Of a stretch of 64,000 nt of DNA, positions 1 through 64,000 are shown piece by piece; position 1 is the first letter of the stretch; every line of letters starts with the position of its first letter. The notes beneath the pieces are model-generated. The model saw nothing but the letters and a program-made list of their open reading frames with translations, searched no databases and had not been told where the DNA came from. Both the position numbers and the translations under genes were made by a program. This DNA comes from Phoronis australis. Its lineage: Eukaryota > Animalia > Phoronida. The stretch covers positions 401,873 to 465,872 of the forward strand of contig NMRA01000278.1 in NCBI GenBank assembly GCA_002633005.1, given 5' to 3'.

Positions 1-651
1 ATCAATATGCCAGCTAGAGTGTGACAAGTCAAATTTGCCAGACAGACGAAAAAGCAACATGATCTCAATTTTTAACTCGACCTGTAAACCTTCCCAAGAA
101 ACTCTTACGCTATACTTTGCATATAACAACAGAGCCAATTTCCCACAAAAAATCTTCATGGTTTCTGTGTTGACGGCCCTGGAAGTGATGGACATCTTTT
201 TTGGGGTTGCAGTATATGGCTTAGATTATTTAATGAGAGTATCTTAAAAGTATGTAATTTAAAAAGATAGATACTACTTATAAGATTACAAAATAATCAT
301 GTAGATAATTTAAAGATACTTGCAATATTGGAAAGACTCTGTTTTTATACAGAAATTTTTTTTTGTTTTTTGTTGCTTTGTCGCCTGTTGTAGTCTCCCT
401 TGGTTTCTTCAGTGGAGATAGCTTATAGGTAACACATTCTGTACATTTTACAAATTGTGTATATGATGGTGTTATGTTTAGAAACAAAACCTTGTGGTCA
501 CTGAACGTAAAATAACTTTGGTACAAAGCCAGGCGAACACCACGTCATGATACTAGATGTTAATTAATGAGTTGATACTTCTTGTCAAGACATATCTTCA
601 TTGGCTATTGCAAAATGGTGCTTATGAACAAAGATTTTGATACAAATAATT

Positions 652-820
652 ATCCTGTGAGACACAATGAGCGCTTACCCTGTCGGACACAATGCTATTG
701 TTCACGAGTTTGACACAAGAGCCCTGTCAAACACAATGCCATTGGTCACAAGTTTGACGCAAGAGCTACCCTGTCAGCTCACAATCAGTGCTTACCCTGT
801 CAGACACAATGCCATTGGTC
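652..820. repeat. Degenerate tandem copies of the exon 64 donor junction
   Basis: (gctta)ccctgtcagacacaatgccattggtc recurs at ~673, ~722 and ~790. Confidence 0.8.
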
Positions 821-893
821 CAATCAATATGTTGCTGGTAGTTTTTTGTGCACGTTCCGCATGACTCACATGACTCCTTGTATTTGAGTGCAC
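796..893 (-). CDS. Exon 64 (ALKYKESCESCGTCTKNYQQHIDWTNGIVSDR)
   Basis: ttgcag| and |gtaagc, phase 1-0. Confidence 0.82.
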
Positions 894-3800
894 CTGCAAC
901 AGACCCAACCAGGATTTAATGATTCGTTATCGAGTGAGTGCAATATTCTTCATATTTCTAATGTAAAGTCAGACATGTTAAGGCCATGACTGGGGAGTCA
1001 TAACGGCTTTTGGTCATGATAGACCGACCCGAAAAACCTAGCCTCATTTTCGGGTGGGTGGAAATTCCTGAGAAAACCACAAACCATTATTTGGCTGGTA
1101 ACACGCTATTTCACGCCTACACACATCACCTGATGGCGTTAAGTTCCATTGGCAGACCAGGCGTAATTTCCATGTTTATTGCCCCTACAGTCTGAATGGG
1201 TAATGAACTATTGAAATCGCTGATACAAGCGTGTCACGTTTATAGTCCCTGTAACCCCTGAGATTCCATCATGAACATTTCACATTACGGAATACCGCTG
1301 GTAACCAAAAGATATTTGAGGTAAGACACCTTATCTGACTTCTGCAATTATGGGACAACGCTGGTCACCAAAAGATATTTGAGGTAAGAAACCTTAATTT
1401 TCTGATTTATGTAATTATGGAATACCGCTGGTCACCAAAAGATATTTGAGGTAAGACACCTTATCTGACTTATGCAATTATGGAATACCGCTGGTCACCA
1501 AAAGATATTTGAGGTAAGACACCTTATCTGACTTTTGCAATTATGGAACACCGCTAGTCACCAAAAGATATTTGAGGTAAGAAACCTTAATTTTCTGATT
1601 TATGTAATTATGGAATACCGCTGGTCACCAAAAGATATTTGAGGTAAGACACCTTATCTGACTTATGCAATTATGGAATACCGCTGGTCACCAAAAGATA
1701 TTTGAGGTAAGACACCTCATCTGATTTATGCAATTATGGAATACTGCTGGTCACCAGAAGATATTTGAGGTAAGACAGTCCCCTTATCTAACTTATGCAA
1801 TTATGGAAACTGAAACTAAGTTAAAGTGTCTGACTTCCAACACGAAAAAGTACTGAATTAACTGAACATAGAAAGTGCAAACAACAATACATATCTGTGA
1901 GTCATTGGGATCATATATAATGACGTCACTTCATGGAAAAAATTGCAAGGAGGGAGGATTCACAACAAAGGGAGGGGGATTCACAATAAAGGGGGATTCA
2001 CAACAAAGAGGGATAGGTTCACAACAAAGGGGGGTCACAACAAAGGGAGGGGGGTCACAACAAAGGGAGGGGTACACAACAAAGGAGGTGGGTCACAACA
2101 AATCAGTATCAACAATAACATGACAGACTTTATTTTTGTATTTAATAATGAGCACAAAATCTTGAAAATGCTGTTCTTTCCAAACCATTTTTCCACAAAA
2201 AGAGCTGAGCATGTTAACAGATGTCAAAGATAATTTTTTCAAAACTAAGCAAGGCTTACAATTTTGCACAATGTCACAAAATTCCTGCATTACAGTACCC
2301 CCAAATTCTCCATGAAACATTACCTGGGTCATAGTAGAGTATGGTCGGAATCTCCGTGCCAACCAGAGCAGACTTGTCAAATGGAACGCTTACGTCAAAG
2401 TATTCCACAGTGGTACCAGGCGTCCCTGAGATGTAGAAGTTGTGCACAATGCTGTTTAGACTGAAAAGATGTAACAGAGTTGTCAGGAAAAAATATGATC
2501 TGCTAGTTACAGCCCCCACTGTCAACACATTTTACTACTGCTTGTTACAGCCCCCACTGTCTTTGTTGAAGAGGAATGTTTTAATCATCATATGTTACTA
2601 CTGTATATCATTTCTGCCCAGGCTGTGACCTTGACCTTCCTCAAGTTGGGGGCACCTTTACAGGGGACAGCTATTAGAGATGGACTGACAACAAGATGTG
2701 TGTGTGTGTGTGTGTGCGTGCGCGGGTGCATGCATGTGAGTGTGCGAGTGAGCGTGTGCGTGAACAAGATATGGAAATCACTGTCCACTGAACTTGACGC
2801 TTAATGACAACAGCAGTTTCAAATCACGTGACTTACCGTCTCATCATACGTCGAGACTGGACGGCCATGTTATTCTTGTTATTCATCATGTTGATAATGT
2901 AACTTGGAGAGTCTGAAGCAGCCGACCCGTAGTTCTGGTCAAGGTCACTCTCACTGAGATAGCCCATCATTATGTTACCAGCACCTGTCAAGAGACGGAC
3001 AAGACGTCATAAAGCGGCAAATTGCGCGTCTATGAAACTGTTTACATATCAATGCTCACACATAAGGATATTATGTTTGTGTAGCAAACTTACGGGTGTC
3101 AGGGTGTATAGGCTGTACATCTTATTATCGACCGTTACTGTTTCTGTCCACAAAAAGGGCAAAACATGAAATCAAACATCTTAATTGAAAGTACAATAAT
3201 CCAGCGGAAAGACTTGAGGTTTTCTGACCCTCCAGAGTTACCCGCCTGCCAACTGCGGACGGTCCATCACGACACTATAATGTGCGATTGAAAACTGCCA
3301 GCATTTTGAGCTCATTGAAATCTTGACTACAAATTCGTCATCTCTGCACTGGCCACTTTTACTTTTGTGTTTACCTGACAGGTAGTTCTCTCCAATATGA
3401 ATGTTACATACTCCTCACTCATGTGTTGGTTGCATACTAGCAAAAATTTATGCAGTACAAAACTGGCAGTGTGTTATGGAGACGAAAGAATCTTGTGAAA
3501 AGCAGACCATGCAAGACCACGAAAAATCAAATGAATGAATTGTTATTGGTTTGTAAGACGGAGTGCACTTACTAACCCTACCCAAGCAAAATGGTGAGGC
3601 AGGGATGCTCAATGAGTGTCTTGGATCAACACAACCCAGCCAAGTTCTATCGCAACTGTCTTGGGTCGACAAAATGAGGCCCCACCTTATCACAACTGTA
3701 TTGGGTTAACAAAACCCAGCCCAGTTTTATTCCAACTGCAGAACCATCAATGATAATGATAAATGATTTGGAAAATGGATTAACCAACTGCGACGAGGTT

Positions 3801-6800
3801 TGATAATTCAAGCAGCTGTTTTAAAATGGGTAACCCTTTACTAAAAACAGTGATGGCTCACATCAGGGCATGAAATAACATCACCATTGAATGAACTACC
3901 CACTAGTGCACACAACTATGCCTTGCCAGTAACAACATCAGCTCAATGCAGTTATCTGCACTTGAGGCAGACAAACTGACATCATAGCACTCCTCTCTGC
4001 GCTGGTCCTTTCAGATGTGTTGAATTCGTAATCTGCGTATTTGAGCCATTTCTGTAAGTTTCAATCATGTGTTTTGCTATATGAGTGCTCTTTCAGAAAC
4101 TTCCATCATAAGTGTTATATGACAGCAGTAAACCTTAGAATAAGAAGACTTTTGAAGTAGCTAGAAACCAGCCATCCGATAAGAAATTTACTTGTGCTTA
4201 CAAAGTTGGTCTTAATCTAGGAGGAAGTAGCAGGTTGTTACCGCATAAGCCTAGACCTTAAGTTGGCTTCATGTACAAATTTACAAGCTAAACGTATGCA
4301 GGCAATTTAGATGACCCCGAATTCCCGGTCATGATGGCTGGCCGGAAGTCGAATTCATTACCAGGGAATGAATGAAAATTAACAGGAAGGTTAGCAAGGA
4401 GGTAAACCATTTTGTAATTAGAATTCTGTAGCCTTACCAGTTGATTGTCAGTAATTTTGGCTGTGAACAGAATTAGCCAATATTTTGTTTGATTGTTAGT
4501 CGGTCATTTTATGCATTGGTATATAGTAGCTTTAAACAGTATCATATTACCTAATGTAACCATCTTTCAATACTTATTAACTGATAATGACAAGCACTTG
4601 GGCACAGCAACTCCAAATACAGCACAAATGTTTCCTGAGCCAATCATTGTATACCTCGCACTGTGAGAGTACCGCCCGTTATACCGCTGATGTCCATCGT
4701 TGTGCTGGTTGATCTCTTCTTTCTCGAGCCACCAAGGCTTTGAGCGGTGTCCTGTGGCCCTGTAATGTATAATGTAGGAACAGCATTTATGGAACTTGCT
4801 ACACCATGACGAGGCTAGGCGAGGTGCTTTACCACACACGGTCTCTTAGGACATCAAAGGAGTTCTACAGACAGCAAGGTAAGCCTCAGTCAAGCAGCAA
4901 GTTAAGCCCATTTTAAAAAATGCCCAAGTCAACTGAGCTGGAAATCCTTGTTAGAAAGGACTGTGCCTGAAATTATTTTCACCAGACTAGGTTTATTCCA
5001 TTGGAAACACAAAGTGTGTGCTGCGGGTGACCAGGTTGAGTGGGGTGTAACTTGTAAAAGTAGATCGTCGAATACAAAGTAATGCAACTGCACAATCTAA
5101 CATTTTCTTCTTCATCCATGACGAAAATGATTGTGAAGGTAACGTAGGAACTTGAAGGATTACACTGATTACAGTCATTTCAATCAGACCATTATTACCC
5201 ACTTGGCCTATTGTCATGGTGATGAAAATTAATTTATTTATTTATTTTTAATTCAGTCTGTAAATTCAATTTATAAAATACTCCTTTAATTTAATTAACT
5301 TAATAATTTAATCAATTTATCTATAATCGTAATTTTTTTATTTTATAATTACATTTCAAAGTAGGGGACCCAGCTGTATATTAGCCTTTGGCTAAGGCAT
5401 GCTTTTTGTATCTATTGTATTTTATACTCTATAAAATATTAAGTAAAGTTTATTTTTATTGACCCAAGCAAGAGTGTGAGCTGCCCAAGCCAGTGTATCA
5501 GGATAACATAGTGTTATGCACGTACATAGTGTTATGCACGTACATAGTGTTATGCATGTACATAGTGTTATGCACGTACATAGTGTTATGCACGTACATA
5601 GTGTTATGCACGTACATAGTGTTATGCATGTACATAGTGTTATGCACGTACATAGTGTTATGCATGTACATAGTGTTATGCACGTACACAGTGTTATGCA
5701 TGTACATAGTGTTATGCATGTACATAGTGTTATGCACGTACATAGTGTTATGCACATACAAACAAGTCAACCAGTTGATGGCTCAAGTTCCTTAAAGACT
5801 GCATGCTGTCCACAAATACCAACCACAAGGGCAGCAATAGCACAATGTAATATAGATAATAGTTCTCACCAAAACTGTTTCTGAAGTAAGTTTTTCATAG
5901 ACAGTTTCATTCAGGGTTAAAGTTCACTTGCCATCAATTAGCTTGCCCCACAAATTTGAAGTAAAGTAGTTTGGCTGCACCCATAGTAGAATCACCTCTC
6001 TTCATGACTGGCAAACCGAGGAATTCAACTATTTTCAAAGTACATTTTATAAATCAAAGTGAGTAGCGACTGACTTCAACTTTTTGGATGCATATAATTG
6101 AATTACACTTTTTGAATAACAAATTACAGAACAATTCACTGAAATGCAGGGTAGTGTGTTTTTAAGGCTTGGTATATGCAATGGCTTCTGGCAGTTATCG
6201 TAAATTCAAATTCAACGTTGGTGGGGGTCAAAATCTGAAGTCTGGGAAAACTGTCCTCATCACTAATGTGCTTGTACGTACGCTTCACACAGATCTCTGA
6301 TTCACTAAGAAGGGTCTTAATGTGATTCTTTCCTTCCACTGTCAATCTTGTCTTCATGCAAGCCCCTGGCTCTAGCTCAAATCTACTTGGGCCGTTCAGA
6401 TTATCGGCATCCTCCACTGTCTTTGGCTTGAGATCAAAAAGAGACTGCGGACAGTTGACACCTGTTGGCAGGAAGTAGAAACAAGAATAAAGACTAAAAT
6501 GCACTCTGTGAAGCCGTGTGAGCACTGAATGCAACACAGATAGCCCAGAAAACTTCACCATAAAGTGTCCAGTATCAGTAGTCTATAACGGAATCAGGTA
6601 TACTGAAATTAATATTGGAATATCAATTTTATCAATTTCAACGTACCTGATTCTAGTTTTGAATGGTTTTGAATTGATTCAAATTGAAATTATACAAGAC
6701 TTTAAGAGATTTCATAGAGCTTTGATTTTTCACAAACACTTACAGGTCATTGACTGCTGAAGGCTTTAAACGTTTGTGGAGATACTGATTAAATTTTTAT

Positions 6801-9800
6801 GATTATTGTTAGAAAATCCAAGAACACATGACTTAAGGCATGAAAAAATTACGACTAGTTTCTATGTATAACTTACAAATATTAAATTATCCTAAAATTT
6901 AACTATCTAATTTACCTAACTCAGGTTCTACAACTTTAAAACACTGACAACAAAATGGATCATTAATCCTGAAAGAGTCCTTCAACTGTTTTCTTTAAAA
7001 CGACAAACTGCAATTTTAACAAACCAAGCTGTCTGCATGTAATGTTACATTTCATAATTACGTGAATGCTTACAGAATTTATTAATAACATAATACTATA
7101 AATATTATCATTCCTTCATCAGTATCACAGTTAATTTTTTTCTGCATAAGTGCACCTTCCTGTACTACACTGGTGAAGGGAGGAAGTTCACCACTTTGAA
7201 CAGCCATAAAGAGAGCCACAATAAGGAGCTACTATTTAGAAAACATACAAAACGCACCATCTATGGCAACATCGTTCTGGGCTCCGCTATTCACCTACTC
7301 ATGGGAGGTAATAAAGCGAGTATCTTCTCACCCAGCACCATAAACCCGTCTATTAAAATGCGTTTACAAAGTTAACAAAGGCCAACACGGACAGTTGTAT
7401 AACTAAAAAGCAGGGTTCAAAAAGCACAACTTTCACTAACTGTGCATGTCTACATCAAAAGGCATACTGGGTGTGAATGACACCTGTGATTTACAACCTT
7501 CTACAAAATAGCCTAAGTCCTCCAAGCCAAACATGACTGCTTGCCTTATGCTATGACTTGTAAACATGTGATGTTAATGTCCAGATATTTGTTCCCAAAC
7601 CTATACTACCTCAACAGCAGTCATATAACCTATGCTTGGGTGTTCCAAATTATTGTACTGAAATGTTACCAATTTAGGACACTATATGGCAGACACTATA
7701 AGCCAATGACTAATATTTCATTTTTTCATAAAAATAATACCAAAAGTACTAACAATTTCAACTCCATAGCACAAAATGGATGTGAAACAACCTTAGGGAC
7801 TTAATGGCAGTATGTACAGTCATGACCAATTTGACAAAGCCAGTCAATCAAAAGATGTTAGAAGAAAGACTGAGATCCCTACAGCAAATGTTAACACAAA
7901 AAGTTTAATGAGTACCCGTGTGAAATCACATGGTTATCAGCTGACTTGTGGATTGCTCAAGAATTTCAAATGTTTCAATCAAGTGAGCTGGCAACTAGAG
8001 AGGGTCTCTCACAACAAAACAAAACAGCGTTATGTTCAAATGCAGTGTCCACCATCAGCCAATGTTTCAAGAAATTCTGTACATTCAAATTAAACAGCCT
8101 TCAAAATGAAAACAATAGCACTTCTGAAGCAAATTATTCTTATCTATTTGTCATATATTACATTTTCAAGACCCAAGGTTTTTCAACACTACACAAAATG
8201 CCTAGAAGGCAATAGCTACGATAACTAAAAACACTTCATATCTGAGCCAAATAGTATACAACTTCATACTCCTGACATGTTAGGAGGTGCACTCCTAATT
8301 TTCAAAGGTACAAGACCCAGCATGATGTAAAGGTCAACATCAAAAGTAAAAGGTCATGCAGGTGTGAGACAAGATAGGTCAATAACACACCTCAGGAATA
8401 TGAAGTTCTATACTATTTGGCTATTTATTAAATGTTTGTCTGTGTATCTGCTGAACTTGATATCAACAAAACATACCATCATAACAAACCCTGCCGTTCT
8501 CGATGGAGACACTACGCATCTCAAAAGTACCAATTCTGGCTTCAGGTATCAATGTCCTCTGATTGACATCTTCCATGGTGATTTGCAGTACTGAAAAAAA
8601 CACAATTTCCCGTAAATTTGTCTTCACCTCGTATAGATTTGATATCAACAAGCAACTAATAACCAAGTCAAGGTCAAGTAGAATAATCAACATAATGCAT
8701 AACCCCTAGTATAATTTTACAAGAAATAACAGTTAGAAACACAATACTTGGCTATACTCAAACATGAATCAGGCAATTAATTCCCTTATCAGAACAAACA
8801 GCTCATTAGCTCAGAAGAATTTTATACCAATACAGAGTATCTGACATACGAATTAAAGCAGCAATAAACATGTTTCATCCAAGAAGACAACTTCTGACTT
8901 AAGACAATTTTCCTCTAGAAAATTGGTCTCGATTTGTACCTCACTCAGATGAGAAATGATGTCTAAGTTTGCAAAGACTTAACAGCTCATTAATCCTTGA
9001 GACAATGCTCCACTCATGAAATGTAACGCCATGACAACCACGCCACGACAACAAACTGTTGAAGCCCTGAAATCCCCTCTAATCTAACTACAGAGATCAA
9101 TTTCATAGGGGCAAGTGTACACTCCAATTCAAAAGTTGAGAGTGATGATGGCCATTTAAGTTTAGGAACAAGTGAGGAGGAGACAGTTTGGCCCGGAGTC
9201 GAATCCTGGATTTATTGGTTGTCAATCGAGCATTGCACAAAGCTGTCTCAGCTTTACTAATACAAGGTAGTGAATGAGAACATGGATTATAAGGCAAAAC
9301 CCACTTAAGGGGCAGTGCACCGTTTTGAAGAGTGGTGACCATAGTCAGATACTCACAAACCCACATAACAGTAAGTGGCAGGGGTGCCCAGTTGAATGCC
9401 ACCCTATTCTGAGAGTTTTGCACCAGGGCATTCTCCCCAAGTTTGCTGGTGCCGTTCACCACCGAACTCACGTTGGAAACATCAGGTGGAATGGTGTCCA
9501 GCTGCAGAGAAGGGAAAGAAAACCATTTACATCCATAAAACACTTTAAATAATCCACAAAACTAAAATTGCCACAAGAGGGTGCTAAAATAGACAAATCC
9601 GTTTGACAACCAACTGGCACTGGTGTTTCTTGACTGCCATCCAGTGTGAAATTAACTCACAATATCAATCAATGATCATGATAGATTAATGATTTTGACA
9701 AGGAATATCTTGTTGAAAACTAAAATCTCTACAAAGGTTCAAGTTTACTCAAATCTCACCAAGAATTCAACACTGTTAGCATAATTAATCTTTCTAATAA

Positions 9801-12800
9801 CTATACAAGCAGGTCAACTAAAGTCATGGCTTATAACTCACCTTTAGTTTACAAGAGCGCACACTCGACAATCCCACCACATTTGTAGCTCGTACTGCCA
9901 CGAAGTAGTCACCATCACTCAAATTGGCGAAGGTTAGGAAGCCCTTGTCGACCAATCCTAAACTGGTGAAGTTGACAACTGCTACATTGAGCGCGTCCGA
10001 TGTAAAAACACCTAACTCGTAGTTGGACATCAAGCTCTCCGTCTCCACCACTTCCCACATGGCTCCCATGCTGTATGGGGTACCTGATAGGGACACAACA
10101 TTCAATCGTAGTCATGGAGGCTGTATATTAGGAACCAGAAATACTGTTTCTCCCATATGGAGCCATGCAATATGAGAAGCCTGATGGGGGAAAACACATT
10201 TCAATGGAAGTCAGGATTCCTGTTTAACATTTCAAAATTTTATTTTTGTGCAGTGAAATCTCACCAATTTCCAGCAAAAACAATAATCATGATAATAATG
10301 ATAAAATTGCTTTTCTATGTTTAAAAGCATCTAAAACTATGAATGTCCATAATTTTTTAGTCAAAACAATGTCGGTAGCCAAGCTTGAAAATGATAAAAG
10401 CAATTACTGGGTGCTTGGTCAATCTACTATGAAAAATGTTCACATAAAACACCCTGTGTCCTAAAGTGGTTAGGCTGTTTTTGGAGATAAATATTCAATT
10501 GGGAATCAATAAAGTTTCGTCGTATCTAAAGTTGAGTGCACTTACTGCAGTAGTCTGTAGGTTGGTCCACGGAGTACCCAGGGTCTAGGCATGACATGTT
10601 ACGAATATCTGGAGGTGATATGTCTATAGTGATGCCATTGGTTGTCGTGACAACCTCCAACCCCGACCGACTTACAGCTTTGACCATTATGAAGTATATT
10701 GCAGGCTGGAATAATGATTTTCGTAAATGAAGCACAATGATGCCCTACAACTTTCATAACCAGATATGACGAAAGTATTCAGTTGCTTAGTGATGACTGA
10801 CCTAATTACGACGTAATTTGGAACCACAGAGGAATAGATTGAAACGGAGTCATGTCATGTTTGCAAAAATTATAGTCTCGGATTTTTTCTGATTGAGATA
10901 ATCGTTTGGCACTCGACTTTTTCTACAAACTTATGAGTTTCAATTAATTTGTGTACTTTGACAACTGTTCCACCCATTGTATGCTAACGAGGATCTGAGG
11001 CGTAAGAATGAAGGTCATTTGTTTTTAATTCTATTTGACTTGGTCCAAAATGTCAAAATGACAACATACGAAACAACTACTAACCCGTAACTGCCTAACA
11101 CTGTACAGTATACTGACTAAAATAATCACGTCATTAAATAAAAATGTTATGAACCTGCCTCCAGAGAAGAACCTAACGCTTGTTTTTGACTCACCTGAAA
11201 GAAAGTCGCCTGGCCATCCTCAGTGAGTGCGTCAGCACCAGGGGATAGATTTAGTCCTGTTAGACGCAGTGTGAGTGGGCTGAAATCATTCTTGTCTGGA
11301 TCAGTACACGAAGCGTTGCAGTTGAAATCACATTGGCTGTAGCAACCTTGACATACGGTATGTGCCAACGTGAAATTGACAACATTTGCTGTGGCATTTG
11401 GTTCATTATTATCACTGATGCCAAGGTAGATCTTACCGATGTGGCTCTCAAAGTCATAGAAAGGCAAGCCATAATGACACGGGCGTTGCAGTGGAACAGG
11501 TACGGACATCCCGGAAACAAGGGCAGAGGTCTCGTACACCGTGAATGGATCAGGCTTGGGTGGCATGTACAGGCCTCGCATCCATGTGTGAACAACTGGA
11601 TGGGCAGTAGATGGTGGTCTGACACCTTGTGGAGAAATAAAGAACTTCTTCAATTCATGCGAACAATATTTTCCAGTGTCTCTTGAACATGCAAAAAGCA
11701 AATTATTTGACGGTTGTAGGAATCGTTAGAACCTTAACTGAGGTGGGTATCTTAATAAGTGCATTAAATATTAGAGAAAATATGCACAAAACGGGTATGG
11801 CAAAATTTATTAAAAACAATTGGGGAACTATCAAATAGCTTAATTTAAAAAAATGCAAAACAATCTAATAGAGTTCAGCCTTGTGCTGATCTTTTGTCCT
11901 CCACAATTTATGCCTCCATTTACACAAACTCGTTATCAGTCGAGACAGCGTGACACAATATATGACTCCTCAGCCTTTAATAATTTCAGAAATCCCTGAT
12001 CAGTTAAGATTTGCATTGGCCTCACGCAACAGAAATTTGCTTCCAGTTAAAAAATCCAAACTACACTAAAGAAGCCGACAAAACAAAATAAACAACAACA
12101 AACCAGTCACAGTGACAGATTCTGCGCCATTCTCAAACAAGGTCATTCTCCAACCTTGACCTTTCGGGTCATCGTGGTCACGGTAGACGCGGACAGCATA
12201 CGTAACTTCTGAAGCAGTGGGATCATTGGTCAGCCTGACCCACTCATACTTGGACACATCCTTGTCCCGAGCCCACAGTTTGGCGTACCAAACCTTGTTC
12301 CGTCTACCATGTTGATAGCCTATTAACAATGTATTAGTAATTTTATAAGTAATTGGACTGCAAGCTAAATTTAACTATTAAGTAACAATAACGATGTTAT
12401 TGAGCAGCGAATGAAATGATCTTTATGTTAAAGTTTCAAATGATTTACACCCTGTTACTTTTCCGGCTGGTTTGCATTTTGCTTCCCAACATAATCTCAA
12501 GAAAACAAGATCATTTTCAACATTTTTGAAAACTACCAATTGTTGCTAAGGGTAACCCGACTTGAGAGAAATGAAGCACATTGTTACCTAGGACAAAATG
12601 CATCGACATCTTGCTGTCCATCAAAAGGTCAACATGTGAGTAGAACACATTTCAATAATTTAGAAACTCCACCTGTCAGCAACTGGAAGAATGTGATTCT
12701 TGGGACTATAGTTTGTACATTTACCAAAGAAAGTGAGTCCAAAGCCAGGTTTGTATGTGATGATGATTGGAACTGCTTGTGGATTGGGAGTAGTAGAGAC

Positions 12801-15800
12801 GGTGACAGTAGTGGTGCTTATGTTGCTGCTAGTAGAGCTCGATGTTGTTGTCTGGGCAACAGTTGTCGTGGTAGTAGGTGCTTCAGTCGAGTTTGTTGTG
12901 GTGACACTTTCTGTGGTACAGTTCACAGAGCATGGCTACAGAGAAACAGAAATTTTAAGTGACAAAAACAAAGAGTGAATCACACTGCTCACAAAACAAG
13001 CAAAAACCAAAATGTTGTTGTTGGTTCTAAATAGGCTACCAATTGATTTCAGTTGTGTCTCCATAGAAATGTGTCCCCTGAACATCTTGAGACCTGCAAC
13101 CAAACCACTAAAGTCAAACTGCACTCGTGCAAAGATGAACCAGAACATACACACAACAATTGTACTGGAACAACCAGCACCCACCAGTCTGTGCCTGTAA
13201 CTTCAAAGTTGTGTGAACAGAGTATTTCTCAACAAAACTGTTTCAAAATCCTCTTCAATGGTATGACATATTGTATGTGACAGCTCGTAAACACTTGTTT
13301 TAAAAATTACTGAAAGATGTCTCGAAAATATTCAGTTTTATTGATACTTAAGCCAACATAGAGGCTAATGAAAAAGCAGAATAAGGCACAAACTACTAGT
13401 AACTATTAATATTTTACTGTTTTGTACTATATTGGCAAAATCTTTCATTTCCATTAAACCACTTACAAGCCAGAGTCCATTTCTCCATTGCGCCCTGACA
13501 CGCTTGACATAAAGTAATTAAACAAACAATACAATGTACCTCTGGTGGTAGGGTTGGCTCAACATAGGGGTCCGCCTCTGCCAGTACCTCCTTGGCCGTC
13601 TTAACCTCCTTCACAGCAGGGGGTTGGCCTAGCTCAGGCTCGTCAAGCACGTTTTCCGTCATGGCAAAGGTCGTCATGACATTCTTACCACCAGCAATGC
13701 GCACAGTGATAGCATACTTGCCCTCAATTATAGGTAGAGCCTCTCCGTACATGCCTGGAACAGAGAACAGACCATGTATCATATCTATTCACCCATGTCA
13801 ACAATATTTACTGCTCCTACTCAAGTTGATGCACGTACCTCACTAAAAAAATGAGCACAGTCTTAACCTTCTGTTGGTAAAGTAAATCCATTACCAGGGG
13901 TCACACTAATTGGCCAGTTGCTACCTTCACATTCTGAAACACGAATGCAAGAAGCTCTCCCTGGACCAAACGCCAGCCATTTGTGGCGCTCACTGGACCA
14001 TTACAGCAGTCTGAGACATTATCGGCACGTTGATCAGCGCTGCTGTACTGAACAAAGACCTTTCGCCACTGAGTCACAAAGGGAATATCTGAACCTTCTG
14101 CACATGGTAATAAATGTATTCCAAAATAAAATGATAGTGTAAACCTAGACTGAGTTTGACTTTGGGCGCCCCCTTCACTAAAGACTGCATCTTTTATTAA
14201 GAGGTCCCGTGGCCTCAGCAAGGTCACAGCACCAGTTAAAGTATCGTGCTGAATCAGCTTTGCCAAACTAAAACAAGAAACAAAAAGTTGGATTACAACA
14301 CACCTTTTGGGAATAAAGAAGCCAGGTGTATTATGTCCCTTTTCCCTTTGTTGTCATGTTGCTAAGCAACCTGTTACTGAACAGTGGCAAGTTGCTTGCA
14401 GTTGGTAAGATTCCATGCAGGTTTGCCACACAGAGAGTTGTAGACCTGACACAAGACTTATGCAGCAAGATTTTGTTTGGTTGACAACTTGCAAGTGGCC
14501 TACATACTGTATGTCACTCACCAGAGCACTTCATGAACATTTTCTTGGAGTGTTGTTGAACCTTGAGGATGCGCTTCTTGGAGCCAGGATTAGCGTCCTG
14601 AATCACATTATTGGTGTCATAGTAGGAAGACAGTGTGCGTGGGTCACCGGGCACAACATACTGCTCTTGTCCCGATAGTGGCTGCCAGCTGGATATGTTG
14701 AGCTTGCGAGTGTCCGGACACGACAACTGGAACAGCGAAACGTAAATATCACAAATTAGTTTCCTATTCATTCAACATCTGGGTGTATTGCTGTGTGTAC
14801 AATAAGGCATAATGGTAAACTTGGTGGACAGATATTCAATTACTACACAGTGGCTCATTAATTTAAAAGCAAAGGAATAGATTCTCCTGTAAGCCTTCCC
14901 CATTGCTTCATTTTTTAAAGTTCGCTAATTTATTTTGGTTTTCAACAATGGCTGGGATCGGTATTCTCCTGGTCAGTGGCTTTGACGCAGAAACAAGCTC
15001 AATTTCAAAAGGTTTGCTTATTTCTAAGACTTCAGAATATCCCACCGCACAGCAGTGAAAATTTACAGGTACTATAATTATTAGTAGAAAAAGTGTTAAA
15101 ACGCTATATACCAATAGATTAAAACCTGCCATCTGCATTATATGGGACCTGTAGATGGCGCCGAATGCATGTCCACCAAAGACTTGATCGGCGTCAGGCA
15201 GTTTAGTGAATTTCAAGATGGCGCAGCTGTTATGAAAGTCAACTATTACAGCTAATTATAAGGGCAAATTCTACATTGAAATAAACACGACAAATTCAAC
15301 ATTATTTAATCCAAACACTTTCAAATGAATTGGCCCAAAATGTTTTAAGACTTAAGTTTCCATATCTCATATCCTATCAGAACACGTTTTCAATATTTCT
15401 GGTGTTTCGTTAATTAGCACACACACACATACCTGTTGCTGATAGTTGGCAATGGCCAGGGTTACAGCGAGTTCGTTCACCAAAGATGTATAGGTGGCAT
15501 CCTTGTACCAGTTTTTGCCATCCACCACTCGGCCAATCACTGTGATGAGAACAACAAGAAATTTGAGACAAAGGTTTCACCGTGACGATAATGTGAACGG
15601 TGCATAAAACCATAGAGTACATTGTCCACAAAATCTCACAGATTTAGCAAACCATTTTGCAGACAAGCGAAATTTTGTTTCGTTTTTCTTTTTTTAAATG
15701 TAGTACTAATTAACTACATAACTTTGAATTATTTTGTGAAATTTCACCATAGATATTCGAATTTCACAAATACGGTTTACATCCTTTACTGACCACCAGA

Positions 15801-18800
15801 TGTCTCTGTCATGCAGTAAAAATTTGTATTCAATCTACAACAGGCTTCCCATCAGTTTCCATAAAAGGGGCACAAGCCGATGAGGCAATTCATGAAATGG
15901 AAAACTTATTGGAAAAGATTCAAAACAGACAAAAAACAAAAGAATGAGGAATATTTGTAAACTTGTGCATGTGAAATAAACATTTTTTAAGCATTTGAAG
16001 TCCATTTACCTGGCGGGATGTCGTCAAGGAACCCGGGTGAACTGGCAAGGTAGTCCGACTGCGTTTTGGCACGGTTGTGAGCGGATATTAGAACATAGTA
16101 GACAAAGTTGAGCTGCAACGCCACCGGTTGGAACACCATGCTGGTGTCGTTGCCGCCAGCTTTGGCTCGGGTGAACAAAGGCACTAGATTGGACCCCTCC
16201 AGCGTTTTGTGGTCGCACGTATCACGTGTCAAATAAATATAGAAGAAGTTAATGCCAGACTCTGAATCCAACCAATCACGCCATGACACACGCAGATATT
16301 CTTTGGTTGGGAAATAGATGGCTCCATCATATAGATTCCCAATGTTGACGTCGCCAACTTTCGGCTTTGTCAGATCGATGAGCGTCGGAGCTCCAACTTC
16401 TGTGTAGCAGTGGTCTGCCTCATTAATCGCTTTGACAATAGGGTAGTAATACGTGTTGTGCTGTAGCGAGAGATTCGTCAGCGTGACCATTGTGTCAGTT
16501 TTCATGTCAGTCCAATCAAGGACATCAAATTTCACGTCGTTGATGATGTTATGTGACATGTCAGCATAGTTCCTACACCCGCTCATAGAGGTCACTTGAG
16601 CAGCAACTGCAGCTGTCGCTAGGGCAACCTTGTAATCAATATTGGCAAAGTTGTCACCAAACTGACTCCAGGATACAGAGAGGGTCGTGTTCTTCGCCCA
16701 GAAGGGTTCAACGGTGACCCCACCTGGGCCGATGTCATAGTCAAAGCCAACAGCAATGCCATTAGAGTAACCATCAGAGAATGACCCGCTCATGGCGAAA
16801 CCACGGACTGCACAGTAGTAAATGACATCAATTCGTGTCAGGTTTATATCTACAAATGTGTAGCTCAGGTTGGTGCCGACATCCACATACCAATGGATGT
16901 TGGTCCGTGTGAATTCCGAGGAGCGATCATTACCCAGACCCACAATGTAATGAGATATCATTTTGGAAGGATCAATGGAATCCGGGTCGCCAAACTGGTC
17001 CCAGTTGCACTCCAGGTATGTGTACGGCTCATAGAAATTGAGATCACGATCTTTGTATGGACCATCGCGTACCTCCCCAGGCTTGGGTGGGTACATGTTG
17101 ACGGTGATGCCATCAGAGGACGCCACTGTCACACGCCCGAGCATGTCCGTGACGCGGATCACGCTGAAGTACATCTTTAGGTCGTCAAGTACGAGCTGGT
17201 CATTGTTGAAGTAGTTATTGTCAGTTGGCATCGATGTGAAGTTCTGGATGATAACACCTGTAGGTGAAACAAGGGAGTGCAATGACAGGGACGGTTACAA
17301 AAACAACTACTAAAGATCTTCAATTAATAAATAAACACACTTCCAAATGGGCACAAACCAAAAACATGCGAGTAAGAAACAAAATAATTAAACTTCGTGT
17401 TGTGGAAAGTATTCTATGTACGGCTGCGGCACTTAATCTTAGCTCCAATCACCCAAAACACAGTCTTAGCCAGCAAACACCAAACCCACATGCATGGCAA
17501 TATTCTAGACCTACAGCATGGGTCAGAGTGAGTAATCTGGTTTGCAGGCATGCAGTTTCGTACCCAGATATGGCATAGTTTCGGACTTTCATTAAAAACA
17601 ACATAATGAGTTTATAATATCTAGACAACTTCCGACAAAAAAGATGCATTTTAATACAAAATGTAAATTTAGAAGTCCACTCTTCATCACAAACTTCAAC
17701 AACAAAAACACCAACAGGATACAGTCAGTCACCCACTCACCATCAGCACGGTGTATGGACCATTCAACTGTCTGCACAAAGCAGCCATCATTGACCTCAT
17801 AACGACCCTGCAACTGTGTCTCTTCCTGCTGATAGTCAACGTCGCGTGCCTTCTCACCTTTCTTCAAGTCATAGACAGTAACCTTGAGTTTGGGAGTGAC
17901 CAATACAAACTGAGACACAGCCACTGCCTTCAATCCTGCCACGTTGACCGCGCGCACAGACGCTCGAACGGACGTTCCTGTGAGCCAGGTATAGGGATAT
18001 TGAGTAACACTAAACAGCAAACAATTTATCACAACCAGGTGTTAGTAAAATGGCGATTATGTTTGGTTTTAGTTTGACACTGCTTTAAAGCTGTACATCT
18101 GCCACTCCAAAAAAGTAGAACACAAAAATTTTAATTTCGGGGAACAGGAGTTGTGAAAAACGTGTCTAATAAAGACAAGTACAGGATATTTGTACAGCAT
18201 TTTAGATAAGTCTAATAAAGACAAGTACAGGATATTTGTACAGCATTTTAGATAAGTCTAATAAAGACAAGTACAGGATATTTGTACAGCATTTTAGATA
18301 AGTCTAATAAAGACAAGTACAGGATATTTGTAAAGCATTTTAGATAAGTCTAATAAAGACAAGTACAGGATATTTGTACAGCATTTTAGATAAGTCTAAT
18401 AAAGACAAGTACAGGATATTTGTACACCATTTTAGATAAGTCTAATAAACACAAGTACAGGATATTTGTACAGCATTTTAGATAAGTCTAATAAAGACAA
18501 GTACAGGATATTTGTACAGCATTTTAGATAAGTCTAATAAAGACAAGTACAGGATACTTGTACAGCATTTTAGATAAGTCTAATAAAGACAAGTACAGGA
18601 TACTTGTACAGCATTTTAGATAAGTCTAATAAAGACAAGTACAGGATACTTGTACAGCATTTTAGATAAGTGTAATAAAGACAAGTACAGGATACTTGTA
18701 CAGCATTTTAGATAAGTCTAATAAAGACAAGTACAGGATACTTGTACAGCATTTTAGATAAGTCTAATAAAGACAAGTACAGGATATTTGTACAGCATTT

Positions 18801-21800
18801 TAGATCAGGAGCTTAGTCAAGGAGCCATAACAACCCATATGGCTGTAAAGGTTTGGTGTCACGTGTAAGATTGGAGTTTAATGGAAACATTAACAGATTC
18901 ACAAGATCCCGTCTAGTGCATGGTAAAACTACTTTAATTAGTGAGTGTAGAATAACATAATTTTGCTGACATTGGTGGAATACATGGCATGTGCACCTAA
19001 AACATGTGCTAGTTTCTTTATGGAGGAAAGTCGGCATTTGATAGCTCGTTTCAAATGGCTTCCGTACATCCCTGCACGACAGCATGATAAGCTAAGAACT
19101 AAGTCGCTAATTTACATACCTGCAGTCAGGCTAAGTCCCCTTATGGTATAGGAGGTTACCAGTCCCACAGACTTAAAAGGTACAAAGTGCGTGGATGACT
19201 CAGCATTTCCAAGGGCAATCTCATACCTGAAAGGCAATGCATTTATTGTGAAATTCAAGCACTCTGATACAGAGTTATTAGTTAGGTTTAACCAAGGCAG
19301 CAAAGTGACGTTTGGAGTCTGTTTTATGAAGGTCATACTTCACAATTAAAGGCTTGCTCAAGTTATTTTGAACATAGGGCAGTGTTTAGAAACATTTTAT
19401 AGAAATTATCTCAGAGTTATCTTAATAATCCCAAAGAAAGCAGTGAAATTTGAGCAGGGGAGGGCATTACGACACATGCTTTGGGGGTATTAAGCCAATC
19501 ACCAAGATGGTAAATGCCTGGTAATCCTAACACAGAAGAAGCAGACGTTACAAACTTGAAAATGCGATGTAGCGCTTAATGGTCAAGCAAAATGTGTTAT
19601 GTCCACTCACTCAGCCATTATGCATTGCACAATGTTTCACTTTATTCCACAACCATCTCCAGGTAAGAACTAAATTCAAACAACCAATGCATTTACCTGA
19701 AGGTGCTTATGGAATAAAGCGAAAGATGGAGTTTTCAGTCACAACTTATAAAATTAGCAACTGCCGTAATTATGAATTTTTCGACATTATTGTTGACAGA
19801 ATTCTCGAGTCATTTAAGAAATTAAAAAAATGCAAAACTGTCATTGGAATGTTTTTACTTTAAAACTAACTCTATTTCCTGCAAGTGATGGGAAACTAAT
19901 TACCAAATGATTTTTAGGCAGCCATGAATATCAAACTAAGAACAAAATATATTGAGAAATTGTTTAATTTTGAATTCCATCCACATTACTATATGGTAAA
20001 CACGTGAAGATCTGCACTATCCAAAAATAAAGTAACTAATCTTGTTCTTTTTAGTCCATATATTTTTTATCTAAAACCTCACCTGCAATTGACCTTACCT
20101 GTCTAAAGGTGTGTTATCAGTGAATGGTTCCCACTGTACAGTCACCATAGTTTGTGAGATCTGGCACACAACATCAGCATCACCAGAATTTTGTGTCAGC
20201 GGGAATTTGGATGGAGTAACAATCTTGACCTAAAAATTAGGAAAATGTAAATTTGAAATTTGTAAGTTATCAATTAGCACTTTTTCATTTTTAACTTTGA
20301 TTTAAGATAATTAACTATTCAATTCTGTTAAAAAACTAGGTAACTATGCTTTATGACTGAGTACTAACTTAATATCTCTTTATGACTGAGTACTAACTTA
20401 ATATCTCTTTATGACTGAGTGCTAACTTAATATCTCTTTATGACTGAGTGCTAACTTAATATCTCTTTATGACTGAGTACTAACTTAATATCTCTTTATG
20501 ACTGAGTGCTAACTTAATATCTTATAGGTTACATGACAAAGAGCAATATAAAATGTAGCTTTAAATTTCGGCCTTCCCCTCTCCTTGTGCCCCCACTGTT
20601 TTTCTCGATCATCTAGACGATGGCCTCTTTTTGATACCTGATTGGCAGTTGGTGTTTCGATCACGTAGGTGATCTCATCCGAGACGGATGTGTCTCGACC
20701 AACCCTGTTCCTGACGTGCAGCGTGACAGAGTACGGCTTGCCCTGCTCCAGGGTGCTGTTCAACACGTGATATTTCCACGTGCGGCGGTACACAGGAAGT
20801 GGATACCAGTCCAGTATGTCAGACGTGTTGTGGGAACTACCAATGGCAATGGCCATGTCTGGGAAAGAACAAATGGGGTTCAATTACAACAGTTTTTAAA
20901 ATGATCAATAACCAATTGTCACAATAAATGGACAAACTAATAGTAAACAAAATGCATGAATTAGATAAAAAGCTAAATCCTATGTTAGACACGCTGGCAT
21001 TATTGTTTAAAAAATATGTTGATTAGGAAGACGGGTAATAACACACGTACACCGCCATATTGCCATTAGTCTTGTTCAGTCTATTCTACACTCTGCTAAG
21101 TGGAACAGTCTATTCTACACTCTGCTAAGTGGAACAGTCTATTCTACACTGCTGAGCGCAACAGTCTGAAGTCCCCCAAGTGAACCCACTAGTCACAGAT
21201 TTATAGTTCAACTGTTCACACACGTTATGTGCATGTTGAAAACTAACCTCCCAGTAAGGGATGTTTTGTCAGAATTTTCGTGAAAATTTTGCTTTGTTCA
21301 AGTTTAAGTTAAATTGCCTCACACATTTGTTATTGATTTCACATTTTCCATCTTCCCAAAGACTCCAAATCCAATTACACTCACAAATGCCTAAACCACT
21401 TAAAAACCTAAACATCATTCTCTTATCCAGCATTTTCTTACCCAGCATTCTCAAACCCAGAATTCTGCCAATCACAAATACAAGAGCATTGAACTCACAA
21501 GTTAGCGAGCTTTCATTGTCGCTGGCAATCTTCCAGTTGCAGTCTACACCCAAGTTAGTGCTGGATACATATGGCTCGCACCGATAGTTCTCGACATAAG
21601 GGGGCGTTACATCCACCGTGACACCTGGAGTGCGCAGACGCACACTATTGGACAGCTGATCCTGAGATGTCACCTCACCAAATACCTGTCAAGCAAGCAT
21701 GGCAACTCCAGTCAGTTGTGAAAGAAAATTTACCAAATTTGGCAATAGCAGTTTCATGACTTTACAAAAACACTTCAAACACCCTATTTACACAATGATC

Positions 21801-24800
21801 AACAGGTGACAGGGGAGACAATCTAATGGCCGACTTAGTTGACTAGAAGGTGGTATTTATATTCAGGAGGGGGATTGTTGACCCTCTGTGATGATGAACT
21901 GTGTTCTGCTCTTAATCTATTCAGGTATCAAAAAGGGACGTTAACTTTATTCTTTAGCATCGGCTGAATAACAAACCTCCCTTTTACATACAGAAGAAAA
22001 TCAATGTGTTCATTCAGCAATAAAAGCTCGATTCGTTCAAGTTTGGAAAGATCGCATAACATGCCGCTTGTGTTTGGCTAATATTGTGTGTGTAACCTAG
22101 GAACATTACACATCACATCAACAAGTGGATGGCTCTGTTTCCGTGGCCCAGCAAGACTAGAACATTGAATTATGGGAAAAAACAGGTTATGTTAAATCAC
22201 TAATTCCAGTTCAACATTGTTTGCTAAAACCTTATTCCAAATGAGGCTTCCCGACGCATAACAAAAAATTTCTGAATCACAGCACAAATTTATCTAATGG
22301 TCGGCTAGGGAAAGTTTATTAAGATTTTCTAATAAACATTGATACGATAGTAATATGGATTAAAATAAAACTAAACAGTCCAAATAATATTAGGTAAACT
22401 TTTTAAGAATTATAACTCAATCTTTCCTAAAGCTTTATACTCGTCATATAATGCTTAACCAGATAATTATGGACTTGAGAAGTAAACCCATAAGACCATA
22501 CTCAGACAGGTCAATGGACTCATGAGCAAACCTGTTTTCAAAAAAATTCTGATGAACCTCTAATGAATAGATCTCTGGTTTACTAAAATCAATCAAACAA
22601 TTGAAACAAAAATTAGTGAAATTGAATGATAAACGATAATGATGACAGCCATTGCTACAGATGAGGGATGGATGATGATGAAGAACAAAACGATGATGAC
22701 TAAAAATATCAAGAAACATCGCCATGTACAGTGGATGGTAAACCAACAAGTGCGCATTGAGGAATCAGCCAATCAAAGAAAAGTCATAAAAATCATAAAA
22801 AAGTCGTAGCAAGAAATGGATGACACACTCCAGGTAGCTCTGAAGAATACCTAAAAGGACGTGCAACACAAATAGTTGAAACACCACCAATGCATCTCAA
22901 TTTCAGCAGCAAACTATAGACCTCGGACTATTGTCAACTATTACAGACCTCAGGCTATTATCAACTATTATAAACCTCAGGCTATTATCCACACATATTG
23001 TGTGTGAATTTCAAAGTTATCAGACAAGACATTTGACACCTTAACAAACAAAAATGTATGACAGAGTAACGACAAAGAGAATTCCCCAAATTTGTGACCA
23101 CCTGATAACAAACATCCGTTCAGACATGACACAAGGGTCTACATACTGTGTCGCCTTGGCTCAGCTTGACAGCACCAAGAGGCATGTTGAACGCCGTTGT
23201 CTGGGTCCAGTCTTTGAGGTCTCCTGACCCAGGCAGGCCCCCCACTCGGTACTTCATGGTAACGTTGCCTATACCTGCAAAAGTGAAAGGCGAAATCAAT
23301 TGAGATTACTGCTGCAGCACTTTAAAAAGTGGCTGCACACATAACAAACAGACTTTCTTACACTACACATTAAATCATGCTTGCTTTATCTAGGGAGTAT
23401 GAATGTGCCAAAAATCCTACCAAAATTAACCACTGCATTAAATCAAAAAACAGTAATGTAATTTTTAAAGAAAAAAATTGATTATCCATCTCATCGAAAA
23501 TCAGAAATTTCAAAGCCAAAATTTCCAGCTAATTCACAAATGATTTCGTGAAATTATTTTTCTCCTGGCTTCATTCTTGGTTTTCATCATGACATTTACA
23601 AATAGCAACAAAATTTATCATTTGTTTGAAAAACTACATCTACCTAGTATATGACCTTGACCTACCATAATCAGTGCTGTTCCAGTGGAAACTCAACATA
23701 TCGGCTTCATTGCGTTCATAGAACACGTGATGTGGATCGCTGAGATCAACCACTGTACCAAATTCCTTCAGTTTCAAAGTGGGTGGTGTAGAATCCAGCC
23801 GGAACCCGTCAGACTCGGACACGATGATGTCCTCGTGACAGTTGTGACCCGTGATGGCTCGCACAGTCACAAACACCTGATGTCAAGACAAAAGAAGCTT
23901 GAATTTAGAAAAGCACCTCAAACCCATTTGTTAAGAAATTTTTATTGCCATTTATATAGTGGTGACATAGTTAATGAAATACATCTTGTCACTAGATGGC
24001 GAAAGAGTAGTTATTGGCCTCGTTTGTTCATTGTGTTCTTGAATGGTGAGTTAACGCACTCATTTTCCAGTATTTTTTCACAGTTTTTCCACCGCCACCT
24101 ATCGGTCAAATTACTAGAGATATGCAGTGAGATAGGCATATGATTCACTGTAGAATATGGGGCACCAAAATTCAAGCCGAAATTGAATTTTTTTGATTCT
24201 GAAGATTGGAACATGGGCAACTTTGGTTCTCATCACTTTTCTCAAATATCGGACATTGCACTTTGTATCAATAGAATCTGAAAATAAACTTCATTGACAG
24301 CTCACAAAAATAAACCGGTGAAGTGACGTTTTCAGGCTTAACATAGAGTGTGTAATAAATGTTATGTCCAGACTACTGACTATCTTTTAATCTGGAATGG
24401 CCAGACGTGCAGATTTATAAAATTTGTTACACGCTCCGACTTTGAGCAAAACAACTAATGTTTCACTGTCTGAAACTGGATTATGTTTATCGTACTTTAC
24501 AAACAACTGCATTTAATACACAGATTCAAACTCATCTCCAGAAAAAAAAAAATGAGTATTAAAGAAACCGACCCAACTCAACAGTGTTCTTTAATAAGTG
24601 TTTCTTCTTATTACCTTGCTGATCTGTATATGAATATTCGCTTGAGCATACCCAGTGTCTGCACTGTCCATAATGATGCCTTCTGCCACAAACGGCTGAA
24701 TATTCGAGCCTCCAGCTATATCACCTAGAGCCCAGTCATAACCTGTAGATAACAACAACATGATCACCTAGAGCCCAGTCATAACCTGTATATAACAACA

Positions 24801-27800
24801 ACATGATCACCTAGCGCCCAGTCATAACCTGTAGATGACAACAACACGATCACCTAGAGCCCAGTCATAACCTGTACATAACAACAACATGACCACCTAG
24901 AGCCCAGTCATAACCTGTATATAACAACAACATGATCACCTAGAGCCCAGTCATAACCTGTAGATAACAACAACATGATCACCTAGCGCCCAGTCATAAC
25001 CTGTAGATGACAACAACACGATCACCTAGAGCCCAGTCATAACCTGTACATAACAACAACATGACCACCTAGAGCCCAGTCATAACCTGTATATAACAAC
25101 AACATGATCACCTAGAGCCCAGTCATAACCTGTAGATAACAACAACATGATCACCTAGCGCCCAGTCATAACCTGTAGATGACAACAACACGATCACCTA
25201 GAGCCCAGTCATAACCTGTACATAACAACAACATGACCACCTAGAGCCCAGTCATAACCTGTATATAACAACAACATGATCACCTAGAGCCCAGTCATAA
25301 CCTGTAGATAACAACAACATGATCACCTAGCGCCCAGTCATAACCTGTAGATGACAACAACACGATCACCTAGAGCCCAGTCATAACCTGTACATAACAA
25401 CAACATGACCACCTAGAGCCCAGTCATAACCTGTATATAACAACAACATGATCACCTAGAGCCCAGTCATAACCTGTAGATAACAACAACATGATCACCT
25501 AGCGCCCAGTCATAACCTGTAGATGACAACAACACGATCACCTAGAGCCCAGTCATAACCTGTACATAACAACAACATGACCACCTAGAGCCCAGTCATA
25601 ACCTGTATATAACAACAACATGATCACCTAGAGCCCAGTCATAACCTGTAGATAACAACAACATGATCACCTAGCGCCCAGTCATAACCTGTAGATGACA
25701 ACAACACGATCACCTAGAGCCCAGTCATAACCTGTACATAACAACAACATGACCACCTAGAGCCCAGTCATAACCTGTATATAACAACAACATGATCACC
25801 TAGAGCCCAGTCATAACCTGTAGATAACAACAACATGATCACCTAGCGCCCAGTCATAACCTGTAGATGACAACAACACGATCACCTAGAGCCCAGTCAT
25901 AACCTGTACATAACAACAACATGACCACCTAGAGCCCAGTCATAACCTGTATATAACAACAACATGATCACCTAGAGCCCAGTCATAACCTGTAGATAAC
26001 AACAACATGATCACCTAGCGCCCAGTCATAACCTGTAGATGACAACAACACGATCACCTAGAGCCCAGTCATAACCTGTACATAACAACAACATGACCAC
26101 CTAGAGCCCAGTCATAACCTGTATATAACAACAACATGATCACCTAGAGCCCAGTCATAACCTGTAGATAACAACAACATGATCACCTAGCGCCCAGTCA
26201 TAACCTGTAGATGACAACAACACGATCACCTAGAGCCCAGTCATAACCTGTACATAACAACAACATGACCACCTAGAGCCCAGTCATAACCTGTATATAA
26301 CAACAACATGATCACCTAGAGCCCAGTCATAACCTGTAGATAACAACAACATGATCACCTAGCGCCCAGTCATAACCTGTAGATGACAACAACACGATCA
26401 CCTAGAGCCCAGTCATAACCTGTACATAACAACAACATGACCACCTAGAGCCCAGTCATAACCTGTATATAACAACAACATGATCACCTAGAGCCCAGTC
26501 ATAACCTGTAGATAACAACAACATGATCACCTAGCGCCCAGTCATAACCTGTAGATGACAACAACACGATCACCTAGAGCCCAGTCATAACCTGTACATA
26601 ACAACAACATGACCACCTAGAGCCCAGTCATAACCTGTATATAACAACAACATGATCACCTAGAGCCCAGTCATAACCTGTAGATAACAACAACATGATC
26701 ACCTAGCGCCCAGTCATAACCTGTAGATGACAACAACACGATCACCTAGAGCCCAGTCATAACCTGTACATAACAACAACATGACCACCTAGAGCCCAGT
26801 CATAACCTGTATATAACAACAACATGATCACCTAGAGCCCAGTCATAACCTGTAGATAACAACAACATGATCACCTAGCGCCCAGTCATAACCTGTAGAT
26901 GACAACAACACGATCACCTAGAGCCCAGTCATAACCTGTACATAACAACAACATGACCACCTAGAGCCCAGTCATAACCTGTATATAACAACAACATGAT
27001 CACCTAGAGCCCAGTCATAACCTGTAGATAACAACAACATGATCACCTAGCGCCCAGTCATAACCTGTAGATGACAACAACACGATCACCTAGAGCCCAG
27101 TCATAACCTGTACATAACAACAACATGACCACCTAGAGCCCAGTCATAACCTGTATATAACAACAACATGATCACCTAGAGCCCAGTCATAACCTGTAGA
27201 TAACAACAACATGATCACCTAGCGCCCAGTCATAACCTGTAGATGACAACAACACGATCACCTAGAGCCCAGTCATAACCTGTACATAACAACAACATGA
27301 CCACCTAGAGCCCAGTCATAACCTGTATATAACAACAACATGATCACCTAGAGCCCAGTCATAACCTGTAGATAACAACAACATGATCACCTAGCGCCCA
27401 GTCATAACCTGTAGATGACAACAACACGATCACCTAGAGCCCAGTCATAACCTGTACATAACAACAACATGACCACCTAGAGCCCAGTCATAACCTGTAT
27501 ATAACAACAACATGATCACCTAGAGCCCAGTCATAACCTGTAGATAACAACAACATGATCACCTAGCGCCCAGTCATAACCTGTAGATGACAACAACACG
27601 ATCACCTAGAGCCCAGTCATAACCTGTACATAACAACAACATGACCACCTAGAGCCCAGTCATAACCTGTATATAACAACAACATGATCACCTAGAGCCC
27701 AGTCATAACCTGTAGATAACAACAACATGATCACCTAGCGCCCAGTCATAACCTGTAGATGACAACAACACGATCACCTAGNACAAGTGAACTCTCCTAT

Positions 27801-30800
27801 ACTACTACACTCCTTGGTGAAACCCTGCTCACTACAACTTGTGACTCACAAGTGAACTCTCCTATACTACTACACTCCTTGGTCAAACCCTGCTTACTAC
27901 AACTTGTGACTCACAAGTGAACTCTCCTATACTACTACACTCCTTGGTCAAACCCTGCTCACTACAACTTGTGACTCACAAGTGAACTCTCCTATACTAC
28001 TACACTCCTTGGTGAAACCCTGCTCACTATAACTTGTGACATGGCAGCAATGTGTAACGGCAATACCTGTAAAGCCAAGTTGGAAAACAGCCCAGCATTC
28101 CTTGAACCCATATCCTTCCAGTTCACCAACTGTGTACCACCTTGTGACGTTCCTATGGCAACCATGTACTTTGCAATGCCACTCTCATGGTCATAGCCTC
28201 TCCAGTAGGTATTTAGCCCCTCCTCTCCAACATGAAGGACAGTGGGCGTGGCCTCATTGGCATCAATCTCCTCCTCTTCTTCCTCCAGACCCACATGCAC
28301 CTATGATTGACATCAAAAACACATTTTAGACAGCTGCCATTCCAACAGTGAAGTGTCTAGAGCACATAGTCATATGTGCATCTTATGCAATTCAAAAAGC
28401 AGCAATTCATATCACGCAACTGCTTAGTATTAAAAAGCAAACATAACCCCTACTGTACAGCAAAATTTTCAATTAAGAAGAACAATGGTCCAAAGTCAGT
28501 CATTTAAGAAGAATCTGTAAGGTCATAATCCTGGCTGGGCTCGAGTATTGAAAGCAAGATACGGATATTGTTTTCTGCATTCCATTAAAATCATTACATC
28601 CCCATTGTGTACGTGTCTGTATATAATGGCAAATAAGAATTGCAGAGTAACTATGGCAACCCAGAATCCAATAATATAAGTAAACTTTCTTATCTATGGA
28701 ACTTTCATGATGCAAAGTGAATCAAATTAATTTTGTACGATGCGTTATGCCCTCTACTACAAAAATAAAGTTTGATTTAGTGATGGTTTGATTTTATTGA
28801 GTCAGAGTAGGGCAAATTTGTGCCCAAGAAAACTACTAATTTCTTGAAACAATTTTATTTCTTGAAACACCCATGAATTCATTCGTATTAATGACCTGAT
28901 TAACATGCCTGCTTACCTTAAACATGGTGGGAGGGCTCGTGTCAATGATCACACCTGGTGATGAGTGCTGTGTGGACAGTCTGGCATTGTTGACCGCTGT
29001 CACAGTGAAAAAGTAGCGCGCCCCGTTGATCAGGCTCAATGACACGTCTTTACTGAAGGCTGCGTTAGTGGCCGATTCCACCTCGTCGCTGCCACTCAGT
29101 GGGAACTTCTGAAACCAGAAATACGCGTATCTTGCTGTTAGTCAGTCTGCGTGCATCTGTTACTTGTGATTAATAGGTGAACTTGAAATGACTTATAAGT
29201 TTCTAAATGTTATGGAGAGCATGTTCTCTTGAGAAAATGATTCCAATTTACAGTAAAAAAACAACATCGATGATCAAACTGCTATGTGCCAAGATGCGAA
29301 AAAAGTACTGTCATGTGAAACATGCAGCTTGTCACATGGAAAATGAGTTTCCGTAAAAAGGTTAGTATCTTGTCAAGTATTTGGCTGAAATAAAGGTACA
29401 CATTACCAATCATGTTGGTCACTTTACTTTCAACCAAACACTTGTTTCAACTCATGTTACTTTCTCATCAGCATATTAGGAAGTTCTACACATTAACAAG
29501 TCTGTACACCCACCCACACCACGGAATGTCATGCATATTGCACATATTAACAAGTCCGTACACCCACCCACACCATGGAATGTCATGCATATTGCACATA
29601 GTAACAAGTCTGTACACCCACCCACACCATGGAATGTCATGCATATTGCACATAGTAACAAGTCTGTACACCCATCCACACCATGGAATGTCATGCATAT
29701 TGCACATATTAACAAGTCTGTACACCCACCCACACCATGGAATGTCATGCATATTGCACATAGTAACAACTCTGTACACCCACCCACACCACGGAATGTC
29801 ATATATATTTACTGGCTCTAATATTCTAAAAGCACTTTTTGTATGAAGCCTTTGGTTCTCAAGAGTTCCTTTCCTAAAACAACAGCCACGTTGAACAGTT
29901 TCCAAACAGACTATAATTCACGTGAAACAATTGAGGTTGTGAAAGCGCGAGCTCAACATATACTTTAACTCATAAAGCTAAGCATTCAATTTTCCACAAT
30001 TTATACCCTAGTTTTTCATCATGACCAGGAACTTGTTGAATAAAAAAGTTACTTCAATAACCATAGAATCTCTCTTCATTTAACGCTGTTGTAAACTTGG
30101 AGCAGACGAAGACACTAAATTATCAATGTAGACCACCTACCTCAGAGACATCTCACCTGTGTGATGGCTCCATTGTACTGTTGATAGATGGTATATCTAT
30201 TAATAGACATCTTACTTGCGTGATGAGTCTATTGTACTGTTGATAGACAGTACACCTACTAAATAATAGACATCTCACCTGTGTGATGAGTCCATTGTAC
30301 TGTTGATAGACAGTACACCTATTAAAAGACTTCTCACCTGTGTGGTGGCTCCATTGTACTGTTGATAGATGGTATACCTGTACTCAGCCAGGTTCGACTC
30401 GGGGTCGTTGTACTCCCAGCTCACATGAAAGCTGCTGTCATCTTTCTGGTATCTAAAATGAGCATAGTACTCCCTCAACATAACATCCTACACTAGGCTC
30501 CAGGTCATTAAGTGATATTACAGAATGGAAAACCGCTCACAAGACACGATATTCTTGCAGTTTAATCATCTGTCGTTACAAACAAACACTGTATGACTAC
30601 ACTGGACTATTGCCTGTTGCTTGGCTACATTTTTTGTCATTTCTTAATTTCCCCTAATATCAATTCATGGTATTCATATTGAGTTTTTGAGACATCAAAA
30701 TCAGTTCAGAAATGACAACAACTCGTGTACGTGTTGGGTTCATTTGAGCGGTTATCCAGGACAGGCTGATCTCAATCACATCTCTTGTATTCTAGTTGGT

Positions 30801-33800
30801 GTACTTGGAATGGATAAAAGAGCTTTGAAAGAGTCAGAAGCTTGGGTAAAATGGAACCAGTGTATGAATTAATTGAAGTGTGTGAATGACAAGAGCTGAG
30901 CTCAGGTTAGTCACTTGGCCACACAGTCAGCTGTAAATTCATAGTATTGTATACTGACTCGTAGTGCAGCTGAGATGGAAAGGCTGCCCATTTGCGCAAC
31001 AGTAATGCGTGTTGCCAAAAGCCTTACACAGGTTAACCTTATTAATATGCATTATCCACAATCAATCAATCAATCAATCAATCATCATTTATTTTATTGA
31101 CCTCTACCAATTGCTACACAGCCATAATTTGGGCTTATAAGTTACCATTTCCAAAAAGCGTTTTCTTAAAACTGGTCAATTCTTGATGCTATATAGAGCA
31201 TGCTACACTGTCCAAAATTATTCAAACTGTGAACTTAGTGAAAGCTTCATGTAGTGATAATTAAGCCATCTCATGTAAAAGCAAGACGTACAACTAAGGG
31301 TGAAATCCACTTGGTGTAAAATGAGTATCATGTAACATTGTAGGACCAAACTTACTGTGTTAAAAAAGTCTAAACAGGTTTCACCCAAAACACAAAACAG
31401 AATATCTTAAAGATGACATTGTAAGTGGCTTTAAGAGAATCTCATTGTATCAAAACATGAGTGTGTTATTTCACAACCAAACCGTTAGACAATCCCTTAA
31501 CAAAAAACCACGTACCCTGAGCCTGGGTTCTTGTTGTCCGTCAGTGAAACTAGATTGGGCGGAGTCAAGTCAATTATGTAACCATTGGAGATGGCACTGG
31601 TGGTCGCCGTGGCACCATTCTCCGCCGTAACCTCCACCTTGACCACATCGGCGTGTCGCAAGTAGAAGTGATGCTCTTCAAAATGGCGGTCGGTGGACTT
31701 CCGGTTGACGAATGCCTCCAACAATTTATCATTGACCTTGACGTCGATATCATACTTGGTGACATTGGATTCGGGATCACTGAATCCTGAAGCGATCACA
31801 AAAGTTATGACAAGGTTGTTGTTAAGGTTACAGAGGACCTTAGTAACAAATATGGGCATTCAGCCAAATATTTACAAAACAGTACTTTAACTCAAAAACG
31901 TAATTTAATGTTCTGAAACTAAAAAGCCTGTAATTTAATGTTCTGAAACTAAAAAGCCTGTCGCGAATAATTTAATGGCACTGATTCTTCAATCAAAATG
32001 GCGCTGCAACTTACCGTCCCAGTCGGCCATCACAGCCGAGATGTCATAGTGGTAGAGTGTGTCTGCAAGCCCGTCTCTTCCATCGGTCACTGTACCCTGG
32101 ACAGGTGGTGTGAGGTCAATAAGAACTAGAAATGAAAACAAATCAAGGGGTTCAAAACTTTGAGGCAAAAAAAGACCACAATTAAGGCCACCATGGACCA
32201 TAATGACAAGTCTCTATAGGTTTTAGCTCAGTTAATTTTTTGAAAGTAGAAACCCTGTAAAATTTGATACTTATCTTTTTACCAATCTGTCACTTATTGG
32301 GTCACCTGACCACTTATTGGGACATGTGACCATGTCTTTCTGTTATATTTAGCATAAAAGTAATTTACATGAAATGCAAACAAATCTTACGTTATAAGCT
32401 TAAGATGAGGTCTCAAGTTTTCCAGTTTTCTAAAATATTGTTTCATTTTCATTTTGTTGAAAACATGACTAAACTTTTTGTTTGAAAGCTTGATACAGTT
32501 GCTCATAGTGTCTCCTTTCTTCAGGTGTGCACCTATGTAGCAACTTTAGATTTTTTGTCATGAAAATCCTAAAAGTTGCTCCAACTCCAATTCCCAACTG
32601 CAAGTGATCCTGAGCAATTGGGTTTTTGTAAAATGGCCTAAACCCCAATCTTGTTAAATCTTATAAACACCATCTTTTGGTGACAAAGTCACATGGACAC
32701 CTTGTCACTAGATCAACTTGACATGTGAACATGAAATCCTAGCTGGAGTTCACAATTTGATGATCTAACTATCCCTAATGAATCTAGAGATGTTTGAATA
32801 GAGAGCACCAAATAAGCCTTACATGTTATACCAAATTCTTGCACACCATTGGAAGACTTTGGGCATCCATTACAAAGTGTAGGAAAATCCAAGAGAACAC
32901 CTGACTGTCTCTAACGGATTATTCGACTCACTGGGAAAATCAAAAATCTCATTTTGAAGTTGAATGCATTACACATATAACTCTCGGCTTTTAGAAATGT
33001 CACGTAACTGCAACTTATCACTTACCGCCATTGGAGCTGCCGTTGACATACTTCGGTATCAAACCTCTGTTGGAGGCCGTCACCATGGTGTAATACTTAG
33101 AATTGTGGGTAAGATTCAAGCCCGTCTGACAGTATGTTTTTGTTCTGAAGCTGAACTGAACGTCAGTGTTGTTGGTGAGATCTTTACCACCAACTGTCGA
33201 CCCCATGCGCACATAGTACCTGCATGAACAGAATATTTGGTGACAACACTCACTCTGAAACATGACTTTAACCAACTGCATTCACATACTTTCATAACTC
33301 ATACACTTACAATATGACCGAATACATCGCGTGTAATACATATATGTGCTTAATATAAAATATTAAGTAAACCTACATAGACATGCACAAACCAGATTTT
33401 CATTAAATAACTTTCGCAGTACGGTAAGTTGTTCTTATTCATGCACTCGAATCGTCAGATATGTCAGATTTCACCTTTTGGATACTCAACTCAATATGCC
33501 AGTTTCATTGATGAAGACTCACTAAAACAACCTAACCTTGGCCAACAACAGCAAATGTCACCAACACAAAACTGACACACCAAATTCTCCATCAGTACTC
33601 CAGCGCACACAATGTTTACACAAATGCCTGTATTCACAAAACGCTAAAAGAGCTCAAGAGTGACTCTCACCTGGATATTCCCGAGTGTGGGTCGTAGAAG
33701 AAACGCCACTGGGCACACAGTTGATCATTGTACTTGGAGAACTGGAGGTCACGCTTGTACACCAGCCCGTCTAACACGTCGCCGGCGATGGGCGGAGATT

Positions 33801-36800
33801 TGTCAACCAGGAGGGGTGTGTCACCATGACCAGCGACAAACAGCTCAACTAAGGACATGAAGGGCAAGACATTTTTAAACAATCGACGGAATAATGACAG
33901 CTGGCCATGTACTACTCCAAGGACTGATCCCCAAAACGTTTTGCATCAGTGTATAATAGCACTAACTTCATTTACCACATTCAACAGAGCACAAAACAAT
34001 AGACACATTCCTGAGTTTGCACAAAAAATAAAACAAGGAATGATAAAAAATAGTGATTTTGACTTGGAGTATAAACATAAGACCCAGCGCACTGGAAAGA
34101 ATTCTAAGTTGTCCATACAATTACTTCGCCACGTAGTGAATATCATCCTTTACCATTGTTAAGAATCTGGAGGCGAATCCAGGCCGGCTGCCCCTCTGGC
34201 ATCACAATCTCGTCCATGGTCAGTATTAGGTACTCCAACACTTCGGGGTTGCCCGTACTTTCGTCCGAATATGGCCTCAATTTGACGTCGTACTTGGAAC
34301 GACCGAGCCCGAACTCAACCAGGTTGAGGCCTAGTGAGAGAGGAGGCAAATGCACAATTATTGACAAGACTGATATGAAGTAGAATTTCAAAATCTCAGT
34401 TCAAACTTTCTAGTTTCAGAAAACAAAATAATACATTTTTACAGTAGTTTAATGTAGATATTTGAATAAATACACTGCAAATAAGGGTTAATGTCTTACA
34501 CGACCTTATTTTTAATGAAATGTTACCTGACAGTGTGTCTGAAGCATTGAAGTATACAATTAGAATGTCCATGTTCTCGCTGTACAGAAAATGGTCGACA
34601 CCGTACAGAATGGGCGGGGTCACATCGATGATAAGTGGGTAACTGTGACAGACAGTCGTCACTAGCGATCCGCCAAATATGACGTTATTCAGTCCCTGGA
34701 TAAAATAAGCACAGCATAATTAACCCACTAAATGGACTGCAGCCACTCTATTGCCATGGTTACCTTCGATGCATTCAGTCCTTACGTAGCCTAGCAACAT
34801 GATAACTTGAGCTGAAGTGGTTCACAGCTTTTCACTAATAGTTTGTAATGTGGCTTGCGGCTTTGGGTTTACCAATTGCATTGTTCTCAGAAAGTCAAGG
34901 ACAAATCTATAACAAAGTTAGCAGCAAAGAACATAATTACAATACCTTCAAAGTATTGTAATGTTTCAGTTTTACTGCAGAAAAATAATTGACAAAATGG
35001 CAATTTTTCTAATTTTAAGGGCAGCTTACTTTCTTGGTTGAAATAATAGACCTTCATTAAAATGTTGCTTTTTGACATCTAAACTGTACAGGCCAAGCTA
35101 CCAATTGACTACAATTTTCTTTGTTAATATTTTTTTGAAAATATAAAATTTCACCAGTACGCCAAACAGGGTCCCAAATAGGTGAATAATTATTGTGCTA
35201 AAGACGTCACAAAACCACTGAAATGTCTGTTATGCACAAGCAAGATAATTCAGGCCAACAACACACTGCCAGATGAAGAGACCCTTTTTTGCAGTTACCT
35301 GGACAGTGAAGTAATAGCGCCCCTCTTGCAGGGGTGCATCCTTGAACGTGGCCAGTCCCTTGTGGTTCCAGTGATCGCGGGAGGCCAGGTGAGCATGCGG
35401 GTCCTCAAAGTCGGCGATGTCGTTGCCACAGACCGACATGCCAATCTTCCACGTATAGGCATACATTCCACTGTCCTTATCAACAAACTCATCCCAGTTG
35501 GCTAAGAAATACAAAATTTATAATGTTGTATCAGAGGAAATAATTAAAAGAGTACAATGATTGACAACAGAAGCTATGCCAAACAATCAACAATTGTTTC
35601 AACATTAAATAACTTGCAAAATGAAATTACAATTATTACAAATTTAGAGCACATTATCAGAACTTCCACTGTATACTGGTCGCATTATTTGACTGAGCGA
35701 ATACTAAAAGCAACACATCTAACAAGTGTCGTTTACACCAAGAGTTATAACTAGACTTAGTGTGGGCACTACTTGTCCTATGCAACTTGACACATGTGAT
35801 TACTTTATCCAGGGTAACAAGCCCCAGGGCAAGTAATGTGGATGCAAACCTGTCCATACAGTGGAAGTAATGTGGATGCAAACCTGCCCATACAGTGGAA
35901 GTAATTACCAGCTGTGCCCTTGATCATATAATATAATCATTTTTGCCCCATATGTGGCGTACGCTGTAGGGTATGAAATCTGGATCCCAGGACAAGCTGC
36001 TCTGGGGAAAGTTGGTCTAGGATAAATCATGGTGTGGACATGACTTAAATGTTAATCTCATAAAGAAAATTTAAAGAGCATGGTTTCTACCATTGGCATA
36101 GCTTGTGGCTAACTGATAGTGTTTCTCTTCCAATGGCTTCTCTCCACTGAACACAGCTCTGTCTTCCAGTCCATCAACAATGTATCTGTGATTGGGTTGA
36201 TCCGTGACCTCGTGACATCGCTGGGTGATGGCTGCCTCACAGAAATGCGCTAGGACCTCATCAGACTGAGGATTGACTATATTGGCCGGATCAGGAGGAG
36301 TGAAGTCTATGATGGTACAGCGGCCTGGACCAGGGTTGATAATGGACTACAATGATTAGGGATGGTTATCTCAAAATGAAACATACATGACGGGGAAATT
36401 AATTTTACAAGAAAATCAAATTACATTGTAACAACAAATGACAAGAGACATTACATGTCAATCATTTACTGACCATCAATCTAGTGGCCGTTCATTTTAC
36501 ATAATTAGCATGCCTGAACGAGGCTTGATGATGGCAGTCTCATAACCAGAAATGAAATAAACACAACGGTCTAATTGATACGGTCTGCTGTAACACTATG
36601 ACAGGCTGTGAAAGACAGCCACAGCTTTAACACTGATAGCTCAACGCATCCAAGGAGGATAAAAGTGATTTTGTTGTGATTCAGGCATGAAGTTGCATTA
36701 CAAGAAATGTAAATCAGCTGAACCAGCTCAGTAGGTGTGTGTTATCCAATAGGAAGGAGATACTGGTCACAATCTCAAACTAAAAAATGATGAGTCAAAG

Positions 36801-39800
36801 AATAAAAAATTAATAGACAACAACAGTCTATATTCAGCTTCCTCTGTAGAAACAATAAATTTCAATTTCACAAGTTTCCACGAAGCTGAAACTAACTTAC
36901 AGTGTATCCCAACCAGTTAGTTATATCCACGTTGACACAGTACTGAGAGCTGTGCTCTGTCTCAATGTCATGTCTGAATACTTTGGCATAGCCCAGGTTG
37001 AGACGCTCGTAGTACGACCAACCAGCACTCTGCTTCAGGTCCACCTAGTCACATAACAAACACAAGACTTTGTAAATTATTGAGGTCAGCATATGACATA
37101 AGGTACCTAAGCTACATTAATCAATGGTCGAGCTGTGAACAGCAATTTTCAATCAAAGACAACCCAGTGCCACACAGGAAACAGTGATCGTACAAGTAAT
37201 TCCTGGGGAATATTCAAATGACCAGAGTGCAAAACTATGGTAAAAATTCTTAAACTTGCATGAAAAGGACACCGTGGTGACACCTATTTGGTTAGTTTAA
37301 GGCAACCTGACTAGTTAGCTTACCTCTAAAACTCACCCAGCACCTTGAAAAAAACACTCCCACTGCAGCGCATAACAAAGTGAAAAGCTAAAAACACACG
37401 GGATACAACCCTGGCCTAAAGTGTAGCAGATAATCCACACTCAGTGGTTCACTTCTGGCCAGGACAAAACACAATAGACCAAATTTACCTTGGGCCATAA
37501 TCCAATTTGTTGGAAATAAAGGTAAACCATGAGTCACCATGGAATTTGCAGTTTAGGGCCAGATTGTATTCAAAATGCACATTTCTTCTCTTTTCAAACC
37601 AACGATTTGCTGCTCTGCAGGAAAAATTGAACCTTTTCAGCCAATGTTGTGACACCTGTTTTGAGACACCTTTGTTACACAGACTTCGTCGACGTTGGAG
37701 GAAATCTTTCTTACTGAGATTTTTGTAGAAAAATTTTATAACACAAAATCCCACTTTTTCACCACCAAAACCGGGGAATGTGTGAAACAAAATAAAAAAG
37801 TTTGCCAAAATTGTCCGATTCTTCTAGTTGTACTGGTAACGGCGATTATACATCTGGTTTATAATCTTTTTCAGAAGCAATTATCACCATAAACGAATGA
37901 GACATTCAAGCAGTGTTGATCTCAAAGAGACAACCTTACTATAAAGTCATAAGATTTGCCAGCAGGTTAAATACAGACTTGGTATCATCGCGACATGAAC
38001 ATTAAACATCTATTTAGTTTATCCAATCAGTATGCATTGACGAATCAGCTCCTGCACCAAGAAGCCAATTAAAAAATGATTAACCCTGAAAGGTAAAAAC
38101 CTCGATATACATCCTTCCTAACGTCACAGTTTTTAAAATCGTGAAACAATTTCAAGTGAACTAGAGTCTCAGTGCTCTGGTACAGCTTACCTCATACACA
38201 TGCAAAATGACATCATTCATGTACTCACCCCACTGGAAGGATTCCAGATGACAAAGTGCAGTAAACATGCCTTGGTAACCACGTTGTACTCCATAGAGAT
38301 ACACTTGCGTCCATAGCTGAGGCACTTCCCGCCGCACGCCGCTGGCGACGACTCCGTGGACTCGGCAATTGCTTCAGCATTGCTCAGGTGCCCTTCCTTG
38401 GGCGGGCTGAAACTCTGCATGACCCCGGTCTGAGAAGAGAGAGATTGTAACAAACGCATGTAACTATAGCCCATAATCATCAATGTGTGGTTGGTGATGA
38501 GTCAGATGTGAGTGAGTCAGCTACAACCATTAAGAGAGAAAAGGGAAAAGATATGGTTGTGGCATGGTATTACTGTCTGACAAGACTACCATAATGGCTA
38601 AATTACCATTAATAACTTTTGAATACAATTAATGGAGATACGGCCACAATATCATTGACAGGCATACGGACAAACATACAGACAGATGCTCATGAACACT
38701 ATGTACCAAACATGATTTTTTACCTCCAGAGTGTTCAACGTGGGTGCATTAAAGCTGAACGCAGTCCACTCTACATATCTGTCGCCACCCACTTCTCCTG
38801 GATTGTTACCCAAACCATGGAACAGTTGGTCTGTATTCAAGGGACTGTCCTCGAATGCAGTCACGGACCCCCTGTTGACAAGAGCACAGCTAAGAGAATG
38901 AAGGCACAAAGCTGGACTTTTTCACCAAGTGTGTTTATTTTATTTATGACACCCATTACCACACTATGTTTGACAACTCTGGAAAGTCTTTAAAATGTCT
39001 TTGTTTACCTCGCTCTACACTCACTCCATCTGTAGGTTAGGAGGTAAAACATTAATTTTCATTGACCCATTCCCCATTTCAGGGACATGTTATTGCAAAA
39101 AAAAATCTTTTTTATGAATAACAACTGGTATTTCTTTTGATTTGCAAATAACATATTTTGCGTCATGTAAATGTTTTACGGTCAAAACTTCAATTTTGGT
39201 TAACTTTGTCAANTCTGTATTCAAGGGACTGTCCTCGAATGCAGTCACGGACCCCCTGTTGACAAGAGCACAGCTAAGAGAATGAATACGCAAAGTTGGA
39301 CTTTTTCACCAAGTGTGTTTATTTTATTTATGACACCCATTACCACACTATGTTTGACAACTCTGGAAAGTCTTTAAAATGTCTTTGTTTACCTCGCTCT
39401 ACACTCACTCCATCTGTAGGTTAGGAGGTAAAACATTAATTTTCATTGACCCATTCCCCATTTCAGGGACATGTTATTGCAAAAAAAAATCTTTTTTATG
39501 AATAACAACTGGTATTTCTTTTGATTTGCAAATAACATATTTTGCGTCATGTAAATGTTTTACGGTCAAAACTTCAATTTTGGTTAACTTTGTCAAATAC
39601 GGCAACGTCATTTAGAAATTGTTACAATTAAATAGGTTTACAAAACCCTGTGGGATTTTTGTGATTCTTTACATCTCCAATCTGTACAAAAAATGAGATC
39701 ATTATGCCAGTATTTTCTCGATCTTTTATCTTAAAATCTTGTAAAAATATGCCAAGCTGATCAACTGTCAACACAAACATAGTCGGAATATTCTTGTAGA

Positions 39801-42800
39801 AACCAACAAGCTAACACAATGCAATACCTTCCACTTAAAATGGAACTAAAAAACCAGCATTGTGATGACAATACAACTTTCAAAAAAATTTTTGTCTCCT
39901 TTGCCAAAAACCTCGTACTTGGGATGTTCTTTTTGGATGCAATCACTTTAATAATTAAAAATGTTTCTGAAAGAGCCTCAAGAGAGTAGTTTCTGCTATT
40001 GAGCGTTGACAAGCATAACGACAAATTCATGATGAGAGCTGCAGAATGAAGAGGGAATTTGTTGATATTATGAAATTTCGCATAGTTTCCACGTCGAGTT
40101 TTCAACCATTTCTCATTCTTCATGAGATTTCCACGCACTGAAATTATTTTGTTGTTTTCAGATTTTCCAAGTCGAGCAGCAGCCACCGCACAGACAAAAA
40201 CTGATTTTACAAAATAAAACTTTTGAAGCAATCCATCAGCTTACTGGACAACTTTAGGATTAGCGGAGTACAGGTACAGCATGTCCACTCGACCCTCTGG
40301 TACGGTGTTGTCATAAGTCTCCAGTTGGCACTGTGCCAGGTTTGTCTGACCCTGTTCGTTGACGGCCCTGACGGTGAAAAACAGTCGAATACCACCAGGC
40401 ATCTGAGCCTGGGCAGTAATAGTAGGCGTCCCCATCTCAGTCCAGTCCTGCAATACATAATTGTGCTATGTAGCAAAAACCAATTTTACAGTTAAATGAT
40501 TCTATAAATAGCCAAACAGCTGCTACCGATATTACTTTGCCTTTCACCAACATGGTGTTGTCTTAAGGTGTAACTTCCAACACAGTCGTGGTATTCACTT
40601 CTTCAACTTATGTCGTTTTAATATCTTTAGCTTGTTCAAACTGGCACAAGTGTGTGTCTTGGAGACTCTCCAACCTTTAGCGGAAATTTGCACTGCTTAA
40701 ATCGTGCTGGTTCAGTCGACTTTCCAATATCTTAAGAAAAACATCAGAAGACTTTACTCATGATGAACCCAATCCAGAGAGGTCTGCTTGAGTCTGATCA
40801 GGTGATTAGTGCTAATATGAGCCCAACTACGTGGCCTGAGTGTGCTTGGAGCACAGCAGAAGGCAACAGGCCACCTGCCTATTTTTGTGTGACCAGAAGA
40901 TGTTCAAACAATATGCTAATATTACTTAACAGTAATGTTTTTACTAGGGATTGCATTGTGGGTAATTTTGACGATATTGTTGGTGCTACTACAACAGCCA
41001 GATGTTAATCCAATGTTGTTGCTAAGAGAATTACATTTCAAACTGCTCTCGTTGTTGTTGTTGTTGTAGATAGCATCAATGCTGGTGTTTGGATAAAGAG
41101 TTATGGGGTCAATAGTGTTTGCTACATGATGTTAATGTTGTTGATGTTACTCACAATTATGTTGTTGCTTCCCTCAGAGTCTCCCACAGCATAGTGAACC
41201 TTTAACTCACTGTTGTCATCCTCTGAGTACACGGACAGTTCAAACTGAGTGTCAGTAGTATCAAGGTCAGGAATCTGCGCCACCTACGGGAACACAACAA
41301 AACAACTCCATACATTAAGAACATTTAATAGCACATTTTTCATTCAATAACTTAAGGTTGCAATTTCGTCAATTTCAAGACAACTAGGAAAATCATTCAC
41401 AATTAATTCTTTACGAGGTCCCATTTCAACGTAAAAGAAGTACAGTACAGCACACAGGATGGTGGAGAGCAGTTCAGGATGACTGATGTACAATTCCCTT
41501 TACTGGGGGATGGATGGCAGCCCCTCACTGTCTTGAACATCAGATTGTTACCTTGTCAGACACTTGCCTCGTAGTTGCCTTTTGACACAAAATTCATGAA
41601 CTGTGATGTACACTTCATGTCATTTGGTTCAAAATTACCAACAATTCCTACAATGGTACTAAGGAACTAATTTCCAAAGATTGAATTTTTGTCTAATAAG
41701 CGAGATGAATTCAAGTTGTCATCTCATCACGTGGAATTTTCTCATTAACTCCCAATCCAGTACACCACACCTCACAAAGGACAAATAATCACTAAAGTTC
41801 TCCTTTCAGAATGGATCAAACAAGAGAGTGTCACCTATTTAACATAGTTCTACCCATAGAGGGAAAAACTTCAAATGTTGTCTTCATAATTAGCCATTCA
41901 ACACTGTGTGTATTATCATTATGTGCAAAATTTGCCTAATACTACGCAGACTGAGATGGATGGAGTACCTGGCACGGCTGACCAGATCGCTTAAAAATGG
42001 TAGAGCTGGACGGACCCTCAAAGCGAGGTGGTGAGTCATCCTCCTCCGCTTTCTCAATAGTGAACATATTCATTTTGATCGACTTCATGGCATACTTCCA
42101 AATGGTTGCCTCAAATATGGTCTCCGTGGTGACCAGCAGGTGAGCCTCTACATAGGCCAGCAGTTCCAGTCGAAGCGGGGTCAGAACCAGGTCCATGCCC
42201 CCGCTGGAAATAATAACAGCCAAAAAATGTCAAATGCAGCACTTGCATATTGATTAAAATGAAAGATTCATACTATCTTAGTGGAAATGATTTCATTGTC
42301 ACCCTGGGCTTGAATATATTATGAGGATTTTGTCACCTTTCTTTAATTAATGCAAAAAAGCAGCAAAAATTATGAAGAAAACCAGTCACAGGAAATCACA
42401 TCCAGCAAAAATCAATACATAAAAATGAAGTTTAAGTTTCAGGTGATATCACTTTTATTGCGTTTCTTAAAAGAAATTGATTCGCAAATTCTGAACAGGA
42501 AACCAGAGGAATTCTTGCCAAAATAAAGTTGAAAAGGCAACACTGGTTTGGTCTTACCTTAGATCCAGAGGGAACTGTTGAAAGCCGACGTTGCCGATAC
42601 TGGGGAACCTGGTCTCAACCAAGTAACCAATCAGCTTTGCTCCTCCCTCTAGGATACCTAAAGAGATAGCAACCGAACCCCAGACTTTGGCCCCAGCCCA
42701 CGGGATGGCAGTGACTTCAGCCCGCATGCTCATAATACAAAGCTTGACACCCATGAAGGCTCCTACTGTGCCCCCAGCTCCAAACTCTGAAAAAAAAACA

Positions 42801-45800
42801 TGACTGTGTTAGCAAATGGTAGCATCACCAGTGGAAGAAACAATGTTTCAACCTTTATCTACTTGACCCTTCTATCTAAAATATCTTGAGAACGTATTCC
42901 TTTCATGTTCTCAGTACACTAAGCAGCTGTATGACCCACTTAACTATTTGACTAGTCTCATCCTAGATTACCACACCGCCATCCTCATTATGCACCCAGT
43001 TATCTTCAATCCTGTACATCTGAATGGTACTTCGAACTGAAATTTCTAGGAAAGTACTACTTACTACAAATGCATCAAAAATATTCTCTTTCTAACGCCA
43101 AAAAAATTTAACAGAGCTCCTGACAACATTTGTTACTAAATCAAAATACCACAATCAACCCGATTCATTTTTTAAATGAAATAATTCCCACAGTATTTTA
43201 GCCAGCATCACAACTCCCATGCACATTGTCTACCACACTGCTGTAACAGTCCCACTAACATGGCTTCAACATGGTCAGCCATGTATCATAGGACAGGCAA
43301 CAGAAATTACAGATTTCGGAATCACAAAGTTGTTGCATGTCAGTGATAAGGAGACATCAAATCCATCATACTCCACACAATGTTACAAAAGCCATTTTTG
43401 TGACTATTTGGAAGAGCAAAGTCACAAGGCATGGCACAAACAAATGCATTGTAAAACATATCTATGAACTCAGTGATAAGGAATTTGTCAAATCATCAGT
43501 TTATACCAACTTGCTGTTTCTTTACTCTTGTCTTTATTGAATCCTAAGGAACTATGTCTGAACAGTAGAGAGACTAATTATATACTAGGTATCTACTGCT
43601 GTAACTGCCAAGTTCCATAAAAATAAGAACTTAAATCAGTGCTTGTTATATTAAGGGTTGATGGTGCTCATAATTCTTGAATAAATCTACTGACAAAGTA
43701 TGAGACGCCTTGGAGGATGAGTTCCCATTGCACCAAAGTGGCATGCTGACATAAAGAAATTTGACAAGCTGGGTGATGTGCGATGTGTCGGTCTTTACCT
43801 CAAATGTCAAATGCAGCTCAGAAGTGTTTGTAGGGGTAAAAAAACAGCACTTCTTAGACATATCTTTAATAACAGTTGTTAACATTAAGATGTCTGACTA
43901 AAAGACAAATCTAAAACCAAATCTTAATCTGATGGATAAGTAATGTGACAAAACTATTAACGTACCGACTTTCAATGGCAGAGGTCCAGCCATGAAGCGC
44001 CATTGAAACTCGAAGAATGTTATGTCCTTTGTTGGCACAGGAACTTGTCCAGAGAGACAAAACTCAGAGTTCCCAGGAAACTCCCCTCCCGTCCCAAATA
44101 CAGCTGTCACTAGGTATTCCACCATGTTCATCTGAAAAAAGGACTCGACTATTGACTCCCCTGGTGGTCATTCACAGAACCAGACTCTTTGCAGCCATGT
44201 TGCTTTCGGTGAATTTTATTTTCACATATTTAAGGCTATATTTAAAATAAGGATCAAGAACTACACCAGAGAATATTGTATTATTTAGCAAAAATAACAA
44301 AAATGTTACAATACAAAATTAATCTAAGTAAAGCAAGTTTAATAGTAATGCCACATTGGCTTAAATATTTTGCACATCTTATAAATTTACCGTTTCTAAA
44401 GTATGAGGCAACTTCATACCATAAGAAAAAATCTCAACAACATTAAGCGAAAGATTTTTACAGCTTGCTTCAACACTTACATTCTCAGAAATGGCGTCTC
44501 GTATCTCATTCATTAGCTTCATAATCTCAGAGCTCTTTTCTCCGCATAGAATGAGCTCCGTCGTCAAATCAACCAATGGTAGGGCCTGCATGCCTCGAGC
44601 ATTCAGAGCATTGTCAACTTCATCATCTGAAACATCAAATATCAAAAAATGATCTTTAAGATAAAATATTCAAATCTAACACGGTAAGATTTTCTCAAAA
44701 TCATTATATTTACGGCAACATCTCTTCAATTTTATCCACAACTAATCGCAGTGACTATTGACAGTAAGCAGACAAAAATCATTGTAATATAGAAAAACTA
44801 CTGAGCTTACGGATTTGACATATATCCATGCATCAAACGTTCTACAGTCAGTGACAAACACTCCGCATAACCTGCTGTCTTAGCCGTACAAAGGGTCAAC
44901 TAGTGCAACGCTGTAGTGTTACATATTACACAGCTACACATTTAACCTTGATGTGACCTTGCTTTTCATACATGTAGTTTATGATCCTTGGTATTGACAC
45001 TATCTGTTCACTGATTAGGATTTAAGATTAAAACAAAATGACAGTTTATATATTGTTATATCTACTATTTAATTATGGGACAAACCTCACTCAATCTGTT
45101 ACATAAACCAAAGTTAAACTTTCTCAACACAAGTGACAAGCGTAACGAATTGCATTTAAACAATTTAAAACATGCCTACCATTATTAATTGAACATTTTA
45201 AGTTCATGAATGGCGGGATCTTGAATGTAATGTTCTTGAGGATGAAGGTGTCGGGGATACACGTGGTCATGACGGAAGAACAGAGCTGCGACTTGCCAAT
45301 CAGATAGATGTGACTACTGTTGGCAGTCACATTGAACTGAAACCTGGCAACCATAGCTTGCATTGTAGTGCTAACATCCACATCAATCTCCTTGATTTTT
45401 TCTGAAATGCAAGAGAACTGGTGTGTTTCAAACTCTGATATTCTAAAATCAAGTTCAAGTGATACTGATCAGGGTTTTAAGTAATTTTTGTTCCTTAGAA
45501 ACAATTATTTCAGATGTAACAGTAGAACTTCAGAAACTCAATCACAGTCATCATCAATAGACCGTGAATAAGATGAAAGTTGAACTAAGAGTTACGTGAC
45601 AACAGTTATGATGCTTTCCGTATTAAATTTATTGAAAGAGAACAAATGAGCAAGAAAAACAAATTTGCTGAAAGTGCTTTAACACCAAACAATAAGCTCA
45701 TGAGAAACAAGGGCAGTAATTATAAGAATTCTAGAAATAATCTACGTTTAGACCATGCTTATTTAAGCTAAGCACTTTACAACTAGCCTTTAAAAAATGT

Positions 45801-48800
45801 GAAGTGAAACACGTGCACATCTGAGTCTCAGTCAAAGTAGCACCCCCTGGTGGCTTTTTGTAGATCAGATCCAATCTAGAAGAAGAGGGGTTGTCCTCAG
45901 GCAGAAATGAACTCGACGACACTACCTCCCATTTTTATACAAAATAAAATAATTGCAGGCGGTGTGGTACACGTTGTACCAGACATGAGCAGGCTGCGCA
46001 TGTGGGCCCATTGCACTGATCACCTGGAACCGTTTTTGTGCTTTATCAATATATAGTCAACTCTGACTCAAACCCACAACCTCGAGAGAGAAAGTGAGCA
46101 CCTATCACACTAGGTCACACTGCCTCCTCCTACCTCACATTTGCCATGTAATTATTTTAACTAATGACTGAACTAATGAGTTGAGATCAATGTGTAGATG
46201 TTTATAACACAGTTACCGACCTGCGAAGGTCATTTCCATCGTTTTCTGTGCAGCTCCTACACCAACTTTGAATACCATCTTTGGCCCACAGAGGTCAACA
46301 CGGGTGTCCAATCTCACCCACTGTTGGAGACACATGTACTTGACGGGCACGGCGCATGTTAAACCCATGCAGTCAAAGTGAGGCTCACAGTAAACGTTGT
46401 AACCAGTCATGATTCCGCCCAAGAAATGGGGACACTCTAAAATGATAATCCAATAGGGTTTTAAAAAATGCACTGCCTCATTAATGAGGCATGGAATGTC
46501 AAAGCTCATCAAAAATATCTTTTAAACAATTCCTGATGAAAGTACAATCTCGCAACATCAAGTACAGAGTAATTCAATTCCTCCTGTGAGAAAATTTCCA
46601 GAAAAAATCACAAAATTCATGATTTCTGAAATACCGGCAAAGGAAAAACTCTGTGGTTACCACAGAGGTTTTAATCTCCCTCTTACTTATGATAAATGCA
46701 TACATGTGCTCATAATCAGTTACTTGACGTCGCTTGAGGTCAAAGGTCACATTTTTATATAAGGGAAATGTGCTACATCTATGTCTTGCCATACCATATA
46801 AGGAGACGTGCTTTGCCTTGTGGGAGAAAAATCAACAAAGTGGTGAGCAGTTAACAGGACGCTTTTTTGAAATTTTGAAACTAAAAGAAATGCTTTGATG
46901 TCAACACAGAATAAAAATATTTACGAACAAACCCTAAAAATATGTTGTGAGCAGGATGAATTCTGATTCAGTGGCAGAGAACCACTTTCAATTAGTTTGT
47001 TTATCACGTTCCTGGCCACTTTAAGCAATATCTTTGAATAAAAGCAAAGGTCGATTTATGTGGACATGTATAAGATAAAGAATTGAAATCAATAAATAAC
47101 TCAAGACAATTAACCCACAAAACTTTTAATCATTTTTAAACTAAATTTAATATCAGATGTAGTACTCAGCTTTCTGCTGCTACAGAACAGTTTTGTGTCA
47201 ACAACTTCACATCCCATTCTTGTGCAGTTGCAGTCTGTGTAAGATCAATAACATAGAACTAGCGACACTTTTTGACAATTGTAAAAACTGTTACACTTAC
47301 TTCCGTAAATCGCCTGGAACAACTTGTTGATTAGTGCTCCTCTGTACCCATAGGTGTCCTTGCCGTACTTGCGTAACTTTCTGTTGATACTACTGGGTGA
47401 CCAAGTGACCGGGTTTGTGACTGGAAACTTGTCTACAACATAAGGGTCAAGTGAAAGCCACACAGTGGGTTGGCCTTCAAATACTCTTTCTCATTAACTA
47501 AAAATTAAACACTTTCTCGTTAAATCCAATTCAGCACCTGATGACCTCTTATTTCCAGCAATTGGTCTGTGAGTGGTTTATACTTAGAATAAAAATAGTC
47601 TTGCTCAGGAAACGTTGTCTTAACACAGTTTCATAATGCGACATAAGTGGAAATTCGTTTTTGGGAATTTCATTAAGGCATATCAGCACTCAAAATTTTA
47701 CAGTGAACAGTTGTTCCAGGGACAAAATGGGGTTCAACATTCGTTCCTGAAATTGGATACTCCGTTGAAAAGCATTTAATAAGCATCAAGCACAACTAGG
47801 ATCACGAGTCAAACAGGGAACTCATTCAGTACTGCACAGGAACAAGTGGCTGGGGCTGAACCAAGTCACTGGATAAACCCTCACCTTGGCACACGACAAA
47901 GCTTCCCATGCAAAACATTCACGCTAAACACTGAAACAATGCTAAATTATGGAAGTTAGAAGAATGTCACAGACCCATTATTTAAAGCAAATGCCTATGC
48001 GCTATTAGTCAATTTCAAGGTTGGCAAACTCCAAAAAATCAACGATTTTCCAGTGTCTATACCGATCTGTTTCTATGTTTATCTTGGTATCACAAATCAA
48101 TCCAATCCCGATAACCAACATTTTGAAATTAGTTTTATCATAAAATGACTAATTCCATTTCCATTTTTCAACCCTGCCAAATGCAACACCACATCAAATA
48201 TTTCAACGATGACTAACCACAAATATGTCACTCATGACTTTCATTACGGAACACGCCATACCACCACAAACTGTCTCTCGTTACCATAGCAACAAGTGAA
48301 CCTAAACTCACCAGCGCACGCTTGGACCTTGGACATCACAATGCTCAAGGCGTCAACTCTGTCCACCAGTTTCTTCTTCTTGAACAGATCCACAACAAAC
48401 CGTAGCGTGTAGTGACCAACGTCAAATCTTTCAGCAATTTTCCAAATTTTCGATGTGCTAAAAGGGCAGCAACAAAAACAAATTGGTGGCGCTATCGTTC
48501 TTATCTACGCTCGATGAAATGAACATTTTAACTGAATCTGCCTCAGAAGTTGTATAGATTACACCTGACACAACAGCTCCACCTGTTGGTTGACAGCAGA
48601 TGCACAGTATGAAGTCAACAATGCTAACATAAAACTATGGTTCTCTATTTATTTTAACTGAAAACTGAGTGTTCCACAAAATAAATGTAACCTTTAGTTA
48701 TATCTTATGAGTCAAACAATGAGGGTCACCGGAGAATAGACTCTCAACTAAAAGTGCTCATCTCGATTAAGCCAGACAAAGGCTCGAAACACTGACCAAA

Positions 48801-51800
48801 TACATTTTCACATTTCAGCTATATGGAGATTCATTAAGATGGGAAAATTTTATTCAAAACTTATTCAAACCAGAACTATCAACCATTAGTTGTGATGGTC
48901 AGTTTAAAAGCTTAACAGTCTCAGGCAAAGATTGACTACACCAGTTCTAACATTAGGTTCCTTGTGACCAGAATCCAATGGCCGGATAACGTAAACTACA
49001 GCACAAGGCTATTGCTAGATTACAGCACCTGTTAGAGGGCAAACATGACACTTACTCTCCTTGTAATAGAGCTTTGACATCACTGACAAAATCTATCACA
49101 CCTTTCAGTTGTTCAGACAGGGGGCGCTGAGCTCGCATGTCGACATCGGCGGGTCGGTAAGGCGGCTCAGGGGCACGATACCTGGACAAGAAGAAATGAG
49201 ATGAGATCACATGAATACATGTCTGCTCACACGAACACCCGTCCGCTCACATGAAAACACGTCTGCTCACATGAAACACATCTGCTAACTTTTAGCATCT
49301 GCCATTTGAGCAGAAATTTACCAAAGGTTAAGTCATGACAGATTTCAGAAAATATAAATCGACAAGACTAGAGGAAAACTCCCGAAAATAAACTTTTCAG
49401 CTCGAATGTATTGAAAACAATGTCACAGTGACATAATAAAATTGTTGATTTGTTGGACCTGTAGTTTTACATCAATTCAGAAATGTTGTGCATAATAATT
49501 AGCCATCTTTTTTTCTTTTACGGTCAGGAAACAAAATTAGATAACTTCAACAAAGTTAGATAACTCTTAATGAAATTATAAGGCAAGAAAAATAACCATT
49601 TATTGAAAAGTCAAGAATTCATGTCATCTGGCCAAAATTGCAAGAATCTTGCTTTCACCTGTTCGAGAACTCTCCCTGGCTCCGCTGCATGTCGCGTTGT
49701 ATCTTGGTTTTCTGGTTATCCTTCTTGTCAGCAAATGCGCCCGAGTCGGCGGTCTTTAGCAGATGGGTCACAATACGGTCATTGCATTCCTGAACAACAA
49801 ATAGTAACAGTGAGAAATCAATAAACAGAAGTGCATCAATCATCAACAAACATTTATCAACAAAGACCATCAAAAAACATTAAACAAAAATAGCATGTAA
49901 CAACAAAAATCCATTAGATAAGCAAAAGACAGTCATAAATGAGTGAAAGAGCATCACAACAGACAGAACAAACCTACACCCTTGAATATTACTATCAACA
50001 CTTGCCAAATAGAACCTCAAGAGGGGGGACCGACCACAATTTCCAAATGAGAAACTTCCTTCAATAATTCTAGCAACAGTATGCTGGTGTCAGGGCTCCC
50101 TGGTTCCTAAATCCGCCGATGACATTCCATGATTAGTAACAGTAAGATACCCATGAAGTAGCTGCACACACTTTCAATCAATCTGATACTCAAAGCAAAG
50201 TCTTTAGCATGTTGACATGAACCGGCCGACCACAACTGCTCCAAGATATTGCTGAACCTAAACTGTACAGGACATTTTAGTCCAGCATGTTGCCAAATTT
50301 GTTTGACAAAATGGCCGTCATTAAGCAAGTGCACCGTTAAACAAAATGAGCATTAAAAAAGATCATCATTAAACAAAGTTGCATCGTTAAATGAAAGACC
50401 ATCTGATCCAGTAAACAAAAGAGCATCTTTTACCTGGACCCATCTGGGAACGAGACTGACGCGTTCTGTATACTTGGTGGGGTCGATCCACTCGCCGGGC
50501 GTGCGCAGTTCAGAGACACGTGATGAAAAGCTCTTGCTACGATACCTGCTGGACACTTTGCGCATACTCAGAAACAAGAAGTTGTGCTCCGTATCGCCCG
50601 GAGACGTACCCATCCTGCCGATACCGTCTCCTGCCTTCAGCGGCTTACCCGTCGTCGTCACATTTCTATTGGAAAAGACAACCATTATTACAAGACAGCT
50701 GTTCATCTAACTATGATTTCAACCGGTTTTAGGGCACAGCTGTGAGGTTCTTTACTCATTATCTCTGCCACAATTCCCATTGTTAGATCACAAGAAGCAG
50801 TATTAACTCTCCAGTTTGCAAATGAATTCAATGTAAAACCAACATTTTACCTTCTTTACAAAACTTTAAAACATTGCAGTTTATGCTGTGCTCAGTAAAC
50901 CAAGTCTTGTTTACAGCAGGGTTACATTTATTTAACTTATTCAACCTATTTAATAGTTGTCCTGATGACCATGGGTTTTAGCAGGTTTAAAACAAGAAGA
51001 GACTTGAAATGTAATTCTAAATGTAATTTTGCACATAATTCTGCATGTAATTATATCATGCGACTAAATGAACGTTTCTCCCTCTCCCTCACTTAGTCTC
51101 TATCATCAGCCCCCCCTCCCCCTGTTGGTGAGATTTTCCATTAAGACTTATTCAACAATCAGACAAAAACTTTTTTATGCATTCTTAAGATTACCTGGTG
51201 CTCCGCTTAACGTTATATAAAAAGATAACGTATTTACGAAGGCTGGAGCCAGAGGGCTCAATGCGTATCCTCTCACGTGGTAGCTTCTCATAAATGTACG
51301 TGCCTGTCACTGGGGCAACAACCTACAAATAATAAAGATGAAGGATTATTTCTGCTGCCCGGGCGTAACCCACATTTTCAACACAGGGATATGCAAGACG
51401 GAACAATATATAATAATTGAATGATGCAAATAACAATAGTGGCTTCCATTATACAATACATTGTTCTTCACTAATGGCATGAACTGCTTTGGTATTCTCT
51501 GGATCCTTACAGATGGTTCTAAATATGCGGTAAATGAAGAAAAATTCTGAAAAACAACTGAATCGTTCACTATAAGTCTCCAAGTTAAGAATGATTACTT
51601 AAGCGTTCAAGGCAATCAGAACGGATGATTTGATAAAAAAGACACCTTTAACAATATTTTTGACAGCATAATATTTATCAATAGTAGATGCAACAATATA
51701 AACAGTCATTTTGTTTTAATCTTACAGCATAATCAGTGAAGAGATAGCGTCAAATAATCCCAAGGATCACAAACTAAATAGTTAAGGTTACAGGTGTAGG

Positions 51801-54800
51801 TGTGTAGGTGTAAGACTACAGCGTTGCCCTGCCCCTTTGTACGGCCAAGACAGCAGCAAGATACTCACTATCTTTAGTGACGACATTTCTGACATTAATA
51901 CGACACGTTTCAGACTCACCAATAGGAATACAAATGCAGTCGGATAACATTTTAAAAAATTTTGAAGCTCTAGGATCTTTTCCAAATCAAGTAACCACGG
52001 GGGAAATTTGCGCTTGAAATTCTTACACAACTGTGTGTTTCGATTAATGTGTGTGCTTCAACAACGGCTTGTATGCTCCCAGAATTTGAGAAGGATTACA
52101 ATTAGCCAGGTCCATGTGAATTTGTCAAAGTCCTTTAATCAGTAATTTACAATGCTACATAAATGTGGTCATTATTATTTCATAAATTTGGCATTTTAAT
52201 TTTATTTGAAAGGGTACAAAATGTCAAAATGTGCCATTTACTAAACAAGCTAATACTGATAACGACAACTTGGTGTTGCAGCTTCTTTCATGTTATGGTC
52301 AACAATCAATATTCCACCAAGTGAAAACAAAGCAAGGCACTTTTGAAATACAGGCACGGCTATATCCAAGAATGGGTAAATTATTTCTTAAAGTTACCAG
52401 TTGACCAAACAACAATGAGCAGAACATGGTTGGCAGTACATCACCTTCTGGTGCGGTGAAGCCAACAGTAATGAGCAGAACATGGTTGGCAGTACATCAC
52501 CTTCTGGTGCGGTGAAGCCAACAGTAATGAGCAGAACATGGTTGGCAGTACATCACCTTCTGGTGCGGTGAAGCCAACAGCATGATGCCAATGCCCTCCG
52601 TCTTGTTGCTGTACTCGCCCTGGGCTGTGCTCGGGTAGTTGCCAGTACCGTATTTATCGTCAGCGTTACGTCTTGTCTTGGGGAACGACTTGTGAAACTT
52701 GGGACCAAATAGTGCCTCAAATATTTCTAACGCTTTGTTTGCGCTAAAAAAGAAAACAATCAAAAATTTTTGCATTTATGGAATGAAGAAACACAATCTA
52801 CATGTAACCAAAGCAACAATGGTAGCACGACAGTTCCATCAGATCTAAAAACCAATCCTGATGTAGCCAGTGGAAATTATAACTGATTCAACCTAAATTC
52901 CATGTTGACGAGCGCCATCTATTGGTCAGATTGTGACCAAGTCATGGACTTTCCAGACAAAACTGTCATGATATCTTAAGTTTGTTTTTGTTTCTGTTAT
53001 GCTTTTATAACTTTTAATTTAATGAACACAAACACTTTCAAGTCTGGTCTGCACACCATCTGAAAAAGCCTGAAAAGATTTCTGCCCCCCAGCCGGGACT
53101 CAAACCCACAACCTTCTGCTAACTGCGCAGACGCTTTAGCCACTGAGCAAACAAAATGAGCAAACAAAATATCTCAGTAGTTTGAAAAGTTAAGGCATTA
53201 ATTATCCCAATCATTGTTGTAAACGATCACGATCAATATTTTCCCAAGTGTTTTCTGGTGGCAGTGTACTATAACAAATGCTAACAAAGAATATACTTAG
53301 ACACAGTAATGTTGAGAAATTTGACAAAATAAAATTCCACACATTTGACATCTCATGTCCTAAACTGACCTTGTGTGCTAAAACAATAAAAAGTTAAATG
53401 TTTAATATAATTTAAGTGTGGGATTATGATCCAAAATTACTCAAAAGTACAGTAATATTACAATGATATAATATTACAATGATATAATATTACAATGATA
53501 TAATATCAAAATGATATAATATTACAATGATATAATATTACAATGATATAATATACAATATATATGGGCTGGTTCTTCGGCATCTAGGCTATATGGACCG
53601 TGGGCAACACTGTAGCTCTTGGCCAAAATGTTATTAATACGAACACTAAATCTTCTTTCCTCTGATTTCTTTGCCTGTCCTTTAGTTGGCATATTTTACC
53701 TCAAATTCACTATCGTGAGGTCGCTTGGTTCTCAAAGTCAAGAGGTTATGGTTTTTGGACTCTGTGTAACTGATTGGTTCGTTCACAAATAGCAACACCT
53801 CGTCACTTGAATGAAAAGTGATGTTACTGACTGCACAACATCACTTCACAATGGAAGTCATTGTACGGCATTTTACGCAATTAAAGGACAGAAGTATCAC
53901 TTTCTGTGTAACGTGATTACGCGTCCTACATTAGACGATACTTACTAAGTCTTAATCGTGTCTATACTATACTTAATGTTGTAGTAAGACAGCAGGATAC
54001 TCTTGTACGTGTCGAACAATGGCTTGGCTAGATACTCAAATGGCTCCAGCAAGTTGAGTACAGCAGAGATGAACTTTAGTCCCACCTCTTTTTGTTGTTG
54101 TCCCTGAAAATGAAGAGAAAAATGTGCAAGAGAACACCTAGCTGATGTGATTCTCCTCACTCCTTCAATGGCTGCACAACCTATACTGACTACACACTGC
54201 GCTACCACTCATAGCAATACAAACCCTCCTGTTAGGTTTCACAGTGGTTACTAATCTGAAGCACAATCCAGACATCAAACTAGCAGCCCTTTGTTAACCC
54301 TTGCCATGCTCCATATGTCAGGCATCATAAATCGTAGGCCAATTGTCTACCAAGATTTGCGGAACTAAATGATGAAGGAAAAACCGAGTGAAACTTACAA
54401 TGCACTCTACTTGTTTGAAAGTAATAAGATTCAACATCTCTAGCAAGAAGTTGTCACTCAGAAACAACGACATGAACGAATGGAGGCAGAGTTTGATCAG
54501 TTGGTCCAGCACAGTTGGCAAAATTGTTTGGTGGTAAGCAGTGTCTTAGGAACTGATGGTGAACTCACTGATGGCATGATTGTATTGCTTGATGGGATCC
54601 AATGTGAGATCAGAAGACTGGAAATTATACATTGAGTATGAGCAAGTCTATATCAAGCTGTCCAACAAAAAGTAGTTGATTTCAAGCAAGAGTGACATTT
54701 GCAAAACTCACCGTCTACGCAGGAAAGGCACTAACTGGGGATGGGCCATTATATTTCAAGTTGCAAAATTTAAAGCTCGTGTCAATAAAATCAAGAACCG

Positions 54801-57800
54801 TAGAAATCTTGATAGAGATGTCTAGTATGTGAATGAGAGTTTGACAATGTGTTGAAGAATTGTTTATAAGGCCGTCAGGTTTTTATATGCCAAGAAAAAG
54901 TTAAAGAGTTGCTAGGCACACGATGGGAAATTATTTTTAGAAGACAGGCTCGACAAGTTGCACTCACTCGATACCCTCAAGCAGCTGAACACGGCAGTAG
55001 TCAGCTAAACACGGTAGTAGTCAGCTGAACACGGCAGTAGTCAGCTGAACACGGCAGTAGTCAGCTGAACACGGCAGTAGTCAGCTGAACACGGCAGTAG
55101 TCAGCTGAACAGGGCAGTAATCAGCTGAACACAGCAGTAGTCAGCTGAACACGGCAGTAGTCAGGTTTTGACCAGCAGGGAGTCTGTTGTGAACAGGGGC
55201 AGGGTCTAGTGTGATTTGAATGACAATAACATTGCCATGGAGGTGAGAGGTCAGATGGCTTCTGGCTTTCTATTCATGCTGTTGATACGACGATCAATGA
55301 CATATTTTGGTACACTGTTGAGTTCCATGTTTGTATATTCTGCCTGTTTGTAAACAGTCATTGTGATGTTTCATAATAGTCTCAGCTATTTCCTGTTTAC
55401 TTCTTTTGTAAGTCATGTGATCAGAAGTCTGTATTTCATTTTTTTCATTCGTTGAATAGATGTATTATTTTCATTTGTTGTTGGTTTTGTAAACAAACGA
55501 CACGTAATCTTGTGATTTGAGAGACAAATGCTGTTTCTTTCTTATTCGTCTTATCAGCATTCGGTTGAATTTGAGATCTATCTGTGGGAGCTAGTTAATT
55601 AGGGTATCATGGTAAAATATTTAAGTAGTACTACGTTTTTGACATTTTAGAAAGAATAGGCAGTTTGATATACTTGGAAATAGATGGTAAAAATTTTCCC
55701 ATGTTGTGGAAAATTAAGTGACCATTGAGTGAGTGTAAGAAGTAAATTAATTTAAAAAATACACGGCCTCTGTGACAATCTTCATTTGGACATTCTAACT
55801 AATTTACAGCATTGCAACCATCGTGAAGGCAGAAAAAGTATTCCTAAGTTAAAATTGTTATTTTCTAGTCTTCAGCAAAATGCTAGAGTTGCATTTTGTT
55901 TTGATAACCAACGAAGTGTTACCAATAACATTTGAAAACAATTCTCAGGTTACTTTCTAGTTTTTCATCAAAAAAATTTGATTAAGGTGACTTGCCAATA
56001 AGAATTTTGACTTACCGTATGTTTCTCTTTATTCAGATTAGAAGTGAACTTAGGATTTGGCAAGAACTGATATTTTGATGTTTCCTCCGACCAAGCTCAA
56101 GCTTGAGCCTGGTGAAATTTTATGAGCCTGTTCTCTGGCAATAAGAAACTCTGTTCTCTAAAAGACTGAAATCACTTGAAATTTGACTAAGGAACAATTT
56201 ACAATCGGTATATGGCTTAAATCAACATTTTTAAATGAAACCAGGGTTTAATGCCACTTTAACAGAAAAATTTGAACTTTTCTAACCAAGAAAGAAATGG
56301 TTTGAAATTCATCCAACAATGAAGACGGTCCACATCAATGAACGTCCAGCAGCGTCAACATCACTTCTTGCCTATTACTGTAAGTTATAATTACCATTTT
56401 ATGAAGTCCTATTGCTGTAAGTTATACTCACCATTTTCTTAAGACCTGTTGCACCATAGCCAACCTTGAGGGGAGTGTCATCAGTGCTGTAGATGGCGAT
56501 CATCTTCCTGACTTCAACGATGGCAAAGGCTAAGTCAGTCTTAAGGGAGGCCAAGTCTTCTCCGGGGGTCATCCAGTACGGCAAGCGACCATCTTTGATA
56601 GGCATATTGATTTCTATACGCTTCTTGGCACCCATCAGCATAAACATTGCCATGGCAGCCCTGTAAGACAATTTACTACCATCACCAATATCACCATATG
56701 AACCAATACTGGTCCTTTATAACCACGACCAGCATCATCGTCACGGTTACGCTGCACTGCCTTTATGGTTATGGTAACCACTATAGCTGTCGTTAGTCAT
56801 CACCACCTTGGTTTTTGGTGTCACCATCGCCATATTCGTCATGGTCATAATCGTTATTGCAGTTGTCATTGTCATTAGCGTGATCATCACAACCATCCTG
56901 ACCATTATCACCAATTTAACAACACCATCTAGTGTCAGACTTATTGATTTCAAGTTTATTGATCAAGAGTGGTTTCAGTGATCTCCGCATTTGAAAACTT
57001 AAAGATGTCGGGAGCGTGCAAATGCCAACAAACGTGCCAGAAACAATTGATTACAATTGGCCTTCAATGTCAGTTTCAATGGCCTATGGCCAATTAAGTT
57101 CGATTCAACTCATTATGTTCTTGTTAATGATCCCGACGCTATTTTCCAAACTGGTTGCTATTTTTTAAACAGGTCACTCAAATGTCTCTCAAGGAGAGAC
57201 AAACAGGTCGCGACGAAATGTACTTTGTGCTTCAGTGGCAAGCAAGGACTCTCCAGCGAAGTATTGAATATCTACAGCANTCTAAAAGACTGAAATCACT
57301 TGAAATTTGACTAAGGAACAATTTACAATCGGCATATGGCTTAAATCAACATTTTTAAATGAAACCAGGGTTTAATGCCACTTTAACAGATGAATTTGAA
57401 CTTTTCTAACCAAGAAAGAAATGGTTTGAAATTCATCCAACAATGAAGACGGTCCACATCAATGAACGTCCAGCAGCGTTAACATCACTTCTCGCCTATT
57501 GCTGTGAGTTATAATTACCATTTTATGAAGTCCTATTGCTGTAAGTTATACTTACCATTTTCTTAAGTCCTGTTGCACCATAGCCAACCTTGAGGGGAGT
57601 GTCATCAGTGCTGTAGATGGCGATCATCTTCCTGACTTCGACGATGGCGAAGGCTAAGTCAGTCTTAAGGGAGGCCAAGTCTTCTCCGGGGGTCATCCAG
57701 TACGGCAAGCGACCATCTTTGATAGGCATATTGATTTCTATACGCTTCTTGGCACCCATCAGCATAAACATTGCCATAGCAGCCCTGCAAGACAATTTAA

Positions 57801-60800
57801 TATCATCACCAATATCACCATATGAACCAATACTGGTCCTTTATAACCACGACCAGCATCATCGTCACGGTTACGCTGCACTGCCTTTATGGTTATGGTA
57901 ACCACCATAGCTGTCGTTACAGTCATCACCACCTTGGTTTTTGGTGTCACCATCGCCATATTCGTCATGGTCATAATCGTTATTGCAGTTGTCATTGTCA
58001 TTAGCGTGATCATCACAACCATCCTGACCATTATCACCAATTTAACAACACCATCTAGTGTCAGACTTATTGATTTCAAGTTTATTGATCAAGAGTGGTT
58101 TCAGTGTTCTCCGCATTTGAAAACTTAAAGATGTCGGGAGCGTGCAAATGCCAACAAACGTGCCAGAAACAATTGATTACAATTGGCCTTCAATGTCAGT
58201 TTCAATGGCCTATGGCCAGTTAAGTTCGATTCAACTCATTATGTTCTTGTTAATGATCCCGACGCCATTTTCCAAGCTGGTTGCTATTTTTTAAACAGGT
58301 CACTCAAATGTCTCGCAAGGAGAGACAAACAGGTCGCGACGAAATTTACTTTGGGCTTCAGTGGCAAGCAAGGACTCTCCAGCGAAGTATTGAAAATCTA
58401 CAGCATCCGTAAGACAAAGCATCCAGGCACGACAGACAAGGCCAAAAGCAAATGTAGGCAAAATACCTTTTCCCGCCAACTTGGTTGGAAACTGTGATCA
58501 TTCATTAAAATGACAAGCAGAATGTACATACAGGAACCAGAACATACATACCATATTAAGCAGAATGCACACACCGTAAGCAAACTGCACGTAACTGTAA
58601 GCAGCATGTGCACAACTGTGAGCAGCATGCGCACACCGTGAGCAGAATGCACATACTGTAAGCAGAATGTACATACCGTATGAAGGCCTGCATCAGACCT
58701 TTCATAGCACTCTGCGGAGCCGAGATCAGCTCACCCAGGGAGTCGACAATCTGAGATCCAACCTTCTGGAACTGTGTTATGGCGTATGGAATGGTGACTT
58801 GAACAGAGTCTAGCATGGCCTGCCAGAAATGAGAAATTCATTCTCTTAACAACACAACTTGCAAAGAAAATGTAAACTGTTTGAATTGACTTTCAGTCAA
58901 CTGTCCCAAACAGTCACAATGTGTGCGCAATGCAATACAGTTTAATATGAAACCAGCTGATGGGCTGAAATAAAAATATCGACAAGGTGCTGTTTGTCAT
59001 ATTTGTTGTGTAGCAAATTCCAGGTGTGCCCTTCCTAATACTCCCAGCAGATAAGAGTCATATTGGTGTACAGAGGTTACATTATGTTGCAATTAGTGGA
59101 GGGTGGAAATGACCTTTGATACTATTAGAAGTATTATTACAAACATAGACCTATTAAGAAGGTAAATTTTGAATATTTTTAAAAATCATTAATCAAAATA
59201 AATTTGATGTAATATTGAAATTACCGTGATGAAATTTTCAATGTCCATCTTAATGTCAGAGATGAAGAACTTGATGCGTAGCACGACTTTGCGCACAGCC
59301 TTGACCCAGGGGAGACAATCGGTTGTCTTCCCCGTCCAGGATGCGAGTGCCTCTGCGGTCTTCACAATATTCTTAGGGAGATCAATAATGGTTTGCACGA
59401 ATGCCTTGAAAATACCCTGTGTTAGGATAGAATAATAGTAAAATGTGAGTGACATGTCAGAGGTTGAACAGGGGAGATAAAAATACTGACATATCAGTGA
59501 CAGAAAAAGAAAAGAATGAGAAATCTTTGTGCGACGTGTCACAAATCGACAGTAGACTTTAAAAATCATGTCCACAATTGAAAACGGGAGCAGAAGGTAG
59601 ATTTTGAGTGATACATCAGCAGCTGAACAGTGGAGAGGCTGATAGACTTTGAGTGACACATCAGTACATACACACCTCTATTCCACCATTTTCTCCCACA
59701 GTTTGGAAGATTCCCATGAAGTTGTTGACAGCCGTCTCGATGGGTGTGACGAACTGAGCATACAGGGTGTCGAAAATATTCACCAGGTCTTGCATAGAGT
59801 TGATGCCAAACTCCTGAAATGACATCAATAAAACTGAAGGATTCCGCAGAGCTGTGGCAAAATCCATTGCCAATAGATGTCAGGCTGATTGTTGGGCTAG
59901 GTGCTAAATTATATTAACATTACGTCTGTCGCAGGTTATTTACTTGAAGCTGATTGGAACAACGCACTTAAAACAACATGTCTGGCACAGTTAGATACGG
60001 AAGACTCAACCTTCACTTTGAGAGTCCATAATGTTAATGATGGAGAAACATAGCCTGCACACCCCATGCAATTCACCTGCAGTCCTTTTTTTGTTTTGGC
60101 AGGTGGTCATCATGACTCTACTGTCGTACAGTAGAAGTTTATACTGATATAATTTACAGTACTGTTAAATGCAGACCGTCACAATCCAGCATTGATAATT
60201 AATTGTTACCATACGTCTCTTGGGGCAGGTCTAAGACATAACAAAATAGGAATATTATGCTAGTGCCAGTGGCAAGAACAAGGCCAACAGAACGGGCAGT
60301 GGTATTGGCAGTGGCAGGAACGAAGCCAACAGAATGTGCAACAGTACTGGTAGTGGCAAGGGAAATGCTAATGGCAAGCTACCATTACTTTCTCTCAACT
60401 ATAAAGATATAAACTCAAAGATACGCCTAGGATGAACTGACAATGTGTTGTTGTTTGAGGCCACGACAGGCACACAACATGGCTACAGCAGGGTCAAATA
60501 AAACTTATTGAGCTTGGCTTTAATTGTAGCAATCTGACAGTTATTGCACCGTCTACAGATCACTTCCTCTTTGTCAGAATGCAACATTTACCTTGGCCAT
60601 GTTGAGGTTGTACCGAATGAACCCACGGAAACAGACTTGGAGCCTGAACATATCCAGTTTAATGTTGAGGATGCCAACATTAGCCTCAGCATAAGCAGTA
60701 TCGTAGATGTCAATCATAAACATGCCTTCAAGGGGTTCTGAAACATCGAGTATATAACGTGTTATAGATGTCAATCATCAGAAGACATGCCTTCAAGCAT

Positions 60801-63800
60801 AGGTTCTGTCACAAGCTGTATTTGGTCAGTCACTAAAGGTTGATCAACTCAAGAACTTGAGCAACTTAACATATCGCAAATACTTATGTGGCCGCTAGCT
60901 ACCTAATCCAACTTAAACAACCTTGGAAAATGGAGCAAGTTGCACCCAGATCAGGGTGATGTAAGTTACCTGACTGTGTGACCAGGCATCTGATGCGAGA
61001 CGAAAGAAAACAAAATTAGGTCATCCACCTTTGTTAATTGCGATACACGTGGCGGAGACTTCCTAGTTGCTCAACTGTGTAACCCTGGATTACCAATGAT
61101 TACAAGAGGCCAACAAACACTTCTGGTGACAATTTATCACTTTTCGTGAAAACACTCCAGTACAGTTGGTTTACCATAAATTTCATTTCATACATTAGTT
61201 TTCAAAACATGACAAATTTTTTCTCAAAGTTATTCAAGTTCCTTAGTCCACTGAAATTTTGGCCAAATTGTTTAGAAAATGACAAACAGTAAAAAGAAGT
61301 TTGACTAAAGCAAACATTAAAGTTCCAGGTGACAGAGTAGTTTTGCAAAGTTTCATCCTGAACACTGCTTCAGCACAACTCACTCAAGTCCAAGAACATC
61401 TTGTTGCGCAGAATCACTCCAAATGATGCTCCAATGTCCGTACTCCCAATCACTTTGGTCCAAGAGAAGCCAGGGATTTCAATCTCCCAGTGGAGTCCCT
61501 TTTCAAGAAACTCCTGCACGCTGCGTTTGTGTTTATTGGATGGTATAACTAACGAAGAGTTACGCCTACAAATTTTATAAGACTTGCATTTTTATTTAAC
61601 GGCATCAGGAATTCAACCAACCAGTCATCACTGCAAATTGTTAGTCTGGGCTCAACTATTCTGCTATTCGTACGGGGGTAATAAAACAATTATATTCTCA
61701 GCCAGGACCATAAACTGTTTTAATGGCTATGTGTATAGTTTACACAGTCCAACTAGGACACTCGTATGGCTAAGGAAACTGTTCCTAAAGAACTGCTTTC
61801 ACTAACCTTGCATGTTAATTTCAAATGGTCTGTTGTGCATGAAGGACACCCATTATTTAGAACCATTGGCAAAATTCTAAGCCACTAAGCAGACCAGTCA
61901 ACACCCCTCAAATTCAAAATGATCATGCTGATTGTTTTTGAACAGGATCCCAGCCAATGAGCTATATTGTCATACAGAATATGGCATAGTGTGTTTTGGG
62001 ACAAGATTCCTGACAATAAGTTAAGTCCAGAAAATGTTACGTTAATTTTCTGCTTCTTGGGTGGGTTCGCAGCCAATAAGTTAGAGTGTGGTTCAAAAAA
62101 TGATTTTTTTCCAGTGGTATAAAAAAGGCAGCGCCCAGACATCTGGAAGATGTCAAGTGGCTTTTGCTCTAAAGGGGCGCAGGTTTTGGGAACTATGTGC
62201 CTGATAGAATAATTGAGAAATTGTCACAAAAACAATCAAACTTTCGCACTGTGTTGCATTTACTGTACAAGATGGCAGCTGACAATTTACGCACAGAAAA
62301 TCTTACACCTCAGACTGGTTACTGGATGGGATTGCAAATGACCTATGCCTTGAACAATAAGCAATGCGAAATCTGCGATGGATTTTGATAAATGTCCATT
62401 TTACAAAATTTATGGACTTTACTGGCAGTGGCAACTAAACATTATTATTTCAAGCTGAACTGACCTTGAACTCCAATTATGTTCAATGCAACACTTCTGC
62501 AAGATGTGGCTATCATTTTTGGTCAACTTTTTTTAACCCGAACAAAAACAACGGCTAAAATCATCACGTGTTTATTTTTAATTTAAAGACTGACTATGAT
62601 GCAATGATGTTTTGTTCAAAATCACTCTCACCAGATCTGCTCACTTGACAGTGGAAATTTAACTTATAACCGCCATATTTTGAACAAAATTGAGAACACT
62701 TTACAAGGTCCCTTTTTGAGACATTAACATGATAATGTATCCAACAAAGGGTACTTGCCTGTATATGATATCTCTCTGAGAATCTGTCAGTTGATAACGC
62801 TTGGGATGTTCTGTGTACGTTCGGTAGGAATGTTGGCGGACGACTTCATTTTCGTCATGGAAACATAGAGTGATGAGAACCTCGGCTGCCTATAGGTAAA
62901 AAGCAAATAATATCTCATTATGTGACTCAAGAGAATTTTTTTCTACGCTGCCGAGCATCACAACTCTGAAATTTGATAACGTTATTGATACTGCTGTTTT
63001 GTCATGATTGCATCTCGATTTTTTCTGACAAATTTTACAAAAAGACAGGGTCATGTGATCTAATTTACATCAGATCAGTAAAAAGTCAAAACTCAAATTC
63101 TACCAAAATTTCTACTTTCACCACCAGGTGTCTGGAGAACACTACGCACTCCAGCGGGCTATTACCTCATCATGTGGATAGAACTTCATTGCGCTCATTG
63201 CGGCCCTACGCCATGCCGAGTGACCCTGGTTTGGCTCTGCGTATCTCTTGAACAGCTTGAACGAAGTGTGATGCGCAGCGTTGCCTAGAGCATGCAGCAT
63301 AATCATGCCTGTGTAGTACTCATAGTCATAGTCCATGTCATCAGCAGAGCGCTTGGTGCGATCTGAAAAACCAACAAGACAACCGATGACTGTTTTAATG
63401 GTGGTATTCCAAGAGACAGGCTGGTGGCAACATATGTAGCACCTGGTCTCAACCAATACACAAATGGAAGTTCTTTCTAAGCTCAAAAACCAACTCCAAT
63501 CTGACTGGATAACAATTTTGAGACCAATTTAGTAAAGTATGGTCTAAATCAAAAGAAGGCAGGTTTATAATCGTTGTATCTTGAAGAAAAATGTTTTAAT
63601 TCCATTAACCATAAGACTTATAACACATTATTTCATAAATAACGTAGTTCAGAAAGCAACACGTTGAATACTTAAAGCCTTAAAGCATACCATTATGATG
63701 CTCCAACCAGGAGGTAAGATGGCCGACAATCTGAGCAGCTCTCGCTGGGTTGGTTTTGTTCAGACTTGATGCCATGCCACCCAAAGTGAGGCAAGCGCGT

Positions 63801-63849
63801 CGGAGCGTCTCTGTCTCATTGGTTCTGTTCGGTAGTACTATGTCTATAC
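796..63849 (-). CDS. Giant multi-exon gene, partial at both ends: uncharacterized, probably extracellular, multidomain protein (vitellogenin-N/LLTP-like helices, M23/LECT2-like, PAN/Apple, many FN3-like repeats); >=64 exons, ~4,080 aa in window
   Basis: Manual exon chaining with splice sites and matching phases gives a continuous reading frame except across the N gap at 27782 and one junction at 61.5-62.8 kb; recurrent DxT/SPP, GxVxDG, WxxFxDxESG and YxxxVxAxN motifs. Confidence 0.92.
1289..1807. repeat. 63/67-bp minisatellite, ~8 copies
   Basis: Unit ggaataccgctggtcaccaaaagatatttgaggtaagacaccttatctgacttatgcaattat. Confidence 0.95.
1946..2102. repeat. G-rich 17-21-bp degenerate minisatellite
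   Basis: cacaacaaagggagggggatt-like units. Confidence 0.9.
2324..2460 (-). CDS. Exon 63 (LNSIVHNFYISG...PTILYYDP)
   Basis: tttcag| and |gtaatg, phase 2-1. Confidence 0.87.
2697..2763. repeat. (TG)n microsatellite with degenerate tail
   Basis: tgtgtgtg...gcgtgcgc. Confidence 0.9.
2837..2984 (-). CDS. Exon 62 (AGNIMMGYLSESDLDQNYGSAAS...RRMMR)
   Basis: tgacag| and |gtaagt, phase 1-2. Confidence 0.87.
4655..4759 (-). CDS. Exon 61 (PQDTAQSLGGSRKKRSTSTTMDISGITGGTLTVR)
   Basis: ttacag| and |gtatac, phase 1-1; different frame from the listed ORF. Confidence 0.8.
5507..5759. repeat. 18-bp minisatellite, ~14 copies
   Basis: catagtgttatgcaYgta. Confidence 0.97.
6282..6461 (-). CDS. Exon 60 (VNCPQSLF...LEPGACMKTRLTVEGKN...EICVK)
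   Basis: caacag| and |gtacgt (same donor type as exons 21 and 36), phase 1-1. Confidence 0.72.
8477..8590 (-). CDS. Exon 59 (LQITMEDVNQRTLIPE...VCYD)
   Basis: tttcag| and |gtatgt, phase 1-1. Confidence 0.78.
9357..9501 (-). CDS. Exon 58 (LDTIPPDVS...VAFNW...MWV)
   Basis: ctgcag| and |gtgagt, phase 0-1. Confidence 0.87.
9842..10083 (-). CDS. Exon 57 (TPYSMGAMW...YFVAVRATNVVGLS...KLK), FN3-like
   Basis: tatcag| and |gtgagt, phase 1-0. Confidence 0.9.
10546..10705 (-). CDS. Exon 56 (PAIYFIMVKAVSRSG...IDISPP...DYC)
   Basis: ttccag| and |gtaagt, phase 0-1. Confidence 0.9.
11195..11625 (-). CDS. Exon 55 (...CHYGLPFYDFESHIG...CQGCYSQCDFNCNASC...TFFQ)
   Basis: cacaag| and |gtgagt, phase 1-0. Confidence 0.9.
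12104..12319 (-). CDS. Exon 54 (YQHGRRNKVWYAKLWARD...WRMTLFENG...)
   Basis: taatag| and |gtttgt, phase 1-1. Confidence 0.87.
12725..12935 (-). CDS. Exon 53, Thr/Ser-rich mucin-like linker
   Basis: ctgtag| and |gtaaat, phase 0-1. Confidence 0.87.
13540..13754 (-). CDS. Exon 52 (MYGEALPIIEGKYAITVRIAGG...PTLPPE)
   Basis: ttccag| and |gtacat, phase 1-0. Confidence 0.88.
13868..13933 (-). CDS. Exon 51, 66 nt (CEGSNWPISVTPGNGFTLPTE)
   Basis: tttcag| and |gttaag, phase 1-1; symmetric, so not required by phase. Confidence 0.6.
14522..14726 (-). CDS. Exon 50 (LSCPDTRKL...MFMKCS)
   Basis: ttccag| and |gtgagt, phase 0-1. Confidence 0.87.
15433..15539 (-). CDS. Exon 49 (IGRVVDGKNWYKDATY...NYQQQ)
   Basis: tcacag| and |gtatgt, phase 1-0; completes DDIPPVIGRVVDG. 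Confidence 0.9.
16010..17257 (-). CDS. Exon 48, 1248 nt, about three FN3-like repeats
   Basis: Lies within the 431-aa ORF; ctacag| and |gtaaat, phase 1-1. Confidence 0.95.
17741..17977 (-). CDS. Exon 47 (TSVRASVRAVNVAGL...DVDYQ...WSIHRAD)
   Basis: tcacag| and |gtgagt, phase 1-1. Confidence 0.88.
18164..18805. repeat. 46-bp minisatellite, ~14 copies
   Basis: gtctaataaagacaagtacaggataYttgtacagcattttagataa. Confidence 0.97.
19120..19226 (-). CDS. Exon 46 (YEIALGNAESSTHFVPF...LSLTA)
   Basis: tttcag| and |gtatgt, phase 2-1. Confidence 0.9.
20099..20229 (-). CDS. Exon 45 (VKIVTPSKFP...VQWEPFTDNTPLDR)
   Basis: ttttag| and |gtaagg, phase 0-2. Confidence 0.88.
20349..20522. repeat. 29-bp minisatellite, 6 copies
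   Basis: ctttatgactgagtRctaacttaatatct. Confidence 0.95.
20638..20858 (-). CDS. Exon 44 (MAIAIGSSHNTSDILDW...VRNRVG...TANQ)
   Basis: tcccag| and |gtatca, phase 1-0. Confidence 0.9.
21077..21166. repeat. 29-bp tandem repeat, ~3 copies
   Basis: cagtctattctacactctgctaagtggaa. Confidence 0.9.
21499..21685 (-). CDS. Exon 43 (VFGEVTSQD...VDVTPP...DNESSLT)
   Basis: tgacag| and |gtgagt, phase 0-1. Confidence 0.9.
23147..23274 (-). CDS. Exon 42 (IGNVTMKYRVGGLPGSGDLKDW...GDT)
   Basis: ttgcag| and |gtatgt, phase 1-0. Confidence 0.9.
23666..23876 (-). CDS. Exon 41 (VFVTVRAITG...SDGFRLDSTPP...HWNSTDY)
   Basis: catcag| and |gtaggt, phase 0-1. Confidence 0.9.
24615..24742 (-). CDS. Exon 40 (YDWALGDIAGGSNIQPF...IQISK)
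   Basis: ctacag| and |gtaata, phase 1-0; its acceptor lies in the first unit of the 43-bp array. Confidence 0.88.
24720..27781. repeat. 43-bp satellite (~71 copies) organised as a 172-bp tetrameric higher-order repeat, truncated by an assembly gap
   Basis: Unit atcacctagagcccagtcataacctgtagataacaacaacatg; lines 24901 and 27481 are identical (2580 = 15 x 172). Confidence 0.98.
27783..28039. repeat. 65-bp minisatellite, ~4 copies, truncated by gap
   Basis: acaagtgaactctcctatactactacactccttggtSaaaccctgctcactacaacttgtgactc. Confidence 0.95.
28067..28300 (-). CDS. Exon 39 (VHVGLEEEEEE...WRGYDHESGIAKYMVAIGTSQGG...LALQ)
   Basis: tcatag| and |gtattg, phase 0-0. Confidence 0.9.
28917..29108 (-). 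CDS. Exon 38 (KFPLSG...YFFTVTAVNNARL...IDTSPPTMFK)
   Basis: tttcag| and |gtaagc, phase 0-0. Confidence 0.9.
29490..29803. repeat. 57-bp minisatellite, ~5.5 copies
   Basis: taacaagtctgtacacccacccacaccatggaatgtcatgcatattgcacata; 19-aa periodicity in spurious ORFs. Confidence 0.95.
30146..30380. repeat. ~60-bp tandem copies of the exon 37 donor junction (4 copies including the real one)
   Basis: tctcacctgtgtgRtg...ccattgtactgttgataga at ~30152, 30212, 30273 and 30332. Confidence 0.9.
30338..30452 (-). CDS. Exon 37 (YQKDDSSFHVSWEYNDPESNL...NGATTQ)
   Basis: ttttag| and |gtgaga, phase 2-0. Confidence 0.9.
31516..31786 (-). CDS. Exon 36 (FSDPESNVTKY...SNGYIIDLTPP...)
   Basis: cttcag| and |gtacgt, phase 1-2. 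Confidence 0.9.
32015..32125 (-). CDS. Exon 35 (LIDLTPPVQGTVTDG...ADWD)
   Basis: ttctag| and |gtaagt, phase 1-1. Confidence 0.9.
33026..33219 (-). CDS. Exon 34 (YYVRMGSTVGGKD...YYTMVTASNRG...SSNG)
   Basis: atgcag| and |gtaagt, phase 2-1. Confidence 0.9.
33671..33848 (-). CDS. Exon 33 (VDKSPPIAGDVLDG...CAQWRFFYDPHSGIS)
   Basis: ccttag| and |gtgaga, phase 1-2. Confidence 0.9.
34154..34330 (-). CDS. Exon 32 (LNLVEFGLGRSKYDV...WIRLQILNN)
   Basis: cactag| and |gtaaag, phase 1-1. Confidence 0.9.
34527..34695 (-). CDS. Exon 31 (GLNNVIFGGSLVTTVCHSYPLIIDVTPP...DTLS)
   Basis: atccag| and |gtaaca, phase 0-1. Confidence 0.9.
35299..35501 (-). CDS. Exon 30 (NWDEFVDKDSGMYAYTW...YYFTVQ), FN3-like
   Basis: tcttag| and |gtaact, phase 1-0. 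Confidence 0.9.
36091..36346 (-). CDS. Exon 29 (SIINPGPGRCTIIDFTPPDP...HRYIVDG...SYAN)
   Basis: ttgtag| and |gtagaa, phase 0-1; absent from ORF track (no start codon). Confidence 0.88.
36901..37044 (-). CDS. Exon 28 (VDLKQSAGWSYYERL...TNWLGYT)
   Basis: gactag| and |gtaagt, phase 0-0. Confidence 0.88.
38229..38429 (-). CDS. Exon 27, PAN/Apple domain (SPAACGGKCLSYGRKCISMEYNVVTKACLL)
   Basis: CxxxC...CxSxxY...CxL pattern; tctcag| and |gtgagt, phase 0-0. Confidence 0.9.
38724..38871 (-). CDS. Exon 26 (GSVTAFEDSPL...GDRYVEW...LNTLE)
   Basis: caacag| and |gtaaaa, phase 2-0. Confidence 0.88.
38830..39596. other. ~383-bp near-identical direct duplication around single-N gap at 39213 (likely assembly artefact)
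   Basis: 38830-39212 repeated at 39214-39596 with a few substitutions. Confidence 0.88.
40245..40447 (-). CDS. Exon 25 (DWTEMG...FFTVRAVNEQG...YDNTVPEGRV...), FN3-like
   Basis: ttgcag| and |gtaagc, phase 0-2. Confidence 0.9.
41155..41283 (-). CDS. Exon 24 (VAQIPDLDTTDTQFEL...YAVGDSEGSNNII)
   Basis: ccgtag| and |gtgagt, phase 0-0. Confidence 0.88.
41969..42203 (-). CDS. Exon 23 (GGMDLVLTPLRLEL...EDDSPPRF...FKRSGQPCQ)
   Basis: ttccag| and |gtactc, phase 2-0. Confidence 0.88.
42558..42786 (-). CDS. Exon 22 (FGAGGTVGAFMGVKLC...QQFPLDL), beta-rich
   Basis: tttcag| and |gtaaga, phase 1-2. Confidence 0.9.
43966..44131 (-). CDS. Exon 21 (MNMVEYLV...FFEFQWRFMAGPLPLKV)
   Basis: tttcag| and |gtacgt, phase 0-1. 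Confidence 0.88.
44481..44626 (-). CDS. Exon 20 (DEVDNALNARG...IRDAISEN)
   Basis: tttcag| and |gtaagt, phase 1-0. Confidence 0.85.
45180..45401 (-). CDS. Exon 19 (KIKEIDVDVSTT...QLCSSVMTTCIPD...LKCSINN)
   Basis: tttcag| and |gtaggc, phase 1-1. Confidence 0.85.
46221..46436 (-). CDS. Exon 18, Cys-rich (CPHFLGG...YCEPHFDCMGLTCAVP...DLCG)
   Basis: ttttag| and |gtcggt, phase 1-1. Confidence 0.85.
47301..47432 (-). CDS. Exon 17 (KFPVTNPVTWSPSSINRKL...FQAIYG)
   Basis: ttgtag| and |gtaagt, phase 1-1. Confidence 0.82.
48312..48457 (-). CDS. Exon 16 (TSKIWKIAERFDVGHYTLRF...VQACA)
   Basis: ttttag| and |gtgagt, phase 2-1. Confidence 0.85.
49056..49181 (-). CDS. Exon 15 (YRAPEPPYRPADVD...KALLQG)
   Basis: gtccag| and |gtaagt, phase 2-2. 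Confidence 0.85.
49659..49789 (-). CDS. Exon 14 (ECNDRIVTHLLK...GEFSNR)
   Basis: gttcag| and |gtgaaa, phase 0-2. Confidence 0.85.
50434..50665 (-). CDS. Exon 13 (GKPLKAGDGIGRMGTS...WIDPTKY...PRWVQ), M23-like C-terminal half
   Basis: caatag| and |gtaaaa, phase 2-0; KAGDxIG and IDPTxY motifs. Confidence 0.9.
51195..51322 (-). CDS. Exon 12 (VVAPVTGTYIYEKLPRERIRIEP...YNVKRSTR), M23-like
   Basis: ttgtag| and |gtaatc, phase 0-2; VxAPxxG motif. Confidence 0.88.
52408..52580. repeat. 56-bp tandem triplication of the exon 11 donor junction
   Basis: Donor GT positions 52444, 52500 and 52556. Confidence 0.95.
52557..52743 (-). CDS. Exon 11 (ANKALEIFEALFGPKFHKSFP...YGTGNYP...ASPHQK), start of LECT2/M23-like domain
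   Basis: tttag| and |gtgatg, phase 2-0. Confidence 0.88.
53040..53150 (-). mobile_element. tRNA-derived SINE head
   Basis: Minus strand tgctcagtggctaaagcgtctg (A box) and gggtttgagtcccggc (degenerate B box), then ttttcaggctttttcag; no intact acceptor stem. Confidence 0.6.
53454..53560. repeat. 16-bp AT-rich minisatellite
   Basis: atattacaatgatata, about 6 copies. Confidence 0.93.
53946..54103 (-). CDS. Exon 10 (GQQQKEVGLKFISAVLNLL...IDTIKT)
   Basis: tttcag| and |gtaagt, phase 0-2. Confidence 0.88.
54440..55000 (+). mobile_element. Decayed non-LTR retrotransposon ORF1-like remnant (CR1/L2-type)
   Basis: Translates to DQLVQHSWQNCLVVSSV..DGELTD, SDICKTHRL..AIIFQV..YVNESLT..C*AHDGKLF with internal stops; resembles the LEQYSRRNNL/HRLG/INEDLT/WTxDGKI motifs. 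Confidence 0.65.
54982..55164. repeat. 20-bp minisatellite, ~9 copies, at the end of the LINE remnant
   Basis: cagctgaacacggcagtagt. Confidence 0.95.
56432..56660 (-). CDS. Exon 9, copy B (same protein sequence; probable allelic false duplication)
   Basis: ttacag| and |gtgagt, phase 2-0; inside the 1.1-kb duplication around N at 57280. Confidence 0.75.
57556..57784 (-). CDS. Exon 9, copy A (AAMAMFMLMGAKKRIE...GLKKM)
   Basis: ttgcag| and |gtaagt, phase 2-0. Confidence 0.85.
58516..58680. repeat. Degenerate 20-bp repeats derived from the exon 8 donor region
   Basis: agcagaatgYacaYaccgt units leading up to the real donor at 58676. Confidence 0.8.
58677..58819 (-). CDS. Exon 8 (AMLDSVQVTIPYAITQFQK...LMQAFIR)
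   Basis: ggcag| and |gtatgt, phase 0-2. Confidence 0.88.
59225..59416 (-). CDS. Exon 7 (GIFKAFVQTIIDLPK...DIENFIT), amphipathic helices
   Basis: acacag| and |gtaatt, phase 0-0. Confidence 0.88.
59676..59813 (-). CDS. Exon 6 (EFGINSMQDLVNIFDTL...GENGGIE)
   Basis: tttcag| and |gtgtgt, phase 0-0. Confidence 0.85.
60592..60737 (-). CDS. Exon 5 (PLEGMFMIDIYDTAYAEANVG...YNLNMAK)
   Basis: tttcag| and |gtaaat, phase 1-0. Confidence 0.88.
61384..61548 (-). CDS. Exon 4 (IPSNKHKRSVQEFLEKGLHWEIEIPGFSWTKVIGSTDIGASFGVILRNK); 5' boundary uncertain (alternative acceptor at 61513)
   Basis: Open frame; |gtgagt donor in phase 1 matches next exon. Confidence 0.75.
62759..62889 (-). CDS. Exon 3 (AAEVLITLCFHDENEVVRQHSYRTYTEHP...), probable GC donor
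   Basis: cctatag| acceptor in phase 0; AG|GCAAGT donor. Confidence 0.75.
63166..63362 (-). CDS. Exon 2 (RTKRSADD...LHALGNAAHH...WRRAAMSAMKFYPHDE), vitellogenin-N/HEAT-like helices
   Basis: ttttcag| and |gtaata, phase 1-0; LxALGNA motif. Confidence 0.9.
63691..63849 (-). CDS. Exon 1 in window (IDIVLPNRTNETETLRRACLTLGGMASSL...WLEHHN)
   Basis: tatatag| acceptor, |gtatgc donor, 159 nt, phase 1-1. Confidence 0.85.
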
Positions 63850-64000
63850 CTATATAGAAAACACAATGGTTCTGTTCGGTAGTACTATGTCTATACCTAT
63901 ATAGAAAACACAATGGTTCTGTTGGGTAGTACTATGTCTACAGCTATATAGAAAACACATATTTGGTTCTATTGGGTAGCACTATGTCTATACCTATATA
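63820..64000. repeat. 47-bp tandem copies of the exon 1 acceptor junction (>=4, runs off window)
   Basis: ggttctgttcggtagtactatgtctatacctatatagaaaacacaat. Confidence 0.93.

What the first reader, a model, noticed from the sequence alone, without database searches (positions are those of the whole stretch)
652..64000. Systematic tandem amplification of splice junctions along one gene
Seen: at least eight intronic repeats overlap a real splice site, with units made of exon edge, splice site and adjacent intron. Donors are at 652-820, 30146-30380, 52408-52580 and 58516-58680; acceptors at ~10083/10180, 24720-27781, 60705-60810 and 63820-64000. In every case the functional copy is the exon-proximal one and the extra copies extend into the intron, from near-perfect to heavily decayed. 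Known: exon-intron boundary minisatellites ('mirages') have, as I recall, been described in amphioxus. Inference: either a mutational process targets junctions, or the spliceosome reliably ignores perfect decoy sites through exon definition.
Basis: partly seen in the sequence, partly recalled or inferred. Interest (0 to 1): 0.8.

Follow-up and report, generated by a model that had tools for sequence, protein, structure and literature searches.

The report
Splice-junction "mirage" repeats in invertebrate gene
In one long invertebrate gene, nine of 126 exon edges have been copied head-to-tail, splice signal included, into the adjoining intron; this repeat type is already known from lancelets and a human gene, and the spare splice signals are likely tolerated rather than used.

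Summary
The window carries a 63-exon minus-strand gene for a giant FN3-like repeat protein, closest to scallop and abalone proteins (31-34%) and likely not from amphioxus. All eight listed repeats span real splice sites, and a ninth (donor 56432) was missed. An annotation-blind scan finds 26 local arrays; 8 straddle a junction against about 2 expected (P 0.0003-0.001). That excess weakens to P 0.04-0.18 if junction copies stay recognisable 2-3 times longer, and the window was picked for this feature. 'The exon-proximal copy is functional' is largely forced: nearly every decoy gives a frameshift or stop. RNA confirms proximal use at only 1 of 9 sites, and the decoy there is weak. The 71-copy array is 17 near-identical 172-bp blocks ending at an N, so its length may be inflated by assembly. 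The structure is the known 'mirage' minisatellite (amphioxus; human F7 intron 7). The scan has noted it before on other DNA (45 notes, at least 18 genomes). One post-hoc lead: no junction unit is a multiple of three (0 of 8 against 7 of 18, P 0.06). Verdict: new member of a known kind, low-moderate interest.

The parts
796..63849 (-). 63-exon gene (both ends run beyond the window) for a giant uncharacterised protein with FN3-like repeats; about 78 aa missing at the N gap 27782
   Evidence: five junctions supported by RNA reads
636..820 (-). E63 donor (exon end 796) duplication, about 44-nt irregular unit; one equal-scoring decoy donor at 679 (+117 nt, contains a stop)
10040..10205 (-). E56 acceptor (10083) with one decayed copy at 10180 (97 nt), decoy AG intact and as strong as the real site; ends approximate
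   Evidence: not found by the blind detector
24720..27781 (-). E40 acceptor (24742) array: 43-nt unit (20 intron + 23 exon), 71 units in the assembly all with AG, in a 172-nt higher-order cycle; cut by N, length doubtful
30128..30379 (-). E37 donor (30338) array, 59-63-nt unit, 3 decoy donors in the copies
52408..52580 (-). E11 donor (52557) array, 56-nt unit, 3 identical copies, 2 identical decoy donors
56371..56452 (-).
58516..58685 (-). E8 donor (58677) decayed 20-nt array; one in-frame, stop-free decoy at 58575 (+102 nt)
60704..60813 (-). E5 acceptor (60737) with decayed copy at 60805 (68 nt); RNA uses 60737; the distal AG scores poorly
63817..64000 (-). E1 acceptor (63849) array, 47-nt unit (17 intron + 30 exon), runs off the window; identical decoy at 63896

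Best explanation
These are ordinary minisatellite-type tandem duplications in a repeat-rich invertebrate genome whose seed unit covers an exon edge, and they likely persist because the spliceosome keeps using the copy next to the exon. Shown: a unit of exon edge plus splice site plus intron edge is repeated, so the extra copies lie on the intron side; wholly exonic arrays are absent; nearly all decoys would break the reading frame. Inferred: units arise by slippage or unequal exchange anywhere; wholly exonic ones are purged; junction-spanning ones are tolerated because exon definition and first-donor preference select the proximal site and rare mis-spliced RNA is likely removed by nonsense-mediated decay. 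The apparent excess at junctions likely comes from one copy being held constant by selection (so the pair stays recognisable longer), a slight GC preference of arrays, and the window having been picked for this feature.
For: 26 arrays in 64 kb, 18 purely intronic and 0 wholly exonic although exons are 19% of the window. 14 of 15 donor decoys and 5 of 5 distal acceptors tested give a frameshift or stop. Homologue alignments show no unit-sized insertion at the six duplicated junctions they span (E5, E8, E9, E11, E37, E56; gaps of up to 8 residues near E9). RNA: 5 reads from 5 starts join 61384 to the proximal acceptor 60737, none listed for 60805. The excess is clearest among decayed arrays (5 of 12 against 0.83 expected, P 0.0007) and weak among near-identical ones (3 of 14 against 1.0, P 0.07). 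With GC tilt and 2-3x persistence the expectation rises to 4.2-5.7 (P 0.04-0.18). Same structure and silent decoys reported for amphioxus and human F7.
Against: Under plain random seeding 8 of 26 is well above 1.5-2.3 expected (P 4e-5 to 0.0013), and a GC tilt alone leaves P 0.001. The 2-3x persistence factor is my assumption, not a measurement. The old-versus-young difference is not significant (Fisher P 0.40). Four of the five duplicated junctions in the stretch laid had no listed joint, and the one confirmed site has a weak decoy (score -1.8 against 5.5), so silence of strong decoys is untested here. Earlier AI notes report the pattern in many genomes, which would fit a real bias, but they are unchecked.
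Confidence: 0.6

Rival explanations
1. A mutational process really favours exon-intron junctions (for example breaks or repair slippage tied to spliceosome-associated R-loops or to chromatin boundaries at exon edges), so junction units are seeded several times more often than intron DNA.
For: 8 of 26 blind-detected arrays straddle junctions against about 2 expected; both donors (5) and acceptors (4) are hit; three are young (92-100% identical).
Against: Among near-identical arrays the excess is not significant (3 of 14, P 0.07). Purely intronic arrays are not significantly close to junctions (5 of 18 within 60 nt against 3.2, P 0.19). One window, chosen after the fact. 117 of 126 junctions are untouched. 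The named mechanisms are my speculation.
Confidence: 0.22
2. Selection filters junction duplications by frame: units whose length is not a multiple of three survive because mis-splicing is cleared by nonsense-mediated decay, whereas 3n units are purged or absorbed into the exon.
For: 0 of 8 junction units are 3n against 7 of 18 intronic units (Fisher P 0.062; binomial against one third P 0.039, or 0.026 with the 97-nt pair). F7 (37 bp) and BflGb9 (157 bp) are also non-3n.
Against: Noticed after the fact, small numbers, and unit lengths of decayed arrays are approximate. Lancelet PGBD5 units are 60 and 108 bp, both 3n. F7 pseudo-sites that give no stop are unused too. Every third copy restores the frame, although most such here contain stops. 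This can act alongside the best explanation.
Confidence: 0.2
3. The copies are functional: decoy sites tune expression through unproductive splicing, or copy number works as a polymorphic dial.
For: Several decoys match the real site exactly (E11, E37, E63, E1, E40).
Against: Copies range down to heavily decayed, as neutral DNA would; identity of the E11, E1 and E40 copies extends over the whole unit, as recent duplication predicts; no decoy joint was listed in RNA (low depth).
Confidence: 0.06
4. The arrays are assembly artefacts.
For: The 3-kb array has 16 of 17 identical 172-bp blocks and ends at an N; two other N-flanked duplications (98-99% alike) look like allelic overlaps.
Against: The other eight are short, most carry diverged copies, and lie away from N; the four unit variants in the 172-bp block cannot come from simple read looping. 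This likely affects only the length of one array.
Confidence: 0.04

Closest known systems
Amphioxus 'mirage' minisatellites (Adh3, globins BflGb6 and BflGb9, troponin C, PGBD5). Read: passages of PMC3087553 and PMC3902484; the original Adh paper (PMC117041) is not held and was not seen.
   Same: Tandem units spanning an exon-intron boundary, on both donor and acceptor sides, 20-97 nt here against 10-160 bp there, many but not all copies keeping AG or GT, normal splicing apparently unaffected.
   Different: Host is likely a lophotrochozoan, not a lancelet. Nine cases in one gene. Allelic or somatic length variation was not tested here.
Human F7 intron 7 37-bp VNTR (PMC1557585; abstract and Discussion read)
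   Same: First unit spans the exon-intron donor; identical pseudo-donors follow; only the most upstream is used.
   Different: Donor side only and tested by mutagenesis. Here there are also acceptor-side arrays, where first-AG scanning alone would not predict use of the last copy.
Internal tandem repeats at exon-intron boundaries in human segmental duplications (PMC2812944; passages read)
   Same: Tandem repeats located at exon-intron boundaries that can alter splicing.
   Different: There the repeats often create new introns or alternative transcripts; no such outcome is shown here.
Uncharacterised giant repeat proteins of scallop, abalone, amphioxus and hemichordates (for example XP_060074374.1, XP_067664253.1)
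   Same: Colinear alignment over about 4000 aa at 27-34% identity.
   Different: No close relative found; Pfam gives no family for two window exons and only weak FN3, PAN and Ig-like hits for the scallop homologue.

Membership tests
mirage minisatellite | Tandem repeat whose unit spans a real exon-intron boundary | tested here: met
   Nine sites on a homology-supported gene model
mirage minisatellite | Both 5' and 3' boundaries can be duplicated | tested here: met
   5 donors and 4 acceptors
mirage minisatellite | Minisatellite-size unit (10-160 bp reported) | tested here: met
   20-97 nt
mirage minisatellite | Many but not all copies keep splice signals | tested here: met
   Equal-scoring decoys at E1, E11, E37, E40, E56, E63; degraded at E5 and some E63 copies
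mirage minisatellite | Normal splicing at the authentic site, no aberrant mRNA | tested here: inconclusive
   1 of 9 sites confirmed by 5 reads; depth too low for decoy use
mirage minisatellite | Copy-number variation between alleles or somatic cells | not tested
mirage minisatellite (as named) | Host is a cephalochordate | tested here: not met
   Window protein groups with scallop and abalone at 100/100, apart from 6 Branchiostoma rows; long branch and paralogues make this suggestive, not final. Host is where the name arose, not part of the structure.
junction-targeted mutational process | Excess of junction-spanning arrays among young arrays over a matched null | tested here: inconclusive
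   3 of 14 against 1.0 expected, P 0.07, one selected window

The most novel reading that the evidence does not exclude
Exon-intron junctions in marine invertebrate genomes are true hot spots for seeding tandem repeats (about 3-4 times the intron rate), and the survivors are filtered towards frame-breaking unit lengths, so these arrays form a natural genome-wide assay of how exon definition picks the last of up to dozens of identical acceptors.
Probability: 0.2. Interest if true: 0.55.

Novelty: new member of a known kind. Interest (0 to 1): 0.27.

Why it matters
As it stands it extends a known lancelet and human oddity to a likely lophotrochozoan and warns that such arrays can mislead assembly and annotation. 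If a genome-wide test confirmed a junction bias among young arrays, it would point to a link between splicing or exon chromatin and local duplication, and supply raw material for the tandem-duplication route to intron gain. The acceptor arrays would also be natural tests of exon definition against first-AG scanning.

Tried and rejected
No whole genome is held, so the genome-wide enrichment test could not be run. The word-indexed protein search (lengths 728-2075 aa) gave only 5 distant hits. The Atlas gave no result. No RNA holder was listed for 9300-17500; three same-species raw RNA runs were used instead. The first read lay (44001-64000) was swamped by high-copy repeats and showed no exon joints among the 15 of 96 rows printed. 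The second (50300-64000) listed joints at only 1 of 5 duplicated junctions; X7 and X8 gave almost nothing on exons; about 18-19% of each raw run was read. The sites at 796, 10083, 24742 and 30338 were never laid. The identity column was faulty (self-overlap) and was dropped; one search uses TRF percentages, with three arrays lacking a TRF row put in the 'decayed' class. Before counting I masked 57281-58405 and 39214-39596 as likely allelic overlaps. The per-base control was set aside as the wrong null because a few long arrays dominate it. The 65-bp array at 27783-28040 was checked as a possible junction repeat of the missing exon; it does not match the homologues' missing stretch by eye and was counted as intronic. 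Weak candidates (E29 acceptor score 15, E24 donor) were not counted. Paper searches for a genome-wide survey or a non-amphioxus 'mirage' report found none in the held library, which lacks most subscription journals. Supplements of PMC3087553 (repeat alignments) were not opened.

Full report
Gene model. The window is AT-rich animal DNA (GC about 0.39) with many minisatellites (43 TRF rows). I read the sequence (25301-27499 only through scripts) and built a minus-strand model of 63 exons from open frames and splice signals. With the E39 end corrected to 28067, it translates without a stop in two parts, 2298 and 1751 aa, split at the N at 27782. A scallop protein (P0019) aligns over model residues 54-2298 and 1-1698, with about 78 residues unaccounted for at the gap, so an exon is probably lost there. 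RNA reads from the same species label support five junctions: 52743/53946, 60737/61384, about 61565/62759 (a GC-AG intron in the model), 63362/63691, and 50434 to the next exon by a loose end.

Host. The best relatives are scallop and abalone proteins at 31-34% over the first part; Branchiostoma, hemichordate and crinoid members of the family score lower. In a 14-row tree of a 969-aa region the window protein groups with the three scallop and abalone rows at 100/100, apart from six Branchiostoma rows. The branch is long and the family has paralogues, so I take this as likely lophotrochozoan and likely not amphioxus. Pfam names nothing in two window exons and gives weak FN3, PAN and Ig-like hits for the scallop homologue.

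Observation. All eight listed repeats overlap modelled splice sites, and a ninth lies at the E9 donor (56432). Units are about 44, 59, 56, 37 and 20 nt at donors and 97, 43, 68 and 47 nt at acceptors. Copies run from identical (E11) to barely recognisable (E5, E56). The E56 pair scored 18, third of 63 acceptors, and was missed by the blind detector. The E40 array holds 71 units with AG intact, arranged as 17 blocks of 172 bp of which 16 are letter-identical, and ends at an N; its length may be an assembly product.

More than chance? Per base, no: 7 of 126 junctions had a strong local copy against 14% of intron control positions, but long arrays dominate that control. Per event, an annotation-blind self-comparison with a cut-off above the shuffled maximum found 26 arrays after masking two N-flanked overlaps: 8 straddle a junction, 18 are intronic, none is wholly exonic. 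If a unit is seeded at random wherever it is not wholly exonic, 2.2 are expected with detector periods (P 0.0007) or 1.5-2.3 with curated units (P 4e-5 to 0.0013). A GC tilt fitted on the intronic arrays gives 2.3 (P 0.001). The excess is clear among decayed arrays (5 of 12 against 0.83) and weak among arrays at 90% identity or more (3 of 14 against 1.0, P 0.07), though the two classes do not differ significantly (Fisher P 0.40). A junction pair has one copy held by selection and should stay recognisable longer; assuming 2-3 times longer plus the GC tilt gives 4.2-5.7 expected (P 0.04-0.18). Intronic arrays are not significantly near junctions (5 of 18, P 0.19). The window was chosen because it shows this pattern, and no genome is held for an unbiased test. 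So the local excess is real, but its cause is open.

Which copy works? Scored with matrices from the gene's own sites, several decoys equal the real site (E1, E11, E37, E40, E56, E63). Of 15 donor decoys listed, 14 add a frameshift or stop; one at E8 (+102 nt) is in frame and open. All 5 distal acceptors translated hit stops. Homologues show no unit-sized insertion at the six duplicated junctions the alignments span. Exon-proximal use is therefore what any surviving allele must show; it is not separate evidence of a special mechanism. Direct RNA evidence exists for one site: 5 reads join 61384 to 60737 and none is listed for 60805, but that distal AG scores -1.8. The other four duplicated junctions in the stretch laid had no joint reaching three reads (for E1 the partner exon lies outside the window), and four sites were never laid.

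Mechanism. Most likely, slippage or unequal exchange seeds tandem units throughout this genome (inferred); exonic ones are purged (absence shown); junction-spanning ones are tolerated because the spliceosome takes the first donor and the last acceptor (inferred from F7 and amphioxus work, shown here once). On the acceptor side, first-AG scanning from a branch point would not by itself pick the last of many equal copies, so exon definition is the likely selector (established concept, untested here). One post-hoc pattern: 0 of 8 junction units are multiples of three against 7 of 18 intronic units (Fisher P 0.06), which would fit a filter by nonsense-mediated decay. PGBD5 units of 60 and 108 bp and the unused stop-free F7 pseudo-sites speak against it being general.

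Comparison with what is known. PMC3087553 (passages) describes 'mirages' at both boundaries in amphioxus globins and Adh3, with many copies keeping AG or GT, normal splicing, and length instability. PMC3902484 (passage) adds PGBD5 and troponin C. PMC1557585 (abstract and Discussion) shows by mutagenesis that only the most upstream of five to nine identical donors in human F7 intron 7 is used. PMC2812944 (passages) covers boundary repeats in human duplicated genes. The original Adh paper was not available. Eight searches found no genome-wide enrichment test or non-amphioxus invertebrate report in the held library. The scan's own notes list 45 similar findings in at least 18 genomes; they are unchecked and I tested none.

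Verdict. Real, more clustered on junctions than a simple null predicts, structurally a known kind, in a likely new host group. Interest 0.27.

Noticed in passing
window 1284-1812 (+ strand; candidate exon 1191-1320): A 63-67-nt array of 8 copies each holding a strong plus-strand donor motif (score 9.7), preceded by a good plus-strand acceptor at 1190 (score 7.9). A donor this strong occurs in 13 of 688 random intronic 63-mers. It may be a tenth junction repeat belonging to an antisense or nested gene inside intron 62; no RNA was laid there. It was counted as intronic in the tests.
   Followed up: partly
window 54000-56240: Intron 9 is covered by same-strand RNA at depth 10-28 in runs X5 and X6 (none in X7), several times the depth on flanking exons, with no joint listed. 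It may be an intronic 3' UTR of a short isoform reading through the duplicated E9 donor (stop 9 codons later) or a separate transcript. Part of it resembles a decayed LINE ORF1 on the plus strand (recalled likeness, not searched).
   Followed up: partly
window 56139-58405 and 38830-39596: Tandem duplications either side of single Ns (98% and 99% alike); the first repeats exon 9 whole, the second covers the E26 acceptor. Likely allelic overlaps from assembly.
   Followed up: partly
window 61566-62758: GC-AG intron between E3 and E4, consistent with 5 RNA reads (joint placed within 4 nt).
   Followed up: yes
window 27782: About 78 aa present in scallop and abalone homologues are missing at this N; an exon is probably lost in the gap.
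   Followed up: partly
window 45946-47126, 53000-53150, 61674-61870: High-copy interspersed repeats (contig depth hundreds of times background in X1); parts look tRNA-derived by eye (not tested).
   Followed up: no
window 63691-63699: RNA reads show an allele with several different letters in the last 8 bases of exon 1 but the same junction (5 reads); RNA individuals differ from the assembly at many sites.
   Followed up: no
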